In this document: positions 1 to 57,812 of the stretch, one piece after another
Layout: each line of letters opens with the position of its first letter
Numbering within the stretch: position 1 is the stretch's first letter
From: a virus
Reading direction: 5' to 3' (one strand)
Length of the DNA stretch: 57,812 nt
IMG/VR virus record: IMGVR_UViG_3300002143_000037
Coordinates: 1-57,812 of that record
Translations under genes and position numbers: made by a program
The notes under the pieces: generated by a model
What the model was told of the DNA's origin: nothing
Database searches by the model: none
What the model saw: only the letters and a program-made list of their open reading frames with translations

Positions 1-233
1 GTCCGCCACTGACACACACTAGATCTAAATGAGAATCATTCTCATTTGGCTACAGTCTAACAATGCATAACCGATATTTGATCAGTTGCAAATGCATTGT
101 AAGTCATTGATTTCATTAGAGTTTTTCATTGTCGAGTCAAATAGCAAAGCCTATATTGTCTCACCTACCAGAAGAGTGTACTACTTTTGTTTTCTGGGCC
201 GCTAGGCTAGGCTGGCTGGGGCATGCGTGGGCC
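1..233. repeat. Left copy of 233-bp direct terminal repeat (identical to 57580..57812)
   Basis: Read base by base: GTCCGCCACTGACACACACTAGATC...GGGGCATGCGTGGGCC is present at both window ends. The right copy runs to the last base of the window. It may be a true DTR or a circular/concatemer assembly overlap. Confidence 0.95.
27..47. repeat. 21-bp perfect palindrome AAATGAGAAT-C-ATTCTCATTT inside the terminal repeat (second copy 57606..57626)
   Basis: 10+1+10 inverted repeat, immediately preceded by the palindromic hexamer AGATCT (21..26). Confidence 0.9.
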
Positions 234-600
234 ACCCCCCGGTATGGCGTTATATATATACAGCCAAGCCCACAGAACAGCAAAATAGACCTGTTAACCA
301 CAACACCATCTGCACCATCCCCCATATACAATACAGCCCACACACGGCCTACACAGCCCCTACAGAGAGTTAACATAGCCTGCCAAGGGCTACACAGCTC
401 CACAACTAAACAACCCCCTACAGGACCATTAAAGCCTTTCCCACAATACAGCCTATTCCGCTGCAAAAAACAAGAAAGACAAAACCGACCATGAAGATCC
501 TGCTACCCTGCAACGAAGCAACACAACCTGCCATGCTTCACTACAATGGAGCTACTTAGCATTACACTATGTTGTTTCTACACAACACAATGAAATATAT
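234..600 (+). other. Non-coding A+C-rich, G/T-poor tract with TACAGCC / TACACAGCC repeats
   Basis: 301..360 has 48/60 A+C on the + strand. TACAGCC occurs at 259, 331 and 447. TACACAGC(C/T) occurs at 350 and 390. The only ORFs here are low-complexity and lack an SD. Confidence 0.7.
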
Positions 601-603
601 CGC

Positions 604-631
604 TTGACAAGATTTTCAGCATTGATATAAC
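604..631 (+). promoter_or_regulatory. Sigma70-like promoter candidate (TTGACA-N16-TATAAC with extended -10 TGa)
   Basis: TTGACA at 604..609, TG at 623..624, TATAAC at 626..631. The 12-mer TGATATAACATA recurs at 1469..1480. Confidence 0.55.
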
Positions 632-657
632 ATAGGGGTGCTGGGGTGCTGATGCTT

Positions 658-750
658 CTATATAGTCCTATGTTGACACAATTTAGAACCCACATAGTAG
701 ATAACAACATACAACTATATAGGTATATAGCTCTATAGGGCTATATAGCC
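658..750. promoter_or_regulatory. Cluster of CTATATAG palindromes (candidate operator sites)
   Basis: CTATATAG at 658..665, 715..722 and 741..748, with variant GTATATAG at 723..730. 739..750 is the perfect 12-bp palindrome GGCTATATAGCC. Confidence 0.6.
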
Positions 751-806
751 AAAACAAACCATGAAGATGTTGTCTGTGTTGACAAACAATTTGTTTCTTT
801 CTTTTG

Positions 807-835
807 TTTACTTTGTTGCTCTTTAGCAGTATACT
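807..835 (+). promoter_or_regulatory. Sigma70-like promoter candidate upstream of first + arm gene
   Basis: TTTACT (807..812), 17-nt spacer, TATACT (830..835), about 60 nt upstream of ATG 899. Confidence 0.4.
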
Positions 836-898
836 GTCTACACAACCAGCCAGTTCCATACAGTAGGCAGTCTGTGTTGTACTATACAGAGCTAAGAA

Positions 899-1198
899 AT
901 GAAACAGAACAAAACAACAGTGATAGACTTTTTGTTAAATCAAAAGAGTTTGTTGCTAACGAAAGAACAGGTAGCAGCTAAAGGGTTGCTAAACAGTCCA
1001 CCGTACTCTTATGCTGCAAAGATCTATATAGCATTAAACAAAGGAAGCTTAGACAATGTCTATGTTCCTCACAGTGATGTGTTTTATGTTAGAGCTTCTG
1101 TTGAAAAAGAAACAGGCTTTTATTTCCCGTTAGACAATATAGAAGAAGCAATGAAGGCTAACGGGTGGCGAGATCGAAGGAACTCATGGAGATATTGA
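899..1198 (+). CDS. hypothetical protein (99 aa)
   Basis: First ORF after the control region and 1 nt from the next gene. No motif recognised. Confidence 0.6.
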   Translation: MKQNKTTVIDFLLNQKSLLLTKEQVAAKGLLNSPPYSYAAKIYIALNKGSLDNVYVPHSDVFYVRASVEKETGFYFPLDNIEEAMKANGWRDRRNSWRY

Positions 1199-1199
1199 T

Positions 1200-1454
1200 A
1201 TGGCAATCAAAAGAGGCAGTGAAGAGTTCAGTGGCTACAACAAGCCTAAAGCAACACCCGATCATCCAACAAAGAGTCATGCTGTGTTGGCTAAGGACGG
1301 AGCAACTGTCAAGTTGATCAGGTTTGGACAGAAGGGTGTTGAAGGCTCTCCAGACGGCAGCAAGCGCAATGAAGCCTTCAAGGCCCGTCACGCTGCCAAC
1401 ATCGCCAAAGGTAAAATGTCAGCAGCATATTGGGCCAATAAAACAAAGTGGTGA
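1200..1454 (+). CDS. small basic conserved-looking phage protein (84 aa)
   Basis: Tightly packed ORF. The segments KSHAVLAKDG..VKLIRFGQKG...FKARHA resemble small proteins I recall from marine phages and giant viruses. The family name is uncertain. Confidence 0.65.
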   Translation: MAIKRGSEEFSGYNKPKATPDHPTKSHAVLAKDGATVKLIRFGQKGVEGSPDGSKRNEAFKARHAANIAKGKMSAAYWANKTKW

Positions 1455-1477
1455 ACAAGCTGTAAAGATGATATAAC
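1449..1477 (+). promoter_or_regulatory. Extended -10 promoter candidate (TGATATAAC) ahead of the basic-protein genes
   Basis: TGATATAACATA (1469..1480) is identical to the -10 region of the 604..631 candidate. The -35 (TGGTGA) is weak. Confidence 0.35.
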
Positions 1478-1711
1478 ATATGTACGTTGCTCAGTTCCTC
1501 ATCTGCATAGCACAAGCGTGTGTGGTGTTGGAGCATGAGCATTATGTTATGTACAAAGACATGGAGCGCTGTGAAGCTGCAGCGTCTATGAAGGTACAAG
1601 AGTTGTTAGCTTTGTTGAAAGACAGGGCTGTTGAGGCTGTAGCGTTTCGTTGTGTTGACAAGAGCGACAGCAGTGTTTGAGGCATTGCCTCCTTTTAAGA
1701 AAGAAACTATT

Positions 1712-1978
1712 ATGGCTACCACTAAGACAGACGCACAGAAGGTTGCAGAACTTCGTAAACAAGCAATGGACAAGAGCTTGCCTCAGCCCGTTCGTGACAT
1801 GGCTGACAAGAAAGCCAATGACATTGAGGCCAAGTCTGTGAAGAAGGCTACAGGTATGGAGCTTGCTAAGGGTGGTGCTGTTGCTAAGAAGTCTCCTAAG
1901 AAGATGATGTATGGTGGTGCTCTGCCTATGATGGCTAAGGGTGGTGCTGCTATGAAGAAGGCTAAGGGGAAGAAGTAA
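1712..1978 (+). CDS. Lys/Ala-rich basic protein with two AKGG motifs (88 aa)
   Basis: ATG 1712 is in frame within the listed ORF and follows AAGAAAGAAAC. 20 of 88 residues are Lys. Motifs ELAKGGAV and MMAKGGAAMKKAKGKK-stop. TAATG overlap with the next gene. Confidence 0.75.
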   Translation: MATTKTDAQKVAELRKQAMDKSLPQPVRDMADKKANDIEAKSVKKATGMELAKGGAVAKKSPKKMMYGGALPMMAKGGAAMKKAKGKK

Positions 1979-2712
1979 TGGCTACACGTAGAACTAGCGG
2001 TCGCTTCGGTGACGAAAAAGGTGTTCAGCGCAACAAAGACAATAGCCCTGATCCTTACGACAAACCAAACCGTTCACCCGGTCAGAGCAATGCCAATCGT
2101 GCTCGTCCTTCATTGAATGAAGATGTTGGTGATTCTCAGCGTCGAGACAATCAACGCATTGCTAGAGGTTTGATGCCAACTGCTGAAGGCGGTGGTGGGC
2201 GCAAGGCACAGCAAGATGCAGGCGGTAGGGCTGTAACACGTACAGGTGCTCGTATTGGTAAAGGTGCTGTTGCTTTTGAACTTGGTTATGCTGCTGGTCG
2301 TGAGGTGGATGAGAATGGCCTTCCTTTCACTGATGGTGTTGGTAAAGGCGTGGGTAAGAAGATTGTTGATAAGACAGGCTTGGGTAAGCTGACCGATGCT
2401 GCTGTTAATATGCGAGACAAGGTTGAGCTTTCTAAAAGTTCTAAAGAGCGCATCAAAGCTGGTGAGCTTGATAAGAAGAGTAATGACGAACGTGTCAACA
2501 AAGAAGACTATCCCACTTACAAGAAAGACACAAAGAGTGCTGCTGCATTTCGTAAAGAGTTCAAGGCTGCTAAAGATAATGGTAAAGACAGCTTCAGCTT
2601 TGAGGGTCGTAAGTACAATACCAAAGGCGAATATGCCAAAGGTGGTATGGTGACCAACCAAGGTGTTGGTGCTTCCATGAAAGCCCATAACGTTTTTGGA
2701 AAGAAGAAGTGA
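1978..2712 (+). CDS. basic low-complexity protein, C-terminal AKGG tail (244 aa)
   Basis: Translationally coupled ORF. The C-terminus is EYAKGGMVTNQGVGASMKAHNVFGKKK. Confidence 0.75.
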   Translation: MATRRTSGRFGDEKGVQRNKDNSPDPYDKPNRSPGQSNANRARPSLNEDVGDSQRRDNQRIARGLMPTAEGGGGRKAQQDAGGRAVTRTGARIGKGAVAFELGYAAGREVDENGLPFTDGVGKGVGKKIVDKTGLGKLTDAAVNMRDKVELSKSSKERIKAGELDKKSNDERVNKEDYPTYKKDTKSAAAFRKEFKAAKDNGKDSFSFEGRKYNTKGEYAKGGMVTNQGVGASMKAHNVFGKKK

Positions 2713-2713
2713 T

Positions 2714-3172
2714 ATGGCAATGAACAAGAACATTGACGACGACACACGCAAACGTGCGCTAGCCTTTGTTGAGAAGAACAAGAAGGGCGCTGACGAGAAG
2801 GAATATCGCAGCGATCCCTACAGCAAGATGACAAAGGCTGAGCGTGACTCTCGTGTTGGTTATCCAGACGACTTCCCTCCTGCGTCTACAGACGATGCCA
2901 CTAAGCGTCTTCCTAAGAACAAAGCTCGTGTTGTTAGCAAGAAAGAGCTTGAAGCTTCTGGCCTCAGCCTGCGTGACTTCCTCAACAAAGAGCGTGGCCT
3001 CACACGCCGCAAAGAGCCGATGAGCAAAGAAGAAGCTAAGAAGCAATTGAAGCTGGGTGAGAAGCCATCAGCCAAAGAAGTTGATGATGCTAAGAAGCAG
3101 CTTGGTTTTGCCAAGGGCGGCTATGTCAACTGCGGCGCTTCTATGCCACCTGCACAGAAGGGTAAGAAATGA
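2714..3172 (+). CDS. basic protein, C-terminal AKGG tail (152 aa)
   Basis: ATG 2714 lies 1 nt after the previous stop. The C-terminus GFAKGGYVNCGASMPPAQKGKK parallels the preceding protein. Confidence 0.75.
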   Translation: MAMNKNIDDDTRKRALAFVEKNKKGADEKEYRSDPYSKMTKAERDSRVGYPDDFPPASTDDATKRLPKNKARVVSKKELEASGLSLRDFLNKERGLTRRKEPMSKEEAKKQLKLGEKPSAKEVDDAKKQLGFAKGGYVNCGASMPPAQKGKK

Positions 3173-3471
3173 AGCCGGGTCTGTACAGCAACATTGCTGC
3201 AAAGCGTGAGCGCATTGCCGAAGGCTCTGGTGAGAAGATGCGTAAGGTGGGTAGCAAAGGTGCTCCTACGGCTGAAGCGTTTAAGCAGGCTGCAAAGACT
3301 GCGAAGATGGCTAAGGGTGGTGATGTAGCCAAACAACAAGCCAAGGTTGCTAAAGTGATGGGTGAGTTCAAAGAAGGCTCTCTGCACAGCGGCAAAGGTG
3401 GTAAGGTGGTGAAGTCGCCTAAGCAGGCTATTGCAATTGCTTTGTCTGAAGCTAAGAAGGCTAAGAAGTGA
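3169..3471 (+). CDS. basic protein with AKGG motif (100 aa)
   Basis: ATGA overlap with the previous gene. It carries KMAKGGDV. The C-terminal VMGEFKEGSLHSGKGGKVVKSPKQAIAIALSEAKK resembles a widespread small bacterial/phage domain of unknown function (from memory). Confidence 0.75.
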   Translation: MKPGLYSNIAAKRERIAEGSGEKMRKVGSKGAPTAEAFKQAAKTAKMAKGGDVAKQQAKVAKVMGEFKEGSLHSGKGGKVVKSPKQAIAIALSEAKKAKK

Positions 3472-3503
3472 TAAACAAAGAACCGAAGGTTAGGAGCATT
3501 GGT

Positions 3504-3851
3504 ATGGTGTTGACGGCTGGTTCTGCCAACACTATCTACACCTGCCCTCCAAACTACATTGCTAAGATGGTGTTGTTGTTTGTTTCCAATCACGATATCA
3601 GCGGTGGCGGTGGCGGTGGCGGCGGTAGCGGTAGTACAAAGAAAGTGACTGTTCAATGGAACGATGTCAGTGCTGGTCAGAGCTATTACATTGTTGGTGG
3701 TTATTCATTAACTGCTACAGCGTTTCTCAAACTTGACGGTAGCTATCTTGTCCTCAACCCCGGTGACACTCTCATTGTTACGCCTGAAGCTGGTAGCGCT
3801 ATGGACACTACAGTCACAGTTGAAGAATACTTTGAACCTGCAATGAGATGA
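3504..3851 (+). CDS. hypothetical protein with internal poly-Gly loop (115 aa)
   Basis: AGGAG lies 8 nt upstream of ATG 3504, which I prefer to the listed GTG at 3468. The SGGGGGGGGSGS run is encoded by a GCGGTG-type repeat at 3601..3634. Confidence 0.65.
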   Translation: MVLTAGSANTIYTCPPNYIAKMVLLFVSNHDISGGGGGGGGSGSTKKVTVQWNDVSAGQSYYIVGGYSLTATAFLKLDGSYLVLNPGDTLIVTPEAGSAMDTTVTVEEYFEPAMR

Positions 3852-3854
3852 TAT

Positions 3855-4223
3855 ATGGCTAAAGAACTATCAGAACAACATAAGCGCTTCCTTGAAGTGC
3901 TCTTCACAGACGCTGGTGGCAACATCAGTTCTGCTATGCGTATGGCAGGCTTCTCTGAAGGCTACAGCAGACGCACCCTCACCAACTACCTCAAAGAGGA
4001 AATCATTGAAGCTACACAGCTTTACATTGCTATGGCAGCACCAAAGGCTGCAGTGGCTATGATCAATGCCATTGATGATCCTACAGAGCTTGGTTTGAAA
4101 GAGAAGATGTCAGCCGCTAAAGACTTACTCGACCGTGCTGGTTTGGTGAAGACTGAGAAGGTGCAGGTTGAAAGCACAGGCGGCATTATGGTGTTGCCTG
4201 CTAAGGAGCGCGAGGAAGACTGA
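3855..4223 (+). CDS. terS: terminase small subunit (candidate)
   Basis: N-terminal HTH-like KRFLEVLFTDAGGNISSAMRMAGFSEGY and C-terminal SAAKDLLDRAGLV are typical of phage TerS. It sits just upstream of terL. Confidence 0.65.
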   Translation: MAKELSEQHKRFLEVLFTDAGGNISSAMRMAGFSEGYSRRTLTNYLKEEIIEATQLYIAMAAPKAAVAMINAIDDPTELGLKEKMSAAKDLLDRAGLVKTEKVQVESTGGIMVLPAKEREED

Positions 4224-4684
4224 TGGAGACTGCATCGTTTGATTTTGGTTTGGGAGCCTTCATACTTCCACAACCCACAACAACAGATGAGTATGTTAAG
4301 ATACCAAGACTATCACGTACTATTCCTTTTGGTTATAAAGTTGATGAAGAGGATGACGGATGGTTACAACCTGTACCACTTGAACTTCAAGCGCTTGAAA
4401 AAGCTAAGAAGTATTTAAAGCAATATAGCTCTAGGCAGGTGGCGGCATGGCTCACCACTGTAACTGGTAGAGAGATAAGTCATGTTGGTCTATTAAAACG
4501 TGTAAAGAATGAACAGTCCCACAAACGCAAATCCTCTACTTATCGAAAGCTTGCCGAAGGGTACGAAAAAGCCCTTAAGAAAGCGCAAGAGTACGAAGAA
4601 AGAACCGGAACAAAAGACGGAAGCTTCTTCGATAGTGATCGATACGTCAAACTTACAGAGTCCTTCACAGCCAACACCAACTGA
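4223..4684 (+). CDS. DNA-binding-like protein (153 aa), overlaps the terL 5' end
   Basis: ATGA-coupled to terS. IPFGYKVDEEDDGWLQPVPLE..SSRQVAAWL resembles the recombinase/resolvase-type DNA-binding module. Its last 176 nt overlap the terL ORF in another frame. Confidence 0.55.
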   Translation: METASFDFGLGAFILPQPTTTDEYVKIPRLSRTIPFGYKVDEEDDGWLQPVPLELQALEKAKKYLKQYSSRQVAAWLTTVTGREISHVGLLKRVKNEQSHKRKSSTYRKLAEGYEKALKKAQEYEERTGTKDGSFFDSDRYVKLTESFTANTN

Positions 4685-6095
4685 AATTGTTCAGCCTGTA
4701 CGCGACAACGTCATCTTCAGACCCAACCCCGGCCCTCAAACAAACTTCCTAGCTGCCTCAGAGCGTGAAGTGTTGTATGGTGGTGCTGCTGGTGGTGGTA
4801 AAAGCTACGCCATTCTTGCCGACCCTTTGCGGTATATGGCACATCCACAGTTTAGTGGACTAATTCTTCGTCACACCACAGAAGAACTGCGAGAGTTGAT
4901 CTGGAAGTCTCAAGAGATGTATCCAAAGATCTACCCCGGTATCAAGTGGAGTGAGCGAAAGATGCAATGGCAGCATCCAAGCGGTGGTAAGTTATGGATG
5001 TCCTACCTTGACCGTGACGAAGATGTCATGCGTTATCAGGGTTTGTCGTTCTCCTACATCGCTTGGGACGAGCTAACACAGTGGCCTACACCGTTTGCCT
5101 ACAACTATATGCGTTCTCGTCTGCGTACAGCGGCTGCTGACCTGCCTGTGTTCATGAGAGCTACCACCAACCCCGGTGGACCCGGCCATCAATGGGTCAG
5201 GAAGATGTTCATTGTGCCTGCAGCGCCCGGTAAAAGCTTCTATGCCACCGATGTTGAGACAGGAGAGACACTGGTCTACCCTAAAGGACACAGCAGAGAA
5301 GGCCAACCTCTGTTCAAACGCAAGTTTATATCGGCTAAGCTGGCTGACAACCCCTATTTGGCTGACTCAGGTGACTACGAAACCATGTTGTTGTCTCTAC
5401 CAGAGCACCAACGTAAGCAATTGCTTGAGGGCAACTGGGATATTGCAGAGGGTGCAGCGTTTTCTGAGTTCAATAGAGCCATTCACGTAGTAGAACCCTT
5501 CACCATCCCCAGTAGTTGGCCCAGATTTAGGTCTGCCGACTACGGATATGGTAGCTATAGCGCTGTATTGTGGTTTGCTGTAGCACCTGATGAGAGTTTG
5601 GTGGTGTATAGGGAGCTTTATGTCAGCAAAGTGCTGGCAGAAGACCTAGCTGTGATGATTATGCAGGCTGAAGATGGTGAAAAGATTCGATATGGGGTAC
5701 TAGATAGCTCATGTTGGCACAAACGTGGTGACACTGGACCCTCTATTGCTGAACGGATGATTATGAAGGGTTGCCGCTGGCGACCCGCTGACCGATCTGC
5801 TGGTAGTCGCATCGCAGGCAAGAACGAAATCCATCGTCGCCTACAAGTTGACTCAATGACGGAGCAGCCTCGTGTTGTTTTCTTCAATACCTGTACACAA
5901 ATCATTGCCGACTTACCAACTCTACCTATTGACAAGACTAATATGGAAGACATCAATACTAAAGTTAGTAATGACCACACCTATGACGCATTACGTTACG
6001 GGGTAATGTCGCGTCCTCGCAGTGGCTTGTTTGACTTCGACCCTATGTCACAAAACTCTGGTATTCGCGTAGCAGACGAAACATTTGGCTATTAA
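4509..6095 (+). CDS. terL: terminase large subunit
   Basis: Walker A YGGAAGGGKS, Walker B YIAWDELTQW, nuclease-domain SADYGYG and the C-terminal DHTYDALRYGV motif. The true start is uncertain because there is no in-frame ATG between 4509 and the conserved core. Confidence 0.93.
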   Translation: MNSPTNANPLLIESLPKGTKKPLRKRKSTKKEPEQKTEASSIVIDTSNLQSPSQPTPTEIVQPVRDNVIFRPNPGPQTNFLAASEREVLYGGAAGGGKSYAILADPLRYMAHPQFSGLILRHTTEELRELIWKSQEMYPKIYPGIKWSERKMQWQHPSGGKLWMSYLDRDEDVMRYQGLSFSYIAWDELTQWPTPFAYNYMRSRLRTAAADLPVFMRATTNPGGPGHQWVRKMFIVPAAPGKSFYATDVETGETLVYPKGHSREGQPLFKRKFISAKLADNPYLADSGDYETMLLSLPEHQRKQLLEGNWDIAEGAAFSEFNRAIHVVEPFTIPSSWPRFRSADYGYGSYSAVLWFAVAPDESLVVYRELYVSKVLAEDLAVMIMQAEDGEKIRYGVLDSSCWHKRGDTGPSIAERMIMKGCRWRPADRSAGSRIAGKNEIHRRLQVDSMTEQPRVVFFNTCTQIIADLPTLPIDKTNMEDINTKVSNDHTYDALRYGVMSRPRSGLFDFDPMSQNSGIRVADETFGY

Positions 6096-6113
6096 ATCGC
6101 TACATGTTATACC
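6085..6113 (+). promoter_or_regulatory. Weak promoter candidate before portal gene (TTGGCT-N17-TATACC, TG extended)
   Basis: TTGGCT at 6085..6090, TG at 6105..6106, TATACC at 6108..6113. It lies in the terL 3' end and intergenic region. Confidence 0.3.
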
Positions 6114-6136
6114 TTTCATTATAATTTGGAACACCT

Positions 6137-8227
6137 ATGGCACTCATTGATAAACCTTCTAACGATAAGACACTAGCTCTTGATGACTCACCGAAGAGTG
6201 AGGACGACTTTCAAGCTCGTGGAATCATCAGCTTCATTGAAAAGCGCTATACCAAATCGGAAGAGTCTCGTCGCACTGACGAAGATCGTTGGCTCCGTGC
6301 CTATCGAAACTATCGTGGTCTGTATGGCCCTGATGTTAAGTTCACTGAGACAGAGAAGAGCCGTGTATTTGTGAAGGTGACAAAGACTAAGACGCTTGCT
6401 GCGTATGGTCAGATTACCGATGTGTTGTTTTCTAACAACAAGTTTCCTTTGAGCATTGACCCATCTGTATTACCTGAAGGTGTAGCAGAGTCTGTACATT
6501 TCGATCCAAAGAACCCAGACACAGCACCACCATCCATTCCATTCGGTGAAGAAGGCGCTGCCAGCATTGGTAAAGACTTTGACTTGGATACGCTGGAGCA
6601 AATGCTTGGCAGTTTGAAAGAAGAACTGAAGGATGTTCCCGGTCTCAAGATGGGTGCTGGACAGACACCAACGTCTGTGACGTTTAGTCCTGCTATGGTG
6701 GCAGCTAAGAAGATGGAGAAGAAAATCCATGACCAGCTTGACGAGAGCGGTGCAAGTAAACATCTCCGTGCTTCAGCATTTGAGATGGCATTGTTTGGTA
6801 CAGGTGTGATGAAGGGTCCGTTTGCTGTCAACAAAGAATATCCCAACTGGACAGAAGACGGTACATACAAACCAACAATCAAGACAGTACCGGAAGCATC
6901 ACACGTTTCAATCTGGAACTTCTATTGGGATCCTGACGCAAACAATACAGAAGACTGCCAGTATGTTATTGAGCGTCACAAGATGTCGCGTACACAGCTA
7001 CGTGCTTTGAAGCGTCGACCACACTTCCGTAAGAACGTCATTGACCAACTCATTGAACAAGGCGAAACCTACATCAAGAAGTATTGGGAAGATGACTTGC
7101 GTGACTACGCTCCCAACTTTGACGTTGATCGCTTTGAAGTGTTGGAGTATTGGGGTAACGTAGACATTGAGTTGTTGGAAGAGAATGACATCAACATCCC
7201 AGCAGAGTATGCTGACGGTGATGAACTGCAAGCTAACATTTGGTATTGCAACGGCAAAATCATTCGCTTGGTATTGAACCCATTCAAGCCTGCAAAGATT
7301 CCATACTACGCTGTTCCTTATGAACTCAACCCATATAGCTTAGCTGGTGTTGGTATTGCAGAGAACATGGACGACACACAGACGTTGATGAATGGCTTCA
7401 TGCGTATGGCTGTTGACAACGCTGTGTTGTCAGGCAACCTCGTCTTTGAAGTTGATGAGACCAACCTTGTCCCCGGTCAAGACATGTCAGTGTATCCCGG
7501 TAAAGTGTTTCGTCGTCAAGGCGGTGCTCCCGGCCAAAGCTTGTTCGGTACTAAGTTTCCTAACGTGTCTCAAGAGAACCTGCAGTTGTTTGATAAAGCT
7601 CGTCAGCTTGCCGATGAATCGACAGGTATGCCTTCGTTTGCTCACGGCCAAACTGGTGTGAGTGGTGTTGGTCGCACAGCATCTGGCATCTCTATGTTGA
7701 TGAACGCTGCTGGTGGTTCTATTAAGACCGTCATTAAGAACGTTGACGACTACTTGATTAACCCACTTGGTAAAGCATTCTTCAGCTTCAACATGCAGTT
7801 TGATTTTGATCCAGAGATCAGAGGTGACTTGGAAGTGAATGCTCGTGGTACTGAATCGTTGATGGCTACAGAAGTTCGTTCACAACGACTGATGCAGTTC
7901 TTGCAGATTGTTAGCAATCCCGCACTGATGCCATTCGCTAAGATGCCCTACATCATCCGTGAGATTGCTAAGTCTATGGACTTGGATCAGGACAAGGTTA
8001 CTAACAACATGGATGAGGCTGCTCGTCAGGCTGCATTGATGCAGCCTCCTGCCGCCGCTGGTGCTCCACCCGCCGCTGGTGCTCCACCTGTACCGGGAAC
8101 TGGCGTAGCTGACATGACAGGTGGTGGTGCTGGCAACATCGGTGTTGGTGCTGCTCCTGCACCGGGTGAGCAAGGCTTTGCTGGTAACACCGCTGGTCAA
8201 CCACCACAACCTCCACAGGCTGCTTAA
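6137..8227 (+). CDS. portal protein
   Basis: A 696-aa ORF directly after terL, the canonical portal position and size. It has a Pro/Ala/Gly-rich C-terminal tail (PPAAAGAPPAAGAPPVPG...). Confidence 0.75.
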   Translation: MALIDKPSNDKTLALDDSPKSEDDFQARGIISFIEKRYTKSEESRRTDEDRWLRAYRNYRGLYGPDVKFTETEKSRVFVKVTKTKTLAAYGQITDVLFSNNKFPLSIDPSVLPEGVAESVHFDPKNPDTAPPSIPFGEEGAASIGKDFDLDTLEQMLGSLKEELKDVPGLKMGAGQTPTSVTFSPAMVAAKKMEKKIHDQLDESGASKHLRASAFEMALFGTGVMKGPFAVNKEYPNWTEDGTYKPTIKTVPEASHVSIWNFYWDPDANNTEDCQYVIERHKMSRTQLRALKRRPHFRKNVIDQLIEQGETYIKKYWEDDLRDYAPNFDVDRFEVLEYWGNVDIELLEENDINIPAEYADGDELQANIWYCNGKIIRLVLNPFKPAKIPYYAVPYELNPYSLAGVGIAENMDDTQTLMNGFMRMAVDNAVLSGNLVFEVDETNLVPGQDMSVYPGKVFRRQGGAPGQSLFGTKFPNVSQENLQLFDKARQLADESTGMPSFAHGQTGVSGVGRTASGISMLMNAAGGSIKTVIKNVDDYLINPLGKAFFSFNMQFDFDPEIRGDLEVNARGTESLMATEVRSQRLMQFLQIVSNPALMPFAKMPYIIREIAKSMDLDQDKVTNNMDEAARQAALMQPPAAAGAPPAAGAPPVPGTGVADMTGGGAGNIGVGAAPAPGEQGFAGNTAGQPPQPPQAA

Positions 8228-8439
8228 TGGAAAAGGCGTTTCTACCAAAGCTCAAGGGCATGCTTAACAGCCCTCATTTGTGGGATGCCTTCGTCGATAA
8301 GCTTGACTATGACATTGCACAGCAGCAACGCAATCTTGAACAAGCAACAGACCTGCAACAACTGTTTAAGGCACAAGGTGCAATTGCTGCTTTGCGTCAT
8401 TTGAAATATCTCAAAGATGAGATAAACAGTAAGGACTAA
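8227..8439 (+). CDS. hypothetical protein (70 aa)
   Basis: TAATG coupling to portal. Helical and Gln-rich. Confidence 0.55.
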   Translation: MEKAFLPKLKGMLNSPHLWDAFVDKLDYDIAQQQRNLEQATDLQQLFKAQGAIAALRHLKYLKDEINSKD

Positions 8440-8440
8440 C

Positions 8441-9892
8441 ATGGGAATCGCAAGCGCTCTTTTTAAAAAACCACTGGCCTCTTCAATGAAGAAGATGGCT
8501 GGTGAAGTGTCTAGTGATGTCCTACCAAAAGCAGCATCATCAATTGTTGCAGATGTTCCAGTAGAAAAGCTCATCCCTGATAGTATTGTTAATAAACCAA
8601 CACCACAGCAGATTGAAAGAATGGCTGTTCAACCTGATACAGCGCCTATTGATCCGTTCGTTGCTAAGCGAATCGATAGAACTGAAGACTTCGGTGTAGA
8701 GCCAGAACTGCTTGCAAAAGAAAATGAAGATGCATTTCAGGTTCTTGGTGTAACTCCAGAAGTTAAAGACCAGTGGCGAAAAGATAATAAGAGTTCTTTG
8801 CGAAAAGGTTTGCTTCCTGAAATTGAAGACGCAGCACAGAAGCTTTTTGATAACAAGATTGATGCTGATGAGTTTAAAGCTCTGTCTGATGCTAAGCAGC
8901 CAATTGTTCCAATGGACAATGTTCCAGAAGTTCCATCGTTTAATGACATTACAAATGCACTAACCGAAGAACAGGTTAAGAAGGGCATCATTGGTGTCAA
9001 CCTTAAGCTTCCGGCAAACGAAAGAGTTTCATCGCGCCTTGATATTCCGGCATATAACGACTACAACACTTGGGTGGTATCACTCCACGACGGAACTAAG
9101 AAGAGTGGTGCTGCTATTGGTTATGCTAAAACTGCTGTGCTGAAGAACGTCGAGTTTGTTTCTGATTCAAAAGTAGCCCTTGATATTGCTCGACGCAAGC
9201 CACTTGCTAGTGGTAGAAAAATGGGTAAGGCAACAATTGCTAGGATCTTTGGCGACTGGGTTCCTCACGATCCCGATACTGCTAAAGCCTATGCCGAGAA
9301 AGTATTTAAAGAAGAAGGCTGGTCACAGGTTGGTATGAATCCGTACCGTGCTAGTTACTTCTATGATAAGGCAGACGGCATGCCTGTAGTTTCTGCTGAT
9401 GAGGTAGTTCAGATTGGGCCACTTGTTATGGCAAAGAACGTTAAGAAGACAACACCGAAAGATCCAATGTTTAAAGTAAATCCCAAAGATGAAGCTAGTC
9501 CAACCTTTGCTGCTGGTGGTGCTGTAACTCAAACAAACCGATTGTTCGCCGAAGGTGGCGTAATGCAACAGGGTGGCACAGTCGATCCTGTATCTGGCAA
9601 TGAAGTGCCACCCGGTGCTATGCAAGAAGAAGTAAGGGATGATATTGATGCTAAGCTGAGCGAGGGTGAGTTTGTTTTCCCTGCTGATGTTGTGCGATTC
9701 TATGGTTTGGAAAAACTAATGATGATGCGTGACAAAGCCAAGATTGGCTTGCAGAAGATGAACGACATTGGTCAGATGGGTAATGCTGAAGAAGTACCGG
9801 ACGGTGAAGCTTTGTTTGGTGGTGGTGAGGATGAGATGGATGATGAGATGTTCTCGTCTGAGATTGATTCAATCATGAGCGAAGAGGGTTAA
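8441..9892 (+). CDS. virion-module protein (483 aa) with acidic C-terminus
   Basis: Located between portal and scaffold. It contains KPTPQQIERMAVQP (shared with 31788..35360), relaxed motifs FAAGGAV and FAEGGVM, and the tail GGGEDEMDDEMFSSEIDSIMSEEG. Confidence 0.7.
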   Translation: MGIASALFKKPLASSMKKMAGEVSSDVLPKAASSIVADVPVEKLIPDSIVNKPTPQQIERMAVQPDTAPIDPFVAKRIDRTEDFGVEPELLAKENEDAFQVLGVTPEVKDQWRKDNKSSLRKGLLPEIEDAAQKLFDNKIDADEFKALSDAKQPIVPMDNVPEVPSFNDITNALTEEQVKKGIIGVNLKLPANERVSSRLDIPAYNDYNTWVVSLHDGTKKSGAAIGYAKTAVLKNVEFVSDSKVALDIARRKPLASGRKMGKATIARIFGDWVPHDPDTAKAYAEKVFKEEGWSQVGMNPYRASYFYDKADGMPVVSADEVVQIGPLVMAKNVKKTTPKDPMFKVNPKDEASPTFAAGGAVTQTNRLFAEGGVMQQGGTVDPVSGNEVPPGAMQEEVRDDIDAKLSEGEFVFPADVVRFYGLEKLMMMRDKAKIGLQKMNDIGQMGNAEEVPDGEALFGGGEDEMDDEMFSSEIDSIMSEEG

Positions 9893-9895
9893 TGT

Positions 9896-10057
9896 ATGCC
9901 ATCAGGACCACCACCAAGACCAAGTCAAGCTCAGATTGAGCGTGAGAAAATGAATATGCACTTCACAATGAAGCAGCAAGAGTTTGAGGCTGAAGCTCAG
10001 TTGAAGGCTATGAAGGTCGGCGCTGGCATTACTTCCAACATTGAAATTCCGGGGTAA
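9896..10057 (+). CDS. small protein (53 aa), not in the supplied ORF track
   Basis: My own translation: MPSGPPPRPSQAQIEREKMNMHFTMKQQEFEAEAQLKAMKVGAGITSNIEIPG. GAGGG lies about 9 nt upstream, and the ORF fills the gap between two genes. Confidence 0.45.
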   Translation: MPSGPPPRPSQAQIEREKMNMHFTMKQQEFEAEAQLKAMKVGAGITSNIEIPG

Positions 10058-10060
10058 TTG

Positions 10061-12019
10061 ATGGCAACAAAAACTGTTTGGATTCAAGATGGCGACAATT
10101 CTCGCTACGAAACAATTGACGTACCTGATGCTGCGCCAGCACCTGCGCCAGCCCAAGTAACAAATGAACAAGTTGCTGCAATTGATCGGCTTGCTAAACA
10201 AATATTAGCGCAAAACATAACAGACAAATGGTCAGGTCAGGGATTTGGTTCGGCTGAAGCCAATGCTAAAGACATGGCAAAGATTCTTGATGGTATTGGC
10301 ATTACTGACATTAGACAGTTTGGACAGTTTGAAACAACTGTAAATAAACAACAAAAAGTTGTACCAGAGTATCGGACAATCGATGTAGGTGATAGTACTC
10401 AGAGCGTTCCTACAGGACGTTATTACATTCCTGCATATTCACAAGTAGGCGATTCTGAGCAACTGACAGGAAAGCAATATGTTGATCCCTCTTCTGTAAA
10501 AACATCAGAGGTCATTGAGGGAGATAATAGTTATACAACATACACAGCCTCAATACCAACAAAAGAGCTTGCTTACGGCAATAAAGAAACAGGAAAAGTC
10601 GTTCCTAACACCTATAGTGAAAGACAGACAGGAAATGCTTGGGGCGGTACTTTTGCTGGAAGTGGTAACACTGGCTACCGAGTGCAGTTTGCACCTGATG
10701 GCACTCCTGTTTTTTACACTACAGGCGCATCAAGCAGTGACCTTGGTGATTTGATGCCCATCATATCTGTTGCTCTGATGGCTACCGGGGCTGGTGCAGG
10801 TTTGGGCGCAGCTTTGATGGGTGGCTCTTCAGTCGCAGCTACAGCACTTGGTTCAGGAATTATCAGTGGTGTTATGGCAGAGGCCACAGGTGGTGACTTT
10901 ATTAAAGGGGCTATAACAGGAGCTGTTGGTGCTGGTGTTGGTGCTTATGCTGGTGATCTTGGCGCTGCTCTCGGTGTAACCAATCCTGATATTGCTAAAG
11001 CGGTTGGTGGCGCAATCATACAGGGCGCTGCTTCTGAGGCAGCAGGTGGTGATTTCATTGATGGAGCTATTGCTGGTGCATTATCCGGATCTGGTCAAAA
11101 GGCAGGAGAGCTATTGGGTCTCACTGGACAAGTCGCTTCTACCGTTGGAACCTCTATTGTTAAAGGTGTTGTTGCTGAAGTTCAAGGTAAAGACGTAACT
11201 GACGCAATGATTGCTGGTGCAGTGTCTGGTGCTCTTAGCTATAAGACTCCTGAAACAACTGTGCAAACTGCAGAAGAGATGGACAAGACTTTCCAAGAAG
11301 ATATGGCAAAGCTTGGTATTACCTCTACAGACTTAAACATTGGTCCTAAAACAGAAGACGTTCTTGCTTCAAGCTTTCAAGAAGACATGACCAATCTTGG
11401 TATTGTTTCTACCGAGGCTCCACCGCCTTCTGAGTATCAGTTCACTAAAGACTTTGGTACAGGTACAGACTACTCTTTGACAACAGGTGTGACCTTCCCG
11501 AAAGAGGGTATCAATGTTGACGAAGTTAAAGATGCTGGAGCAACCGTTGGTGAATCCCCAGTTGATTACAGCTTAAATGTAAACGCTCCTTTTGATGGTC
11601 TGCAAATGCCAACATCACCAAACCTTGATGGTATGGGTGGCGGTCAGGGTCTTACTGTTAAGACACCAGATGGTGTGTTGTCTGAAGAAGGTGTTACCAA
11701 AACAGGTACTGCCTCTGACTTAGGCGATCCAGACTCTTTCATTAACAAACCAGCCCCTGATGTTCCAGAAGATAGTCTTGATTGGAAAGCCGGATTGAAG
11801 ACAGCAATGGGTCTTGTTGGTGGCGCAACTGCTGGTTTAGCTGCTACAAAATCTACACGTACTCCTTCTACACCTGTGAACCTAAACTATGGTGACATCT
11901 ACAAAGATGCACCAATCAAAGGCTTTGCTATGCGTAAAGGCGAAGACGGTAAATACACACCCTATATTGGTGATAAGGCACAGCTTGCTAAAGGTGGCTT
12001 AGCATCTCGTCGTAAATAA
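10061..12019 (+). CDS. Gly/Ala-rich glycine-zipper protein ending in AKGGLASRRK (candidate internal/ejection protein)
   Basis: ATG at 10061 (the listed start is TTG 10058). The central region of about 200 aa has GxxxG/AxxxG repeats and duplicated E(A)xGGDFI(K/D)GAI(T/A)GA. The C-terminus is QLAKGGLASRRK. Confidence 0.75.
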   Translation: MATKTVWIQDGDNSRYETIDVPDAAPAPAPAQVTNEQVAAIDRLAKQILAQNITDKWSGQGFGSAEANAKDMAKILDGIGITDIRQFGQFETTVNKQQKVVPEYRTIDVGDSTQSVPTGRYYIPAYSQVGDSEQLTGKQYVDPSSVKTSEVIEGDNSYTTYTASIPTKELAYGNKETGKVVPNTYSERQTGNAWGGTFAGSGNTGYRVQFAPDGTPVFYTTGASSSDLGDLMPIISVALMATGAGAGLGAALMGGSSVAATALGSGIISGVMAEATGGDFIKGAITGAVGAGVGAYAGDLGAALGVTNPDIAKAVGGAIIQGAASEAAGGDFIDGAIAGALSGSGQKAGELLGLTGQVASTVGTSIVKGVVAEVQGKDVTDAMIAGAVSGALSYKTPETTVQTAEEMDKTFQEDMAKLGITSTDLNIGPKTEDVLASSFQEDMTNLGIVSTEAPPPSEYQFTKDFGTGTDYSLTTGVTFPKEGINVDEVKDAGATVGESPVDYSLNVNAPFDGLQMPTSPNLDGMGGGQGLTVKTPDGVLSEEGVTKTGTASDLGDPDSFINKPAPDVPEDSLDWKAGLKTAMGLVGGATAGLAATKSTRTPSTPVNLNYGDIYKDAPIKGFAMRKGEDGKYTPYIGDKAQLAKGGLASRRK

Positions 12020-12143
12020 GCTACAATAGAAATACCAAAGTCTGTGGTGGGCAGACTGGTACTTAATAACACCCACCATCATTGGCTACCTGACTCCGGG
12101 ACAACATGTCCCCTACAGCGCAGCCCCAACTTAAAAGGTATTT

Positions 12144-13016
12144 ATGACTGAAGTAGTCTTGGAACAAAAAGCACAGGCGGTAGCAATTGCACCGTTCGGT
12201 AAACGCAACACCAACCGTGAGCGTATTGAACGTGAAGAGGCAGAGATTAAACAACTCACTGAAGGTGGCGCTGAAAAAGCTGCAGCTTCTGAAGAGACTA
12301 TTGAAGACGACAGCAATTTGTCAGCAGAAGAGAAAAGCTTTAAGAAGCGTTATGGTGATCTTCGCCGCCATTCACAGCAGCAACAGGTTTCTCTTCAGAA
12401 ACAAATTGATGAGTTGCGTAGTCAGCTTACTCAGTCTACAGAGAAACAAATCAAGCTGCCAACGAATGAAGAAGACTTGGCTAAGTGGGCAGCAACATAT
12501 CCCGATGTGGCAAAGATTGTAGAAACCATCGCCATTAAGAAAGCTAAAGAGCAAACTGCTTCTATGGAGCAACGCTTTGCAGCATTGGATGAACAAGAGA
12601 AACTAACAGCACGTGAGAAGGCTGAACTGGAACTCACAAAGATTCATCCAGACTTTGATGCAATTCGAGACACTGATGACTTCCATAACTGGGCAGACGA
12701 ACAACCAGCTTGGGTACAACAAGCCCTGTATGAGAATGATACAGATGCTCGTTCTGCTGCTCGTGCCATTGATCTGTATAAGATTGATCGCAACATTGGT
12801 AAGTCGAAGCCGAAGAAGGAAGATGCTTCTGCTGCACAGGGCATCCGTACCCGTGGCGAACGATCTGCCCCAACTGGTAAAGACACCGAAGGCGTAATCT
12901 ATGAGTCACAAGTGGCTAAGATGACTAGCCGACAGTATGAAGCCAATGAAGCCGCTATCAATGCAGCAATGCAAAGTGGTAAGTTTGTATACGATTTAAG
13001 TGCTGGCGCACGATAA
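12144..13016 (+). CDS. scaffolding protein (candidate)
   Basis: A 290-aa Glu/Lys/Gln/Ala-rich helical protein in the pre-capsid position. Confidence 0.5.
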   Translation: MTEVVLEQKAQAVAIAPFGKRNTNRERIEREEAEIKQLTEGGAEKAAASEETIEDDSNLSAEEKSFKKRYGDLRRHSQQQQVSLQKQIDELRSQLTQSTEKQIKLPTNEEDLAKWAATYPDVAKIVETIAIKKAKEQTASMEQRFAALDEQEKLTAREKAELELTKIHPDFDAIRDTDDFHNWADEQPAWVQQALYENDTDARSAARAIDLYKIDRNIGKSKPKKEDASAAQGIRTRGERSAPTGKDTEGVIYESQVAKMTSRQYEANEAAINAAMQSGKFVYDLSAGAR

Positions 13017-13019
13017 TTG

Positions 13020-13049
13020 TTGACACAGACTGAAAAAGTCTGGTATAAC
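13020..13049 (+). promoter_or_regulatory. Sigma70-like promoter candidate (TTGACA-N18-TATAAC, extended -10 TGg)
   Basis: TTGACA at 13020..13025, TG at 13041..13042, TATAAC at 13044..13049. The spacer contains the hairpin CAGACT-GAAAA-AGTCTG. Confidence 0.55.
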
Positions 13050-13126
13050 TTTTAACAGGATGAAAAGGGTAGCTCCCCTGACACTGCCGATTCAGTGTCT
13101 AGTCCTTTATCTAATCGGGGATTGAA

Positions 13127-13687
13127 ATGAATGATGTTAAGACTTGCAGTTGTTGCAAGGTTGAGAAGCCTTTGGTTGAGTTTGGTAAATCCAGCAAAGC
13201 CAGTGGTTCAGGTTACAAAGCTGTCTGTAAGATTTGTTTAGCTGAGAAGTTGAGGATGTGGCGACTTGCTAATCCTGAGAAGGCTAAAGAACGAGACAGG
13301 ATTTGGGCCAGTAATAATAAAGATAAGATTAGTGAAAAGAATAAAAAACGATACACTAACTTAACTCTGGATCAGAAGTTTGCTCAACTGGTTAAGACAG
13401 CGAGTGAACGTAAACGAATGAATTGTTTTATCACTGTTGAACATCTTCATGATGTTTGGCAGCGACAAAAGGGTCTGTGTGCTTATACTAAGTTGCCGCT
13501 ATCTAGCGAAGCTCACCAACTTAATACAGTAAGCCTAGACCGAATCGATAGTGACAAGGACTATGTCTCTGACAATATTCAGCTAGTCTGTGTACCTATC
13601 AATGTGATGAAGAGTGATATGACTGAGTCTCAGTTTGTTCAGCTTTGTCAGTTAGTAACGCAAAACGTTAGTAAGCAGACAACCTAG
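13127..13687 (+). CDS. HNH-like (homing-type) endonuclease, free-standing
   Basis: N-terminal Cys cluster CSCCKVEKP..CKIC. C-terminal VSLDRIDSDKDYVSDNIQLVCVPINVMK resembles the DHID..N..N..K core of HNH_3-type nucleases with H replaced by R. It is flanked by its own intergenic regions between scaffold and capsid genes. Confidence 0.55.
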   Translation: MNDVKTCSCCKVEKPLVEFGKSSKASGSGYKAVCKICLAEKLRMWRLANPEKAKERDRIWASNNKDKISEKNKKRYTNLTLDQKFAQLVKTASERKRMNCFITVEHLHDVWQRQKGLCAYTKLPLSSEAHQLNTVSLDRIDSDKDYVSDNIQLVCVPINVMKSDMTESQFVQLCQLVTQNVSKQTT

Positions 13688-13814
13688 TTGATCTAGCCTA
13701 TACGAATATCCTAATAGCTAGGGGATATTCTTATACACCTAGAAGAGACAGCCCTGTGGACTATGTCAGCGTATGTTTTATATGTATGCCAATATATCTA
13801 TAGGAGATTTTAAA

Positions 13815-14885
13815 ATGGCTTTTCCTTCCGCACCCGGCTACGGCAACCTGCCCAATGGTAACTTCTCTGCTGTTATTTACAGTAAGAAAGTACAACTCGC
13901 GTTTCGCAAATCATCTGTCGTCGAAGACATTACCAACAACGATTACTTCGGTGAAATTGCGCAGATGGGGGATTCAGTAAAGATAATTAAAGAGCCAGAA
14001 GTTTCGGTTCAGCCCTACAAGCGTGGTACTCAAATCACTGCTCAGGACTTGGACGACGAAGACTTCACACTGGTTGTTGACCAGTCGAACTTCTTTGCTT
14101 TCAAAATCGACGATATCGAAGCTGCTCACTCGCATGTAAACTTCATGCAAATGGCTACTGACCGCGCTGCCTATCGCTTGCGTGACCAGTATGACCAAGA
14201 CGTGTTGGGCTACTTGTCCGGCTACACCCAGTCCGCTCTGCATGCCGTTGCTGACACTGCCCGTACTACCGCTCCCGGTACTAAGGCTGTCGCATCCGCT
14301 GGTGCTGACGAACTGTTGTCCACCATGAAGCTGATCAAAGGTAGCTTCGGTAACATCACTACCGCTTCTGCTGGTGATCATTCCATTCCTTTGGCTCCAC
14401 GCCTGCCCGGTGCAACTGCACTGCCCACTGCCACTTCATCGCCTTTGGCTGTGATCGCACGTATGGGTCGTTTGTTGGATCAGCAGTTTGTTGACACCCA
14501 AGGTCGTTGGTTGGTCGTCGACCCAGTGTTCATCGAAATGTTGAAGGACGAAGACAGCCGTCTGTTGAACTCCGACTTCGGTGGTTCCGGTCTGCAAAAC
14601 GGTTTGGTCATCAACAACCTGCACGGCTTCCGTGTGTATGTGTCGAACAACACTCCAAAGGTTGGCACTGGCCCCGGTACTTCTGGTACTGCTAACCAGA
14701 ACAGCAACTTCGGTGTTATCGTTGCTGGTCAAGACGCTGCTGTGGCAACTGCTCAGCAGATCAACAAGACCGAGACCTACCGCGATCCCGACAGCTTTGC
14801 TGACATCGTGCGTGGTATGCACCTGTATGGTCGTAAGATCTTGCGTCCTGAAGCCATCGTAACTGCAAAGTACAACGTGGCCTAA
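13815..14885 (+). CDS. major capsid protein
   Basis: AGGAG SD before ATG 13815, 356 aa, followed by a strong terminator. From memory, the N-terminal FSAVIYSKKVQLAFRKSSVVEDITNNDYFGEI..GDSVKI pattern resembles P22-coat-like/HK97-fold capsid proteins. Confidence 0.8.
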   Translation: MAFPSAPGYGNLPNGNFSAVIYSKKVQLAFRKSSVVEDITNNDYFGEIAQMGDSVKIIKEPEVSVQPYKRGTQITAQDLDDEDFTLVVDQSNFFAFKIDDIEAAHSHVNFMQMATDRAAYRLRDQYDQDVLGYLSGYTQSALHAVADTARTTAPGTKAVASAGADELLSTMKLIKGSFGNITTASAGDHSIPLAPRLPGATALPTATSSPLAVIARMGRLLDQQFVDTQGRWLVVDPVFIEMLKDEDSRLLNSDFGGSGLQNGLVINNLHGFRVYVSNNTPKVGTGPGTSGTANQNSNFGVIVAGQDAAVATAQQINKTETYRDPDSFADIVRGMHLYGRKILRPEAIVTAKYNVA

Positions 14886-14893
14886 ATGAAACA

Positions 14894-14922
14894 GGGGAAG
14901 CTCACAAGGCTTCCCCGTTTCT
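14894..14922 (+). terminator. Rho-independent terminator after capsid gene
   Basis: GGGGAAGC-loop-GCTTCCCC followed by GTTTCT. Confidence 0.8.
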
Positions 14923-14948
14923 ACATCAATCAATAAAGGAACTTTAAA

Positions 14949-15356
14949 ATGGCTCTCTCTCAAACCGTTGCTAAGCTGGCCCGTGTGGTCGAAGCTACTG
15001 TAACTCTCCCAACTACTTCCGGTACTGTTACCGCTGTGTCGTTGCCTGCTGGTTGTGTTGTGCTGGCTGCTGGTGTTGTCACCACTGTTGCCATCGCTGG
15101 CTCCACTGGCTACACCGTCGATCTGAGCATTGGCTCTACTGACGTGCAGTCGGCTCTGGACATCCAAGCCGCTACTGTTGGCACTATCACTGTGGAAGCT
15201 GCTGTGCCAGTTGCCACTGCTGTTGCTGACACTCTGGACGTTGTTGCTACCGTCACTGGTACTGCCACTGCTGGTGCTGTGCGTGTGTGGGCTTTGGTGT
15301 TGGACATGTCCACCATCCCCGGTCCTGACGAAGTCGACCGCGACCAACTGGCCTAA
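14949..15356 (+). CDS. Val/Thr/Ala-rich small structural protein (possible head decoration protein)
   Basis: 135 aa with an AAAGGA SD, bracketed by terminators directly after the capsid gene. The function is inferred from position only. Confidence 0.6.
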   Translation: MALSQTVAKLARVVEATVTLPTTSGTVTAVSLPAGCVVLAAGVVTTVAIAGSTGYTVDLSIGSTDVQSALDIQAATVGTITVEAAVPVATAVADTLDVVATVTGTATAGAVRVWALVLDMSTIPGPDEVDRDQLA

Positions 15357-15375
15357 TCTTTTAGGCTGACCTAAG

Positions 15376-15412
15376 AGGGAGGGTCTTTAACGAGGCTCTC
15401 CCTTTTGTTGTT
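15376..15412 (+). terminator. Rho-independent terminator
   Basis: A stem of about 10 bp, AGGGAGGGTC/GGCTCTCCCT (two G-U pairs), followed by TTTTGTTGTTT. Confidence 0.7.
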
Positions 15413-15433
15413 TGAAATACATAGGAACATATC

Positions 15434-15877
15434 ATGGCTATTACATCTGCACTCTGCACCAGCTTCAAAACCGAATTGTTGGAGCGTAAGCACGACTTCA
15501 ATGCCACCAGCGGTCACACATTTAAACTTGCTTTGTACACATCTGCTGCTTCGCTCGACGCAGCCACCACCAACTACACCACCAGCAACGAAGTTGTTGG
15601 CACAGGCTATACAGCAGGTGGTGTTGTTTTGACAAACATCGACCCCACATCATCGGGCACTACAGCCTTTGTAGACTTTGCCGATGCCACATTCCCTAGC
15701 GCTACCATCACTGCTGCTGGCGCTGTCATCTATAACACCACCACTGACGGTGGTACAGGCACAACCAACGCTGTTGCTGTCATCTCCTTTGGTGGTGACA
15801 AGACTTCAACAAACGGTGACTTTGTTGTGCAGTTCCCAACAGCAGACGCTTCCAACGCTATCATTCGTTTGGCGTAA
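15434..15877 (+). CDS. virion-module protein (147 aa)
   Basis: A compact ORF in the structural block. The FKLALYTSAASL..GTGYTAGG pattern looks like a conserved phage structural family I cannot name. Confidence 0.65.
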   Translation: MAITSALCTSFKTELLERKHDFNATSGHTFKLALYTSAASLDAATTNYTTSNEVVGTGYTAGGVVLTNIDPTSSGTTAFVDFADATFPSATITAAGAVIYNTTTDGGTGTTNAVAVISFGGDKTSTNGDFVVQFPTADASNAIIRLA

Positions 15878-15887
15878 GGTTGCGTAA

Positions 15888-16859
15888 ATGGCAACAACAA
15901 CACGCACTGGCGCTATATACGGTATAGGTACTTATGGTACTTCCGTCTATGGCGTTAGCAATGTTGCTTATGTACCGGACGGTGTTGTCTCCGTAGCCAC
16001 TTCTGATAGTGGCGTTGTCATTGAAGCTGATGCCAATCATGTAGTTGTTAGTCTTATTAGCCCTGCCGTTGTAGGCAGTGTAGGCGTTGTAGGCGTTGCA
16101 GTTACTAGCATGGTTGGTGTAGCAGCTACAGGCTTTGTTGGTGATGTAGCGTTGTCGCTTGGTTGCACTATCATAGTGGATGGTGTTGCTACTACAGGCG
16201 CTGCAGGTAGTGTAGTTGTTGAAGCTGATGCTGCCACGTTGATGGTTGGTGTAGCCGCTGCAGGTGTTGTCGGTGAGACAACAATCGTTGCCAATTCAAC
16301 AACACTTGCTGCAGGCAGTGAAGCTGTTACAGCCCTTGGTGATGTTGAAGTTCGTTCCATCAACCGAATCCCAGTAGACGGTATTGCCATTGCAGCTTCT
16401 ATTGGTGATGTAACAATTGTTGCCGCTTCTAACACTGTTCTTGTTACAGACGAAATTGTTGTTACACTAGGTGATGTTATTGCTAAGGCATCATCGCTTA
16501 CTGTTGTCAGCGGTGTATTTGTTACAGGTGTTATTGGTGATGTTTCTATTGCTGAGAATGCTAGACCAACCTTTGACGGTGTAAGCGCTGCAGCTTTGAT
16601 TGGTGATGTATCTATTTCTGTAACAGTGTTTGACTATAACGCTGTTGCTTCTTTGTATGCTAGAACTAGAACAGTGTTTGTAGCTAGAACATCAACCAGC
16701 AAAGAAAGAACAGTTGGTATTGCTGCACAGTCCCGTGTTGTATATGTTGAGTCTAAGTCTACACCATCGACACGTACTTATGGTGTGTTGACGCAAGATA
16801 GAAAAGTGTACACAGCCAGAAAAAATAGCTCTTCTGATAGAGCAGTATCTGTAGCTTAA
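15888..16859 (+). CDS. repeat-containing Val/Gly/Ala-rich structural protein (323 aa)
   Basis: About 8 copies of a ~22-aa unit carrying (I/V)GDV-x-(I/V). The basic Ser/Thr/Arg-rich C-terminus has 4 short repeats. Confidence 0.65.
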   Translation: MATTTRTGAIYGIGTYGTSVYGVSNVAYVPDGVVSVATSDSGVVIEADANHVVVSLISPAVVGSVGVVGVAVTSMVGVAATGFVGDVALSLGCTIIVDGVATTGAAGSVVVEADAATLMVGVAAAGVVGETTIVANSTTLAAGSEAVTALGDVEVRSINRIPVDGIAIAASIGDVTIVAASNTVLVTDEIVVTLGDVIAKASSLTVVSGVFVTGVIGDVSIAENARPTFDGVSAAALIGDVSISVTVFDYNAVASLYARTRTVFVARTSTSKERTVGIAAQSRVVYVESKSTPSTRTYGVLTQDRKVYTARKNSSSDRAVSVA

Positions 16860-16878
16860 AGAATGTTAGAGGAAATAT

Positions 16879-17196
16879 ATGTCATTTAAATGGCCTCCAA
16901 AAGATAAAGATGAACTGCTAGACTACAGTGTAGACTGGTCACGGTTCTTAGGTGCTGCTACCATTATTAACATCACTTGGTTTGTTGACGATGCTGACGA
17001 TGTCAAAACTCAGATTGATGCAGGTATTGTCGTCAATGGTATTCAGAACGTTTCACAAACCATTAGCGGCAGTGTTGCCACCATCAATCTTGGTCTTGGT
17101 ACAGCCAACTACGACTATAAGTTTACATGCCGTATGCAAGACAGTTCAGGCAGTATTGCTGAGCGAGTCATTCGCTTGAAGATAAAGGAACAATAA
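16879..17196 (+). CDS. hypothetical structural-module protein (105 aa)
   Basis: Tightly packed, 1 nt before the next gene. Confidence 0.6.
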   Translation: MSFKWPPKDKDELLDYSVDWSRFLGAATIINITWFVDDADDVKTQIDAGIVVNGIQNVSQTISGSVATINLGLGTANYDYKFTCRMQDSSGSIAERVIRLKIKEQ

Positions 17197-17197
17197 T

Positions 17198-17926
17198 ATG
17201 GCATACGATTACATCGGTCTTGTCAATGAAGTGAACCGTCGACTCAACGAAGTTGAACTCACCTCTGGTACTTTCCCTACAGCTAAGGGTTTCTATTCAC
17301 AGGTCAAGGATAGTGTTAATGCATCTCTGCGTGACATTTCACAGACAACATACGAATGGCCTTTCCATCATGTGATTGCTGAAGAAACTCTTACAGCAGG
17401 TACAACACGGTATGCTTTTCCTAATGATGCGGGGTCGATTGACTTCGATACCTTCCGTGTCAAGGAAAGCTCTACACTAGGCAACGCTACAGTTAAGCTG
17501 GACGTTGTCTCCTATGAAGACTACTTAGAAAACTCTGTTGATCAAGAGTATGGTGACAACACTTCTAAACGTGAAGTGCCCTCTGCTGTGTTTCAAACTA
17601 CAAGTTTGGAATGGGGTGTGACACCAGTGCCTGACCAAGACTATGAGATTGTCTATGAATATTATCGTGTTCCTGTAGATCTTCAAAATGGTACAGATGT
17701 TCCTTCTGTTCCAGAGCGCTTCCGTCATGTCATCATTGATGGTGCTATGTACCATGCCTACATGTTCCGTAGCAACGAACAAGCTGCCAACATTGCTAAG
17801 AGTAAGTTTGAAGAAGGCTTGAAGCGTATGCGTACCATCTTGGTGAATCGCTACGTATACATGCGCTCTACCGCCATCATTCAATCTGGTAGCGGTACTT
17901 CTTCTTTTGGTGATCGGGTTCGATAA
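17198..17926 (+). CDS. adaptor / tail tubular protein A-like (candidate)
   Basis: 242 aa, ATGA-coupled to the nozzle-like gene. The size and order mirror T7 gp11-gp12. Confidence 0.5.
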   Translation: MAYDYIGLVNEVNRRLNEVELTSGTFPTAKGFYSQVKDSVNASLRDISQTTYEWPFHHVIAEETLTAGTTRYAFPNDAGSIDFDTFRVKESSTLGNATVKLDVVSYEDYLENSVDQEYGDNTSKREVPSAVFQTTSLEWGVTPVPDQDYEIVYEYYRVPVDLQNGTDVPSVPERFRHVIIDGAMYHAYMFRSNEQAANIAKSKFEEGLKRMRTILVNRYVYMRSTAIIQSGSGTSSFGDRVR

Positions 17927-19908
17927 TGGCTGACGGACTACAGACATATCCGTTTGAGTTCCGTGGTGGACTCATCTCTAACCTGTCACCACTTCAACAA
18001 GGTACACAGGCTCCCGGTAGCGCTCGTCTGCTGAAGAACTTTGAACCATCTACTGACGGTGGTTATAAACGCATTGAGGGCTACGACAAATATTCTAGCT
18101 CGTTCGTGCCAGCCTATGGCACACCACTGGTGCAGGGGTCAGCACAGACTGGTACAATCCTTGTGCTTGCCAACATCTACACAGCCCCTGCTGATGGTGA
18201 TACTTTCACAATTGATGGTGTCGCTGGCACATATACAATTGCTGCTGGTGGTGTATCGTTTAACAGTACATACAAGCAAGCTACATTGACGCTGACAGAC
18301 TCCTTAGCATCTAGTCCAGCCGATAAAGCTGCTGTTACATTTGAGAGCCATACAGGTACTATCAAGGGTGTTGTCGCTTGGAACGAGACAGTGTTGTCCT
18401 ATCGCAATGCCGACATCTACACCACCACAGGAACCACTCACACCAAGATAAACGTACCATCTTATGGCACAGTGTTGGTGGCTGGTGGTGCTCAGACAGG
18501 TGCAACATTGAACGTTGACGGTTTGACAGGCACTCCACAGATTGGTGACACATTCTCAATCGCTGGTGTTGAGAAGGTATATACAGTGTTGGCTGTACCA
18601 ACGGTGACGGCTGGTGCTGCTGCGTTGTCTATATTTCCCGCACTTGCGTCTAGCCCTGCAGACAATGCTGCTTTGACGATGCTGTCGTATGACAGAAGTG
18701 GTGGTGGTAAGCTGCGCTTTGCTAAGTATAGAGTAAACAACACTGACAAGGTGATGGCTGTTGACGGTGTTAATACACCATTTGTTTGGGATGGTGTTTC
18801 CTTTACAGAAGTTACAAATGCTCCAGCCGATGTTGTCGGTGCAAGCTATGTTACTTACCATAAAAATCAAATGTTCTTCGCTAAAGGTAATGTCTTGACA
18901 TTTACGTCACCTTATACCGACACTGATTTTAATCCAGCCAACGGTTCAGGTGTTATTGCAATCAACGGTCTTATCACAGGCATCATTCCTTTCCGTGAAG
19001 CACTCATCATCTTTACAGACAAAACAATATCTCAACTTGTTGGTAACACCTTGCAGGATTTTGTATTGCAGCCTGTGACAACTAAGGTGGGTTGTGTTGC
19101 TCCTGATACCATCCAAGAGATTGGTGGCGATGTCATCTTCCTTGGTCCTGAAGGACTGCGCTTGTTCGGTGCTACAGACCGTGTTGGTGACTTCAACATG
19201 GGTGTGGTGTCAAAGCCTATTCAGAATGAAATGACCAGTCTGATCGCATCAAGCAGTAGCTTCGCAAGCTGTGTCATTAAACAGAAGTCGCAATATCGTA
19301 TCTTCGGTTACAACTCTTCTGGTGAGTCTACAGCAAACGCTAAAGGTGTACTTGGTACACAGATGGTTGGTGACAATACAAACAACATGTCGTGGGCTGA
19401 GACAGTTGGTATCAAGACTTATGTTGTCGATACTGACTATGAAAACCAAACAGAGACAGTTGTGTTTGCTCACGACGATGGATACATTTATCAAATGGAA
19501 AGCGGCAACAGCTTTGATGGCACTAACATTATTGCTTCATTTGCTACACCTTTTGTTTCAATTAACGACCCACGCATCCGTAAAACGTTTTACAAGCTGT
19601 TCCTCTATACAGACCCTCAAGGTGGTGTAACAACCTCTGTCAACTTGAAGCTAGACTTTGACACGCAGGGTAGTATTCAACCAGAGACTATTCAGTTGTC
19701 TAACGAAGCAGGCAGTGTAAGCTTCTACGGCACATCTGGTGCGCGATATGGCACTACCGTTTTCGGAAGTAAGTTGGTAAAGCAGTTTGAAACTCAAGTG
19801 GTTGGGTCGGCTTTTAGCGTGTCGCTGCAGTTTGTATCGGATGGTCAAAACCCTCCATACAGCTTGGATGCAGCAACTTTGGAATATGCAACACATGACA
19901 GACGTTAA
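17926..19908 (+). CDS. nozzle / tail tubular protein B-like (candidate)
   Basis: 660 aa. The N-terminal FRGGLISNLSPLQQ....ARLLKNFEPSTDGGYKRIEG parallels the T7 gp12 N-terminus (LKGGISQQPDILR...QVNGWSSETEGLQKRP) as I remember it. Confidence 0.55.
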   Translation: MADGLQTYPFEFRGGLISNLSPLQQGTQAPGSARLLKNFEPSTDGGYKRIEGYDKYSSSFVPAYGTPLVQGSAQTGTILVLANIYTAPADGDTFTIDGVAGTYTIAAGGVSFNSTYKQATLTLTDSLASSPADKAAVTFESHTGTIKGVVAWNETVLSYRNADIYTTTGTTHTKINVPSYGTVLVAGGAQTGATLNVDGLTGTPQIGDTFSIAGVEKVYTVLAVPTVTAGAAALSIFPALASSPADNAALTMLSYDRSGGGKLRFAKYRVNNTDKVMAVDGVNTPFVWDGVSFTEVTNAPADVVGASYVTYHKNQMFFAKGNVLTFTSPYTDTDFNPANGSGVIAINGLITGIIPFREALIIFTDKTISQLVGNTLQDFVLQPVTTKVGCVAPDTIQEIGGDVIFLGPEGLRLFGATDRVGDFNMGVVSKPIQNEMTSLIASSSSFASCVIKQKSQYRIFGYNSSGESTANAKGVLGTQMVGDNTNNMSWAETVGIKTYVVDTDYENQTETVVFAHDDGYIYQMESGNSFDGTNIIASFATPFVSINDPRIRKTFYKLFLYTDPQGGVTTSVNLKLDFDTQGSIQPETIQLSNEAGSVSFYGTSGARYGTTVFGSKLVKQFETQVVGSAFSVSLQFVSDGQNPPYSLDAATLEYATHDRR

Positions 19909-19911
19909 AGC

Positions 19912-19939
19912 TTTACAGCTTTGATGTTTCGGTTATAAC
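19912..19939 (+). promoter_or_regulatory. Sigma70-like promoter candidate before tail fibre (TTTACA-N16-TATAAC)
   Basis: TTTACA at 19912..19917 and TATAAC at 19934..19939. ATG at 19964. Confidence 0.5.
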
Positions 19940-19963
19940 TACACACACTAGACAGGAACTATT

Positions 19964-22900
19964 ATGGCAGGATATACACGAGTCGATACAAGTAACAACA
20001 TTGCTGACGGTAACGTCATCTCTGCTGCCGACCTCGACAATGAATTTGATGGCGTACAAGCTGCGTTCAATGCCACCACAGGCCACACACACGGCGGTGG
20101 CGTTGGTGAAGGCGCTCCCATTACAGCGCTTGGTCCAGTCAATGATGTCACCATCAGTGCTACATTGTTTGCTCCAAAGACCACCAACACTGTGGACATC
20201 GGTAGCTCGTCGCTGAAATACAAAGACCTGTATTTGGCTGGTAACGCTTCCATTGCTGGTACGTTGGGTGTTACAGGTGTTGCCACTTTCACTGCACAGC
20301 CTGTATTGTCTTCATTGACAGCCTCTCGTGCTGTGTTCACTGACGGTTCTAAAGGTCTGGTAAGCAATGCACTTACAGGCACAGGCAACGTTGTCATGTC
20401 TGCTGCACCAACTCTGACTGGCACTATCACGGCTGAAGCGCTTACATTGTCCGGTGCTGTCACCGCAAGCGCTGGCACAGCCAACGGCGTGGCCTACCTC
20501 AACGGTAGCAAAGTCCTGACCACGGGGAGTGCGCTGGTATTTGATGGGACTGGTTTAGCAATTGGCTCATCCTCTGCTGTTGGTAAGCTATATATTGCTG
20601 GCGCTGGAGCTAATCGTCTTGCGACAAATTCTCCTTCTGGGAATAGCTATATTGGCTATGACGGCGCAAATGACATTTACAACATCCAATCAGTTAATAA
20701 CATTTCGTTTGGTGTTGCGTACAACGAACAAATGCGCCTGACCTCCACAGGTCTGGGTATTGGGACGAGCAGCCCTGCAAGCAAATTAGTTGTATCTAAC
20801 GCAGGGGCTTTGGGTATTGAATTTGACCCAGCATCGGGCGGAATGCAGGTCTACAACCGCAGCACATCGGCATACGGCACGATGAACCTGTCGGCTAACA
20901 CCATGTATTTCCGTACTGGTGCATCCCCCGCCATCAAAATGACCTTGGACTCCTCCGGCAATCTGGGTATTGGAAACAGCAGCCCAACGGCAAAACTTGA
21001 TGTAACGGGCACGGCTGCAATCTCTGGCGCTGTTACCCTGTCCGGCGGCACAGCCAACGGCGTGGCCTACCTCAACGGTAGCAAAGTCCTGACCACGGGG
21101 AGTGCGCTGACGTTTGATGGGACGAATTTCACCGTTGGGGCATCTTCAACAACGGGTGATTACAAAGCGTTTATTCAAAAATCTGGCGGCGAGTTACTTG
21201 GCTTAAATGCAAGTAGTGGAACATTGGCCCGGATTGCTTTTGGTAACGCAACCGCCAGTTTTGGAAGTACACAACTTATTGCAAATGCTGCCGATCTTGC
21301 ATTCATCACAAATTCTGCCGAACAAATGCGCCTGACCTCCACAGGCTTGGGCATCGGCACTACAAGTCCGGGTGCAGAGTTGCAAGTAAATAATGCTTCT
21401 GCATCTGCTGGACGGCGGGGGCTTCGTGTAAGTGCCAGCGGCTGGACAAGCGCTTACGGTGAGTTGGTCATTGACACAACAGCCACAAAAATTGACCTGA
21501 ACTCATCAAATGCAGCATACCCACTCTCTTTCAGTATTGCATCCGCAGAAGGCATGCGCCTGACCTCCACAGGCTTGGGGATTGGGACGAGTTCGCCAAG
21601 TACAAAGCTGACTGTTAGAGGGGTGACATTTACTGATAGCGGTGTGAGTGGTGGGGCATCTGGGCTTGTTTATGCTCTTAGTGCTTCCAGCGGAGGCAAT
21701 TTTGGTCAACTTGGAAACACCGGGACTCGATGGTCACTTGGATACGGGCCTTCTTTAACGGCTCTTGGCACAGAGGTTTTGGTGTGGAACTCCTCCGGCA
21801 ACGTGGGTATTGGGACGGGTTCGCCTTCACAGAAACTCCATGTTGTTGGCAATGCTTTGGTTACACCTAGTGGTGGATGGACTACGGGTGGTGTTGCAAC
21901 TCAGTACTTTGGTGATGTGTATGGGTCAATCAAGTATGACTACAACACCACCAACTTTCTGATAAGTTCTTACGGCTCATTTTCAATTGCAACGAACGGA
22001 ACCTCTCCCGCTACACGACTGACACTGGATGGCTCCGGCAACCTAGGATTGGGAGTTACTCCGAGTGCTTGGTCAGGCACAAATCCAGTATTTGAATTTG
22101 GAAATACTTCTACAAGTGTTTCTGCGTCTTTATTTCAAAATGGTGTAAACGACACTTGGTTTAGTTCCAATGCGTATTTTAATGGCACTAATTGGATATA
22201 CAAAGCAACTGGCGCTGCAACTCAGTACCATCAATCAAATCAAGCGCATGAATGGTATAAGGCCGCATCAGGCACAGCAGGTAACGCTATTAGCTTTACT
22301 CAAGCAATGACCTTGGATGCCTCCGGCAGCTTGGGGCTGGGGACGAGTTCGCCGGGTGTGAAGCTGGATATTGCAAATACTGGTGGCAGTGTTGCCGCTC
22401 GTTTGCGCTCATCTGATTCCGGGTATGCGGAGTTGTACTTTGGGGACGTTTCGGACGGTGCTGCTTCAGCAATCAGCTACGAACACTCAACAAACCTGTT
22501 GCGTTTCTATAACGGCGGCAGCGTCAGAGCCACCCTCGACTCCTCCGGTAACCTCGGCTTGGGAGTTACTCCAAGTGCTTGGGTTCCTTCAGGAGCTGGT
22601 GGCCCAATTTTGCAAATTCAAAATGCCGCATTCTTTGGCAGCGCAAGCACAACCGGGGTGTTGAATAACGCCTATTACAACGGCGGTTTTAAGTACATTA
22701 GCAGCGATTATGCAAGCTGGTACGAGCAGATTGACAGCAAGCACGTTTGGTACACCGCCCCCTCCGGCACAGCAGGTAACGCTATCTCGTTTACTCAGGC
22801 GATGACGCTGGATGCGAGTGGGAATTTGGGTGTGGGAACCACTACGCCCGACATTTTTGGTCGCTTCTACACACGCAGCATTGGATTTTCGTCAAGCGGG

Positions 22901-23599
22901 TCTACTGTTCTGCAAATCAATGGCAGTAGCTACGGCGGTATTGATTTTGGTGCAGCAGGGACGCGCACAGGGGCAATTACAGGTTCTGCAGCCGATATTC
23001 AAATTGGAAGCATAACAGCAATTCCGCTGCTTATGGTTACCAACGGCTCCGAACGCGCCCGTATCACATCGGCGGGTGACTTGCTCGTTGGTCTAACTAG
23101 CACTGTCTCATATTTGGATGGCAAAATAAATAGCGTGGGTTCTTCCCCCGCTTTTTGCGGTAAAACCACCGGGGGTGCGGGTGTCTACACAAATGTGGTT
23201 TGGAATGATGCAACCACAGGCGATAACGGATTAGTTTTATTTGGAACAGAAACATCATTTAATACAAGAGGTGGAATTACCTACAACCGTGGCGCAGGTC
23301 TTGTTGCCTACAACACGACTTCAGACTACCGAGCCAAAGACATCATCGGCCCTGTGACCGACAGCGGTGCATTGATCGACTCAACCCCTGTTTACATGGG
23401 CAAGATGAAAGGCGCAACACAAGAGCGCCCGATGTTCATTGCTCACGAAACCCCAGACTACGCACACACTGGCGAGAAAGACGCTGTGGATGCTGATGGC
23501 AACCCCGTGTACCAGCAAATGGACGCAAGCGCCCTTATTCCTGTGATGTGGGCCGAAATTAAATCACTCCGTCAACGCCTTGCAGCCGCAGGCATCTAA
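19964..23599 (+). CDS. tail fibre with C-terminal intramolecular chaperone (Peptidase S74-like) domain
   Basis: 1211 aa. About 10 copies of the motif (M/L)xL(T/D)S(S/T)G(N/L)LG(I/L)GT.SP..KL. The C-terminal YNTTSDYRAKDIIGPV...LIPVMWAEIKSLRQRL is typical of endosialidase-type chaperone domains. Confidence 0.8.
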   Translation: MAGYTRVDTSNNIADGNVISAADLDNEFDGVQAAFNATTGHTHGGGVGEGAPITALGPVNDVTISATLFAPKTTNTVDIGSSSLKYKDLYLAGNASIAGTLGVTGVATFTAQPVLSSLTASRAVFTDGSKGLVSNALTGTGNVVMSAAPTLTGTITAEALTLSGAVTASAGTANGVAYLNGSKVLTTGSALVFDGTGLAIGSSSAVGKLYIAGAGANRLATNSPSGNSYIGYDGANDIYNIQSVNNISFGVAYNEQMRLTSTGLGIGTSSPASKLVVSNAGALGIEFDPASGGMQVYNRSTSAYGTMNLSANTMYFRTGASPAIKMTLDSSGNLGIGNSSPTAKLDVTGTAAISGAVTLSGGTANGVAYLNGSKVLTTGSALTFDGTNFTVGASSTTGDYKAFIQKSGGELLGLNASSGTLARIAFGNATASFGSTQLIANAADLAFITNSAEQMRLTSTGLGIGTTSPGAELQVNNASASAGRRGLRVSASGWTSAYGELVIDTTATKIDLNSSNAAYPLSFSIASAEGMRLTSTGLGIGTSSPSTKLTVRGVTFTDSGVSGGASGLVYALSASSGGNFGQLGNTGTRWSLGYGPSLTALGTEVLVWNSSGNVGIGTGSPSQKLHVVGNALVTPSGGWTTGGVATQYFGDVYGSIKYDYNTTNFLISSYGSFSIATNGTSPATRLTLDGSGNLGLGVTPSAWSGTNPVFEFGNTSTSVSASLFQNGVNDTWFSSNAYFNGTNWIYKATGAATQYHQSNQAHEWYKAASGTAGNAISFTQAMTLDASGSLGLGTSSPGVKLDIANTGGSVAARLRSSDSGYAELYFGDVSDGAASAISYEHSTNLLRFYNGGSVRATLDSSGNLGLGVTPSAWVPSGAGGPILQIQNAAFFGSASTTGVLNNAYYNGGFKYISSDYASWYEQIDSKHVWYTAPSGTAGNAISFTQAMTLDASGNLGVGTTTPDIFGRFYTRSIGFSSSGSTVLQINGSSYGGIDFGAAGTRTGAITGSAADIQIGSITAIPLLMVTNGSERARITSAGDLLVGLTSTVSYLDGKINSVGSSPAFCGKTTGGAGVYTNVVWNDATTGDNGLVLFGTETSFNTRGGITYNRGAGLVAYNTTSDYRAKDIIGPVTDSGALIDSTPVYMGKMKGATQERPMFIAHETPDYAHTGEKDAVDADGNPVYQQMDASALIPVMWAEIKSLRQRLAAAGI
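20474..20536 (+). repeat. 63-bp perfect direct repeat, copy 1 (inside tail-fibre gene)
   Basis: GGCACAGCCAACGGCGTGGCCTACCTCAACGGTAGCAAAGTCCTGACCACGGGGAGTGCGCTG, identical to 21047..21109. It encodes GTANGVAYLNGSKVLTTGSAL. Confidence 0.9.
21047..21109 (+). repeat. 63-bp perfect direct repeat, copy 2
   Basis: Identical to 20474..20536, and in frame (573 bp apart). Confidence 0.9.
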
Positions 23600-23617
23600 C
23601 CCCCGAAAGGAAATATC

Positions 23618-23920
23618 ATGACTACCACATTCAAAATCTCTCAAATGGATCGCAACACTGCTGACGGTTTCGTCACCACAGTGCACTGGACCGCCTCACA
23701 AGCAGACGGCGACTTCACAGCCTCGACATACAGCACAGCCAGCTTCACCAAAGAAGACGGTATCAACTACGTGCCTTATGAAGACCTGACAGAAGCTGCT
23801 GTAATTGAGTGGGTTAAAGGCTCTCTCGGTGCTGAAGGCGTTGCTGCTGTGGAAGCTGCTCTGGCTCAGAACATTGCCTTGCAGAAAAACCCTGTGACCG
23901 CTACTGGTACACCTTGGTAA
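23618..23920 (+). CDS. hypothetical protein (100 aa) downstream of tail fibre
   Basis: GAAAGGAAA SD. The pattern ...YVPYEDLTEAAVIEWVK... looks like a conserved small phage protein. Confidence 0.65.
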   Translation: MTTTFKISQMDRNTADGFVTTVHWTASQADGDFTASTYSTASFTKEDGINYVPYEDLTEAAVIEWVKGSLGAEGVAAVEAALAQNIALQKNPVTATGTPW

Positions 23921-23931
23921 ACAGGTGATAC

Positions 23932-24150
23932 ATGAACAAGGAAGTATCACACGCTGAAATATATGAGCGATTGCTTGCAGTTGAACATAAAGTAGACCGC
24001 ATTGACAAGAATACCGATGGTGTTGTCAAAGCCTTTGAAGCAGCCTCTGGTGCATTCCTTGTTCTGGAATGGATTGCCAAAGCTGCTAAACCCATTCTCT
24101 TCATTGTTGGTGTTGGCGCTGCTGTAACCACATGGTGGAACCATAGATGA
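23932..24150 (+). CDS. small membrane protein, C-terminal TM (holin/antiholin-like)
   Basis: 72 aa. The TM segment PILFIVGVGAAVTTWW is followed by a charged end. First gene of the lysis block. Confidence 0.5.
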   Translation: MNKEVSHAEIYERLLAVEHKVDRIDKNTDGVVKAFEAASGAFLVLEWIAKAAKPILFIVGVGAAVTTWWNHR

Positions 24151-24596
24151 TTGCAGAGCTTGCGCTTTGCAACGCAGCCTTTGCTGTCATTAAAGAAGCT
24201 GTACAAAACAGCGGCGACATAATGGCAGCAGGGCAATCGTTGTTTAGTTATTTCGATAACAAAAGCGTCATACAACAGAGGTATGAGAAGAAAGCTAAGG
24301 GTGCTAAGTCAAACGACCTAGAAGAGTTTATGGCGCTTGAACAACTTAAGCGTCAAGAAACTGAGCTACGTGAGATGATGCAATGGCAAGGTCGTGCAGG
24401 TATGTGGCAAGACTGGCTTCGCTTTCAAAAGGAAGCTAAGGAGAAACGTGTAGCTGCTGAACGTGCTGAGATACGCAAGGCTGCTGCTCGTAAGGCTAAG
24501 ATTGTTGCTGCCGCAATGTGGGGCATTGTAGCTTCACTGGTCAGTGTACTGATAGTAATGATCTTGTGGGTGATAGATATGATGAGGTATCGATGA
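24147..24596 (+). CDS. coiled-coil protein with C-terminal TM anchor (149 aa)
   Basis: ATGA-coupled. A charged helical middle and the C-terminal IVAAAMWGIVASLVSVLIVMILWVI. Confidence 0.55.
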   Translation: MIAELALCNAAFAVIKEAVQNSGDIMAAGQSLFSYFDNKSVIQQRYEKKAKGAKSNDLEEFMALEQLKRQETELREMMQWQGRAGMWQDWLRFQKEAKEKRVAAERAEIRKAAARKAKIVAAAMWGIVASLVSVLIVMILWVIDMMRYR

Positions 24597-24877
24597 TGTT
24601 TGGTAAAAGCGATTTAACACCAGAAGAGATAGAGGTCCGTACATGGGCCTTTGTTGTTCGCTCCATAACCTTCATGGTACTTATGATTGCTGGCGGTGTT
24701 ATGTATGCCGTAGCTTTCGAGCCACAAGATGCAACACTTGCACCAATCGATGCTGTGTTTCTTGAGATATTGAAAGCCATTGCGTTCATGGGTGTTGGTA
24801 CATTGGGTGGTATTGCTGGCCGTAGAGTTGTTAGCTCTGCTGCACAGATTGTTGGCACTAAGCCTGAAGAGGAATAA
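24593..24877 (+). CDS. two-TM small membrane protein (holin-like, 94 aa)
   Basis: ATG 24593 overlaps the previous stop. TM1 is WAFVVRSITFMVLMIAGGVMYAVAF and TM2 is ILKAIAFMGVGTLGGIAG. Confidence 0.55.
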   Translation: MMFGKSDLTPEEIEVRTWAFVVRSITFMVLMIAGGVMYAVAFEPQDATLAPIDAVFLEILKAIAFMGVGTLGGIAGRRVVSSAAQIVGTKPEEE

Positions 24878-24879
24878 CA

Positions 24880-25290
24880 ATGTTTCCATTAACTGCATTA
24901 CTTGGTGTTGGTGAAAAGCTTATCGACAAGCTCATCCCAGACCCTGAAGCAAAAGCTAAAGCTCAACTTGACTTGGCTAAGATGGCACAGGACGGTGAGT
25001 TGGCTAAGATGGCTAACGACACTAAGCTATACGAGACAGAACAGAACAATCTGAGTGATCGGCATAAGGCTGATATGGGTAGTGACTCATGGCTCAGTAA
25101 GAACATTCGACCAATGACACTCATCGCAATCTTCATTGGTTATTTTACATTTGCAATGATGTCTGCTTTTGGACATAACGCCAACGAAGCATACGTGACA
25201 TTGCTTGGTCAATGGGGCATGCTTGTTATGAGTTTCTATTTTGGTGGTCGAACTTTGGAGAAGATCATTGACATGAAAGCCAACAAATGA
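24880..25290 (+). CDS. holin (GTA-type 3-TM holin family-like)
   Basis: The N-terminal LIDKLIPDPEAKAKAQLDLAKMAQDGEL and following TM segments match my memory of the 'holin of 3TMs for gene-transfer release' family. ATGA-coupled to the endolysin. Confidence 0.6.
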   Translation: MFPLTALLGVGEKLIDKLIPDPEAKAKAQLDLAKMAQDGELAKMANDTKLYETEQNNLSDRHKADMGSDSWLSKNIRPMTLIAIFIGYFTFAMMSAFGHNANEAYVTLLGQWGMLVMSFYFGGRTLEKIIDMKANK

Positions 25291-25751
25291 ACCTTACTAA
25301 AAACTTCACCTTGTCAGAACTGACAAAGAGCGAAACAGCTTTGCGTAAAGGACTAGACAATGCTCCCTCTCAAGACACCATCTCAGCTTTACAAGTGCTG
25401 GCGGTACATGTGTTGCAACCTGTACGTGACCATTACGGTAGGAGTGTCAAAGTTAATAGCGGCTATCGAAGTCCGGAAGTAAACGCTTCAGTTGGTGGTA
25501 GCAAGACAAGCGACCATTGCAAAGGCTTTGCTGCTGACATTGAAATTGGTGGTGTAGCTAATGCAGACTTGGCAGCATACATCCGTGATGAGTTACAATT
25601 CACTCAATTGATTTTAGAGTTTTATACACCCGGTGTACCCGATAGTGGTTGGGTGCATGTATCATACGACCCTGACAACTTGAAGAAACAAGTGATGACA
25701 GCTACGAAGCGTGATGGTAAAACTGTGTACTTGCCCGGTTTGGTGGCGTAA
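25287..25751 (+). CDS. endolysin, Peptidase M15 (D-Ala-D-Ala carboxypeptidase-like) family
   Basis: FTLSELTKSETA..., SGYRSPEVN, SDHCKGFAADIE and GWVHVSY give the H-D-H zinc-ligand pattern of the M15_3 family. Confidence 0.85.
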   Translation: MNLTKNFTLSELTKSETALRKGLDNAPSQDTISALQVLAVHVLQPVRDHYGRSVKVNSGYRSPEVNASVGGSKTSDHCKGFAADIEIGGVANADLAAYIRDELQFTQLILEFYTPGVPDSGWVHVSYDPDNLKKQVMTATKRDGKTVYLPGLVA

Positions 25752-25762
25752 TAGGAAACAAT

Positions 25763-28700
25763 ATGGATAAGAGCTTTACATCAAAACAAAAAGAGATTGT
25801 TGCACGTAAGATGGGTTATGACGGTCCTATGCAGGGCTTCGACACCTTCCTTGCTTCGTCGCCTTCTGAGGCTCAGAAGTATAGCGCCATTACTTCTAAG
25901 TTCGTAGAGCGTATGGCTAAGGGTGGTGTTGTTTCTAAGAAGAAGAACATGGCTGTTGGTGGTGTTGTAACCGCAACAACTCCCATTGCACCGTTAGCTG
26001 GTGGTATTCCTGAAACAAGTGTTACACCAACAATTGCGTCTGCTCCTGTCCTTACTGCCGCTACAACAACATTATCAACTGATGAGTTGGCAAAGGCTCA
26101 ATCGGCTGGTGAAACAACACAGGCCACTGGAACAACTGTAAACACGACAGAGACGGTTGCCGCACCCACCGCAGTCAAGACAACAAACGCCACTACACAG
26201 GCTACACAGCCTGCTCTTACAGCAGCACAGGCGGGGCAAGAAGCTGCTACAGGTGTTGTCGATCCACGATCACAAGTAACAGCACAGCAAGGAACTGTAT
26301 CAGATCAAGCTCAGGCTGCGGTAGCAACTGCTCCTGATGCTTCTACTATTAAGGCTCCTGATGCGTTGAAGACTACATCAGATCAAATAGCTAATGCCGC
26401 TACTGTCGCTGATGTTGGTGGTCCTACTAAAGCTACAGCACAAGTAACAGACAAACAGTTTATTGCTAAAGCTGCACAGCTTGGTGTAACACCTCAAGCT
26501 CTTGCTGCTACAGGCTATACACTTGGTGCGGCTAATGCTGCTGAAATTGAAAGAACAATTGTTGAGCAGGCAGCTAAAGCTGGTTCTGCTGAACAGGCTG
26601 TTGCTGGTCAAGCTGGTCCGGCTGACCAAATTAAAGGTGCTACATTTGATGGCACTGCACCACAAGCAACTGCTGCTACAGACTATCAGTTGGGTACAGC
26701 ACAGGCTGCTCAAATGGGCAAGACAACTGTTGAACAGGGTGCTAAAGCTGGCACTGCTGAACAGGCTGCTGCTGCCCAAGGTGCTGGTCCTGCAGATGTT
26801 AAAGCTGCTACGTTCACAGGCACTACACCGCAGGCCGTTGCTGCTTCTCAGTATGCCTTAAGCGCCACTCAGTCTGCTGAAGCCATTACAACTGCTGTAC
26901 AAGCAGCAGCTAAAGCTGGTGTCATTCCTCAAGCAATTGCTGCACAAACCGCAGCACAGTCTAGCGCTATTGCCCAACAACGTGTTGCAACACAACAAGA
27001 GTTGGTTGATATTGCTCGTCAAAACCTGCAGCTTACAGAGCCTGTTCAGGCCATTGCTGCAACAATGGAAAAGCTCAATAGTGCTGCTGTAGCATCAGCG
27101 CAGCAAGGAAGCTTTAGTCAGGCTCTGGCAACTGCACAGACTGGTAGTGTTGAAGCTGCTGCCACTGTTGCTGGTCAGATGGAAAAGCTGATGCAGCAGT
27201 TCAATGACGGTACACCTGCATGGGCTGCTGGTGCTTTGCGTCAAGCTAATGCAGCAATGGCTGCTCGTGGTCTTGGTAATAGTAGCATGGCAGGTGCTGC
27301 CATTGTGCAAGCAACGATGGAAGCGGCAGTGCCTATTGCGGCTGCTGATGCTCAGACATTTGCACAGATGGGTTTGACCAACCTGAACAATCGTCAACAA
27401 GTTTCGTTGGCTAATGCTGCAGCTATGCAAAACCTTGAGTTGGCAAACCTCAGTGCTCGTCAACAAACTGTGTTGCAGAACAGCGCTAATGCTTTTGCTT
27501 TGCAGGGTCAGAACCTTTCTAACCAACAGTCTGTTGTGCTTGCTAACGCTCAGCTTAAAGCTGCGATGCAAGAGAAGAACTTGGATGTTAAGACACAGGT
27601 TGCTTTAACCAATGCTGCTCGTTATGCTGAAGTGAACAACATCAACTTGAGCAATGCACAGCAAGCAGCAATGCAACGTTCTGCTGAGAATGCACAGTTT
27701 GATCTTGCGAACTTGTCTAACACTCAGCAAACTGCTTTGTCTAATTTGCAGGTGAGAGCAGCCATCACTGGTCAAGAACTCAACAACGAGCAACAGGTTG
27801 CTATGTTGCAGAGCACTCAAGCTTTTGCTGCTATGCAACAAACTGCTACAAACAAACAACAAGCGTTTGTTCAAGACGCACAAGCTGATGCTGCCCTCAA
27901 AGGTCAAGTGTTATCTAATCAGCAACAAACTGCTTTGTTCAATGCATCATCTGTGCTTGAAGAACGCAAGATCAATCTTAGCAATGAGCAACAAACATTG
28001 TTGTTCAACAGTGCTAACAAGCTACAAGTTGACATTGCAAACCTGTCCAACACACAGCAAACAGCATTGGCTAACTTGCAAGTTAGGGCTGCGCTGCAAG
28101 GCCAAGAGTTGTCTAATGATCAACAAGTTGCAATGCTGCAAAGCACACAGAACTTTGAAGCTGCAAACTTCAATGCTACAACCAAGCAACAATCTTTCCT
28201 TGCATCGTTCAATGCTGATGCTGCTCTCAAAGGTCAAGTGCTGTCTAACCAGCAACAAACTCAATTGTTTAATGTGTCTTCTGTTTTGGAAGAGCGTAAG
28301 ATTGAGTTGAACAATGAACAGCAAGCTCTCCTTACCAACAGCGCTAATAAGATGCAGATTGATGTAGCAAATCTTTCAGCTACACAACAAACTGCTTTGG
28401 CTAACTTACAAGTGAGGGCAACACTTCAGGGTCAAGAGCTTACTAACGAGCAACAGATGGCTGTGTTGCAAAGCACACAGAACTTTGAAGCTGCTGGTAT
28501 TGATGCGTCTGCTCAGCAGCAGGCGTTCATCTCTACGTTTAATGCTGACGCTGCTCTCAAAGGTCAAGTGTTGTCTAACCAACAGCAGACATCATTGTTC
28601 AATGTTTCGTCTGCCTTGCAAGAGCGTGGCCTTCAGTTCAACGCCGAGCAACAAACAAACCTGTTTAATACAACCAGTGCGTTGCAGATTGAAACAACTA

Positions 28701-29683
28701 ACCTGTCTAACAAGCAACAGACAGCTTTGGCAAATGCACAGATCGATGCAGCGCTGAAAGGTCAAGAGCTTAACAACAAGCAACAAGTGAACATCACTAA
28801 TGCTGCCCGTGTTGCTGAAGTGGCTAATGTCAACTTCACAGCAGAACAGCAAACAGCCTTGGCGAATGCTCAGTTTATTCAACAGATTAACTTGGCAGAC
28901 CTGAGCAATGAACAAGCTACAACACTAGCTAATGCAGCCACCTTTGCTTCGATGGACATGGCAAACCTCAATGCTCGTCAACAAACTGCTGTACAGAATG
29001 CTCAGTCTTTCTTGGCTACAGACATGAAGAACTTGGACAACAAGCAACAGATGGCTGTACTGAAGAGTCAACAAGTTGCTCAGTCTATTTTGTCTGATGC
29101 TTCTGCGGCCAATGCTGCTTCATTGACTAATGCCACAAATGCAATTGATGTTGAGAAGATCAATGCTACATTGTCTATGACAGCTAACCAATTCAATGCT
29201 GCTGAAAAGAATAAAGTAGAGTTGGCTAATATGGTTGCTGGTAATGAACTTGCAAAGTTTAATGCTCAGGCTGATAATCAACGTGCAGAGTTTAACTCTA
29301 ACATGGCAACACAGATTAACGTAGCCAATGCTAAAATCTTGGCTGATGTTTCTACAGCTAACACCGCTGCGATCAACGCTACCAATGCTGTCAACGCTAA
29401 GACTTATACAGACCTCTCCGCTGCCAATTATGCACAGGTGTCACAGACCTATCGTGATTTGCTTGAGATGTCTTGGAAGACTGGTGAGAGTGAGAAAGAT
29501 AGAGTGATGGAGATTGCTAAAGCTACTATGACTTCTAACGCCTCTATTACTGCTGCAGAAAAAACAGCAACAGCAGAGGGTTATAGCGCCATAGGTTCTG
29601 CTGCCCTTACTGCGCTTGGTAGTGATCAGGCATGGACTCTGTTGGGTAAGGGCATCACTGCTGTTGGTAAACTAATCCCGTAA
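25763..29683 (+). CDS. giant Q/N/A-rich repeat protein (1306 aa), candidate internal/ejection protein
   Basis: One uninterrupted ORF. N-terminal RMAKGGVVSKKK. A long array of ~22-aa NLSNxQQxAL-type repeats includes 330-bp tandem DNA repeats. Confidence 0.8.
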   Translation: MDKSFTSKQKEIVARKMGYDGPMQGFDTFLASSPSEAQKYSAITSKFVERMAKGGVVSKKKNMAVGGVVTATTPIAPLAGGIPETSVTPTIASAPVLTAATTTLSTDELAKAQSAGETTQATGTTVNTTETVAAPTAVKTTNATTQATQPALTAAQAGQEAATGVVDPRSQVTAQQGTVSDQAQAAVATAPDASTIKAPDALKTTSDQIANAATVADVGGPTKATAQVTDKQFIAKAAQLGVTPQALAATGYTLGAANAAEIERTIVEQAAKAGSAEQAVAGQAGPADQIKGATFDGTAPQATAATDYQLGTAQAAQMGKTTVEQGAKAGTAEQAAAAQGAGPADVKAATFTGTTPQAVAASQYALSATQSAEAITTAVQAAAKAGVIPQAIAAQTAAQSSAIAQQRVATQQELVDIARQNLQLTEPVQAIAATMEKLNSAAVASAQQGSFSQALATAQTGSVEAAATVAGQMEKLMQQFNDGTPAWAAGALRQANAAMAARGLGNSSMAGAAIVQATMEAAVPIAAADAQTFAQMGLTNLNNRQQVSLANAAAMQNLELANLSARQQTVLQNSANAFALQGQNLSNQQSVVLANAQLKAAMQEKNLDVKTQVALTNAARYAEVNNINLSNAQQAAMQRSAENAQFDLANLSNTQQTALSNLQVRAAITGQELNNEQQVAMLQSTQAFAAMQQTATNKQQAFVQDAQADAALKGQVLSNQQQTALFNASSVLEERKINLSNEQQTLLFNSANKLQVDIANLSNTQQTALANLQVRAALQGQELSNDQQVAMLQSTQNFEAANFNATTKQQSFLASFNADAALKGQVLSNQQQTQLFNVSSVLEERKIELNNEQQALLTNSANKMQIDVANLSATQQTALANLQVRATLQGQELTNEQQMAVLQSTQNFEAAGIDASAQQQAFISTFNADAALKGQVLSNQQQTSLFNVSSALQERGLQFNAEQQTNLFNTTSALQIETTNLSNKQQTALANAQIDAALKGQELNNKQQVNITNAARVAEVANVNFTAEQQTALANAQFIQQINLADLSNEQATTLANAATFASMDMANLNARQQTAVQNAQSFLATDMKNLDNKQQMAVLKSQQVAQSILSDASAANAASLTNATNAIDVEKINATLSMTANQFNAAEKNKVELANMVAGNELAKFNAQADNQRAEFNSNMATQINVANAKILADVSTANTAAINATNAVNAKTYTDLSAANYAQVSQTYRDLLEMSWKTGESEKDRVMEIAKATMTSNASITAAEKTATAEGYSAIGSAALTALGSDQAWTLLGKGITAVGKLIP
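27707..28873 (+). repeat. About 3.5 in-frame tandem copies of a 330-bp (110-aa) unit
   Basis: GCTGA(T/C)GCTGC(C/T)CTCAAAGGTCAAGTG restarts at 27884, 28214 and 28544. A partial copy begins at about 27707. The last copy is divergent. Confidence 0.85.
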
Positions 29684-29700
29684 TAAAAGAAAGACTAACA

Positions 29701-29910
29701 ATGCAACACATTCGTTCCTACGCTGATAAGATTGAAGCTATCATTGCTTCACGTACAGCTACTAAAGAAACAAAGAAGCAGTCTAAGGGACTATTGGCTC
29801 CGTCTAAAGGCGCTGACGCATCCAAAGAACGTACACAACTGGAAATGATTGCCGACATTGTGCAAGGTATTCGTGAAGCTAAAGAGGAAATCTTAAATGC
29901 TAGAAAATGA
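29701..29910 (+). CDS. hypothetical protein (69 aa)
   Basis: AAAGAAAGA upstream. It overlaps the next gene by 14 nt. Confidence 0.55.
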   Translation: MQHIRSYADKIEAIIASRTATKETKKQSKGLLAPSKGADASKERTQLEMIADIVQGIREAKEEILNARK

Positions 29911-30400
29911 AAGCAAACTTGGTGACGTATTGTCTACAGTACCGCCCGGTATTTCTTGGACAGCCCCGTCAAAAGGACGACCTTGGATGAATCAACCCAA
30001 GGTTGTTGACGTATCTAATGTTGCTCAGGGCTACATCAATAGTCTTGGTCAGGCTGAAGCGGCCAACGACATCTTGGATGCGCTGGAGAGTAAGATGCCA
30101 TTGGCAACAATTGCTGAAGCATTCATGCTCACTGCTGTCAATAAAGGTAGACACACCCTTGATGCTGGCATCTTGGTTATGCCTGTCATCATTGAGTTGT
30201 TGCAGTCTATTGCTGATCTGAATAAGATTAAAACTGTGAAGTACACTGAAGACTTGGAGAAGGGCACTACTGTTCCTCCCCGTGTGCTTCGACAGTTTAT
30301 GGAACAAGCAAAGAACAATACTGTTGAAGAACCAGTTGTTGAAGAAGCTGCTGTAGAGCCTATGGGTTTGATGGCACGTAAGAATAAAGAGGTGATGTAA
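29897..30400 (+). CDS. hypothetical virion-module protein (167 aa)
   Basis: Packed between the giant genes. ATGTAATG coupling to the next gene. Confidence 0.6.
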   Translation: MLENESKLGDVLSTVPPGISWTAPSKGRPWMNQPKVVDVSNVAQGYINSLGQAEAANDILDALESKMPLATIAEAFMLTAVNKGRHTLDAGILVMPVIIELLQSIADLNKIKTVKYTEDLEKGTTVPPRVLRQFMEQAKNNTVEEPVVEEAAVEPMGLMARKNKEVM

Positions 30401-31782
30401 TGGGAGCGTTTCTTTCCTTTGTAGGTGGTGCAGCTAAGCAGTTTGTTTCTAGCGTAGATAAAGCTGAAGAAGATGCCAAAGAGATGGCGAAGTCTAGCTT
30501 TAACGGTTTGTATAAGCGTTACGAAGAGAACGCTGAGTCCAATCGTGAGTTGACTAACAAGATGAAGGCTGAAGAGGACTATATCAAGACGATGTGGAAA
30601 GGTGCTACACCTGAACAGGTCAATGAACTACTCGCCAACCCTGTTGCATTAGAAGCAATTAAGAAGACTAAGAATCCTTCATCGATTAGCTTGGACAACT
30701 ACATCAAAGTTATCAAGGGTAACGAGTCTACATCTACTGGCGCTGAACGTGCTGCTGCTCTAGGTCCGCTTGTTGAACAGGTTAAGCAGAAGATGCAACC
30801 GAAAGAAACTGAGAAGAGTGGTGGTAGTCCTATTGGTGCTTTCTTCCGTGATGTTGGTAAGGACCGTATGGAATCTGACATGGCTCAGTTTGCTAAAGGT
30901 CAGGGCTTGACGTTGGAGGAAATGCGCAGCAACGCTAAAGCAACTCGCCCTACTGGTAGCGCTACTTTTGATATGGGTGCGTTGCAGGAAGCACCAAAGA
31001 ACACAAAAGAGATGATCGACACTCTTGAGGTTAAGCGCGTTCAAGCCCTTCAGCAGTTTGGTAAAGACAGTAAAGAAGTTGCTGACATCACTGGCACAAT
31101 TAACCAGATTACAAGTCTTGGTGCGACTGCTGATAAGAGTCCTGAAGCTCGTGCTAACCGATTGATGATTGCTATTCAAGATGCTAAAGACCCTGAACAA
31201 GTTAAAGATCTTAAGAGTCAACTCAAGACTACTCAATCTGCTATTAAGGAACACAAAGAATTGACTTCTACAAAGAGTCCATCGGAACTTAAAGATGTGT
31301 ATTCAAAGATGAAGACAAGCGTCAATGACTTTGTCAACAACAGAATGCGTAATGATAAAGGGTTTGATTGGAACAAGTACTATGAGTTTAAAACCTTCAA
31401 TGATCCAGCAACTGGTGAAACTATTACAAGCCGTACACAAAAAGCTGAACTGAAACCAGAAGAGCAAAAAGTAGTGTTTGAAAAAGAGCGTCAGATTATG
31501 ATGAATGCTTTGAAGACTAACGGTTATGTTATCAATGATGGTACTCCACGAAGTGTTGTTGCTCAAGAGTTCATGAACAACTTCAACATTCGTGCTGCTG
31601 ATTTGGCAAGCGATGCACCATCACCTATACCAACGGCAGCAACAGCGGTACAACCCACTAATCCTGTAGTTGCAACTAAAACTGTTAGTATAGCTAAGGT
31701 ACAGGAACAAGCTAGAGCTAACAATGTTCCTTATGAGCAAGCTGCAGAAGAAGCTCGTAAGCAAGGCTACACAATTAAGTAA
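30400..31782 (+). CDS. hypothetical virion-module protein (460 aa), Lys/Glu-rich helical
   Basis: A long ORF in the internal-protein block. No enzymatic motif seen. Confidence 0.7.
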   Translation: MGAFLSFVGGAAKQFVSSVDKAEEDAKEMAKSSFNGLYKRYEENAESNRELTNKMKAEEDYIKTMWKGATPEQVNELLANPVALEAIKKTKNPSSISLDNYIKVIKGNESTSTGAERAAALGPLVEQVKQKMQPKETEKSGGSPIGAFFRDVGKDRMESDMAQFAKGQGLTLEEMRSNAKATRPTGSATFDMGALQEAPKNTKEMIDTLEVKRVQALQQFGKDSKEVADITGTINQITSLGATADKSPEARANRLMIAIQDAKDPEQVKDLKSQLKTTQSAIKEHKELTSTKSPSELKDVYSKMKTSVNDFVNNRMRNDKGFDWNKYYEFKTFNDPATGETITSRTQKAELKPEEQKVVFEKERQIMMNALKTNGYVINDGTPRSVVAQEFMNNFNIRAADLASDAPSPIPTAATAVQPTNPVVATKTVSIAKVQEQARANNVPYEQAAEEARKQGYTIK

Positions 31783-31787
31783 CACTC

Positions 31788-34700
31788 ATGGCAACATTTA
31801 ATTTTGAAGAAGACAAGACAACACCATCGTTCAACTTTGAAGAGAAGCCAAATACTTTTAACTTTGAAGAAGAGTCAACACAGGCTTTAAAACCTACACC
31901 ACAGCAAATCGAACGCATTGCATCACAACCTGTACCAAGCGTCACAGCCCCCATCACTGGTGAGGGTGGTGCTGCATTCGGTATGGTTCCTAAAGCTGGC
32001 GGCAAAGCTCGTCCTGTTGAAGCTAAGAAGCCTATTGAAATTGCTACAGGCAAAGACTTCACAGGTTTGGATACAGCTATCGAGAAGCTAACACCTAAGT
32101 CACAACCAAGCGTCACTGCTCCTATTGAGGGTGAGGGTGGTGCTGCATTCGGTATGGTTCCTAAGCAGAAGTTTGGTGGTCGCAATATTGGCTTGACACC
32201 AGAGGTGGCTGCACAGTCTCCAGAGATTGTTCAGTTTGCCACAGACTATTTCAAATCAAGTCGTCCTAACAAACCAATCCCTAAAGACCCTGTGAAGTTG
32301 ATGACAGAGTTTCGTTCATCGTTCAACAAAGACACACTTGATGAAGTGAGAGACTTGACTAGGTTGTTGAATGCATCACCACAACAAAAAGAGATGGAGA
32401 TTAAGGCTCGTGATGTTGCCACTAAGATGGGTGGTGATGTTATGGAGACAGTTGCTAATGTTGCAACAGACCCGTTTACATACGTTGGTGCTGGTGCAGG
32501 CTGGGCATACAAACAAGCAGCATTGCGTACAACACAATCGTTGGCACGCACACAGCTTAAAACTGCTGGTGTCACCGCGCTCACTGAAGGTGTAGTTGCT
32601 GGCGGTACAAACATTGTGCAACAGAAACAAGATGTACAACTTGCTGTGCGTGATGAAGTGAGCTACCTAGAGACAGCAGTTGTTGCTGGTCTTAGCATGG
32701 CCGTTGAAGGCGCTGTTGCTGCGAAGACCGTTGCCAGTGGTGGTAAGCGTACAGCAGAGCGCATTGATGATTTAAGAGCTACAGCAAAGCCTACAGCATC
32801 TGACAAAGCCACTGAAGATTTCAAAGCTAAGTTTGCTGAGAAAGAAAAGCAAGTTTTGGCTCCATTGTTTGAGTCGTCTACAGAGCGTCAAGCTGCACGT
32901 GAAGCTACGTTTGATACAGTGTCACCACCTACAGATGCTATGCAGTCTGTGCTGAAGAAGCCTATTGTCGATGACATCTTTAAGGTGGCTAAGCAACTCT
33001 TCATAGACAACCCAGACCTGCGTCCAAACCTTGAAGAAGTCAGGACAGTACAGGGTATTGTTGATGCATTGAACGTGGCAGACGAAGATGTCATTCAGCA
33101 GGCCGCATCACGTGCTGGTGTTAAACCTGCAGACTTCCTTGAGATGTTTAAAGTGCAGGCTTCAGAGGCTGGTGCATTCTTGCAACAAGCTAAGTCCACT
33201 GCTGACATGCTGCGTAAGATGACCAATGGTGATCCTCAGTTGGAGGATGCATTTAAACGCATGTTGAATGCTGGTGCTGGTACAGAATACTTGTCAGGTA
33301 AGATATTGGGTGGCATCAAGACCACTACAGGCGCTTCAGTTGGTGCATCCACTGCTGGCCTTAGCACTGCTGTCATGAACGCTATTGGTTTGACAGGTAC
33401 GTTGGGTATTCAAGTTGCTGGTGATGTCATGGAAGCAACGATTAAGTCTGCTGGTCGTATGGTCAATGACTTGCGTGGTGGTGGCGCTCCTATCAATTCT
33501 ACACGTGTGCAAGAAGAGATTGGTACTATCTTTGCTGATGGTGGCTTTGTGTTGTCTAAGTTGATGGATGCTGGTTACACCAAAGAGTTGGCTGATATGG
33601 CGTTGAAGAACAACCCACGTCTTAACAACCTCATTACAAACGTTGGTGCTGAAGTTGAGACACAAGGTGGTAGCCCAGTCAATGATGTGATACGTACCCT
33701 TAACATCTTTAACCGTGCAGTTGATGGTGTTGTACGTGGTCCAATCTTTGTACAGAGTGTGAAGAACCGCATGAAAGATGTTGGTCTTGACTTTGAAGAC
33801 TTCATAGCTAATGACAAGCCCGTGCCAACATCGCTGCTCAAAGCTGCCGCTGAAGACACAATGAAGATGACGTTCTCTTATTCGTTCAAAAACACTGGTG
33901 AAAAGAGTATTGAAGGTTTGTCTGAAGACTTAGCATTTAAAACACTACAGACAATCAACAGTAATGCTGGTGCTGGTGTCATTAAAGACTTTGTGGCTCC
34001 GTTTATTCGCTTCCAACTTAATGCTGTGCGATACACCTATCGTATGACACCCTTCAGTGGTGTTGGTGGTATTCAGGAAATCAATAAAGCACTTGAATTA
34101 TTTGCTAGAGGTAAGACGTTGGAGGCTGAAGGTGTTGCATATGATGCCAAGCGTAAAGTGCTAGACAGTGCTGTTGGTACTGCTGCTATTGTTGGTGCTA
34201 TTGCATTCCGCGAAGATAATTCTGATGTTGCTTTCTACCAATACAAAGATGAAGACGGTAACGTTAAAGACGGTAGCACTTTGTTCCCATACGTGAACAT
34301 TATGGCATTGGCTGAAGCATCTTTGGTGATGAAGGACATCGGCAAAGAACTCTGGTACACCACAACAATGTCACCAGAAGAACGTGCTACAGAAGCTACG
34401 AAGATTAAAGAACAAGCCGATGCTCTGCCTGATAACGATCCACAGAAGCAAAGCCTCACTAACCAATATGAGTTGCTGCAACTGGGGCGTGTGCGTAACT
34501 TTGAAGGCGGTAAGTTTGCTGAAATCATTGCAGGTATGGGCCGATCTGCTGGCGTGCAGAAGTCTGTGTTTAATACTCTTGCTGAAACAGTAGAGGGTGG
34601 TATCACTGAGAGCATGGAGAAGAAGGGTGGTCAAGTTGTTGGTGATTTCATCAGCCGCTTTGATAACGTATTGAGTCCAATCTATGACGCTGTCAACTTC

Positions 34701-35360
34701 ATGCGTGATGACATGCGTGTGGTAGATGCCAAAGCCTCTACAGCATTGGCTGGTCAGGTGTCACCGGGTGTTGAAGCTGCAGTGGCTACAGTGGTTGCAC
34801 CTATACCGGGCGCTCGTGACCTGTTACAGAGCCGTCCAAGCCTGTTCCAAGCGACAGAGCAGCAAACCCCTGCGGTGGTCAGGCAAGTCACTGGATCACG
34901 CCCTACACCACCCACAACGGCTATTGAAAAAGAACTGACACGGTTGAACATTCAGCCCTATAGTGTTGTGAAGACAACAGGCAACAGAGACTTGGACAAC
35001 ATTCGCATTGAACTGGCTGCACCAGAGTTTAGAGGTGCGGTGTCTGAGTTGTTGGCTAGTCCAGACTACAAAGCTAAGTCTGCTAATGAACAACAAGTGG
35101 CAATCAAAAGCACCATGAATAAAATATTGTCTGCTTACAAAACAGATGCACAAGAATTGTTCTTGGAAAAGTTTGGCCAGTCTGCTATCAATGCGTTGTA
35201 TGAGAAAGCACCTAACAAGGCTGCACAGGAAGATGCATTCGTTCGTGCATTCAAGCGTAAGCCAACATCTAATGCTGACAAGTTTGCCATCATCGAAGGT
35301 GAGTTTAATGATGTCGGTGTAGTTGGTAAAGCTAAAGGTGGACTAGCAAGTCGTCGGTAG
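31788..35360 (+). CDS. giant protein (1190 aa) ending in AKGGLASRR, candidate internal/ejection protein
   Basis: The N-terminus has FNFEE x3, KPTPQQIERIASQP and a duplicated SVTAPI.GEGGAAFGMVPK (34-nt identical DNA at 31959 and 32130). The C-terminus is GKAKGGLASRR. Last gene of the + arm. Confidence 0.8.
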   Translation: MATFNFEEDKTTPSFNFEEKPNTFNFEEESTQALKPTPQQIERIASQPVPSVTAPITGEGGAAFGMVPKAGGKARPVEAKKPIEIATGKDFTGLDTAIEKLTPKSQPSVTAPIEGEGGAAFGMVPKQKFGGRNIGLTPEVAAQSPEIVQFATDYFKSSRPNKPIPKDPVKLMTEFRSSFNKDTLDEVRDLTRLLNASPQQKEMEIKARDVATKMGGDVMETVANVATDPFTYVGAGAGWAYKQAALRTTQSLARTQLKTAGVTALTEGVVAGGTNIVQQKQDVQLAVRDEVSYLETAVVAGLSMAVEGAVAAKTVASGGKRTAERIDDLRATAKPTASDKATEDFKAKFAEKEKQVLAPLFESSTERQAAREATFDTVSPPTDAMQSVLKKPIVDDIFKVAKQLFIDNPDLRPNLEEVRTVQGIVDALNVADEDVIQQAASRAGVKPADFLEMFKVQASEAGAFLQQAKSTADMLRKMTNGDPQLEDAFKRMLNAGAGTEYLSGKILGGIKTTTGASVGASTAGLSTAVMNAIGLTGTLGIQVAGDVMEATIKSAGRMVNDLRGGGAPINSTRVQEEIGTIFADGGFVLSKLMDAGYTKELADMALKNNPRLNNLITNVGAEVETQGGSPVNDVIRTLNIFNRAVDGVVRGPIFVQSVKNRMKDVGLDFEDFIANDKPVPTSLLKAAAEDTMKMTFSYSFKNTGEKSIEGLSEDLAFKTLQTINSNAGAGVIKDFVAPFIRFQLNAVRYTYRMTPFSGVGGIQEINKALELFARGKTLEAEGVAYDAKRKVLDSAVGTAAIVGAIAFREDNSDVAFYQYKDEDGNVKDGSTLFPYVNIMALAEASLVMKDIGKELWYTTTMSPEERATEATKIKEQADALPDNDPQKQSLTNQYELLQLGRVRNFEGGKFAEIIAGMGRSAGVQKSVFNTLAETVEGGITESMEKKGGQVVGDFISRFDNVLSPIYDAVNFMRDDMRVVDAKASTALAGQVSPGVEAAVATVVAPIPGARDLLQSRPSLFQATEQQTPAVVRQVTGSRPTPPTTAIEKELTRLNIQPYSVVKTTGNRDLDNIRIELAAPEFRGAVSELLASPDYKAKSANEQQVAIKSTMNKILSAYKTDAQELFLEKFGQSAINALYEKAPNKAAQEDAFVRAFKRKPTSNADKFAIIEGEFNDVGVVGKAKGGLASRR

Positions 35361-35373
35361 TACCGACAAAAAG

Positions 35374-35405
35374 AAAGGGGTAGCCGTTATAGCTACCCCT
35401 TTTTG
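35374..35405. terminator. Bidirectional rho-independent terminator where the two arms converge
   Basis: AAAGGGGTAGC-CGTTATA-GCTACCCCTTTT: an 11-bp stem with an A-run 5' and a T-run 3', so it is usable on both strands. Confidence 0.85.
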
Positions 35406-35406
35406 T

Positions 35407-35787
35407 TTACACCTTGAACGCTTCTTTAAGCTGCTCTGTTGCAGCCTCAATAAGCTTGGGATGCCTGAACTGATAGATGTCAGGAATCTTCAACACATGA
35501 TGCTCCATGTTCTCAATGAGTTCTTCAAGATCAAACTTAGCAGCAAGGTAGTTTCCTTCATCAACAAACACCACAGCGTCTGCCCACTGAAGCTGTACCT
35601 CATCCAACACAATCAAAGCATATTCGCTGGATGTACCAACTGCTCTGGTGTTGTAGTTGAACGGCTCGTTAGACAAGATCCACGCCAGTGTAGGGCTACG
35701 TAGCAGTCCAGCAGAACAGACACATAGCACCTTCTTTGCTTTGCCTTGATGCGGGTTACGCATGTTATGTAGACGATTGAATGTCAT
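35407..35787 (-). CDS. low-molecular-weight phosphatase (LMW-PTP/ArsC fold)
   Basis: The P-loop KKVLCVCSAGLLRSP is the C-X5-R-(S/T) signature near the N-terminus. 126 aa. There is a possible general-acid Asp in KIPDIY. Confidence 0.65.
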   Translation of the reverse strand: MTFNRLHNMRNPHQGKAKKVLCVCSAGLLRSPTLAWILSNEPFNYNTRAVGTSSEYALIVLDEVQLQWADAVVFVDEGNYLAAKFDLEELIENMEHHVLKIPDIYQFRHPKLIEAATEQLKEAFKV

Positions 35788-35960
35788 TTGCTGATCCTTG
35801 CAAGGTTGTCGAAGTAGGCAGCATCAAAGCCTCGTTGCCATTCTTTACCAGCCACTGAATCAGGATCATACTGGTTGCTCATCCAGCCACGAGTGAAGGC
35901 ATAGTGGCCTTGACCAAACTGAATCTTCAATGGTGCTGGTCGTTCAGGACGTTGTTGCAT
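35784..35960 (-). CDS. small protein (58 aa), weakly Rmf/CrpP-like
   Basis: GGAG lies 6 nt upstream of ATG 35960, which I prefer to the listed longer ORF. GQGHYAFTRGW...KEWQRGFDAAY is loosely reminiscent of the ribosome-modulation-factor/CrpP family. Confidence 0.4.
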   Translation of the reverse strand: MQQRPERPAPLKIQFGQGHYAFTRGWMSNQYDPDSVAGKEWQRGFDAAYFDNLARISK

Positions 35961-36240
35961 AATTGTCTCCATAGATTTCATTAGAAAGCAGATAGCCCTC
36001 AAGCTCCCACATCTTGTTGATGGCATCCTCGTAGGCATACTTCTCACCAAGGGCTGTGTTGAACTTAGCAGGGTCTACACAGGCGCTCTTACCAATGATA
36101 AGAAAGCCACAGTGCAGATGCATGAAGCACAGCGTTGTAGTTGTGTCAGGCACAACATAGTACTCCACCTTCTTTGTCTTTGCCTGCATGTCTGTTGTGG
36201 TTACAGACGTGCGCTTGACTGGTTCATTCGGCTGGTTCAT
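35944..36240 (-). CDS. Gp49-like protein (N4 gp49 / Sf6 gp66 family)
   Basis: AAGGAAG SD before ATG 36240. The core CGFLIIGKSACVDPAKFNTALGEKYAYEDAINKMWELEGYLL matches the family as I remember it. Confidence 0.55.
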   Translation of the reverse strand: MNQPNEPVKRTSVTTTDMQAKTKKVEYYVVPDTTTTLCFMHLHCGFLIIGKSACVDPAKFNTALGEKYAYEDAINKMWELEGYLLSNEIYGDNYATTS

Positions 36241-36406
36241 CTGTGTAGCTTCCTTCAACCTTCTTAACAATGTACTGATGTGCCAACACTGCTGCAATGT
36301 GTGCATTGCTTTCTTTGTTGGGTGTCTCAGGCTCGAATGTAATAGAGACTTCCAAACCTCCATCGTTGTTGTCGGTGAAGATGATAGTTGCTTTATTGGG
36401 TTGCAT
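36224..36406 (-). CDS. hypothetical protein (60 aa)
   Basis: An ORF in the operon with short overlaps on both sides. Confidence 0.5.
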   Translation of the reverse strand: MQPNKATIIFTDNNDGGLEVSITFEPETPNKESNAHIAAVLAHQYIVKKVEGSYTDEPAE

Positions 36407-36881
36407 GTGTATGCTCCTTAAGTTGGTTGATTTTCAAGTTGTAGCAATCAGACTTCACAGTGTAGCCGTTGCTGGCATCGATTGTACCCTTCTTCATGAA
36501 GGTGCTGTCAAGCATATATTGCTGCTTGTCATACACACCCAAGAACCACCCTACACTCAAGTCATTCTTCACACGAACGAAGGCATAGAAGTCACACTCT
36601 TGGGTTGTATTTAAACCAGCGATAGAACACTCATAGGTATCCAATGGTTTGACAGAGGTCTGCTTAGTCTTTACATCCACTGTCTTGCCGTTGCTGAGTA
36701 CCAAGTCGTACTCGTAGGTGTTGGCAAGTTCACCACCCATCACCTGTTGAGCAATAGCCTCACTTAGAAAGCCAGCAATGTTGCCCTGCCCTCTGGTGAT
36801 GCTGTTGCGTAGCCTACCCATCTCTGCTGCCTTGTCTCTGGCAGTGACGAGCATGTTACCTGTAACAACTACCTCAATCAC
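36393..36881 (-). CDS. PD-(D/E)XK nuclease-fold protein (candidate)
   Basis: YEYDLVLSNGKTVDVKTK gives the D...(D/E)-x-K arrangement. 162 aa. Confidence 0.5.
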   Translation of the reverse strand: MIEVVVTGNMLVTARDKAAEMGRLRNSITRGQGNIAGFLSEAIAQQVMGGELANTYEYDLVLSNGKTVDVKTKQTSVKPLDTYECSIAGLNTTQECDFYAFVRVKNDLSVGWFLGVYDKQQYMLDSTFMKKGTIDASNGYTVKSDCYNLKINQLKEHTHATQ

Positions 36882-37060
36882 TTCTTACCACCAATCAAGT
36901 TCATTTCACCAATGTGTATCTTGATGAAGGGTAACAAGATGATGATGCCAACAAAGGCAAACAAGCCGTCTTCAATCTCATCGGTGTCTGCGACATAACA
37001 GATTGATTCGTTGTATTCAATGTCGAGGCCCAAGCCTTGTCGTGCTTCTACAAGTATCAT
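36878..37060 (-). CDS. small membrane protein (60 aa)
   Basis: TM segment LFAFVGIIILLPFIKI. 4-nt overlaps with both neighbours. Confidence 0.45.
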   Translation of the reverse strand: MILVEARQGLGLDIEYNESICYVADTDEIEDGLFAFVGIIILLPFIKIHIGEMNLIGGKK

Positions 37061-37806
37061 GGTTGTCGATCCTCATAGAGTGTCTTAGCAATGATGTAGT
37101 TCTTCACCAAGCTACTACGAACAATGTCATCCATGCCAAACTCAAAGCGGCTGAACTCTCGCATGCCCTGCACAATGTCCAAGAACTTTGGCAAGCCTGT
37201 CTTGTCATCCTTCTTCTTCAAGTCAGTTTGTCTAATGTCACCGCAATAGATAATCTTCGATGTGTGACCGACACGTGTAACGATGGTGTCGAGTTCTTCG
37301 AAGGTCATGTTCTGAATTTCATCAGCCAACAAGATGGAGTTGGTGAAGGTGGTTCCACGAATAAAGCTGGTAGAGATGAACTCAATGTAGCCTTGTTCAG
37401 ACAACCTATCCCATGCATCCTTGCGGTTGAACAGGTCAGCACAGATTTGACGATAGGGCTGGATGAATGTCTCCATCTTCTCGTTAGCATCACCGGGTAA
37501 GAAACCCATGTCACGGCTTTGTACAGAGCTACGAACAATGACAACCTTCTTGTAAGGGCTGCTCTTATCCATCACTTCTTCGAGCGCTTTATACAGGGCA
37601 ATGTATGTCTTGCCTGTACCAGCTACACCATGCAGACACATGAAGTAGTCTCCTGCATTGTATGCATCAAAGAACTCTTTCTGCTTTGCTGTCTTAGGTT
37701 GGATAGTTGCCATGTCGTCAAGACGTACACGCAAGCTATTGTTCTTTGTGGCTGGTGCTGGTGCGTCAGGGATGACGTGGGGCACTACTCGCTTCTTCGT
37801 TACCAT
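37057..37806 (-). CDS. phoH: PhoH-like ATPase
   Basis: Walker A GVAGTGKTY and Walker B ILLADEIQNMT, with typical PhoH length and layout. Confidence 0.9.
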   Translation of the reverse strand: MVTKKRVVPHVIPDAPAPATKNNSLRVRLDDMATIQPKTAKQKEFFDAYNAGDYFMCLHGVAGTGKTYIALYKALEEVMDKSSPYKKVVIVRSSVQSRDMGFLPGDANEKMETFIQPYRQICADLFNRKDAWDRLSEQGYIEFISTSFIRGTTFTNSILLADEIQNMTFEELDTIVTRVGHTSKIIYCGDIRQTDLKKKDDKTGLPKFLDIVQGMREFSRFEFGMDDIVRSSLVKNYIIAKTLYEDRQP

Positions 37807-37827
37807 CGATACTTCCTTTGGTTGTGA

Positions 37828-37850
37828 AGAAGCCCCGACATGGGGCTTCT
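37828..37850 (-). other. GC-rich 9-bp hairpin between genes (terminator/processing site candidate)
   Basis: AGAAGCCCC-GACAT-GGGGCTTCT, with no clear U-run on either strand. Confidence 0.35.
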
Positions 37851-37859
37851 TAGGGGATA

Positions 37860-38042
37860 TTATAAGCTAGTTCCAATCTCTACAAACTCAAAGCTGAGTT
37901 GCCAGAGATGTGCATAGCTAGGTTGAGTGCGAAGCCAAGCTAGAAACTTGTCTTGTGCATCAGAGATGGTGTTGGCTTCAACGTGCAATACACCCTTGAA
38001 CACATTGTTCTGGCTGCTATAGCTGACAGTGAAGTGCCTCAT
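37860..38042 (-). CDS. hypothetical protein (60 aa)
   Basis: ATGA-type overlap with the nrdB stop. Confidence 0.5.
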   Translation of the reverse strand: MRHFTVSYSSQNNVFKGVLHVEANTISDAQDKFLAWLRTQPSYAHLWQLSFEFVEIGTSL

Positions 38043-38998
38043 GCTGCCCTACCCCACACATCATCCCATGTGCCAGTCTGAGCACCCTTGCTATAGTCTG
38101 TAACCTTCTGCTCAAAGAAGTTGGTGTGAGATGTACCAAGCATACCATCGACCCAAGGCAAAGGGTTCTTCTTAATCTTGTAGATGCCCTTCATACCCAT
38201 AGCAATGAGGCGACGATCTGCAATGTAACGAATGTACTGTTTCACTTCTTCTTTGGTGAGCTTCTCAACTTCCACCATACCGAAAGCAAGATCAATGAAC
38301 TGGTCTTCAAGAGCCACCATCTCCTTAGCAATCTCTTTAATCTGCTCAGGTGTTGTTTCGTCTTGGTGATGTTTAACATATTCACGGTATACCTTAATCA
38401 TTCCTTCAGCATGCATGGTCTCGTCAAGGATGGACCAGCTAATGATTTGACCAAGCCCTTTCAGCTTACCGTTACGTGCAAAGTTGAGCAACATAACAAA
38501 GCTTGAGAACAACTGCATACCTTCACCGAACGCAGAGATGACAGCAATCTTCTCAGCCACTGGTGCAGTGTTCAAGCGTTGCAGGTAGTCGTGCTTCTCA
38601 ACCATCTCACCATACTGCAAGAACTCGTTGTAGGTTGACTCAGGCAATCCCAATGTCTCAATCAAGTGTGCATAGGCTGCAACGTGCAAAGCTTCACGGG
38701 CAGCAAACCCGCTCATCATCATTCGCACTTCCGGTTGACGGAACAAAGGAATGTAATGGTCGTGGTAGCCACTGCCAATATCCAAGTCACCCTGCACAAA
38801 GAAGCGCAAGATCTTTGTTAGAAACTCTTGTTCTTCTTTACCAAGTTTCTTGTAGTCTTTAACGTCCTCTGACATAGGCACTTCAGTGTGCAGCCAATGA
38901 GACTGCTCATGTTGCAACCACGCATCGTATGCCCATTGATAAAGCATAGGTTTGAATGTGGTACGTTCTTGTGTAATGTCGGCTTTAGTCTTTGTCAT
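38039..38998 (-). CDS. nrdB: ribonucleotide reductase class I beta subunit
   Basis: Di-iron ligand contexts FAAREALHVAAY, FGEGMQLFSSF and ILDETMHAEG. ATG 38998 with a GAAGG SD, directly after the nrdA stop. Confidence 0.9.
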   Translation of the reverse strand: MTKTKADITQERTTFKPMLYQWAYDAWLQHEQSHWLHTEVPMSEDVKDYKKLGKEEQEFLTKILRFFVQGDLDIGSGYHDHYIPLFRQPEVRMMMSGFAAREALHVAAYAHLIETLGLPESTYNEFLQYGEMVEKHDYLQRLNTAPVAEKIAVISAFGEGMQLFSSFVMLLNFARNGKLKGLGQIISWSILDETMHAEGMIKVYREYVKHHQDETTPEQIKEIAKEMVALEDQFIDLAFGMVEVEKLTKEEVKQYIRYIADRRLIAMGMKGIYKIKKNPLPWVDGMLGTSHTNFFEQKVTDYSKGAQTGTWDDVWGRAA

Positions 38999-39000
38999 AT

Positions 39001-40779
39001 TCAACCTTCGCAAGCTAAGCAGGTGTCACCATCTGCAATTTGTTTTAAATCAATCTCATCTTCAATGCGTTGGCGTTTAATCTGTGCGCCAACCTTATCT
39101 GCCTTCTTCACTTTCTCACTGCGAAGATAGTACAAACTCTTCAGTCCACTCTTCCAAGCAAGGAAGTGAACGCTGTGCAGATACTTCACAGACACGTTAG
39201 CAGGGAAGAACAGATTCACACTCTGTCCCTGATCAATGTACTTCTGACGATCTGCAGCAAGCTCAATCAACCACCGCTGATCAATCTCCATCGCTGTCTT
39301 GTACACTTCCTTCAGCTTCTCAGGCACGTCCAGATGCTGAATAGAGCCATCGTTGCTGATGATGGATGCCCATGTATCGTCATCATCTTTACCAAGCTGT
39401 GCAAGCTCTGCTTTGAGGAAACGATTCTTGTATACAAACGCACCAGACAATGTATCTTGACGGAATACGTTAGCACGGTAGGGTTCGATTGATGGGGATG
39501 TGTTGCCCATGATTAAGCTGCTGCTGGCATTGGGAGCAATAGCAGTCCAATGGCTGAAGCGACGACGAGCACCACTGAGATGTGCGTCAGGGCATTCACC
39601 ACGTGACGTAACCAAGATGGCATCACCAATCGTACATTGGTTATGAATGTGTTTGAAGATTTCATTGTTGTAACTCTTAGCCAGTACACCATCAATGGCA
39701 ACACCTTTCTTCTGCAAGAAAGCATGGAAGCCTAGTGTGCCAATACCGATACTACGTTCCATGAGAGCGCTGGCACGAGCACGAGCGATAGTGTCTGGGG
39801 CATTGTCAATAAAATATTGCAACACATTGTCCAGCATCTCCATAACGTCAAGGATAAATTGATTGTTCTTTTTCCAGTCATCGTAGTATTCCAAGTTCAG
39901 TGAAGACAAGCAGCACACGGCTGTACGTTTCTCGTTTGTTGGCAAGAAGATTTCGGTGCAGAGGTTACTACCGTTGATGGTGAAACCCTTGTCTTTCAAC
40001 CATGATGGCATAGCTTTGTTGGCTGTGTCAATGAACACCAGATATGGCTCACCTGTTTGCATACGCAGGTCCAAGATCTTTTGCCACAAATACTTAGCCG
40101 ACACTGTCTCAACCACTTCACCGTTGGCAGGGTTGACCAAGTTAAAGCTGTCGTCTGTGTTGTCATCTTTCATGCATCGTTCGATGATGTTCATGAACTC
40201 GTCAGACATGTTGATGCCGTGGTGCATGTTCAAGGTGCGAACGTTCTGATCACCAGTGGGCTTACGCATCTCCAAGAATTGAATGATGTCGGGGTGATTG
40301 ATGTTGAGGTAGGCAGCATAGCTACCACGGCGTGTGCGTCCTTGACGGTAGGCCAATGAACTAGCATCATAGATTTTCAAGTGTGGCATGACACCAGTGG
40401 ACTTGTCATCGCTGTTACGAATACCAACGTGAATACCAACACCACCACCCATCATCGAGAGCCAGTTAGTCTCTGAAAGATTGTCGACCAAACCTTCTGC
40501 ACTATCATCCATGTAGTTAAGAAAACAGCTAATAGGAAGCCCGCGTTTAGACCTGCCGAAAGATAGGATAGGAGTAGAATAGCTGAGCCAATGTTTACTA
40601 GAGTAGTCATACAGTCGCTGAGCATGTTCTTGATTGCTGGCAAATGCTGCCGATACAAATGCGAAACGTTCTTGTGGAGATACTTCATCATCTTTCATGT
40701 AGCTTTCTTTAAGACGTTGAAGCCCTAGCTCATCAAACAATGCGTCACGGGATAGGTCAATGTCAACCTTGAATGTCAT
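39001..40779 (-). CDS. nrdA: ribonucleotide reductase class I alpha subunit
   Basis: Active-site GSNLCTEI and the C-terminal redox pair CLACEG. It is paired with the beta subunit. 592 aa. Confidence 0.92.
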   Translation of the reverse strand: MTFKVDIDLSRDALFDELGLQRLKESYMKDDEVSPQERFAFVSAAFASNQEHAQRLYDYSSKHWLSYSTPILSFGRSKRGLPISCFLNYMDDSAEGLVDNLSETNWLSMMGGGVGIHVGIRNSDDKSTGVMPHLKIYDASSLAYRQGRTRRGSYAAYLNINHPDIIQFLEMRKPTGDQNVRTLNMHHGINMSDEFMNIIERCMKDDNTDDSFNLVNPANGEVVETVSAKYLWQKILDLRMQTGEPYLVFIDTANKAMPSWLKDKGFTINGSNLCTEIFLPTNEKRTAVCCLSSLNLEYYDDWKKNNQFILDVMEMLDNVLQYFIDNAPDTIARARASALMERSIGIGTLGFHAFLQKKGVAIDGVLAKSYNNEIFKHIHNQCTIGDAILVTSRGECPDAHLSGARRRFSHWTAIAPNASSSLIMGNTSPSIEPYRANVFRQDTLSGAFVYKNRFLKAELAQLGKDDDDTWASIISNDGSIQHLDVPEKLKEVYKTAMEIDQRWLIELAADRQKYIDQGQSVNLFFPANVSVKYLHSVHFLAWKSGLKSLYYLRSEKVKKADKVGAQIKRQRIEDEIDLKQIADGDTCLACEG

Positions 40780-40797
40780 GTAATACCTTAGTGTTAG

Positions 40798-40824
40798 AGG
40801 AAAAGAAAGCAGCCGAAGCTGCTT
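40798..40824 (-). terminator. Rho-independent terminator after mazG (minus strand)
   Basis: On the minus strand: AAGCAGC-TTCG-GCTGCTT followed by TCTTTTCC. Confidence 0.7.
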
Positions 40825-40853
40825 AGGTGTGGGAGGGACAGAAGTTATACCAC

Positions 40854-41168
40854 CTATCGGAGGTCGCCGCTGCCCTGAATGACATTACGTTTTTGTCGTG
40901 ATGCCAGCTTCTCAAGGTTGTGTGTGGCAATTTCACACAAGCTCAAACCGTGGTCTTTAGCGACGGCAGCAACCTGCCACATCACATCACCAAGTTCTTT
41001 CTTGATGTCGATATTGTATTGCTCAACATCGCCCCCATCTCGGCGGTGCTTTGCTGCCTTACCTGCCACTTCACCAGCTTCTGCGAAGAGGTTGAGTAGT
41101 GCATACTCACGATCTGCTGTAGGCAAACGGAAGGTCATTGCTGACCGTTGGTATTGATCAAGATTCAT
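40854..41168 (-). CDS. mazG: MazG-like nucleoside triphosphate pyrophosphohydrolase
   Basis: LFAEAGEVAGK...KELGDVMWQVAAVA...NLEKLASRQ gives the EXXE/EXXD MazG helices. Confidence 0.8.
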   Translation of the reverse strand: MNLDQYQRSAMTFRLPTADREYALLNLFAEAGEVAGKAAKHRRDGGDVEQYNIDIKKELGDVMWQVAAVAKDHGLSLCEIATHNLEKLASRQKRNVIQGSGDLR

Positions 41169-41335
41169 TCTGTTTCCTCTGTTGGTGTTGCTGCTTTACC
41201 AGCTTCAATAGCGTCTTTGAGGCAGGCGATAAGTGCATAGCGTATCAGAAACTCTTTAGCTTCTTCATCCATGTTGACATTGAAGTTGGCAGAGCCGTCT
41301 TCGTTTTCGCTGTAGTTTTCAAGTTCGATTTTCAT
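41165..41335 (-). CDS. small acidic protein (56 aa), not in the supplied ORF track
   Basis: My own translation: MKIELENYSENEDGSANFNVNMDEEAKEFLIRYALIACLKDAIEAGKAATPTEETE. GAGGA SD 7 nt upstream. ATGA overlap with the mazG start. Confidence 0.5.
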   Translation of the reverse strand: MKIELENYSENEDGSANFNVNMDEEAKEFLIRYALIACLKDAIEAGKAATPTEETE

Positions 41336-41344
41336 TTGAGTTCC

Positions 41345-41548
41345 TCAGTATGGTCCGTTGTGATGTTCAATTGCTGTATGAAAGTCAGCACTGAAGCTTT
41401 CAACAACATCAACTATATCACCATCATGCTTGAGCGCAAGTTTCATTTGGTTATTGAAATCACAGAGAAGGTTGTAATAGTTTTTAGCATTCAAGTACAT
41501 CCTCATCTCATCAACATCTTCACATTCAATTATGATTTGAAAGCTCAT
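41345..41548 (-). CDS. hypothetical protein (67 aa)
   Basis: ATGA-type coupling with the upstream HNH gene. Confidence 0.5.
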   Translation of the reverse strand: MSFQIIIECEDVDEMRMYLNAKNYYNLLCDFNNQMKLALKHDGDIVDVVESFSADFHTAIEHHNGPY

Positions 41549-41943
41549 ACTTTCTTTTTCCTTTCAAGTTTCTCTGAGTCAGTCTTTACTTTATGACATG
41601 GTTTACACATCACCTGCAGATTCTCTATCTCACAGAAGATGCGGTTGATGAAACTGTCCCAGCTAACAAACCCTTTCTTGGGGTCTACAACGGGTTCAAT
41701 GTGATCGACCTGTACATCAGCAGCAACAAAGAGCTTCTTGCAGTCAGCGCACTTGTAATGCATCGCCAGCTTACCCGTCTTAGCATTCACCTTCCTGCCT
41801 ACGAAAGCTTCCTTCAAAGCCTTGTACTTCGGAGGCCAACGCCGTGATGCAGCACGTAAGGCGGAGGTCACGAAAGATTTGAATCGTGCCTCTGTCCATT
41901 CACCACCGTTGCGTTTCTTATCTGTCACTTGGTACAGCTTCAA
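41545..41943 (-). CDS. HNH endonuclease
   Basis: CADCKKLF...VQVDHIEPV...NLQVMCKPCHKVKT is the classical H-N-H core with Cys pairs. Confidence 0.8.
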   Translation of the reverse strand: MKLYQVTDKKRNGGEWTEARFKSFVTSALRAASRRWPPKYKALKEAFVGRKVNAKTGKLAMHYKCADCKKLFVAADVQVDHIEPVVDPKKGFVSWDSFINRIFCEIENLQVMCKPCHKVKTDSEKLERKKKV

Positions 41944-42109
41944 AGGCTAGGTTGCTCATGTCCAACATGTCTGAGGGATCAACTAAGATGTTCTGCACAA
42001 TGTCACAAACATCAGCAACATCCAACGCAACGAAGTAGAAGAAGTTGTCTTCACTCTCCTCCACTGCTACAACAAAGCCGTTCTCGGCATCAGTGATTGT
42101 CAGTTTCAT
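41918..42109 (-). CDS. hypothetical acidic protein (63 aa)
   Basis: An ORF in the operon that overlaps both neighbours. Confidence 0.45.
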   Translation of the reverse strand: MKLTITDAENGFVVAVEESEDNFFYFVALDVADVCDIVQNILVDPSDMLDMSNLAFEAVPSDR

Positions 42110-42279
42110 TCGAGTCCTTCCACATCAACTTTGTTGAATGTAATGTCAGCATCAAGCCTACTCATAGCATAGATGATGTGTTCCTTCACTGTCTCGACAA
42201 GGTAGTCTTCGTTGGTGTACTCAGCACCCAAGTCTTCAACATCAATCTCTGCTTCAAATGTCACTGTTACTTTTGTCAT
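42106..42279 (-). CDS. small acidic protein (57 aa), not in the supplied ORF track
   Basis: My own codon-by-codon translation: MTKVTVTFEAEIDVEDLGAEYTNEDYLVETVKEHIIYAMSRLDADITFNKVDVEGLE. AGGAG SD 6 nt upstream. ATGA overlap downstream. Confidence 0.45.
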   Translation of the reverse strand: MTKVTVTFEAEIDVEDLGAEYTNEDYLVETVKEHIIYAMSRLDADITFNKVDVEGLE

Positions 42280-42700
42280 TGTGTTCTCCTAAATCAAATG
42301 CTACAAGGTAGAGCATACAACAAATAGCGTGAGCAAGGTGATGCTTACCAGTCTCTGGATCGTGTGTTTCACCACTAGCATAAGCAGTGAAGTGACGAAA
42401 GCCTGCGTCAGTATAACGACGACGAGCATCAGGAACCTTCTTCCAATTGTCTGGAGCATACTTCTTTGCACCATACGTCAACACTTCAACGACCTGAGTC
42501 AATGCTCTGAAGGGCAGCAAAGACCATTGAGGTTTACCGTTGTCATACTTGACACCAGTTTTTGTAATTGGTTCATCGCTGATGTTGAGTAAGAAGTCTC
42601 TGGACACCCACTTATTATAATCTTTACAGCCGTAGCATAATGGGTTTGGTCCATCCAATACTTGCCCAGCATTAAAACAGGTCTTACATTCTTTTATCAT
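42254..42700 (-). CDS. dATP/dGTP diphosphohydrolase N-terminal-domain-like (DUF5664-type) protein with N-terminal zinc ribbon
   Basis: KYDNGKPQWSLLPFRALTQVVEVLTYGAKKYAPDNWKKV...RHFTAY..GETHDPETGKHHLAHAICCMLYL matches that family as I remember it. The N-terminus carries CKTC...CYGC. Confidence 0.6.
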   Translation of the reverse strand: MIKECKTCFNAGQVLDGPNPLCYGCKDYNKWVSRDFLLNISDEPITKTGVKYDNGKPQWSLLPFRALTQVVEVLTYGAKKYAPDNWKKVPDARRRYTDAGFRHFTAYASGETHDPETGKHHLAHAICCMLYLVAFDLGEHNDKSNSDI

Positions 42701-43011
42701 TGCATACCCCCTTCACAGTCAGTATCTTTGGTAAGTATCGGTACAAGGCTACCACTAACAATAACATTACCAGCGAGTTGCTCAGCTTTATCACACAGTA
42801 GTTCAGTAAACTTCTCACTCTCTTCCATCAAAGGAACAGCAGCAGCAAGGTAGCTGGCAACAGTGAGGAGACTTCGCATGTGGTCGTCGTCGAGGTCAAC
42901 AGGACCAGCAACACAAACCAACAACTGAAAGCTACCATCCCATTCAACGTTGTCTTCAACGATAGGACGCAACACTATAGCTACGTCATTCTTTTGGAGG
43001 GGGGAATCCAT
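42697..43011 (-). CDS. hypothetical protein (104 aa)
   Basis: An ORF in the operon with no motif. Confidence 0.5.
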   Translation of the reverse strand: MDSPLQKNDVAIVLRPIVEDNVEWDGSFQLLVCVAGPVDLDDDHMRSLLTVASYLAAAVPLMEESEKFTELLCDKAEQLAGNVIVSGSLVPILTKDTDCEGGMQ

Positions 43012-43682
43012 GTTTGTCCTTCATGTCTACGTAAGAAAAGTAGATGGGCGTTCTCAACAACCCTATCCTCGTTATCATCATAGGCTTCAACGCATCGAAT
43101 GAACATCTCTGTTTCATCCTCTGCACCTTCTAACATCTTCTTAGCCTTGACATTACCAATGCCACGAAGTCCTATGATGTTGTCGGCAGTATCGCCTGTC
43201 AAGATTTGCATGTACAACCTGAGCAACCCTTCGTCTTCAGTGACGTAGTATGCTTCTTTCTTGATGAAGTTGTAATGCCATCCTGCCACTTGATCTAAGT
43301 CTTTGTCCAACGAAACAATGACCCCATCGTCACCAAGCGTTGTAGCTTCAATGGCAATGGAGTCATCAGCTTCTTGACCTTCAGACATGTCAGCCTTCCA
43401 CTCCTGCATCAGATGACTACGTAGTGCTGCCAAATGTTTAGGCTTCACCTTGTCTGCTCTGTTGCCTTTGTAGGGGGCTGTGACGGCTATGTCGTTCCTG
43501 AAGTTGCCCTTGCCTGTAAGGAAGAGCTTCCATGAATCAACATACCCACACTTATCTACACCACACATGAGAGTGTTGATGATGAGAGAGTCTACAGACC
43601 GCTTAGCCTGTAGCTCATCCTCATTCTCACATGCTGCTGCGGCTCGGTATGCGTAGATGTCCGAGTCCAGAAGCGCCTTCAT
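42981..43682 (-). CDS. 5'-3' exonuclease / flap endonuclease (FEN, PIN-like + H3TH)
   Basis: Acidic clusters DSDIYAY, EADDSIA and SLDKDLDQV, plus the H3TH motif LTGDTADNIIGLRGIGNVKAKKML. Confidence 0.85.
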   Translation of the reverse strand: MKALLDSDIYAYRAAAACENEDELQAKRSVDSLIINTLMCGVDKCGYVDSWKLFLTGKGNFRNDIAVTAPYKGNRADKVKPKHLAALRSHLMQEWKADMSEGQEADDSIAIEATTLGDDGVIVSLDKDLDQVAGWHYNFIKKEAYYVTEDEGLLRLYMQILTGDTADNIIGLRGIGNVKAKKMLEGAEDETEMFIRCVEAYDDNEDRVVENAHLLFLRRHEGQTWIPPSKRMT

Positions 43683-43864
43683 TAGTCACTCAGACCAGCA
43701 GCAACTTCTTCAATTTCTTCTGGAGCCTGTCCAGCCTGCACTTGTGGTGTAGCCTGCTGAGTGATGATGTCAATGTGTGCCTTGGCAAACTCATAAGGCA
43801 GCTTGGACAACGCTGTGAGGCAAGCGTTAACGGTATCGATATGGAGGTCAAGTTTAATTTGCAT
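43682..43864 (-). CDS. hypothetical protein (60 aa)
   Basis: ATGA-type coupling to the FEN gene. Confidence 0.5.
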   Translation of the reverse strand: MQIKLDLHIDTVNACLTALSKLPYEFAKAHIDIITQQATPQVQAGQAPEEIEEVAAGLSD

Positions 43865-43881
43865 TTTAGTTTCCTTTAATA

Positions 43882-44295
43882 TTACAGAACGTCTTCATCA
43901 TCAGCAGAAATGTTACCACCAGCACCAGCGAAGGCTACCAAGTCAGTGATGACCAGCTTAGCCAATGAAGGGCTGACACCTTTCTTGTTCTTGTACGTCC
44001 ATGCGTAGCTACCAATCATACAGATTGCTTTGCTACCGTTACCAACGTCTTCACCAATCTCATCATTGTCAGAATCAAAAGCTTTGATGGGACGCTGACT
44101 CTTGCAGGTGATGTACTTACCCTGCTCAGGCTTCTTCTCAAGGTTCTCTTGCACAGAGATGCCCATGTCTTCCAGTGCAGCAACTGCTTTGTCAGACAAG
44201 TTACACAGATCAACTGTGTAGGCATCAGCCATTTCGTTCTTACGATTCAATGAAGCCCAATATACATCGGCTTTCAGTTTCAACTTATCACTCAT
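43882..44295 (-). CDS. ssDNA-binding protein candidate (T7 gp2.5-like logic)
   Basis: 137 aa, located between polymerase and exonuclease. The acidic C-terminal tail is ADDEDVL. The assignment rests on position and tail only. Confidence 0.45.
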   Translation of the reverse strand: MSDKLKLKADVYWASLNRKNEMADAYTVDLCNLSDKAVAALEDMGISVQENLEKKPEQGKYITCKSQRPIKAFDSDNDEIGEDVGNGSKAICMIGSYAWTYKNKKGVSPSLAKLVITDLVAFAGAGGNISADDEDVL

Positions 44296-44368
44296 TTGAG
44301 TTTCCTTTGATTTTAATGCTGACCAATTTAACAGGGGTCAGCTTCCTGCATTCTTCAGGTCGCTAGAC

Positions 44369-46438
44369 CTATTGTATCACCAGCTTTGCAGCAGCGTCAA
44401 TGTAGTATTGGTAGTCAACGTCTTTCCATGTGAAGTCGTTGATGTCGTTGCATGTCCACATACCGTAGCCTTCACCAATCGATATGCGTCTAGGTTCAGC
44501 CTCGTCCTTCAGCGGCGGCATCACTTTGATGAGAGCACCACCAGCATTGCAGGCATAGAACCTACACATGTTCTGTTGCTGCACCTCAGTGTTATCACCC
44601 ATCACCATAACAAGCTTGCTACTGCGGGGCACTTTCACCCTGAGCATGAAGTCATACTTGTTCTTGTGACCTTTGATGTATACGTCGAGGGGTATGCCGT
44701 GCAGCATTGCAGCTTCAGCAGCCTTCGGTATGACAAGCCCACCCTGATCTTGATGCCAACCAAGTCCTTCGTGTTGATACGCACCCTTGCGCTTCACCTT
44801 ACCATCTGTATACACAGCAATGTAGTTGTTCACATCACGAATAATCATCTTGGAATACTCAGCATACTCAAGCTGCAAACCAACTTGCTTCTGCCATGCG
44901 TCACAGATGTTGTCGTACTCGTCACGCTTGTCACGTGGCATCTTTACAGTGATACCGTCAGTGTTGACCTGCACAATCGACAAGCCTTCAATGTCCATCA
45001 GCTTCTCAGCCAACAGGCACAGACTAAGTTGTCCATTGATGGTGATCGTCATCGTGTACTGAGGGTCATAGAAGGGGCTGTACTTGTTATTGCTATCACC
45101 GTACACACCGTTCAACGCAAGCTTCAGCATGGCGTTCTCAGCGCTGCCCTTGGGGTAGCTCTTACGCTGCTCGTACACATCTTGGTAGATGTCACAGAAC
45201 TTCTCGGACAAATGCTCAGGGAACACACGATTGGCAATGGCAATGTTGGGATACATGGACGCAACGTCAGCGTCGATGACCATGTACTTGTCGTCTTCAC
45301 TGACAATGGTGCTCTCAACAGACCCGTGAATACCACCAGTGCCGAAGTCGAAACGAAAGCCACCGATTGATACGTTCAAGTTGGTAGCAACTTTCCAGTT
45401 CTTCCAATAACTGTACTGCTTCTCACCCTTCTTCTTAGCCTTCAACTCTTCTTCCGATACCCAACCCAATGGATGCAAAGCTTTGAAGCCAGCAACAACA
45501 TCATCGCTTGGTTTGTTGAACCACTTCTGCCGCTTAGTAATCATCTCAGCATAGGCAGCTAAGTCACCGAGGTCGCCCTCTTCAATGTCAGACAACGCAC
45601 CCTTTGTTTCTGTCAAAGACTGTGCAGCAAACCATTCCAACACAAGCTGAAACTCAGGACGCTTGAAGTCGTAGTAGTTGAACAGGCAATCCTTGATGTG
45701 AATGACTGGTCGCTTTGTTTGATTGATGTGACGCTCACCCTTCTTACCAATGCGATAGCAACTCTGCGGCATGTTCTCCTCAAGCTTCATGATGAAGTAG
45801 TCTTTGCCAATCTTTGTATCGTTGTGGTTGAGGAAGTTGCGACCATACTTTGTAGACAACTCTTCACGGAATGTAATTTGTGACAAGCATTCTTTGTAGA
45901 ACAACAATGTCATCTTCACATCGTGCATATTGTATTTTAACAACACATCTATCTGGTCATCGGTCAAGTCAGAGTGAGGGTCGTAGGGCAGGTCAACAAT
46001 GCTGTCGGCTTTCATGTTGAACTCAAGCGCCTTCAACGATGTAGCCCTTGCAGGGTTGTCGAAGTGCATGATCTTGTACAGGTCAACCTGCTGCACATAC
46101 TGCGACTTGTCATGGATGATGTGACCAAACCTGTCGTCACTACCAATGATCGACTGTGCTTTCTTGTATACGCGTGTAGCTACAGCCTTACCTGACACAG
46201 TGAGTGCCTTGTCCGACACAGAGATGAGGTCATGCAACACAGGGTAATCAAAGCCTATGTTGTTGTACCCCACCATCCTATGCTTCTTACGCTTGAGTTC
46301 TCCAAGGAAGCTGAGTAGACCAGCAACCTCGTTCTTTCGGGGTGAGCATTCAAACGCAACAGCATGCGACTCATCAGCACTAATTGCTGAGAACGTGAAC
46401 GCTGTCTTGTAAGTCTCTATGTCCCATATGTAGTCCAT
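44369..46438 (-). CDS. family B DNA polymerase with 3'-5' exonuclease
   Basis: Exo I WDIETY, Exo II NNIGFDYPVL, Exo III YNMHDV. Pol motif A DADVASMYPNI, motif B KLALNGVYG, motif C VNTDGI. Confidence 0.92.
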   Translation of the reverse strand: MDYIWDIETYKTAFTFSAISADESHAVAFECSPRKNEVAGLLSFLGELKRKKHRMVGYNNIGFDYPVLHDLISVSDKALTVSGKAVATRVYKKAQSIIGSDDRFGHIIHDKSQYVQQVDLYKIMHFDNPARATSLKALEFNMKADSIVDLPYDPHSDLTDDQIDVLLKYNMHDVKMTLLFYKECLSQITFREELSTKYGRNFLNHNDTKIGKDYFIMKLEENMPQSCYRIGKKGERHINQTKRPVIHIKDCLFNYYDFKRPEFQLVLEWFAAQSLTETKGALSDIEEGDLGDLAAYAEMITKRQKWFNKPSDDVVAGFKALHPLGWVSEEELKAKKKGEKQYSYWKNWKVATNLNVSIGGFRFDFGTGGIHGSVESTIVSEDDKYMVIDADVASMYPNIAIANRVFPEHLSEKFCDIYQDVYEQRKSYPKGSAENAMLKLALNGVYGDSNNKYSPFYDPQYTMTITINGQLSLCLLAEKLMDIEGLSIVQVNTDGITVKMPRDKRDEYDNICDAWQKQVGLQLEYAEYSKMIIRDVNNYIAVYTDGKVKRKGAYQHEGLGWHQDQGGLVIPKAAEAAMLHGIPLDVYIKGHKNKYDFMLRVKVPRSSKLVMVMGDNTEVQQQNMCRFYACNAGGALIKVMPPLKDEAEPRRISIGEGYGMWTCNDINDFTWKDVDYQYYIDAAAKLVIQ

Positions 46439-46844
46439 CTTTCTTTTCCTTCTTTGGTGGTGGAAATAGCTTGTCTCTGTAGGCTCTCATCAACGAAGCG
46501 CTAACGTTCTGTATAGCATACGCCTGTATCTCATTACCGGGATTGTCTTCACAGATATACCTGAAGTATTCCTGCACCACATGTACCGACTCGTGTACTA
46601 ACAATGTTGCAACATCGATACCGTCTGCATCAGACTTCACAGGTATGCAGACCACTGTAACTCTGTTGCCCTTTGGTGTGGTGAAGTAGTGCGTGGTGGC
46701 TAGTGCGTCCTGCATCAGCCATCTATCCCAATCAGCAATTGGTATCTTCATATATCTCAATGTGCGATAGTAGTCTGCCTCGTCAATGCAGACAGCGAGG
46801 TGGTCACCTTCGATCAGTGTCTTGCTTAGCCATGCTGTCATCAT
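46380..46844 (-). CDS. HExxH zinc-metallopeptidase-like protein
   Basis: LLVHESVHVVQEY motif. AAGGA SD before ATG 46844, which I prefer to the listed 46913. The 3' end overlaps the polymerase start by 59 nt. Confidence 0.5.
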   Translation of the reverse strand: MMTAWLSKTLIEGDHLAVCIDEADYYRTLRYMKIPIADWDRWLMQDALATTHYFTTPKGNRVTVVCIPVKSDADGIDVATLLVHESVHVVQEYFRYICEDNPGNEIQAYAIQNVSASLMRAYRDKLFPPPKKEKKDGLHMGHRDLQDSVHVLSN

Positions 46845-46958
46845 CGTCCTTCTTTGGTTGTTCAGGTTGATCTCTACCGAAGATGGCATCCCATCTGTTG
46901 GCCCATTCTTCATTGGCTACAGAACGTGGTCGCTGTGTACTGCCTTTACCGCCGTCAC

Positions 46959-48572
46959 TCATAATACATCTCCTTCAGGTTCATCTTCAATCTCAAACAT
47001 TCTACCTGTCTCTTTGTTGTAGAGCAAGTTGCATGCTGGACCAGTCTCACCACTCCAACGATTCTTGAGCACACGCACACGGGTGGTGTTGCGTTCGATC
47101 TTGTCTTCAGCCTGACCATTACGTTCAAGACCAATGACCATGTCGCTAAGCTGTGCAATCGAAGCAGACCCCCTGAGTTGGGCAAGGGATGTCACTGCAC
47201 CTTCCTCATGCCCCTTATCGCTTGGTCGTTTCAAATGACTGACAAGTATCAGAGCAATGTTAGTTTCCTGAACAAGCATTCGCAGCTTGGTCATCACTTC
47301 ATCCAAAGCTTTACGCTCATCACCACTTTCCTGACTGGAAATAATAATCGATAAGTGGTCAAGGAAAACATATTGACACGACATGCCTTTGGCAAGGTAA
47401 CGTACACGGTTGACAATGTTTTCAATGCTCGTCGATCCGAAGTGGTCGAAGAGATAGATGCGACCAGTACCAAGCGTACTTTCAAACGCAGCTTTTCTAT
47501 CATCATCACTTATGACAGTTTCTGGTAGATGTAATGGTGCATTAGCAGCCATTGACATCATCGACAATGCTGTCTTACGGACGCTCTCTTCAAGAAACAT
47601 CATGCCCAAATTAGCATCGGTGTTCTTGATCAAGTGCCATGCTAGTTCTCGCAGCACCTGTGACTTACCTAAACCTGAGCCAGCAGTGACAGTAACCAGT
47701 TCTCCCTTACGGATACCACCACTCAAGTTGTTCAATCCACCCCAAGGGTAGAGACAATCAGCCTTCGCGACAGGTTCACTAACCATATCCCACAATGTGC
47801 TACCAGAGACAATACCATCTGGTACAAACTGCTCAGCCCTCCACCAACGGTCTACATACTGTGCTTCTTTGCTTTCGCTAAGCCAGTCACATGCATCTTT
47901 CAAGTCAGGCAAAGGCTTGAACAACTTGCACTTGTTGCCAAACAACTCAGCCACTTCCTTTGCTGCCTTGATACCGGGTTCATCACCATCGAAGTTGACA
48001 ACAATGGTTTCAAAGCTGTTGATGTATTCGTAGTTGGCTTTGCAATCTTTCAAGGCAGAGCCTGCACCGTTACGCACAGACACAACAGGCCACTTGCTAC
48101 CCGTCATTTGGAATGCAGCCAGTGCATCGAACTCACCCTCAGTGATGGTGATGTACTTGCCACCAGAGGGGTAGAGGTTCTGTCCAAACAATGTACCTGT
48201 CGTCCACTTACCTACAGTGGAGAACTTCTTATCTGCCACAGGTCTTACCTTGGCTGCAACAAGCTGACTGTCCTTGTCGTAGTAGGGGAAGTAGAAGTTG
48301 TTGCTCTCACGAACAACACCATACTTCTCCATCGTGCTCTTGGTGATACGGCGCTCACTCACTGAGACTGAGTTGCCGTTGTTGAAAGCTTTGACAAAGC
48401 TCATGTCTGCAATTGGTTCAATCACTTTTGTTTCCTTGATGATGGTGATGTTGTCAGTTGATGGTGTGTGTGTGTTGCAAACAAAGCAGTAGGTGGAGTA
48501 GTCGTCGTTGATGCTGGCCCCATCGCTGGAGCCGCAGTGTTCACAGCTTACATGGGTCTTTATAAACCCCAT
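46959..48572 (-). CDS. bifunctional primase-helicase (T7 gp4-like)
   Basis: Zinc ribbon CEHCGSS...CFVCN. TOPRIM motifs ITEGEFDALAA and NFDGDEPG. DnaB-type Walker A TAGSGLGKS and Walker B YVFLDHLS. Confidence 0.92.
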   Translation of the reverse strand: MGFIKTHVSCEHCGSSDGASINDDYSTYCFVCNTHTPSTDNITIIKETKVIEPIADMSFVKAFNNGNSVSVSERRITKSTMEKYGVVRESNNFYFPYYDKDSQLVAAKVRPVADKKFSTVGKWTTGTLFGQNLYPSGGKYITITEGEFDALAAFQMTGSKWPVVSVRNGAGSALKDCKANYEYINSFETIVVNFDGDEPGIKAAKEVAELFGNKCKLFKPLPDLKDACDWLSESKEAQYVDRWWRAEQFVPDGIVSGSTLWDMVSEPVAKADCLYPWGGLNNLSGGIRKGELVTVTAGSGLGKSQVLRELAWHLIKNTDANLGMMFLEESVRKTALSMMSMAANAPLHLPETVISDDDRKAAFESTLGTGRIYLFDHFGSTSIENIVNRVRYLAKGMSCQYVFLDHLSIIISSQESGDERKALDEVMTKLRMLVQETNIALILVSHLKRPSDKGHEEGAVTSLAQLRGSASIAQLSDMVIGLERNGQAEDKIERNTTRVRVLKNRWSGETGPACNLLYNKETGRMFEIEDEPEGDVL

Positions 48573-48617
48573 AATATTTCCTTTAGTTAATCTGAGAAGT
48601 AAACTACTCAGACTATT

Positions 48618-48908
48618 TCAATCACTGTCGATCAAGTTAGCAGCGACAAGCCAGTAGTTATGACTACCCTTAGCCGCTTCGTGCTGTATCTTCATCATGT
48701 TGATGATGCGATTACGCTCGGCTATGGCTGCATCGTCCATGCGCTTAAGCCAGATCTGAGCGTGGGTGGTGCTGTAGTCTTTACGAACTAGCTCAGCAAA
48801 GCGTTCGAGATATTTGTACTCGCTAAACTCAAACCGATGACCGTCATCACGAACCCCTGCAATCCGCGCCACACGAATGATGTCGTCTTTGTTCATACTC
48901 TTCCTCAT
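48618..48908 (-). CDS. hypothetical protein (96 aa)
   Basis: An ORF in the operon. Confidence 0.55.
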   Translation of the reverse strand: MRKSMNKDDIIRVARIAGVRDDGHRFEFSEYKYLERFAELVRKDYSTTHAQIWLKRMDDAAIAERNRIINMMKIQHEAAKGSHNYWLVAANLIDSD

Positions 48909-49054
48909 TTGATGTTAAGCCACAAACCAATCTGAGCAAACGCATAGCCTGTCCAGATCATGCCATTACTCAACTCACCCTTGCTCCATTGCAGCACACC
49001 AACGATGAGGTAGCCTATACCTGTAGAGGCAACGATGATTTGTTCAATGTTCAT
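48905..49054 (-). CDS. small two-TM membrane protein (49 aa)
   Basis: ATG 49054 lies 1 nt after the upstream stop. The longer listed ORF would overlap 49056..49526. Sequence MNIEQIIVASTGIGYLIVGVLQW...YAFAQIGLWLNIK. Confidence 0.4.
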   Translation of the reverse strand: MNIEQIIVASTGIGYLIVGVLQWSKGELSNGMIWTGYAFAQIGLWLNIK

Positions 49055-49055
49055 A

Positions 49056-49526
49056 TCAATCCCACAAATTCTGAAAGTATTTACCGAACAACACAAAGCC
49101 ACGTTGCTTACGTGCGTTGTAGGCATCCAAGCCTTCGTAGTCACACTTGATCTGTGCAACCTGCTCCATGATGTCAGCTTCTTCATCGACTTCACTGTGG
49201 TCATAGAACTTGCTATCGCCTGTGCCTTCAGCATGCTCTGTCATAGCCCAAATCATTTCATCAAGCACCCAATCCCAACGCAGGTGTAGGTTGGCATCAG
49301 TGTCCCATTCCTCAACAGGTGGTACTGACGTACTACGCAACTCTTCAGGTACATCCTCGTCATCCACCATACCTGAGCCATGCTTGGTTAGCTTCAGTTG
49401 TTGCAGCAGTGGTGCAGCAATGAGGGCGATGGTGTTGTCAGCATTGAACGAGTCGTACTTATCAATAAACACATCCTCCTGACGAGGGCTACCATCGTCT
49501 TGATAGTTTCCAATAAATACTTTCAT
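49056..49526 (-). CDS. hypothetical acidic protein (156 aa)
   Basis: An ORF in the operon, 1 nt after the previous gene. Confidence 0.6.
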   Translation of the reverse strand: MKVFIGNYQDDGSPRQEDVFIDKYDSFNADNTIALIAAPLLQQLKLTKHGSGMVDDEDVPEELRSTSVPPVEEWDTDANLHLRWDWVLDEMIWAMTEHAEGTGDSKFYDHSEVDEEADIMEQVAQIKCDYEGLDAYNARKQRGFVLFGKYFQNLWD

Positions 49527-49527
49527 A

Positions 49528-49782
49528 TCATTTCACTCCAGCTTTTGAATAAATGTTCATCAACTTACTACGGATGATGGCGTGTTCTCTTTCACGAGCG
49601 CTACCATAGATAGTTCCATAGTTGACATTGTCCTTACGCTTACGATCAACAACTTCTGTTGCCAACTGAGAGCCTGTCTTAGCAGACTGCTTAGCTTTGA
49701 AGGCTGGGTCGTCTGCGAAGATGGACGGTCGTGGGTCTTGTCGCCACAAGAATGGGCTGAGCGGATGGCAAGCGCAGGTCAT
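49528..49782 (-). CDS. hypothetical protein (84 aa)
   Basis: ATGA-type coupling to thyX. Confidence 0.5.
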   Translation of the reverse strand: MTCACHPLSPFLWRQDPRPSIFADDPAFKAKQSAKTGSQLATEVVDRKRKDNVNYGTIYGSAREREHAIIRSKLMNIYSKAGVK

Positions 49783-50420
49783 TGTTGTTCTCCAAAGAAA
49801 GCAGACACTGTTACAGGTGCAACACCACGCAACACAGCCAACACATCCTGTGCCACCAATCGATGTTCCTTCTGTGTAGATGGGTCGAGTCGTGCTTGCA
49901 AGAATGTAATCCAGCTACGCATAGTGCCGTTGACGTACAGCTTAGACGGTGTCAACCCTTCAGGCAATAAAGCACGTGCTTGTTCTTTGGCGATGCCACG
50001 ATTCAATGCTTCGCCGTACAAATACTCAGCCTCACCAATCATCCTAGCCTGTGCTGCTGCCCACCATACCGTCAAGTCAAAGTCATCTGTCTCTAAAGAG
50101 TTCTGTCGATTCTTATCGTCTTGCAAACGGCATTCACGAATAGCGAAGTCACCGAGTTGTGTAGCGTCAGCATATCTTTGAGAGAATTCTTGGAAGCTGA
50201 AGCTTCTGTGTCGCAAGAGTTGTCGTGCAATGTCACGGGTGGTAGTCACTTCGATGCAAGCACTAGCCATTTCAAACACAGACCAGTGATGATTCTTTGC
50301 ACAATATTTAAGCAGCCCTGCCACGTTGGGGTTGTCTTGGTTACCGGGGTTGCTGACACGGGCGCAATAGCCGATGTGTTTGTCAGCGTCTGGTGTTGCC
50401 CAAATAAGTTTTGCTGTCAT
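49779..50420 (-). CDS. thyX: FAD-dependent thymidylate synthase ThyX
   Basis: ThyX signature RHRSFSFQEFSQRY. 213 aa. Confidence 0.92.
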   Translation of the reverse strand: MTAKLIWATPDADKHIGYCARVSNPGNQDNPNVAGLLKYCAKNHHWSVFEMASACIEVTTTRDIARQLLRHRSFSFQEFSQRYADATQLGDFAIRECRLQDDKNRQNSLETDDFDLTVWWAAAQARMIGEAEYLYGEALNRGIAKEQARALLPEGLTPSKLYVNGTMRSWITFLQARLDPSTQKEHRLVAQDVLAVLRGVAPVTVSAFFGEQQ

Positions 50421-50429
50421 TGTAGTTCC

Positions 50430-51533
50430 TTAAAACATTGGTTGTAAATCTCTCATGTCCTGTGCCACTGTCGCACTCTTGAGTGTGTGACGAATGTATG
50501 GTGTCAGACTAGACGGTGTTGCATGCCCTGTCAACGACATGATGTTAGTGGTTGCTACGCCTGCCATCACCATCTCTGTCACAGCAGTGCGGCGCAGGTC
50601 CATAAGCTGCAGTTCAACAGGCAACTGAGCGTCTTCCATTATAGCTCTGCCAGCCTTGGCTAGTCCTTGCAAACTGTACGGCTGTAGTATGCCAGCAACA
50701 GTGCGTTGTGTAGGGAACACATACTTTTGCCAGCCCAACTCATCACGCTGCTGCTTCAACATTTGTTGCAGGTCTTGAGGCAGTGGGATAGAAACCTTAG
50801 CCCTGCGCTTGCTCTGGGTCAACGACAGCACACCTGTGTCAACATCATAGCTATCCCATGTGAGTAGACGCATGTCACCAAGACGCTGCGCTGCACAATA
50901 GGCTGTGTACACAATGAGTCCTAAGCTGCGTGTCTCGTAGTTGCTGAATGCCACAGACATGAAAGCTTTAATGTGTTCACGATCCCATGTCACACGCCTT
51001 GGCTTGCTTGTTTGCTTCTTCACAGCAGTGAACGGATTGAATGTACAGAACCCATTGCGAATGGCATAGCTAAACATCAGCCTGTACACAGCCAGCACAT
51101 GGTTGGCAAGACTAATGCTGTGCGATGCATGCAGGTCATAGATGCGTTGCATAGCTGGTGTTGTCAGGTCAGCAATTCTGCTGGCATACAGCGTAGTGTG
51201 TGTTGCTTTGTCACCTGCCCAACGCTTGAGGTAGTAGACGTAGTCTTCCTTGCTCTTCACTGACAGCTTGTTGTAGTCGATGGAGTTGGTGTAGCTCTTG
51301 ACAAGATCCAACACTGTGCTCTTGGTGGTGAGGTGCTTGAGGTAGCGATGTTCCTTGCGCCAGTTGTCCATCACATCGTTGTATGCAGATGCTTTGTTGA
51401 TGGCATCGACAAGGCTAGTGCCAAGGCTTTCACGCTTGACAACACCAGCTTCAACAGCATCAGCGGGTGGATTGTAGCGGTAGGACACTACACCGTTGCG
51501 GTCAACCACCACCATGTAACGTGCTAGGTTCAT
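50430..51533 (-). CDS. int: tyrosine recombinase / phage integrase
   Basis: Catalytic-domain contexts AAQRLGDMRLLTW (Arg I), LMDLRRTAVTEM (box II Arg), LTGHATPSSLTPYIRHT (His/Trp position and Tyr). The N-terminal SAM-like region is present. Confidence 0.85.
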   Translation of the reverse strand: MNLARYMVVVDRNGVVSYRYNPPADAVEAGVVKRESLGTSLVDAINKASAYNDVMDNWRKEHRYLKHLTTKSTVLDLVKSYTNSIDYNKLSVKSKEDYVYYLKRWAGDKATHTTLYASRIADLTTPAMQRIYDLHASHSISLANHVLAVYRLMFSYAIRNGFCTFNPFTAVKKQTSKPRRVTWDREHIKAFMSVAFSNYETRSLGLIVYTAYCAAQRLGDMRLLTWDSYDVDTGVLSLTQSKRRAKVSIPLPQDLQQMLKQQRDELGWQKYVFPTQRTVAGILQPYSLQGLAKAGRAIMEDAQLPVELQLMDLRRTAVTEMVMAGVATTNIMSLTGHATPSSLTPYIRHTLKSATVAQDMRDLQPMF

Positions 51534-51808
51534 GTGTTTTTACTCCGTAATTTGGCTTCAGCCCACCAAACAGCAGACTGAAAAGCCTGTTCAGTTACCC
51601 AAGACTCTTTGCAGCCTTGTTCTATCTCATCATCCGTCAGCCCAATCCATGTGCGCTGTGCTGCGGGTGCGGATGTGACCCCTTCGCGCATTGCTGCCTC
51701 ACGCTCAATCCGTGCAAACTCATCGTCTTCTTCACAAGTGCAGGTGTTGGCTGTGCCAATCGCCCATCGTTGTCCACAGTCATTACATTGTCCGTAAAAC
51801 ATGATCAT
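51530..51808 (-). CDS. hypothetical Cys-containing protein (92 aa)
   Basis: 4-nt overlap with the int start. N-terminal CNDCGQRW...CTC. Confidence 0.55.
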   Translation of the reverse strand: MIMFYGQCNDCGQRWAIGTANTCTCEEDDEFARIEREAAMREGVTSAPAAQRTWIGLTDDEIEQGCKESWVTEQAFQSAVWWAEAKLRSKNT

Positions 51809-52002
51809 CCTTCCTTAGGTTTCTTAGGCAGCGGTGCCCAATGTGTCCAGAACTTATCATCACTACGCAACTCACCATACACAGCAACACCATGCACACT
51901 CAGTAGCTGCACCTTAGCAGACCTTGGGCATGTTGCAATGGGTTGCCAGTAGTAGTCGGTGTCAACGATGGCTGTGCCATCTTTGGTTAGACGTATGGTC
52001 AT
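51805..52002 (-). CDS. small protein (65 aa), DUF551-like pattern
   Basis: WQPIATCPRSAKVQLL...WTHWAPLPKKP resembles DUF551-type phage proteins. The start is uncertain (ATG 52002 versus the listed GTG 52107). Confidence 0.4.
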   Translation of the reverse strand: MTIRLTKDGTAIVDTDYYWQPIATCPRSAKVQLLSVHGVAVYGELRSDDKFWTHWAPLPKKPKEG

Positions 52003-52069
52003 ATTAGTATGAGCATGACAACACTGATGATGAACACCAGCATTGTCAGCTTCTCTTCTGTTGTGTACA

Positions 52070-52900
52070 TTACGCAATAGCTGCTTCAGCAATGTCCCAC
52101 AACTCACGGTTGATACGGACAGCTTCTTTGATTGAGTTGATTGGTCGTGCCTTACGCATCACACCTTGAGGATGTACATCGGTAACGCTACGGACAAAAG
52201 CATTGCCTCTTACAATGTTCTCTTGCATCTTGTTGAAGACCAACCAAGAGTCATTACCTACATCCTCAAGACGCTGTTGGCGCAACACATCATTGACTGT
52301 TGAAGCTGTAGCAAATGCACCATGCTTAGTATCATTCATGAAACTGTCCCACCGTGTAGCCACAGCCTTCACAGCCATGTCATGCACTTGGTCATGGTCG
52401 AGCTTCACTTGCTTCATCTTCTCAACACGGGCCATCATTGTAGGCAGGGTGGATACGATGTGTCGCAGGTTGTCTTCAAAGGTAAGAAGCTTTCTGTTGT
52501 GGTAGGTGCGGCTTTCAAAGCCTTCACCAGCAACAATGCCGTTGGAGCAAATCATACGGTAGACACCAGCAAACAAACGCACAGATGAACTACCATCGTT
52601 TGAGTTGTACAAAACAATCTCAGGTCTTGTGCCATCTTCAAAGCTCTGTGTTGTGTCAGCGAATGCTAACAAATGTGTGCCGTGATTGTTTACTTTGCGG
52701 CTACGCTTCTGTGCTGCTTGAACAACATCAAAGCCGTAGTCTTTCATGATGGGGATGATTGATGCTGTCGTCAGCGAGATGTAACGATCACTCAGGTGAT
52801 CAGCTTTGGTAACACTGAATGCTGCGGGAGCACGTTGATGGATGTCTTCGATGCTCAGTGCTTGGTCGCTGCGGCTACGGCTGTAAATTGCGTGTTTCAT
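52070..52900 (-). CDS. DUF932-family protein (phage/plasmid-like)
   Basis: LYNSNDGSSSVRLFAGVYRMICSNGIV and the overall 276-aa layout match the DUF932 family as I remember it. Confidence 0.65.
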   Translation of the reverse strand: MKHAIYSRSRSDQALSIEDIHQRAPAAFSVTKADHLSDRYISLTTASIIPIMKDYGFDVVQAAQKRSRKVNNHGTHLLAFADTTQSFEDGTRPEIVLYNSNDGSSSVRLFAGVYRMICSNGIVAGEGFESRTYHNRKLLTFEDNLRHIVSTLPTMMARVEKMKQVKLDHDQVHDMAVKAVATRWDSFMNDTKHGAFATASTVNDVLRQQRLEDVGNDSWLVFNKMQENIVRGNAFVRSVTDVHPQGVMRKARPINSIKEAVRINRELWDIAEAAIA

Positions 52901-52953
52901 TTCAAGGTTCCTTAGTTTGGAAGTGGTTGAGGATTGTTAGTTTACTTGACAAT

Positions 52954-53196
52954 TTATTCTGCGTCAACAGATTTCTTTTGCAATGGTGCAACCTCTGCCC
53001 ATGCCTGCAAATGTATTACTTGGTTGCTCATATTCAGGCAGTAGCTGTACATACCATCGATGTGGTCAAAAAACAACACCTCGTCAACACCTGTGCCATC
53101 CATCCACGGTAGCTTGATGTAGCTGCGAGGCTTCACCTTGTACAACTCACGGACGGGCAGTAGATCCCAGTCTGCAATGTCTATCTCGTTAATCAT
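52954..53196 (-). CDS. hypothetical protein (80 aa)
   Basis: An ORF in the operon with a 4-nt overlap to the upstream gene. Confidence 0.5.
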   Translation of the reverse strand: MINEIDIADWDLLPVRELYKVKPRSYIKLPWMDGTGVDEVLFFDHIDGMYSYCLNMSNQVIHLQAWAEVAPLQKKSVDAE

Positions 53197-53660
53197 TGTT
53201 TCTTCCTATAAAAGATGTGATTGTTTATGACAGCTATTTTGTCCAGCGCCTTACGCCAAACAGGTTTCACTGCATGTGTGTGGTAGTGTGTTGCACCACC
53301 TGTGATGTCAAGCATAGTGCCTGTCATAGCCTTCTCAACAACAGCATAAACCTTGCTGGTGTCACCCTTGATGGGCTTGTTGCGGCCCTTCGCTGTGTTG
53401 GCCCAACTGAACTGCTTGTAGGCATACACTGTGTCGCAGACAGTAGCGCCTTTCTGTCTTGCCCTATTCAGGGTGACAGCAGCCACTGCTTTCATACCAG
53501 CAACACCCTCACCACGTGCTTCATGGTATACATTCTTCAACATACAGCACCACTCGGATGCTACGGCAGGAGATGGTACAGGGCTATGCTCACACGATGC
53601 TGTTGAGAGCAGCAAAGCGCCACAAAACACTGTAATGGGGATGTGCTTGAGTACTTTCAC
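53193..53660 (-). CDS. secreted SleB-type cell-wall hydrolase (Hydrolase_2 family)
   Basis: GTG start with a GAGGA SD. Signal peptide MKVLKHIPITVFCGALLLSTASC (possible lipobox). Core VYHEARGEG..GMKAVAAVTLNRAR...CDTVYAYKQFSW...ATHYH. Confidence 0.8.
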   Translation of the reverse strand: MKVLKHIPITVFCGALLLSTASCEHSPVPSPAVASEWCCMLKNVYHEARGEGVAGMKAVAAVTLNRARQKGATVCDTVYAYKQFSWANTAKGRNKPIKGDTSKVYAVVEKAMTGTMLDITGGATHYHTHAVKPVWRKALDKIAVINNHIFYRKKQ

Positions 53661-53732
53661 AATGGTGCATCCTCATGGTTGGATGGGTTGAACGGTGGAC
53701 GTTTCCGTCCTGTGTCGAGTGGGTTAGGGAAC

Positions 53733-53972
53733 TCAGGAAAGGGCCACATTACTAACTACTCCACAATGGTTACTCTTCTTTGCTCTGGCCTTGATTGTCT
53801 TGGACACTTCATTGCATAGGTGTTTAACCAATTGAGAATCTAAGACCATAGAAACCTTGTCACCGTGATTGTCTGTACAGTAGACAAGAACACCCGAGTG
53901 TTCAGAGTCTACAGACACAGCAACAGAGCAACCGTCTTCTTGGTCACGTAGCTGAATGATTGTCAAAGCCAT
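53733..53972 (-). CDS. hypothetical protein (79 aa)
   Basis: Start ATG 53972 (MALTII...) chosen for AAGG spacing. The longer listed ORF overlaps the upstream gene. Confidence 0.45.
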   Translation of the reverse strand: MALTIIQLRDQEDGCSVAVSVDSEHSGVLVYCTDNHGDKVSMVLDSQLVKHLCNEVSKTIKARAKKSNHCGVVSNVALS

Positions 53973-54234
53973 ACTCATACCTTTCATAAGATCTGATCTT
54001 GCTGTCACGTTCGCTGCGCTTCTCAACAAACTTGACTCGTGTGTCACGCGCTGTCAGTGCCATGCATAGGGTGGTCAGGTCACAGTCTTCTTCGAGGTAG
54101 GCATAGTCGCCACGGGCATAGCTGTAACGGGTGATCTTGTCGGCGATGCCGAGGTTGACTAGCACGTCTTTCCTGACCTTGCCCCACGAGTGTGATGGGT
54201 CTGAGTAACAAGTGATGGTGAATGTCTTGTTCAT
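53944..54234 (-). CDS. conserved-looking small phage protein (96 aa)
   Basis: YSDPSHSWGKV...LGIADKITRYSYARGDYAYLEEDCD is a pattern I recall from many phages. The function is unknown. Confidence 0.55.
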   Translation of the reverse strand: MNKTFTITCYSDPSHSWGKVRKDVLVNLGIADKITRYSYARGDYAYLEEDCDLTTLCMALTARDTRVKFVEKRSERDSKIRSYERYEYGFDNHSAT

Positions 54235-54497
54235 ACTGTCACCATAGCGTTGTTGTTGATGGTGAGTCCTTCGCAGGTCACTGACACGATGGTGTCTTTG
54301 TTGACGCAGCGATAGCCTGCAGTGTGCATATCAAACAACACCAGATATTTGGAGTGGTTGATAGTGGATGTGCCGCCTTTCAAGTGCTTGGTCACACCGA
54401 TACGACCATTCAGGGTACGGGCTGTGCCGTCTTTCTTGATGAAGTTGACGGTGATGAACTTGCCCTTGCTTTGGGCGATGAAGTCTGCAATTTGCAT
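54231..54497 (-). CDS. SH3-like beta-barrel small protein (DUF2693-like)
   Basis: FITVNFIKKDGTARTLNGRIGVTKHLKGG...YRCVNKDTIV pattern. Confidence 0.5.
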   Translation of the reverse strand: MQIADFIAQSKGKFITVNFIKKDGTARTLNGRIGVTKHLKGGTSTINHSKYLVLFDMHTAGYRCVNKDTIVSVTCEGLTINNNAMVTV

Positions 54498-54572
54498 GAT
54501 GTTTTCCTATGGAAGAGACTCAACAGCGAGTCAGTAACGCTACTGATGACTCAATAGCGTTACAAAGCGCTG

Positions 54573-54860
54573 TCAATTGGCTTTAATGTAGTCCAGCACC
54601 TGTGCCATACCATCAGCAGACACAACCCACTCAGCCACACCCCCATCAAGGCAAAGCCCTGTAGGGTAGCCGCTACCATCCAGCAGTGTGGATGCATAGT
54701 AGCGTGACACAAACTGCCCACGCCCCATCCAACTGTCATGCATGTAGCGCTTGTCGTAAAACTCAACAAGCTTTGCCTTGTCATTGACTAAGCAGTCATT
54801 GCGGCCATAGGTGTCGCCTGCATTGACGATGCGGACGTTGAAGTTTTCAACTGTTAACAT
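54573..54860 (-). CDS. hypothetical protein (95 aa)
   Basis: GAGGAG SD 8 nt upstream of ATG 54860, which I prefer to the listed 54965. Confidence 0.55.
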   Translation of the reverse strand: MLTVENFNVRIVNAGDTYGRNDCLVNDKAKLVEFYDKRYMHDSWMGRGQFVSRYYASTLLDGSGYPTGLCLDGGVAEWVVSADGMAQVLDYIKAN

Positions 54861-55050
54861 TTGTTTGCTCCTCAGCAAGTTGTTTGCATATGATTGTGAC
54901 AGCCTTCTTTGCATCTTTGCGGGTGCTGAAGGATTCTTTGAGGGTCTGCACCACAACACCATCAACCCGTTTGGTGATGATGCCGTAGCACTTGCCAGCT
55001 TTCACTTTGGTGTAGCTGTGCCAGATGGTGTTGGCTTTGGCGATGTGCAT
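54847..55050 (-). CDS. hypothetical basic protein (67 aa)
   Basis: An ORF in the operon with short overlaps. Confidence 0.5.
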   Translation of the reverse strand: MHIAKANTIWHSYTKVKAGKCYGIITKRVDGVVVQTLKESFSTRKDAKKAVTIICKQLAEEQTNVNS

Positions 55051-55256
55051 CAGTGTGATGCCACAGAATAGATGTCGGCATGCTCGACAATGACGGTGTC
55101 TCTGACTGCACCATACACCACCAGAGGCAGGTCTAATTTGATGTGATGTGACACACCACCACCGTATTTGACACGGGACAGGGTGACGATGCCCTGCACA
55201 GGGAAGTCACCGAGATAACGGGCCGACACTTTGAGGTTTTCAAGATTCCATTGCAT
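55050..55256 (-). CDS. hypothetical protein (68 aa)
   Basis: AAGGAAAC SD before ATG 55256. The listed N-terminal extension to 55379 lacks an SD. Confidence 0.5.
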   Translation of the reverse strand: MQWNLENLKVSARYLGDFPVQGIVTLSRVKYGGGVSHHIKLDLPLVVYGAVRDTVIVEHADIYSVASH

Positions 55257-55529
55257 GGCTTTGTTTCCTTTCAGGAGTTGGTTTAAAACAACACAATCAA
55301 CGATTGCATTGTCCGAAACCCACTGTATAGCACCGACCCCGATGCCACAGTGAGAACGCATGCATATTTTCAGTGCCATATGCTAGAGCACCCGCACAAT
55401 TTACGATTGCACGACACCGTCAGCCAATAGGAGCATTCACACTGCGCCCGATGCCGATAAACAATTGTTAAAGAACTGGTCTTGCGACCCTGCCCCTGCG
55501 ATGAAGGGCTTTTGTTTGTTGCTGACTGT

Positions 55530-55559
55530 ATTATTTGATCAACAAATGAAAAATGTCAA
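55530..55559 (-). promoter_or_regulatory. Sigma70-like promoter candidate on the minus strand (TTGACA-N18-AATAAT)
   Basis: On the minus strand, TTGACA is the complement of 55554..55559 and AATAAT is the complement of 55530..55535. It lies in the 475-bp non-coding island. Confidence 0.45.
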
Positions 55560-55731
55560 CAACTATTTTGTCGGTGTTGTTTTGTTGCAACATGGCAAAC
55601 TTAACAGACAACCTAAGCGCCCCCGCCCCTATTGAGAAAACCCACCATCACGTGGCTGTTCGCATTCTCAGGGTGTAAACACTCTTCAAAGGACTGTTGT
55701 TTTTATACAACAACAACCCTTCAAGGAACAT

Positions 55732-55908
55732 TCAAGCCTTCATTGTTCGCCGTTCGCTACAAAACACCCGCCCTTTGTACATAATGGCGTGATCGTAGCA
55801 AGCCAGCCATTCAAGCGCATCCGCCCTTGTAATGCTATAGTGTTTCTTTTTGAAGCCTATGCCCTGCACAGTGTATCGGGCGAACAGTTTAATGAATGCA
55901 TTTTTCAT
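55732..55908 (-). CDS. hypothetical small protein (58 aa)
   Basis: ATG 55908 lies 10 nt after the HTH gene stop. The SD is weak. Confidence 0.4.
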   Translation of the reverse strand: MKNAFIKLFARYTVQGIGFKKKHYSITRADALEWLACYDHAIMYKGRVFCSERRTMKA

Positions 55909-55918
55909 AATGATACTT

Positions 55919-56089
55919 TCAGAATGGGGTGTTTTGTTGACGTTGACGCGGCATGTATTCGGGGATATGCACTGGCTTTTCAATCAACAAAGCCTTGATT
56001 GTGTCAATTGACAAGCCTGTTTTTTCTGCTATTTGCTCAATCGATAACATGCATTCTTCAAAATAGTAAATGACGTTCTTTTGTGTCAT
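55919..56089 (-). CDS. small helix-turn-helix DNA-binding protein (56 aa), not in the supplied ORF track
   Basis: My own codon-by-codon translation: MTQKNVIYYFEECMLSIEQIAEKTGLSIDTIKALLIEKPVHIPEYMPRQRQQNTPF. AAGGGG SD. LSIEQIAEKTGLSIDTIKALL is a typical HTH. Confidence 0.5.
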   Translation of the reverse strand: MTQKNVIYYFEECMLSIEQIAEKTGLSIDTIKALLIEKPVHIPEYMPRQRQQNTPF

Positions 56090-56161
56090 ATTTGACCCCT
56101 TGAAACCCTAGGAAAGTCTAGGCCATAGAGGGCTTTGCAACCCTCTACAGTCTAGGTTTTC

Positions 56162-57034
56162 TTAATGCATGGCGATGATGATGGGGACACCTTTTAAGGC
56201 TTGCATGCCGCATGCATGGCCTTTTCCGGTGCAAGTGCCGCATGTGCCGGGGCATGGAAAAGCCTTAATTTTGAAAGCTTCGCGCAAAGCCTTGTTGATT
56301 TCCGGTGTGCCGTGCTCGTTACCCTTTACCTTTTTGCCAATACTGACAGCGATAAATTCGCCCCTTGTAATGGGCAAAGCTTTCACCTTGTTGATTGTCT
56401 CAATCGATGCATTGTGGCCGCCCGATATATTCAGCATGTAATTTGACGGATAAATACCCTTATAAGACAATATTTCCGCGAAGCTTTTGGAATATCCGTA
56501 CACTTTAGCAAGTGGAAAAGCCTTGATTGTGTCAAACCAGAATGCAACATCATTAGCGCTTGAAAAATCACCGTCAACATATAAGCGCACATCATAAGCT
56601 TCGCCCTTGAAAGTATCATTGGCCGCTTGCAAAGCTTGCACAATCGCCCCTTGATTGTGACGTAACAAAAAGGCATTTTGGCATTGACGCATGAAAGCGG
56701 CCGGATATCGCCATGCTCTGAAAGAATAACAAAAATCAAGGCAAGCGCCCGCACCGGGGCAAGTGACACCGGGCAAGCTTGAAAAGGACACAAAAGGCAA
56801 TTTGCTATTGCCATTTAAGGCAAAAACGCTATAAGCGGGTTGCATCGATGTAATGATGCTTTCAAGCTTTGCGAAATTAGCTTGCCATCCTTTTTTGCCC
56901 TTGAATAATGGCGAAGCTTTCAAGGCATGCAAGGCTTTTAAGGTTTCGAAACGTGTGCCGCTTTGCACAATGATGGCGAAGTCTTGCAAAGCCTTGAAAG
57001 TGTGAGCACTAGCGGAAAAGGTCTTAATTTTCAT
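56162..57034 (-). CDS. GP88-like Cys-rich protein (mycobacteriophage gp88 family-like)
   Basis: LPGVTCPGAGACLDFCYS near residue 90 and the C-terminal CPGTCGTCTGKGHAC. The family assignment is from memory of the LP..TCPGA..C...CY pattern. Confidence 0.5.
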   Translation of the reverse strand: MKIKTFSASAHTFKALQDFAIIVQSGTRFETLKALHALKASPLFKGKKGWQANFAKLESIITSMQPAYSVFALNGNSKLPFVSFSSLPGVTCPGAGACLDFCYSFRAWRYPAAFMRQCQNAFLLRHNQGAIVQALQAANDTFKGEAYDVRLYVDGDFSSANDVAFWFDTIKAFPLAKVYGYSKSFAEILSYKGIYPSNYMLNISGGHNASIETINKVKALPITRGEFIAVSIGKKVKGNEHGTPEINKALREAFKIKAFPCPGTCGTCTGKGHACGMQALKGVPIIIAMH

Positions 57035-57063
57035 GGTGTTTACCTAGGGTAAGTTGACGGGGT

Positions 57064-57255
57064 TTAATAAGTGAAGCCGATAAAAACAAGCTTATCGCCC
57101 TTGATCATTATTTCCTTGTTTATGTCGCTTGCATCGATGCATGAATACGCCTTCGAAGCTTTGCAGTATTCGCCCCGGATATATACCGCTTTGCTGTCCG
57201 CTTTGCGCTTGATGTAGTCGCCTTGTTTCACTGATTTGATTGTGACGTTTTGCAT
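57064..57255 (-). CDS. hypothetical protein (63 aa), first gene of the minus arm
   Basis: AAGGA SD 6 nt upstream of the ATG, next to the control region. Confidence 0.55.
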   Translation of the reverse strand: MQNVTIKSVKQGDYIKRKADSKAVYIRGEYCKASKAYSCIDASDINKEIMIKGDKLVFIGFTY

Positions 57256-57360
57256 TTTGTATCCTTAGAGGAAAAGACACCGACAAGATTATCGGCATCA
57301 AAACACATGCAAACACTGTGCCAACTATACATTTTGACGGTTAATAACATGATGTCAACA

Positions 57361-57550
57361 TGCATTGTCATTCGAGAATAATGAAGTTATCCACAAGCAA
57401 AACTGAAAAGTGGTACTTGTTCAAGTTATCCACAAGGTGCATTGTATTTGTGCATTTATGCTCTTTGTTGGTGCATTGTCGCACCATTGCAGGGATGACA
57501 CTGTGTTTTAGTACAGTGGTATTTAGTGGGGCTTTGTAGGGTTGCATTGT
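57361..57550. promoter_or_regulatory. Cluster of TGCATTGT motifs (candidate regulator/iteron sites)
   Basis: TGCATTGT at 57361, 57438, 57472 and 57543. It also occurs in the DTR at 93..100 and inverted (ACAATGCA) at 60..67, in the other non-coding island at 55305, and once in coding sequence at 56408. Confidence 0.55.
57384..57436 (+). promoter_or_regulatory. Two perfect DnaA boxes (TTATCCACA) within a 14-bp direct repeat AAGTTATCCACAAG
   Basis: TTATCCACA at 57387..57395 and 57426..57434, in the same orientation and 39 bp apart, in the non-coding region upstream of the minus-arm genes. Confidence 0.7.
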
Positions 57551-57579
57551 GCATGCATGCTATATGACTTTTTGTTGTA

Positions 57580-57812
57580 GTCCGCCACTGACACACACTA
57601 GATCTAAATGAGAATCATTCTCATTTGGCTACAGTCTAACAATGCATAACCGATATTTGATCAGTTGCAAATGCATTGTAAGTCATTGATTTCATTAGAG
57701 TTTTTCATTGTCGAGTCAAATAGCAAAGCCTATATTGTCTCACCTACCAGAAGAGTGTACTACTTTTGTTTTCTGGGCCGCTAGGCTAGGCTGGCTGGGG
57801 CATGCGTGGGCC
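57580..57812. repeat. Right copy of 233-bp direct terminal repeat
   Basis: Identical to 1..233 (offset 57,579). Confidence 0.95.

Follow-up and report, generated by a model that had tools for sequence, protein, structure and literature searches.

A short glycine-glycine motif on unrelated late proteins of an HMO-2011-type podovirus, a possible docking tag for proteins of the phage head

The stretch of viral DNA analyzed here (the window, 57,812 nucleotides in its full length) belongs to an HMO-2011-type podovirus from freshwater, whose coat is of the P22 type; Table 1 lists the proteins of interest. In a six-frame scan of the window the tetrapeptide AKGG was found eight times, always in a long + strand open reading frame (ORF), with Ala codons beginning at 1865, 1934, 2635, 3110, 3310, 11987, 25916, and 35331; there were no copies on the minus arm and none in the remaining frames. 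The original prediction, which had reported eight copies in seven + arm proteins and none on the minus arm, was thus correct on coordinates and contexts and on how far each copy lies from the stop codon. The other recurrences that it described are also present, namely the relaxed copies FAAGGAV, FAEGGVM, MMYGGAL, and MAVGGVV, a 16-mer (ATGGCTAAGGGTGGTG) that is identical at 1931, 3307, and 25913, and the GASM...GKK tails common to ORFs 1978..2712 and 2714..3172. Its statement that AKGG has hydrophobic residues on both sides holds for seven of eight copies upstream and seven of eight downstream, but fails at 35328 (Lys) and 3322 (Asp). All seven carriers are encoded on the late/structural strand, and that they are virion proteins is an assumption.

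Table 1. Motif carriers and associated genes in the window
Positions	Strand	Product	Feature
1712..1978	+	88-aa polycationic low-complexity protein, 23% Lys	AKGG in 37/39 homologues of related loci
1978..2712	+	244-aa basic protein	tail YAKGGMV (2632-2652), then GVGASMKAHNVFGKKK-stop
2714..3172	+	152-aa basic protein	tail FAKGGYV (3107-3127), then NCGASMPPAQKGKK-stop
3169..3471	+	100-aa basic protein	phrog_16028 part (N-terminal), MAKGGDV (3307-3327), DUF6496 domain (C-terminal)
6137..8227	+	portal protein	phrog_332 and phrog_1216
8441..9892	+	post-portal protein, 483 aa	L5_gp82-like folded domain (residues ~80-350)
10061..12019	+	652-aa protein, fused to preceding gene in relatives	LAKGGLASRRK-stop (11984-12016)
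25763..29683	+	1306-aa T/A/Q-rich protein	~70-aa N-terminal 3-helix module ending in tandem motif
29897..30400	+	167-aa protein, terminal gene block	GLMARK (30365-30382), five residues before stop
31788..35360	+	1190-aa protein, last of + arm	KAKGGLASRR-stop (35328-35357)

From composition, 0.59 copies of AKGG are expected in the + arm (11,136 aa) and 0.15 in the minus arm, and none of 2000 within-protein shuffles reached eight (mean 0.57, maximum 5). When all tetrapeptides are compared, AKGG is the one common to most window proteins (seven); some tetrapeptide occurred in at least seven proteins in 16 of 300 shuffled proteomes, and on the window alone this test leaves the AKGG excess borderline. 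Among 80 related IMG/VR loci, AKGG occurs 180 times in + strand ORFs and not once in minus-strand ORFs. Position −1 is Met, Leu, Tyr, or Phe in 145 of 163 unique instances from these loci and position +5 is Val in 103, giving a position table of [MLYF]-A-K-G-G-[AMLVF]-V-K-K with K-rich sequence after the core. The choice of AKGG as the core proved too narrow: the glycines are kept, but Lys is replaceable (FAEGG, LADGG, YAAGG), and what is conserved is hydrophobic-[A/x]-x-G-G-hydrophobic-[V/A/I/M]. The within-protein shuffles and the conserved flanks argue against a compositional artefact, which we reject. The identity of the 16-mer is attributable to preferred codons, because GCT, AAG, and GGT are the most frequent in the window and the motif codons vary synonymously across relatives; a DNA-level element was rejected, the motif codons matching background usage and varying synonymously (147 instances). 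It is this synonymous variation that places selection at the level of the protein.

The further claim, that this is a short linear motif and not homology of whole proteins, is supported by the non-homologous nature of the carriers, by gain and loss of the motif on orthologues (some orthologue groups have it and in others it is optional), and by its location in segments that AF2 predicts to be disordered. There is a C-terminal bias, with 60% of 189 motif instances lying within 25 aa of the C-terminus, and in the homologue groups of the related loci no copy of the motif is found on TerL, portal, scaffold-like, coat, or tail proteins. Known curated families (KGG repeat, sorting signals, and others) were rejected, as there was no Pfam, PHROG, or NCBIfam match over the motif: no carrier matched the Pfam KGG repeat PF10685 (E≤0.01), and ten carriers gave no NCBIfam match to GlyGly-CTERM or other sorting signals at E≤1, no hydrophobic helix following the GG. 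The motif also lies outside N-terminal leaders of the double-glycine type (C39/ABC exporter), and Pfam detected no C39 or ABC transporter family in the window. A PDB sequence search with five query sequences returned nothing relevant, and a related-locus search with the 460-aa protein returned no relatives. In the literature searched there was nothing relevant on AKGG or DUF6496, the Hardies podovirus papers are silent on the motif, and we found no prior description of it.

The carriers upstream of TerS are small and strongly basic (13–23% Lys, net charge +13 to +19). The first of them, without a Pfam, PHROG, or NCBIfam match, holds LAKGGAV (1862-1882), MMYGGAL (1904-1924), and MAKGGAA (1931-1951). 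Among homologues of the 244-aa protein AKGG is found in 7 of 11 and a relaxed copy in 9 of 11, and among those of the 152-aa protein AKGG is found in 16 of 18, with the tail ...KGG[MY][VA]NCGASVPP kept in relatives; on the 100-aa protein the motif is optional, since only 8 of 52 homologues have AKGG. In HMO-2011 the corresponding region encodes gp68, which is similarly Lys-rich to the 244-aa protein and ends in FNRGGMVKKRKK, a likeness of position and composition; the HMO-2011 motif proteins are gp67, gp68, gp25, gp49, and gp24.

On such proteins the motif could be a nucleic-acid-binding element, KGG and its basic flank acting as a groove binder of the RGG, SPKK, or AT-hook type; the small proteins would then condense and neutralize packaged DNA and the tails of the large ones would tether them to the genome. 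The Lys content and net charge just given, the conserved K-rich flanks, the SPKK-like spacers seen in carriers, and RGG-like companion motifs in other loci (RGMGAATRGGG and ALRGYG) would all fit such a role. However, the core is invariant even in acidic contexts with K replaced, such as FAAGG, FAEGG, and LADGG in the post-portal family, and groove binding would not be expected to conserve hydrophobicity at −1, +4, and +5. We therefore regard this explanation as unlikely.

In the window, two of these K-replaced contexts belong to the post-portal protein, whose disordered linker contains FAAGGAV (9506-9526), FAEGGVM (9545-9565), and MQQGGTV (9563-9583) and is followed by a conserved module, DPVSGNEVPPG...LSEGEFVFPADVVR. 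Residues F356, G359, and G360 (F-x-x-G-G) are invariant in 56 homologues, even where the context is acidic, which argues for a protein-protein rather than a DNA contact. In the AF2 model, pLDDT exceeds 90 in the L5_gp82-like domain and falls below 50 at residues 358-379. BFVD fold matches are to large polyvalent phage proteins (E 1e-17 to 1e-32) bearing ART-PolyVal, Zeta toxin, LT_GEWL, and (tail) lysozyme domains, and the carrier spanning 8441-12019 resembles them in being large and multidomain, in adjoining the portal gene, and in having domains in common with polyvalent proteins. In one related locus, a Zeta-toxin/L5_gp82 protein encoded beside a portal gene has an internal tandem motif pair and a C-terminal copy. 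The post-portal module with its motif is represented by 2,868 clusters at 50% identity. Across the family the tail reads [WYF]AKGG[FL]V[ST]KK-x(8-14)-K(G)LASR(K)-stop; in 73 of 143 diverse representatives the last 45 aa include a copy of the motif. The 652-aa protein, with AKGG in 6 of 6 homologues, has a Gly/Ala-rich, glycine-zipper-like middle. By its place next to the portal gene the post-portal carrier recalls MuF and SPP1 gp7, although Pfam detected no MuF domain in window carriers. Polyvalent proteins are predicted to be encapsidated, and the head anchors described for them are domains (MuF, portal fusions), a Gly-Gly peptide motif being absent from that account, in which the word "glycine" occurs 0 times (Iyer et al. 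2017; PMC5512222).

Two of the large late proteins extend the pattern. In the 1306-aa protein the tandem consists of MAKGGVV (25913-25933) and MAVGGVV (25949-25969), at the end of helix 3 of the N-terminal module in its AF2 model, with predicted disorder after it; M51, A52, G54, G55, and G67 are invariant among 29 sequences. This module and its tandem motif are joined to differing C-terminal parts or occur alone, in relatives as a stand-alone protein of ~110 aa encoded directly after holin and M15 endolysin, and tblastn of the module against isolate phages yielded no more than two records. The 1190-aa protein, by position a presumed analogue of T7 gp16-type internal proteins, has the C-terminal motif in orthologues of the freshwater clade only. 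The L085 orthologue (1724 aa) ends in LAKGGLATRR and that of MW202701 in NKGGLATQ..., and those of HMO-2011, CRP-1, and phiM6 are without it. The shared AKGGLASRR C-terminus pointed out in the original prediction is indeed present in ORFs 10061..12019 and 31788..35360, but it is a fusion of two motifs, the second being a C-terminal G-L-[AM]-[SA]-R-[RK]. The 167-aa protein (29897-30400) is the third with a copy of this second motif; among its homologues, 108 of 120 have G-L-M-[AS]-[RK]-K 4–8 aa from the C-terminus, and the C-termini of HMO-2011 gp24 and CRP-1 gp33 are GLMARRK and GGLMSRRT.

Beyond the immediate relatives, IMG/VR contains at least 120 matches to the motif as compared to ~1 expected, and prokaryote genomes (596 Gb) contain 25, mostly in spurious ORFs, as compared to ~8 expected, a frequency close to chance. 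The motif is thus phage-specific, and we rejected a cellular short linear motif read by a host factor. In unrelated loci, 41 of 120 motifs lie within 5 kb of TerL or portal genes, a modest enrichment over the roughly 20% expected. In a second podovirus lineage with the motif the coat is Mu gpT-like, but the portal is related (phrog_1216) and the adaptor is of the SU10 type; its motif proteins sit between TerL, portal, and adaptor. The motif is not obligatory for this head type, however, since phiM6 has the same coat (~57% identity) and portal as the window phage and essentially lacks the motif. Motif-bearing phages come from freshwater and marine sources and include isolates on Puniceispirillum and Rhodobacteraceae hosts, a range that makes a single host partner unlikely. 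This bears on whether the motif acts after ejection rather than in assembly, for example by engaging a host factor in the periplasm, membrane, or cytoplasm. Presumed ejection proteins, a glycine-zipper, membrane-like segment, and polyvalent effector-type proteins do occur among the carriers, but given the breadth of sources and hosts and the near absence of the motif from cellular proteomes we consider such a role very improbable.

In some other loci the motif forms tandem arrays of 5–7 copies with a period of 10–12 aa and K/A/P spacers, which is a sticker-and-spacer layout. One could envision the motif as a homotypic sticker, in which Gly-rich kinked beta segments with many aromatic or Met residues bind each other, and multivalent small proteins and tagged large ones co-condense into an internal body with no dedicated receptor. 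The existence of client proteins with one or two copies and the disorder of the motif in AF2 models are compatible with this. Self-association is nevertheless a supposition, the high positive charge would disfavor it unless DNA or acidic partners were present, and tandem copies are unpaired in AF2 models; this alternative appears quite improbable.

Alternatively, the motif could be a processing site, where a host-encoded protease or an unrecognized phage one cuts at G-G or behind it; this would trim propeptides, split polyvalent domains, and break up the small basic proteins to yield DNA-condensing peptides. Parallels would be the cleavage of polyproteins at GG and the maturation of adenovirus core proteins. 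Adenovirus protease sites, (M/I/L)XGG|X, recur in virion-core precursors, including very basic DNA-condensing ones, and clan-CE and DUB-type sites in general have GG with a preceding hydrophobic residue, which the hydrophobic-then-GG arrangement of the motif resembles. The very basic small carriers are comparable to adenovirus pVII and pX, and copies are located in inter-domain linkers of polyvalent-type proteins and near termini, where cutting would release short peptides; that processing of polyvalent proteins has often been proposed (PMC5512222) also counts in favor. The register, however, is shifted by one residue, with the hydrophobic residue at P5 and, at P4, where adenain accepts Met, Ile, or Leu, an Ala in 8 of 8 AKGG copies (only MMYGGAL fits), and the prime side is conserved as much as the non-prime side (Val at +5 in 103/163). 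Arrays of 5–7 copies are atypical of cleavage sites. To our knowledge P22-type coats mature without a protease. Consistent with the statement in the original prediction that no prohead protease is recognizable, Pfam (E≤0.01) found no protease family, clan CE or other, in any protein of the + or minus arm. Foldseek of the L5_gp82-like domain against the PDB returned nothing, protease-like or other, at E<1; a hidden protease in this domain was rejected on its confident AF2 model (pLDDT >90) without a PDB fold match. Processing thus seems distinctly unlikely.

We favor a reading in which the motif is a portable docking or incorporation tag by which internal or injected proteins come to lie within the phage head, and give it a probability of roughly 0.4. 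The motif itself is real, conserved, selected at the protein level, modular, and mostly terminal, and it recurs on unrelated late proteins of this HMO-2011-type phage and of thousands of relatives; its carriers lie in head and portal gene neighborhoods and include polyvalent-type proteins. Docking is favored over cleavage because GG is conserved on both sides and tandem copies are common, and because there is no Pfam protease and the lone confident unknown fold has no PDB match. From these observations we infer that the carriers are packaged, most tentatively the four small ones upstream of TerS, and that the motif binds a receptor, most likely in the portal/adaptor region. The core (hydrophobic-A-x-G-G-hydrophobic-V, frequently in tandem and as a rule with a Lys/Arg-rich stretch after it) would serve as the docking peptide, and together with the tail G-L-[AM]-[SA]-R-[RK] would tag proteins bound for the head interior. 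Disordered on its own, the peptide would make a G-G turn that gathers the flanking hydrophobic residues into a small knob, and this knob would enter a pocket of a phage-encoded receptor present in procapsid assembly, with the basic flank contributing electrostatic affinity. One or two copies would anchor large cargo, namely the polyvalent-type post-portal protein and those proteins presumed to be ejected, and many-copy small polycationic proteins would bind multivalently and remain with the DNA as charge-neutralizing filler.

The portal, whose gene provides the context for the neighboring carriers, is a candidate for this putative receptor, itself with no AKGG among 83 homologues; the scaffold or the inside of the coat could serve instead. 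At its C-terminus the scaffold-like protein (12144-13016) is free of the motif, so that scaffold-cargo similarity gives no hint here. Against docking, the strongly basic flanks and the RGG-like companions would fit nucleic-acid binding equally well. Neither virion proteomics nor a structure of an HMO-2011-type phage turned up in the literature searched.

Short peptides with such a role are known. The capsid targeting sequence (CTS) of the T4 internal proteins IPI–IPIII, of ~10 residues, is found on unrelated proteins, directs them into the prohead, and is portable to foreign cargo; its cargo consists of basic proteins that remain with the DNA and are injected. Our motif is similarly common to otherwise unrelated proteins, basic ones included. 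The T4 peptide, however, sits at the N-terminus of its cargo, attaches to the scaffolding core, and is cleaved off at L-x-E by the gp21 prohead protease, whereas the motif is found mainly at C-termini or internally and often in tandem, only one of eight window copies lies near an N-terminus, no protease was found in either arm (Pfam E≤0.01), and the sequences are unrelated. Encapsulin cargo-loading peptides are short, mostly C-terminal, with alternating Gly and small hydrophobic residues and a basic end; they occur on unrelated cargo, are sometimes repeated, and bind the inner face of an HK97-fold shell that has no portal and no DNA. The motif shares with them the short C-terminal peptide on unrelated cargo, but the consensus differs (~GSLxIGSLK as compared to hydrophobic-AKGG-hydrophobic-V-KK), and the motif is found with two coat families, binding to either coat being putative. 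In N4-like phages, short terminal peptides of otherwise invisible ejection proteins dock 12-fold, the gp52 N-terminus in the adaptor lumen and a gp51 hairpin by the portal, and depart on ejection (PMC13434306). The window carriers include ejection-protein analogues by position, and both motif-bearing lineages have an SU10-type adaptor; in contrast to our motif, the N4 peptides are not common to different proteins, and there is no sequence similarity.

More generally, abundant aquatic podoviruses, those of the HMO-2011 type and at least one other lineage, might load their heads by means of a general, portable two-part peptide code, a proposal that we consider doubtful. Its parts would be hydrophobic-AKGG-hydrophobic-V-KK and the C-terminal tail G-L-A-S-R-R, with multivalent polycationic disordered proteins making up a matrix inside the head, whose clients would be polyvalent effectors and ejection proteins with a single tag. 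Such a code would be a protease-free phage counterpart of encapsulin cargo peptides or of carboxysome CsoS2-type repeat scaffolds. Were the motif a cleavage site instead, it would imply an unrecognized protease, although heads of this type are believed to mature protease-free.

HMO-2011-type phages are reported to be prevalent in marine viromes, and how podoviruses with P22-type heads select proteins into the capsid is poorly understood. If the docking reading is true, a conserved seven-residue tag common to ejection-type proteins, polyvalent effectors, and polycationic fillers would provide a testable handle on this selection and a small tag for putting foreign cargo into phage heads, and the injected effectors of uncultured phages would become predictable by sequence.

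The tetrapeptide AKGG, core of a hydrophobic-AKGG-hydrophobic-V peptide that often leads into lysine-rich sequence, occurs exactly eight times in the window; a six-frame scan places every occurrence within long + strand ORFs and finds none in the remaining frames or the minus arm, just as the original prediction had it. With 35 + arm and 40 minus-arm ORFs chosen by hand, composition predicts 0.59 and 0.15 occurrences, respectively, and the predicted enrichment held under per-protein shuffling (mean 0.57, maximum 5), in which 0 of 2000 shuffled sets reached eight. AKGG is the most widely shared tetrapeptide of the window (seven proteins); judged on the window alone, its excess is borderline in a search over all tetrapeptides, some tetrapeptide reaching at least seven proteins in 16 of 300 shuffled proteomes. 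The 16-mer that had been noticed at 1931, 3307 and 25913 is indeed present in three copies, identical because the window prefers the codons GCT (53%), AAG (57%) and GGT (61%). In relatives, 147 instances show synonymous variation of the motif codons, much like background, and selection thus acts on the peptide rather than on the DNA.

The clearest evidence comes from 80 IMG/VR loci around TerL homologues (71–95% identity), in which AKGG occurs 180 times in + strand ORFs (60 aa or longer) and 0 times in minus-strand ORFs, in line with the expectation that homologues would keep it. Among 163 unique instances, the leading residue is M (74), L (31), Y (21) or F (19), and AKGG is followed by A (49), M (36), L (22), V (12) or F (12), then by V (103), A (28) or I (11) and a K-rich stretch; the C-terminus lies within 25 residues of 60% of the instances in these loci. 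Homologues of TerL, portal, scaffold-like protein, coat, adaptor and nozzle contain no AKGG. The 1190-aa protein bears the tail motif in a freshwater clade (the window; MW202701, NKGGLA...; locus L085, LAKGGLATRR), and its orthologues in HMO-2011, CRP-1 and phiM6 lack it. In HMO-2011, gp67 has MAYGG...YAAGGMV close to its C-terminus and gp68 ends in FNRGGMVKKRKK, both being small or Lys-rich proteins; phiM6 is essentially devoid of the motif. Such gain and loss on orthologues, together with non-homologous carriers, is the behavior of a short linear motif and not of whole-protein homology, as was first proposed.

Positions of features in the window, with motif retention in homologues
Feature	Positions	Strand	Remarks
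AKGG Ala codons	1865, 1934, 2635, 3110, 3310, 11987, 25916, 35331	+	six-frame scan
Carrier	1712-1978	+	AKGG in 37/39 homologues
Carrier	1978-2712	+	AKGG in 7/11 homologues
Carrier	2714-3172	+	AKGG in 16/18 homologues
Carrier	3169-3471	+	AKGG in 8/52 homologues
Portal	6137-8227	+	
70-aa protein	8227-8439	+	
Post-portal, first ORF	8441-9892	+	strict AKGG in 36/64 homologues, relaxed in 63/64
Post-portal, last ORF (carrier)	10061-12019	+	AKGG in 6/6 homologues
Scaffold-like protein	12144-13016	+	
Coat, P22-type	13773-14885	+	
Adaptor, SU10-type	17198-17926	+	
1306-aa protein (carrier)	25763-29683	+	
1190-aa protein (carrier)	31788-35360	+	
G-L-[MA]-[AS]-R-[RK]	11993-12016		end of 10061-12019
G-L-[MA]-[AS]-R-[RK]	30365-30382		end of 29897-30400
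G-L-[MA]-[AS]-R-[RK]	35337-35357		end of 31788-35360

By terminase, portal and coat sequence, the window is placed among HMO-2011-type podoviruses; its closest record is MW202701, from a freshwater spring, followed by Puniceispirillum phage HMO-2011 and the Roseobacter CRP phages, with Sinorhizobium phiM6 more distant. The + arm runs from small basic proteins through TerS and TerL to the portal, then through a 70-aa protein, a post-portal protein (in split ORFs), a scaffold-like protein and an HNH endonuclease to the coat, and later through adaptor, nozzle, tail fibre and holin to an M15 endolysin; it closes with five genes (1306, 69, 167, 460 and 1190 aa) in the usual podovirus place of internal or ejection proteins. 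The minus arm codes for replication, nucleotide metabolism and an integrase. Neither arm yielded a detectable protease family, which agrees with the earlier failure to recognize a prohead protease. A role for the motif as a cleavage site is distinctly unlikely, given that no enzyme was found in the window, that the register is wrong for adenain-type sites and that the prime side is conserved.

Several other features of this genome deserve record. The portal C-terminus (8065-8227) is a Pro/Ala/Gly-rich low-complexity tail of ~55 residues, not a helical barrel. The Cys-rich 186-aa ORF at 13127-13687, between the scaffold-like and coat genes, resembles HNH-type endonucleases and matches the MW202701 protein at 41356-41829, being syntenic with the "PacI-like HNH" ORF there; because only ~20 of the related loci covering the region have a homologue, it is probably a mobile homing endonuclease. 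Directly upstream of TerS, 3468-3851 encodes a beta-rich 127-aa protein with an eight-glycine run (GGGGGGGGSGS), homologues in 44 related loci and no family match. On the minus arm, 37057-40779 and 50430-51533 encode PhoH, both chains (small and large) of a class I ribonucleotide reductase, and a tyrosine integrase, the last of which suggests a temperate lifestyle; the reductase is annotated as single-chain or B12-dependent in MW202701, HMO-2011 and CRP-1.

That AKGG is one form of a wider and older motif is indicated by the post-portal family, which numbers at least 4,649 homologues and whose C-terminal module falls into 2,868 representative clusters at 50% identity. Alignment of 56 members shows F356, G359 and G360 to be invariant and the K position to be variable (FAAGG, FAEGG, LADGG, FALGG, FAKGG). 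Relaxed copies number 521 in 143 diverse representatives versus 108 after shuffling, and in 73 of the 143 a copy lies within 45 residues of the C-terminus. Copies 2 and 3 lead into a conserved DPVSGNxVPxG...LSEGEFVxPADVVR module, and long members end in a bipartite tail, [WYF]AKGG[FL]V[ST]KK followed by 8–14 mostly basic residues and K(G)LASR(K)-stop. One could envision a nucleic-acid-binding unit in so basic a setting, but the core is invariant in acidic contexts with K replaced, and we regard this reading as unlikely. AlphaFold2, run on the 56-sequence alignment, models residues 80–350 confidently (pLDDT mostly >90) and the motif region, residues 358–379, with pLDDT <50. No PDB structure matches the folded domain at E<1, so that it does not look like a known protease; its BFVD matches are large proteins from uncultured tailed phages (E 1e-17 to 1e-32), named for further domains that they carry (ART-PolyVal, Zeta toxin, LT_GEWL, tail lysozyme, PcfJ-like). 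"Polyvalent proteins" with such domains were predicted to be head-packaged and injected by Iyer et al. (PMC5512222), who make no mention of a Gly-Gly peptide motif. The L5_gp82-like domain (9038-9470, residues ~200–343 of the first ORF), confidently modelled yet matching no PDB fold, has invariant R199, D201, Y205, W211, S214, H216, K263, T265, R268, N300 and K310 and may be an uncharacterized enzyme or binding domain of polyvalent proteins. MW202701 and many relatives have this gene as a single ORF; in the window it falls into three same-frame ORFs, the middle one 9896-10057 (53 aa), with a single TAA between each, and a true split of the gene, read-through of the stops or a recent nonsense mutation might account for this.

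A second setting is the N-module, the first ~70 residues of the 1306-aa protein, conserved as FTxKQKEIVARKMGYDGPMQGFDxFLxSSP...ERMAKGGxVKxYAxGGVV, with M51, A52, G54, G55 and G67 invariant in 29 sequences. It recurs in HMO-2011 gp25, in MW202701 and inside CRP-1 gp35, and in many relatives is a stand-alone protein of ~110 aa directly 3' of the endolysin, with varied C-terminal fusions. Its model has three helices, the motif forming the end of helix 3 before disorder; from such models, the motif would be disordered alone. In relatives, the counterpart of the 1306-aa protein is divided among three genes (109, 132 and 630 aa; L085 6266-8879), and MW202701, HMO-2011 and CRP-1 show different fusion states of the region.

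The AKGGLASRR terminus is, by its sequence, the first motif merged with a C-terminal tail, G-L-[AM]-[SA]-R-[RK], seen 3 times in the window versus 0.24 expected. Motif peptides include LAKGGLASRRK, MAKGGVVSKKKNMAVGGVV and the GLMARKNKEVM-stop tail of the 167-aa protein, in whose homologues GLM[AS][RK]K stands 4–8 residues before the end in 108 of 120; HMO-2011 gp24 and CRP-1 gp33 likewise carry the tail. Three presumed internal proteins thus have a common conserved C-terminal tail. The GASM...GKK tails (2653-2712, 3128-3172), found as first described together with the relaxed copies (FAAGGAV, FAEGGVM), are members of a broader group of companion mini-motifs on small basic phage proteins: NCGASVPP..KGKK, RGMGAA[TV]RGGG, PRGVGAALRGYG and a C-terminal DG[IV]A[TR][KR]GKT[KR]G[RK]MV (loci L088, L090, L095-L097, L113, L115 and L120). 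DUF6496 (window 3337-3468; L165 8846-9289; L100), of which the searched literature makes no mention, is repeatedly fused with the motif in unrelated phage lineages.

Scans with a degenerate DNA pattern encoding MAKGGxVKK, for which chance expectations are our own rough calculations, gave at least 120 matching stretches in IMG/VR versus ~1 expected (collection size assumed to be ~90 Gb) and, over 596 Gb of genome sequence from bacteria and archaea, 25 versus ~8 by the same estimate; the majority of these 25 are spurious short ORFs or N-terminal MAKGG. The motif thus appears restricted to phages. This absence from cells, and the fact that the phages are freshwater and marine with differing known hosts, makes an interaction with the host after ejection very unlikely. 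Many viral matches are small, extremely basic, disordered-looking proteins, some with tandem arrays of period 10–12 residues (seven copies in 99 aa in one locus, L101); that the motif is a homotypic sticker seems improbable. Among the 120 matches listed, 32 loci have no protein in common with the window. Three annotated ones represent, by gene content, another podovirus lineage, with a phrog_38 TerL, a phrog_1216 portal (which the window portal also matches), a Mu gpT-like coat and an SU10-type adaptor. The motif proteins of this lineage lie between TerL and portal, directly after the portal or directly before the adaptor. Locus L096 has, beside the portal, a polyvalent protein of 1180 aa (Zeta-toxin/L5_gp82) that contains MAEGGPVKKPKGFADGGSA internally and MKRGGSV close to its end. 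A TerL or portal gene is found no more than 5 kb from the motif ORF in 41 of the 120 loci listed (mean flank ~6.3 kb), a modest enrichment over the ~20% that we estimate for a random gene.

The motif is conserved on both sides of its G-G turn, portable, often tandem and mostly terminal, and its carriers (the polyvalent-type post-portal protein, proteins encoded where ejection proteins would be expected, and small polycationic proteins of head modules) are of the kind that enters heads and are putative virion proteins. Because it is conserved, portable, mostly terminal and phage-restricted on proteins of this type, the most economical reading, to which we give a probability of roughly 0.4, is a docking peptide that would recruit or anchor its carriers within the procapsid. 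Electrostatic attraction through the basic flank, to an acidic surface or at a later stage to DNA, would strengthen binding, and multivalent small proteins could form an internal matrix or charge-neutralizing filler. As to the receptor, we lean towards the portal/adaptor region, because the motif accompanies two coat families but related portals and adaptors, and because in N4-like phages the termini of ejection proteins are seen docked inside the adaptor lumen and next to the portal (PMC13434306).

No curated family covers the motif, and no description of it was found in the searched literature. It lacks the defining features of an adenain site, a double-glycine leader, the Pfam KGG repeat and a C-terminal sorting signal. 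By proposed function, it is most like three systems: the T4 capsid targeting sequence, encapsulin cargo-loading peptides and the terminal docking peptides of N4-type ejection proteins; from the first two it departs in defining sequence, position or protease features. We place the motif, by its putative function, with the peptide tags for loading protein shells, of which it would be a new variant.

Follow-up and report, generated by a model that had tools for sequence, protein, structure and literature searches.

What would two perfect host-type DnaA boxes be doing beside the terminal repeat of a phage genome that carries its own replication proteins? The original prediction for the 57,812-nt viral sequence analysed here, called the window throughout, had placed such a pair in an end-spanning control region and offered three possible roles: a DnaA-dependent phage origin, DnaA control of the early promoter, or DnaA titration.

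The DnaA boxes and their genomic setting

When both strands of the 57.8-kb window were scanned, TTATCCACA was found exactly twice, and these two sites, located as predicted, are its sole perfect copies (Table 1). The distal box reads TTATCCACA on the plus strand and TGTGGATAA towards the early promoter, and both sites match the relaxed DnaA-box consensus TTWTNCACA (10.1101/866236). A repeat search recovered the 14-bp direct repeat that had been described around the boxes, with co-oriented copies 39 bp apart from start to start; no further copy was found nearby with up to 3 mismatches allowed. The argument from chance stands as well, since a perfect box is expected 0.44 times on both strands (0.53 times after correction for composition), below one copy as claimed, and about 1.7e-4 pairs are expected within 50 bp. 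Scanning for further relaxed boxes, which had been suggested as a check, did return 10 one-mismatch sites in the window, but this number lies below the 14.9 ± 3.1 obtained in shuffles; without genome-wide enrichment, the DnaA-box signal is a local one.

Table 1. Positions of the features discussed in the text, with offsets given relative to the predicted transcription start of the sigma-54 promoter.
Feature	Position	Strand	Details
Distal DnaA box	57426..57434	−	Perfect match; ~−129 to −137, centre at −133
Proximal DnaA box	57387..57395	− (same orientation as distal)	Perfect match; ~−90 to −98, centre at −94
Decayed third box TGTTGACATC (minus-strand letters)	57351..57360	−	~−54 to −63, centre at −58
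14-bp direct repeat AAGTTATCCACAAG	57384–57397 and 57423–57436		100% identity; each copy encloses one box
Two NtrC-like 17-bp dyads	57438–57454 and 57459–57475		21 bp apart; centres at ~−149 and ~−170
Sigma-54 (RpoN)-type promoter TGGCACAGTGTTTGCA	57308..57323	−	TGGCAC-N5-TTGCA; GG at −25/−24, GC at −13/−12
Sigma-70-like match (TTGACA, 16 nt, CAAAAT)	57331..57358	−	10/12 consensus positions; rival early-promoter candidate
Stem-loop, 10 pairs	57276..57299	−	Predicted 5′ end of early transcript; followed by Shine-Dalgarno sequence and ATG at 57255
First early gene, 63 aa	57064..57255	−	From open reading frame list; no family match in Pfam and PHROG scans
Cys-rich GP88-like gene	56162–57034		Next after first early gene
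T7-type primase-helicase	46959–48572		Pfam and PHROG scans
DNA polymerase	44369–46438		Pfam and PHROG scans
Right copy of 233-bp direct terminal repeat	57580..57812		Equals 1–233

The boxes begin 132 bp and end 179 bp upstream of the ATG of the first minus-arm gene, in agreement with the predicted distance of about 130–180 bp, and they lie 378–425 bp from the right end. That the control region spans the ends was likewise correct, as bases 1–233 are repeated at the right end; the IMG/VR label 'direct terminal repeats' denotes only that the contig ends overlap, and the physical ends are putative. The repeat boundary adjoins a motif, a C/G run followed by GGCCCAC, that is also present in relatives. 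The cumulative GC-skew minimum falls at the ends, within the main non-coding region and at the strand switch.

Pfam and PHROG scans confirmed the primase-helicase and polymerase that the phage had been said to carry and found no DnaB/DnaC-type helicase; the phage has no Rep initiator gene, and the window contains no tRNA genes or Rfam matches. Neither a DnaA DNA-binding domain (Bac_DnaA_C) nor a sigma-54 activator domain (Sigma54_activat) was found among the phage-encoded proteins, so host DnaA would be the likely binder of the boxes, and any sigma-54 activator would likewise be supplied by the host. An integrase is present with no evident repressor, and a small HTH-like early open reading frame (55919–56089) scores below Pfam thresholds. 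As for the host, scanning a genome collection gave only a weak hint, namely matches in short contigs that had been binned into Polynucleobacter and Pseudomonadales metagenome-assembled genomes.

A predicted sigma-54 promoter and its association with the boxes

Read along the minus strand, the region presents in order the terminal repeat, the NtrC-like dyads, two boxes and a decayed third, the sigma-54 promoter, a 5′ hairpin and the first early gene. The promoter is the one perfect 16-nt match to TGGCAC-N5-TTGCW in the window, against 0.014 expected. It is correctly oriented 42 nt 5′ of the first early ATG (57255), with a predicted transcription start at ~57297, lies ~490–505 bp from the right end, and serves an early and replication arm of ~22 kb. 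At the predicted 5′ end of the transcript, the stem-loop folds with −14.8 kcal/mol (z = −3.8) and was flagged as terminator-like; it is retained in one relative (L122) through one-sided changes. The sigma-54 promoter and the dyads upstream of it had not been noticed in the original prediction.

The AT-rich stretch that had been noted beside the boxes is where it was said to be, but its A+T content reaches only 60–70% in 30-bp windows against ~54% for the genome, and instead of an unwinding element it coincides with the two NtrC-like dyads, which also contain TGCATTGT words. The window's dyads, which were picked by their likeness to NtrC sites, resemble them only weakly, matching 10 and 11 of the 14 specified positions of the NtrC consensus TGCACCAnnnTGGTGCA (PMC8743547). 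In relatives this place is taken by three dyads that match better (10–13 of 14 positions), spaced 21 bp apart and again picked by NtrC likeness. The pooled dyad consensus TGCACCATAATAGTGCA matches 13 of 14 NtrC positions but is biased, because every dyad in it had been pre-selected for this likeness. A separate iteron family built on TGCATTGT was considered and rejected, as the word is not conserved in relatives and is here part of the degenerate dyads. No IHF consensus was found between enhancer and promoter.

GenBank phages gave no match, either in a nucleotide search with 56800–57812 or in a tblastn search with the GP88-like neighbour. Relatives were taken from IMG/VR, as 32 loci anchored on that neighbouring gene. 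In a four-phage alignment of the window with loci L122, L125 and L141, conservation is concentrated in islands formed by the dyads, boxes 1–3 and the −24/−12 elements, whereas the DNA between them has diverged; the −24/−12 columns of the promoter are invariant. Conservation, which had been named as a check on the boxes, thus extends in register to all three relatives. Both boxes of L122 carry the variant TTATGCACA, which fits TTWTNCACA, and are again spaced by 39 bp. The decayed third box aligns with TGTTGATAAC in L122 and with a perfect TGTGGATAAC in L125 and L141; its position is the usual place of IHF in sigma-54 promoters. The sigma-70-like match was rejected as a conserved early promoter because L122, L125 and L141 do not conserve its −10 hexamer.

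Clusters of 2–9 boxes occupy this control region in 11 of the 32 related loci, and sigma-54-like elements occur in 12. The two are found together in 9 loci; 3 loci have only sigma-54 elements, 2 have only boxes and 18 lack both (Fisher p = 3e-4). Counted over 22 related contigs, perfect boxes number 41 against 5 matches for a reversed control word, and 31 of the 41 fall in the control region. Taken together, these patterns support the view that the two sites are predicted host-DnaA sites that behave as real boxes under selection. Placement varies: the boxes stand between enhancer and promoter in the window and its three aligned relatives, whereas in L137 and L144 they precede the enhancer, in L143 they flank it on both sides, and in L028 they follow the promoter downstream. 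One contig (L152) encodes a 97% identical primase-helicase, yet has a different, box-free cassette at this position. When HMO-2011, seven CRP roseophages, HTVC115P and HTVC033P (n = 10), together with MW202701, were scanned for TTATNCACA, none of them showed box clusters, and scattered single boxes occurred at control frequency, so these phages offer no experimental model of the arrangement.

We also surveyed 120 unrelated viral contigs selected solely for having a DnaA-box pair. They contain 25 sigma-54 matches compared with 3 for a reversed control, and 19 of the 25 lie within 400 bp of a box, a zone that makes up 13.5% of the sequence (p = 2e-12). Across IMG/VR, TTATCCACA is followed 8–20 bp later by TGGCAC-N5-TTGCW in 82 stretches, and the composite with the opposite box orientation occurs in 37, versus 1 for the reversed control; many of these loci belong to a small number of sequence families, so that the counts partly reflect common ancestry. 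Gaps of 11 bp and 15 bp between box and promoter are favoured. The exact DnaA consensus also occurs in unrelated viral families whose flanking sequences have nothing in common, many IMG/VR contigs have the order C-run, box array, sigma-54 promoter(s), with the C-run abutting the repeat boundary in the window, and arrays reach 11–13 boxes in other contigs. With about 120 composite stretches against 1 control, the arrangement is a general module rather than an oddity. What sequence and comparison show is that the sites exist, in this order and conserved, and that DnaA boxes and sigma-54 promoters are statistically linked in viral contigs. In the literature on phage sigma-54 early promoters and DnaA boxes, of which our coverage was incomplete, we found neither an earlier description of the composite nor any report that DnaA acts at a promoter of the sigma-54 type.

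Possible roles of DnaA at the control region

Because the boxes stand between enhancer-like sites and a sigma-54 promoter, we read them as an input to early transcription, and they look more like a channel for host status than like a replication origin. Of the three roles originally offered, control of the early promoter fits best, with the added feature that the promoter is of the sigma-54 type and has NtrC-like dyads upstream. Our preferred reading, to which we assign a probability of roughly 45%, is that host DnaA co-regulates the enhancer-dependent promoter through boxes in its spacer. Host sigma-54 RNA polymerase would wait at the promoter as a closed complex, and a host NtrC-type activator on the dyads, needed to open the promoter, would loop over to reach it. 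DnaA in the intervening 100 bp would replace the IHF of classical sigma-54 promoters and tune loop formation, making early transcription dependent both on the level or nucleotide state of host DnaA and on the activator's signal. We infer binding here by DnaA, sigma-54 polymerase and an NtrC-like protein, and lean towards DnaA helping rather than hindering transcription because the third box stands where IHF usually binds and the region has no IHF site. Several observations run counter to this reading. A strict architectural role predicts fixed geometry, but box geometry is variable, and the spacings of 39 bp and 36 bp are out of helical phase, so that DnaA-induced bends would not add up. In addition, the arrays of up to 11–13 boxes seen elsewhere resemble origin or titration arrays more than operators. 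The weak NtrC likeness of the window's dyads, the common ancestry behind part of the composite counts and the lack of a precedent in the literature that we covered also weigh against it.

A broader proposal, which we regard as improbable, concerns a large set of aquatic podophages with a T7-type replisome and no RNA polymerase of their own. DnaA is an AAA+ protein that melts DNA, and a box array just inside the genome end of such phages could be the upstream activating element of one or more sigma-54 early promoters, at which oligomerised host DnaA-ATP would license or replace the usual activator. The host replication initiator would then directly switch on early transcription, and perhaps also genome entry driven by transcription. 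In the window the result would be an AND gate, combining nitrogen status through the NtrC-like dyads with replication readiness through DnaA.

The strongest alternative, itself unlikely, is a DnaA-dependent or DnaA-helped origin at which the boxes would open nearby DNA for loading of the T7-type primase-helicase, perhaps helped by transcription from the adjacent promoter much as at lambda ori and at the T7 origins linked to promoters. Groups of DnaA boxes in one orientation typify oriC as well as the origins of P1 and many plasmids, and the boxes coincide with the main non-coding region, the strand switch and the cumulative GC-skew minimum, although a change of gene direction explains the skew switch equally well. 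The arrays of 6–13 boxes seen in related and unrelated contigs, often with an 11-bp period, resemble origin arrays, and the array-bearing contigs have a T7-type replisome without a phage RNA polymerase, the enzyme that primes the origin in T7. Against this, no unwinding element is apparent, as A+T content does not exceed 70% in any 30-bp window of 57360–57470, and 57256–57580 contains on either strand neither a run of at least three TA(G/A) DnaA-trios nor an IHF site (WATCAANNNNTTR). The phage also has no DnaB/DnaC-type helicase for DnaA to load. The box-free cassette next to a 97% identical primase-helicase and the single boxes at control frequency in the cultured HMO-2011-type phages and MW202701 point the same way, and the presence of boxes tracks promoter type, not replication genes. 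The case for an origin, as judged from these sequences, is weak.

It is quite unlikely that the boxes serve to capture the entering genome end, with membrane-associated DnaA holding or pausing the DNA until transcription begins, as has been proposed for T5. Such a role presupposes that the 233-bp repeat is a true physical end and that the promoter-bearing end probably enters first, whereas the ends are putative. Some features would suit it: the distances of the boxes and the promoter from the right end resemble the spacing at which T7 early promoters stand from the T7 left end, and the order of C-run, box array and sigma-54 promoter recurs in many IMG/VR contigs, with the C-run at the repeat boundary here. 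T5-like phages keep ~8 DnaA boxes in the non-coding part of the first-step-transfer region (10.1101/866236), but the T5 layout of box pairs spaced by 3 bp, in inverted repeats with 52-bp spacers, is absent from the window, a pair of boxes 39 bp apart would anchor the DNA only weakly, and the injection-stop model is itself a hypothesis.

More doubtful still is the possibility that these are not DnaA sites at all, but a 14-bp repeat that serves some phage protein or a host protein other than DnaA, or a recent duplication with a chance resemblance to the DnaA consensus, with the sigma-70-like match as the true early promoter. The two copies derive from one duplicated 14-mer and so amount to about one independent event, for which the chance of a single box in the 545-bp cassette is ~0.004. 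At both boxes the window has one variant and L122 another (C versus G at position 5), which could mean co-evolution with a specific protein, and the small HTH-like early reading frame and the 10/12 sigma-70 score would also fit. However, many diverged phages have arrays of the exact DnaA consensus at this position, the same consensus turns up again in unrelated viral families, the L122 variant is itself a fit to the relaxed consensus, and it is the sigma-54 −24/−12 elements, not the sigma-70 −10 hexamer, that are conserved.

Least probable is a DnaA sink, in which the multiplying phage genome would soak up host DnaA as datA does and so stop host initiation or re-time phage genes; box number (2 to at least 9), orientation and position vary freely among relatives, which fits a sink over a precise machine, and the perfect consensus form, the tightest DnaA binder, predominates. 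Titration by chromosomal boxes is an accepted concept in E. coli (PMC12371093), but the window has only two perfect boxes, close relatives manage without such a sink, and a sink gives no reason for the 11-bp and 15-bp gaps to the sigma-54 promoter or for the constant location in the early control region. Arm sites of an attP for the integrase were also considered and set aside, as this 9-mer is identical to the DnaA consensus and is also found in unrelated phages.

Phage early promoters are usually understood as strong promoters of the sigma-70 type, active as soon as the DNA enters. In this phage the sole conserved promoter of a 22-kb early arm is of the sigma-54 type, with predicted host DnaA sites in its control DNA, and a sigma-54 promoter is silent without a host activator. 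If DnaA does act on this promoter, a group of abundant aquatic phages would tie infection to the nutrient and replication status of the host, with a bearing on the timing of productive infection in nutrient-poor waters and on how an integrase-bearing phage without a visible repressor stays silent.

Relation to known systems

Reliance on host sigma-54 polymerase, predicted for the window phage, has a precedent in Pseudomonas phage YuA, whose development is reported as strictly host-sigma-54-dependent in a passage of PMC5053324 citing Ceyssens et al. 2008. The YuA polymerase belongs to the same broad family as that of the window phage, and Pseudomonas phages, though not YuA, are among the polymerase matches listed. 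As a model for the composite YuA was rejected: neither a strict TGGCAY-N5-TWGCW site nor a TTWTNCACA box occurs in its genome, which therefore lacks the composite.

T5-like phages share with the window conserved consensus or near-consensus boxes in non-coding DNA near the first-entering end, which is putative here, together with a replication machinery of their own, and their boxes are not thought to form an origin; a DnaA-based injection stop was proposed for them as a hypothesis (10.1101/866236). The ~8 boxes of T5 lie within a repeat of ~10 kb (~9.7 kb in its relative BF23; PMC10644984), whereas the window has 2–3 co-oriented boxes with spacings of 36–39 bp, which adjoin the inner side of a 233-bp repeat and are associated with a sigma-54 promoter. 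With oriC-type origins and the iteron origins of P1 and plasmids, the locus has in common clustered co-oriented boxes in a large non-coding region with adjoining short repeats. It differs from them in having no A+T-rich unwinding element, DnaA-trios or Rep gene, in its T7-type replisome, and in the absence of the cassette from a relative whose helicase-primase is nearly identical (97%).

A close architectural parallel is with IHF-assisted sigma-54 promoters (E. coli glnAp2/glnHp2, the nifH type, Pseudomonas Pu), which likewise have −24 GG and −12 GC elements in exact spacing and, as candidates here, dyad activator sites 100–180 bp upstream (NtrC consensus TGCACCAnnnTGGTGCA, PMC8743547) and a protein-binding segment between enhancer and promoter. 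In the window, this segment has DnaA boxes and no IHF consensus, the promoter drives a phage early arm, and the phage encodes no activator.

DnaA is a transcription factor at box clusters of E. coli dnaA, nrdAB and mioC and at lambda pR, where, as here, one to a few consensus boxes lie close to a promoter; in lambda it also affects the transcriptional activation of ori-lambda. The lambda early promoter answers to host DnaA although the phage has its own replication proteins, which is the relationship that we propose for the window phage. These promoters are of the sigma-70 type, and the lambda boxes lie downstream of pR, whereas the promoter of the window is of the sigma-54 type and its boxes lie upstream, between enhancer and promoter.

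DnaA boxes upstream of a predicted sigma-54 early promoter

The two perfect DnaA boxes of the original prediction were confirmed in the window: TTATCCACA occurs twice, each copy embedded in a perfect 14-bp direct repeat (AAGTTATCCACAAG) with starts 39 bp apart, and neither strand contains a further perfect copy. The prediction had also judged such a close pair unexpected, in agreement with our chance expectation of ~0.44 perfect boxes and ~1.7e-4 pairs ≤50 bp apart in the window. Scanning for further relaxed boxes revealed no genome-wide enrichment of one-mismatch sites (10 observed, 14.9 expected). Because both boxes belong to one duplicated 14-mer, within the window alone they count as about one independent event; the main weight for them comes from comparison across other genomes.

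Features of the genome and its early control region. Positions are relative to the predicted transcription start (~57297) and follow the minus strand, along which the early genes run.
Feature	Coordinates	Strand	Relative position	Remark
233-bp terminal repeat	57812-57580, identical to 1-233			Contains 21-bp palindrome
Palindrome AAATGAGAATCATTCTCATTT	57606-57626 and 27-47
Two 17-bp NtrC-like dyads	57459-57475, 57438-57454		Centres -170, -149
DnaA box, distal	57434-57426	+	-137 to -129
DnaA box, proximal	57395-57387	+	-98 to -90
Decayed third box TGTTGACATC	57360-57351		-63 to -54
Sigma-54-type promoter	57323-57308		-24/-12 elements
10-pair hairpin	57299-57276			Predicted 5′ end of early transcript
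Shine-Dalgarno sequence, then ATG	57255
GP88-like protein (PF17338)	56162-57034	-		Invariant Cys-rich motifs
Early ORF, 56 aa	55919-56089	-		HTH-like segment; sigma-70 region 4 and HTH family matches all below Pfam thresholds
Early/replication arm	57255 down to 35407	-		GP88-like Cys-rich protein, tyrosine integrase, T7-type primase-helicase, DNA polymerase, exonuclease, ribonucleotide reductase, PhoH
Virion-protein arm	899-35360	+

Downstream of the boxes, TGGCACAGTGTTTGCA matches the sigma-54 consensus TGGCAC-N5-TTGCW perfectly and is the sole perfect match in the window (0.014 expected); its GG at -25/-24 and GC at -13/-12 place the predicted start. The adjacent hairpin (-14.8 kcal/mol, z = -3.8), retained in the related IMG/VR locus L122 through one-sided base changes, could serve as a protective 5′ stem-loop or an attenuator. 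The AT-rich stretch noted beside the boxes held up in part: at 60-70% A+T it exceeds the genome (~54%) but is not strongly A+T-rich, and it corresponds to the two dyads, of which the clustered TGCATTGT words, not conserved in relatives, are parts.

The capsid protein shares 72-81% identity with those of Puniceispirillum phage HMO-2011, roseophages CRP-1, CRP-9 and CRP-13, and uncultured MW202701, and on this sequence criterion the phage is therefore an HMO-2011-type podophage. As expected, it carries its own primase-helicase and polymerase. The window, a complete IMG/VR record whose 233-bp end overlap is a putative physical terminal repeat, contains no tRNA genes or Rfam matches. The sole hints to a host come from short contigs assigned to metagenome-assembled genomes of Polynucleobacter and Pseudomonadales. 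Across the early arm, no candidate for a phage DNA-binding regulator was seen other than the 56-aa ORF.

Conservation and exchange of the control cassette

Using the neighboring GP88-like gene as an anchor, we fetched 33 related IMG/VR loci, with cluster and co-occurrence counts taken over 32. When the window is aligned with L122, L125 and L141, conservation is confined to five islands, namely the dyads, each of the three boxes (1, 2 and 3) and the -24/-12 elements, while the rest of the DNA has diverged. The boxes are indeed kept in these three relatives. The decayed third box is perfect in L125 and L141, and L122 has TTATGCACA, a variant within TTWTNCACA, at both box positions with the 39-bp spacing preserved. 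In 11/32 loci a cluster of 2-9 boxes precedes the anchor gene by no more than ~1 kb, and 22 related contigs, scanned end to end, hold 41 perfect boxes (31 of them inside the clusters) against 5 for the reversed word. Box clusters and sigma-54-like elements co-occur in nine loci, with sigma-54 alone in three, boxes alone in two and neither in 18 (Fisher p = 3e-4, with some loci being near-duplicates).

The dyads occur in threes, 21 bp apart, among relatives. Their pooled consensus, TGCACCATAATAGTGCA, agrees with the published NtrC consensus TGCACCAnnnTGGTGCA (PMC8743547) at 13/14 specified positions, a figure inflated because the sites were chosen by likeness to that consensus. Box position varies: in the window, L122, L125 and L141 the boxes separate the dyads from the promoter, L137 and L144 have them upstream of the dyads, and L143 has them on either side. 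In L126 (~3450-3650), a sigma-54-like promoter (TGGCATAGTAGTTGCA) is preceded by three different dyads of GCGGCAATATTTGCC type and no DnaA boxes; enhancer type appears exchangeable. Four loci (L124, L127, L023 and L055) have boxes in both orientations around the palindrome AGTCTTATATAAGAG and lack NtrC-like dyads; in L023 and L055 a sigma-54 site follows ~80-110 bp downstream of the boxes.

Other relatives hold different elements in the cassette position: CTTATATAAG palindromes in L123, L129 and L138, and short tandem repeats in L133, L152 and MW202701, the last with ~20 CTACAGC copies. The L152 contig has a primase-helicase 97% identical and a GP88-like protein 91% identical to those of the window. 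Its control cassette (L152 3100-4000, compared with window 57035-57579) is a different one: from the terminal-repeat homology to the GP88-like gene it carries tandem repeats of ACAGCA type, another small gene and no boxes. The control cassette of the early genes is thus exchanged as a single block. GP88-like proteins are common to phages of ~40 kb (estimated complete) and this 58-kb phage, which suggests that the early region passes from one podophage lineage to another.

The palindrome inside the terminal repeat recurs at the matching place in many relatives (L122, L126, L133, L134, L138, L146, L149 and L152). By eye, it matches ~14/19 positions of the enterobacterial Fur-box consensus. The repeat boundary (233/234 and 57812) falls exactly at a C/G run followed by GGCCCACGC (GGCCCAC), reading GGGGGGT/GGCCCACGC on the minus strand, and this motif recurs in L122, L142, L144, L146, L152 and MW202701. 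An edge at a conserved motif suggests that the repeat boundary reflects a real signal for packaging or for the terminus and did not arise by chance during assembly.

Boxes and sigma-54 promoters across IMG/VR

Scanning IMG/VR solely for two perfect boxes 20-40 bp apart, we found 25 sigma-54 pattern matches in the first 120 stretches, compared to 3 for the reversed control; 19/25 fell within 400 bp of a box, a zone covering 13.5% of the sequence (p = 2e-12). Across the whole of IMG/VR, TTATCCACA followed after 8-20 bp by TGGCAC-N5-TTGCW occurs in 82 stretches (preferred gap 11 bp, 49/83 matches) and the equivalent with TGTGGATAA in 37 (preferred gap 15 bp, 31/37), versus a single stretch for TTATCCACA with the reversed sigma-54 control. 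These composites usually lead from a C-rich run through 2-12 boxes and one to six sigma-54 promoters to the genes; one example, L229, has genes for a primase-helicase and a polymerase of T7 type. They fall into several sequence families, with many loci related by descent. By these counts, boxes plus a sigma-54 promoter are a general module. Some families, with L260, L264, L279 and similar loci, have 3-6 tandem sigma-54 promoters just inside the C-rich run; one promoter has an 11-bp-phased pair (TGTGGATAAccTGTGGATAAc) inserted 4 bp ahead of it, which puts the first box at a distance of 15 bp.

Candidate roles of the boxes and known systems

Our leading reading, at a probability of about 0.45, is that host DnaA tunes an activator loop at the sigma-54 early promoter. 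Host sigma-54 RNA polymerase would sit on the promoter as a closed complex, to which a host activator of NtrC type, bound at the dyads, would have to loop; DnaA bound in the intervening DNA would set the efficiency of loop formation, in the role of IHF at classical sigma-54 promoters. The window encodes neither an NtrC-type sigma-54 activator nor a DnaA-type DNA-binding domain. The sites and their arrangement are directly visible, and from them we infer binding and the direction of the DnaA effect. Against this reading, geometry varies among relatives, box spacings are out of helical phase, other phages carry large box arrays, and we found no published case of DnaA at a sigma-54 promoter.

A DnaA-dependent replication origin, also raised by the original prediction, is a weaker reading and on balance unlikely. 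Each swapped cassette could carry its own origin; however, the control region lacks a strongly A+T-rich element adjoining the boxes, a DnaA-trio run and an IHF site, and the T7-type replisome has no DnaB/DnaC partner for DnaA. The box-free L152 cassette accompanies a 97% identical primase-helicase, indicating that a near-identical replisome needs no boxes at that position, and ten cultured HMO-2011-type phages and MW202701 lack box clusters. The GC-skew minimum at the genome ends tracks gene direction and so does not discriminate.

By analogy with T5, whose injection-stop region contains DnaA boxes of proposed but untested role (10.1101/866236), the boxes might capture the entering genome end, which we consider improbable. 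That the sites serve something other than DnaA is very doubtful, and a DnaA sink is the least probable reading.

DnaA boxes occur in the control DNA of lambda and P1. Sigma-54 use by phage has been called rare, with YuA as precedent (PMC5053324); the YuA genome differs in lacking both strict sigma-54 sites and DnaA boxes. At classical sigma-54 promoters IHF aids the loop, whereas the control region here has DnaA boxes in that position and no IHF site. In the literature searched, we found no sigma-54 early control cassette described with DnaA boxes as part of it.
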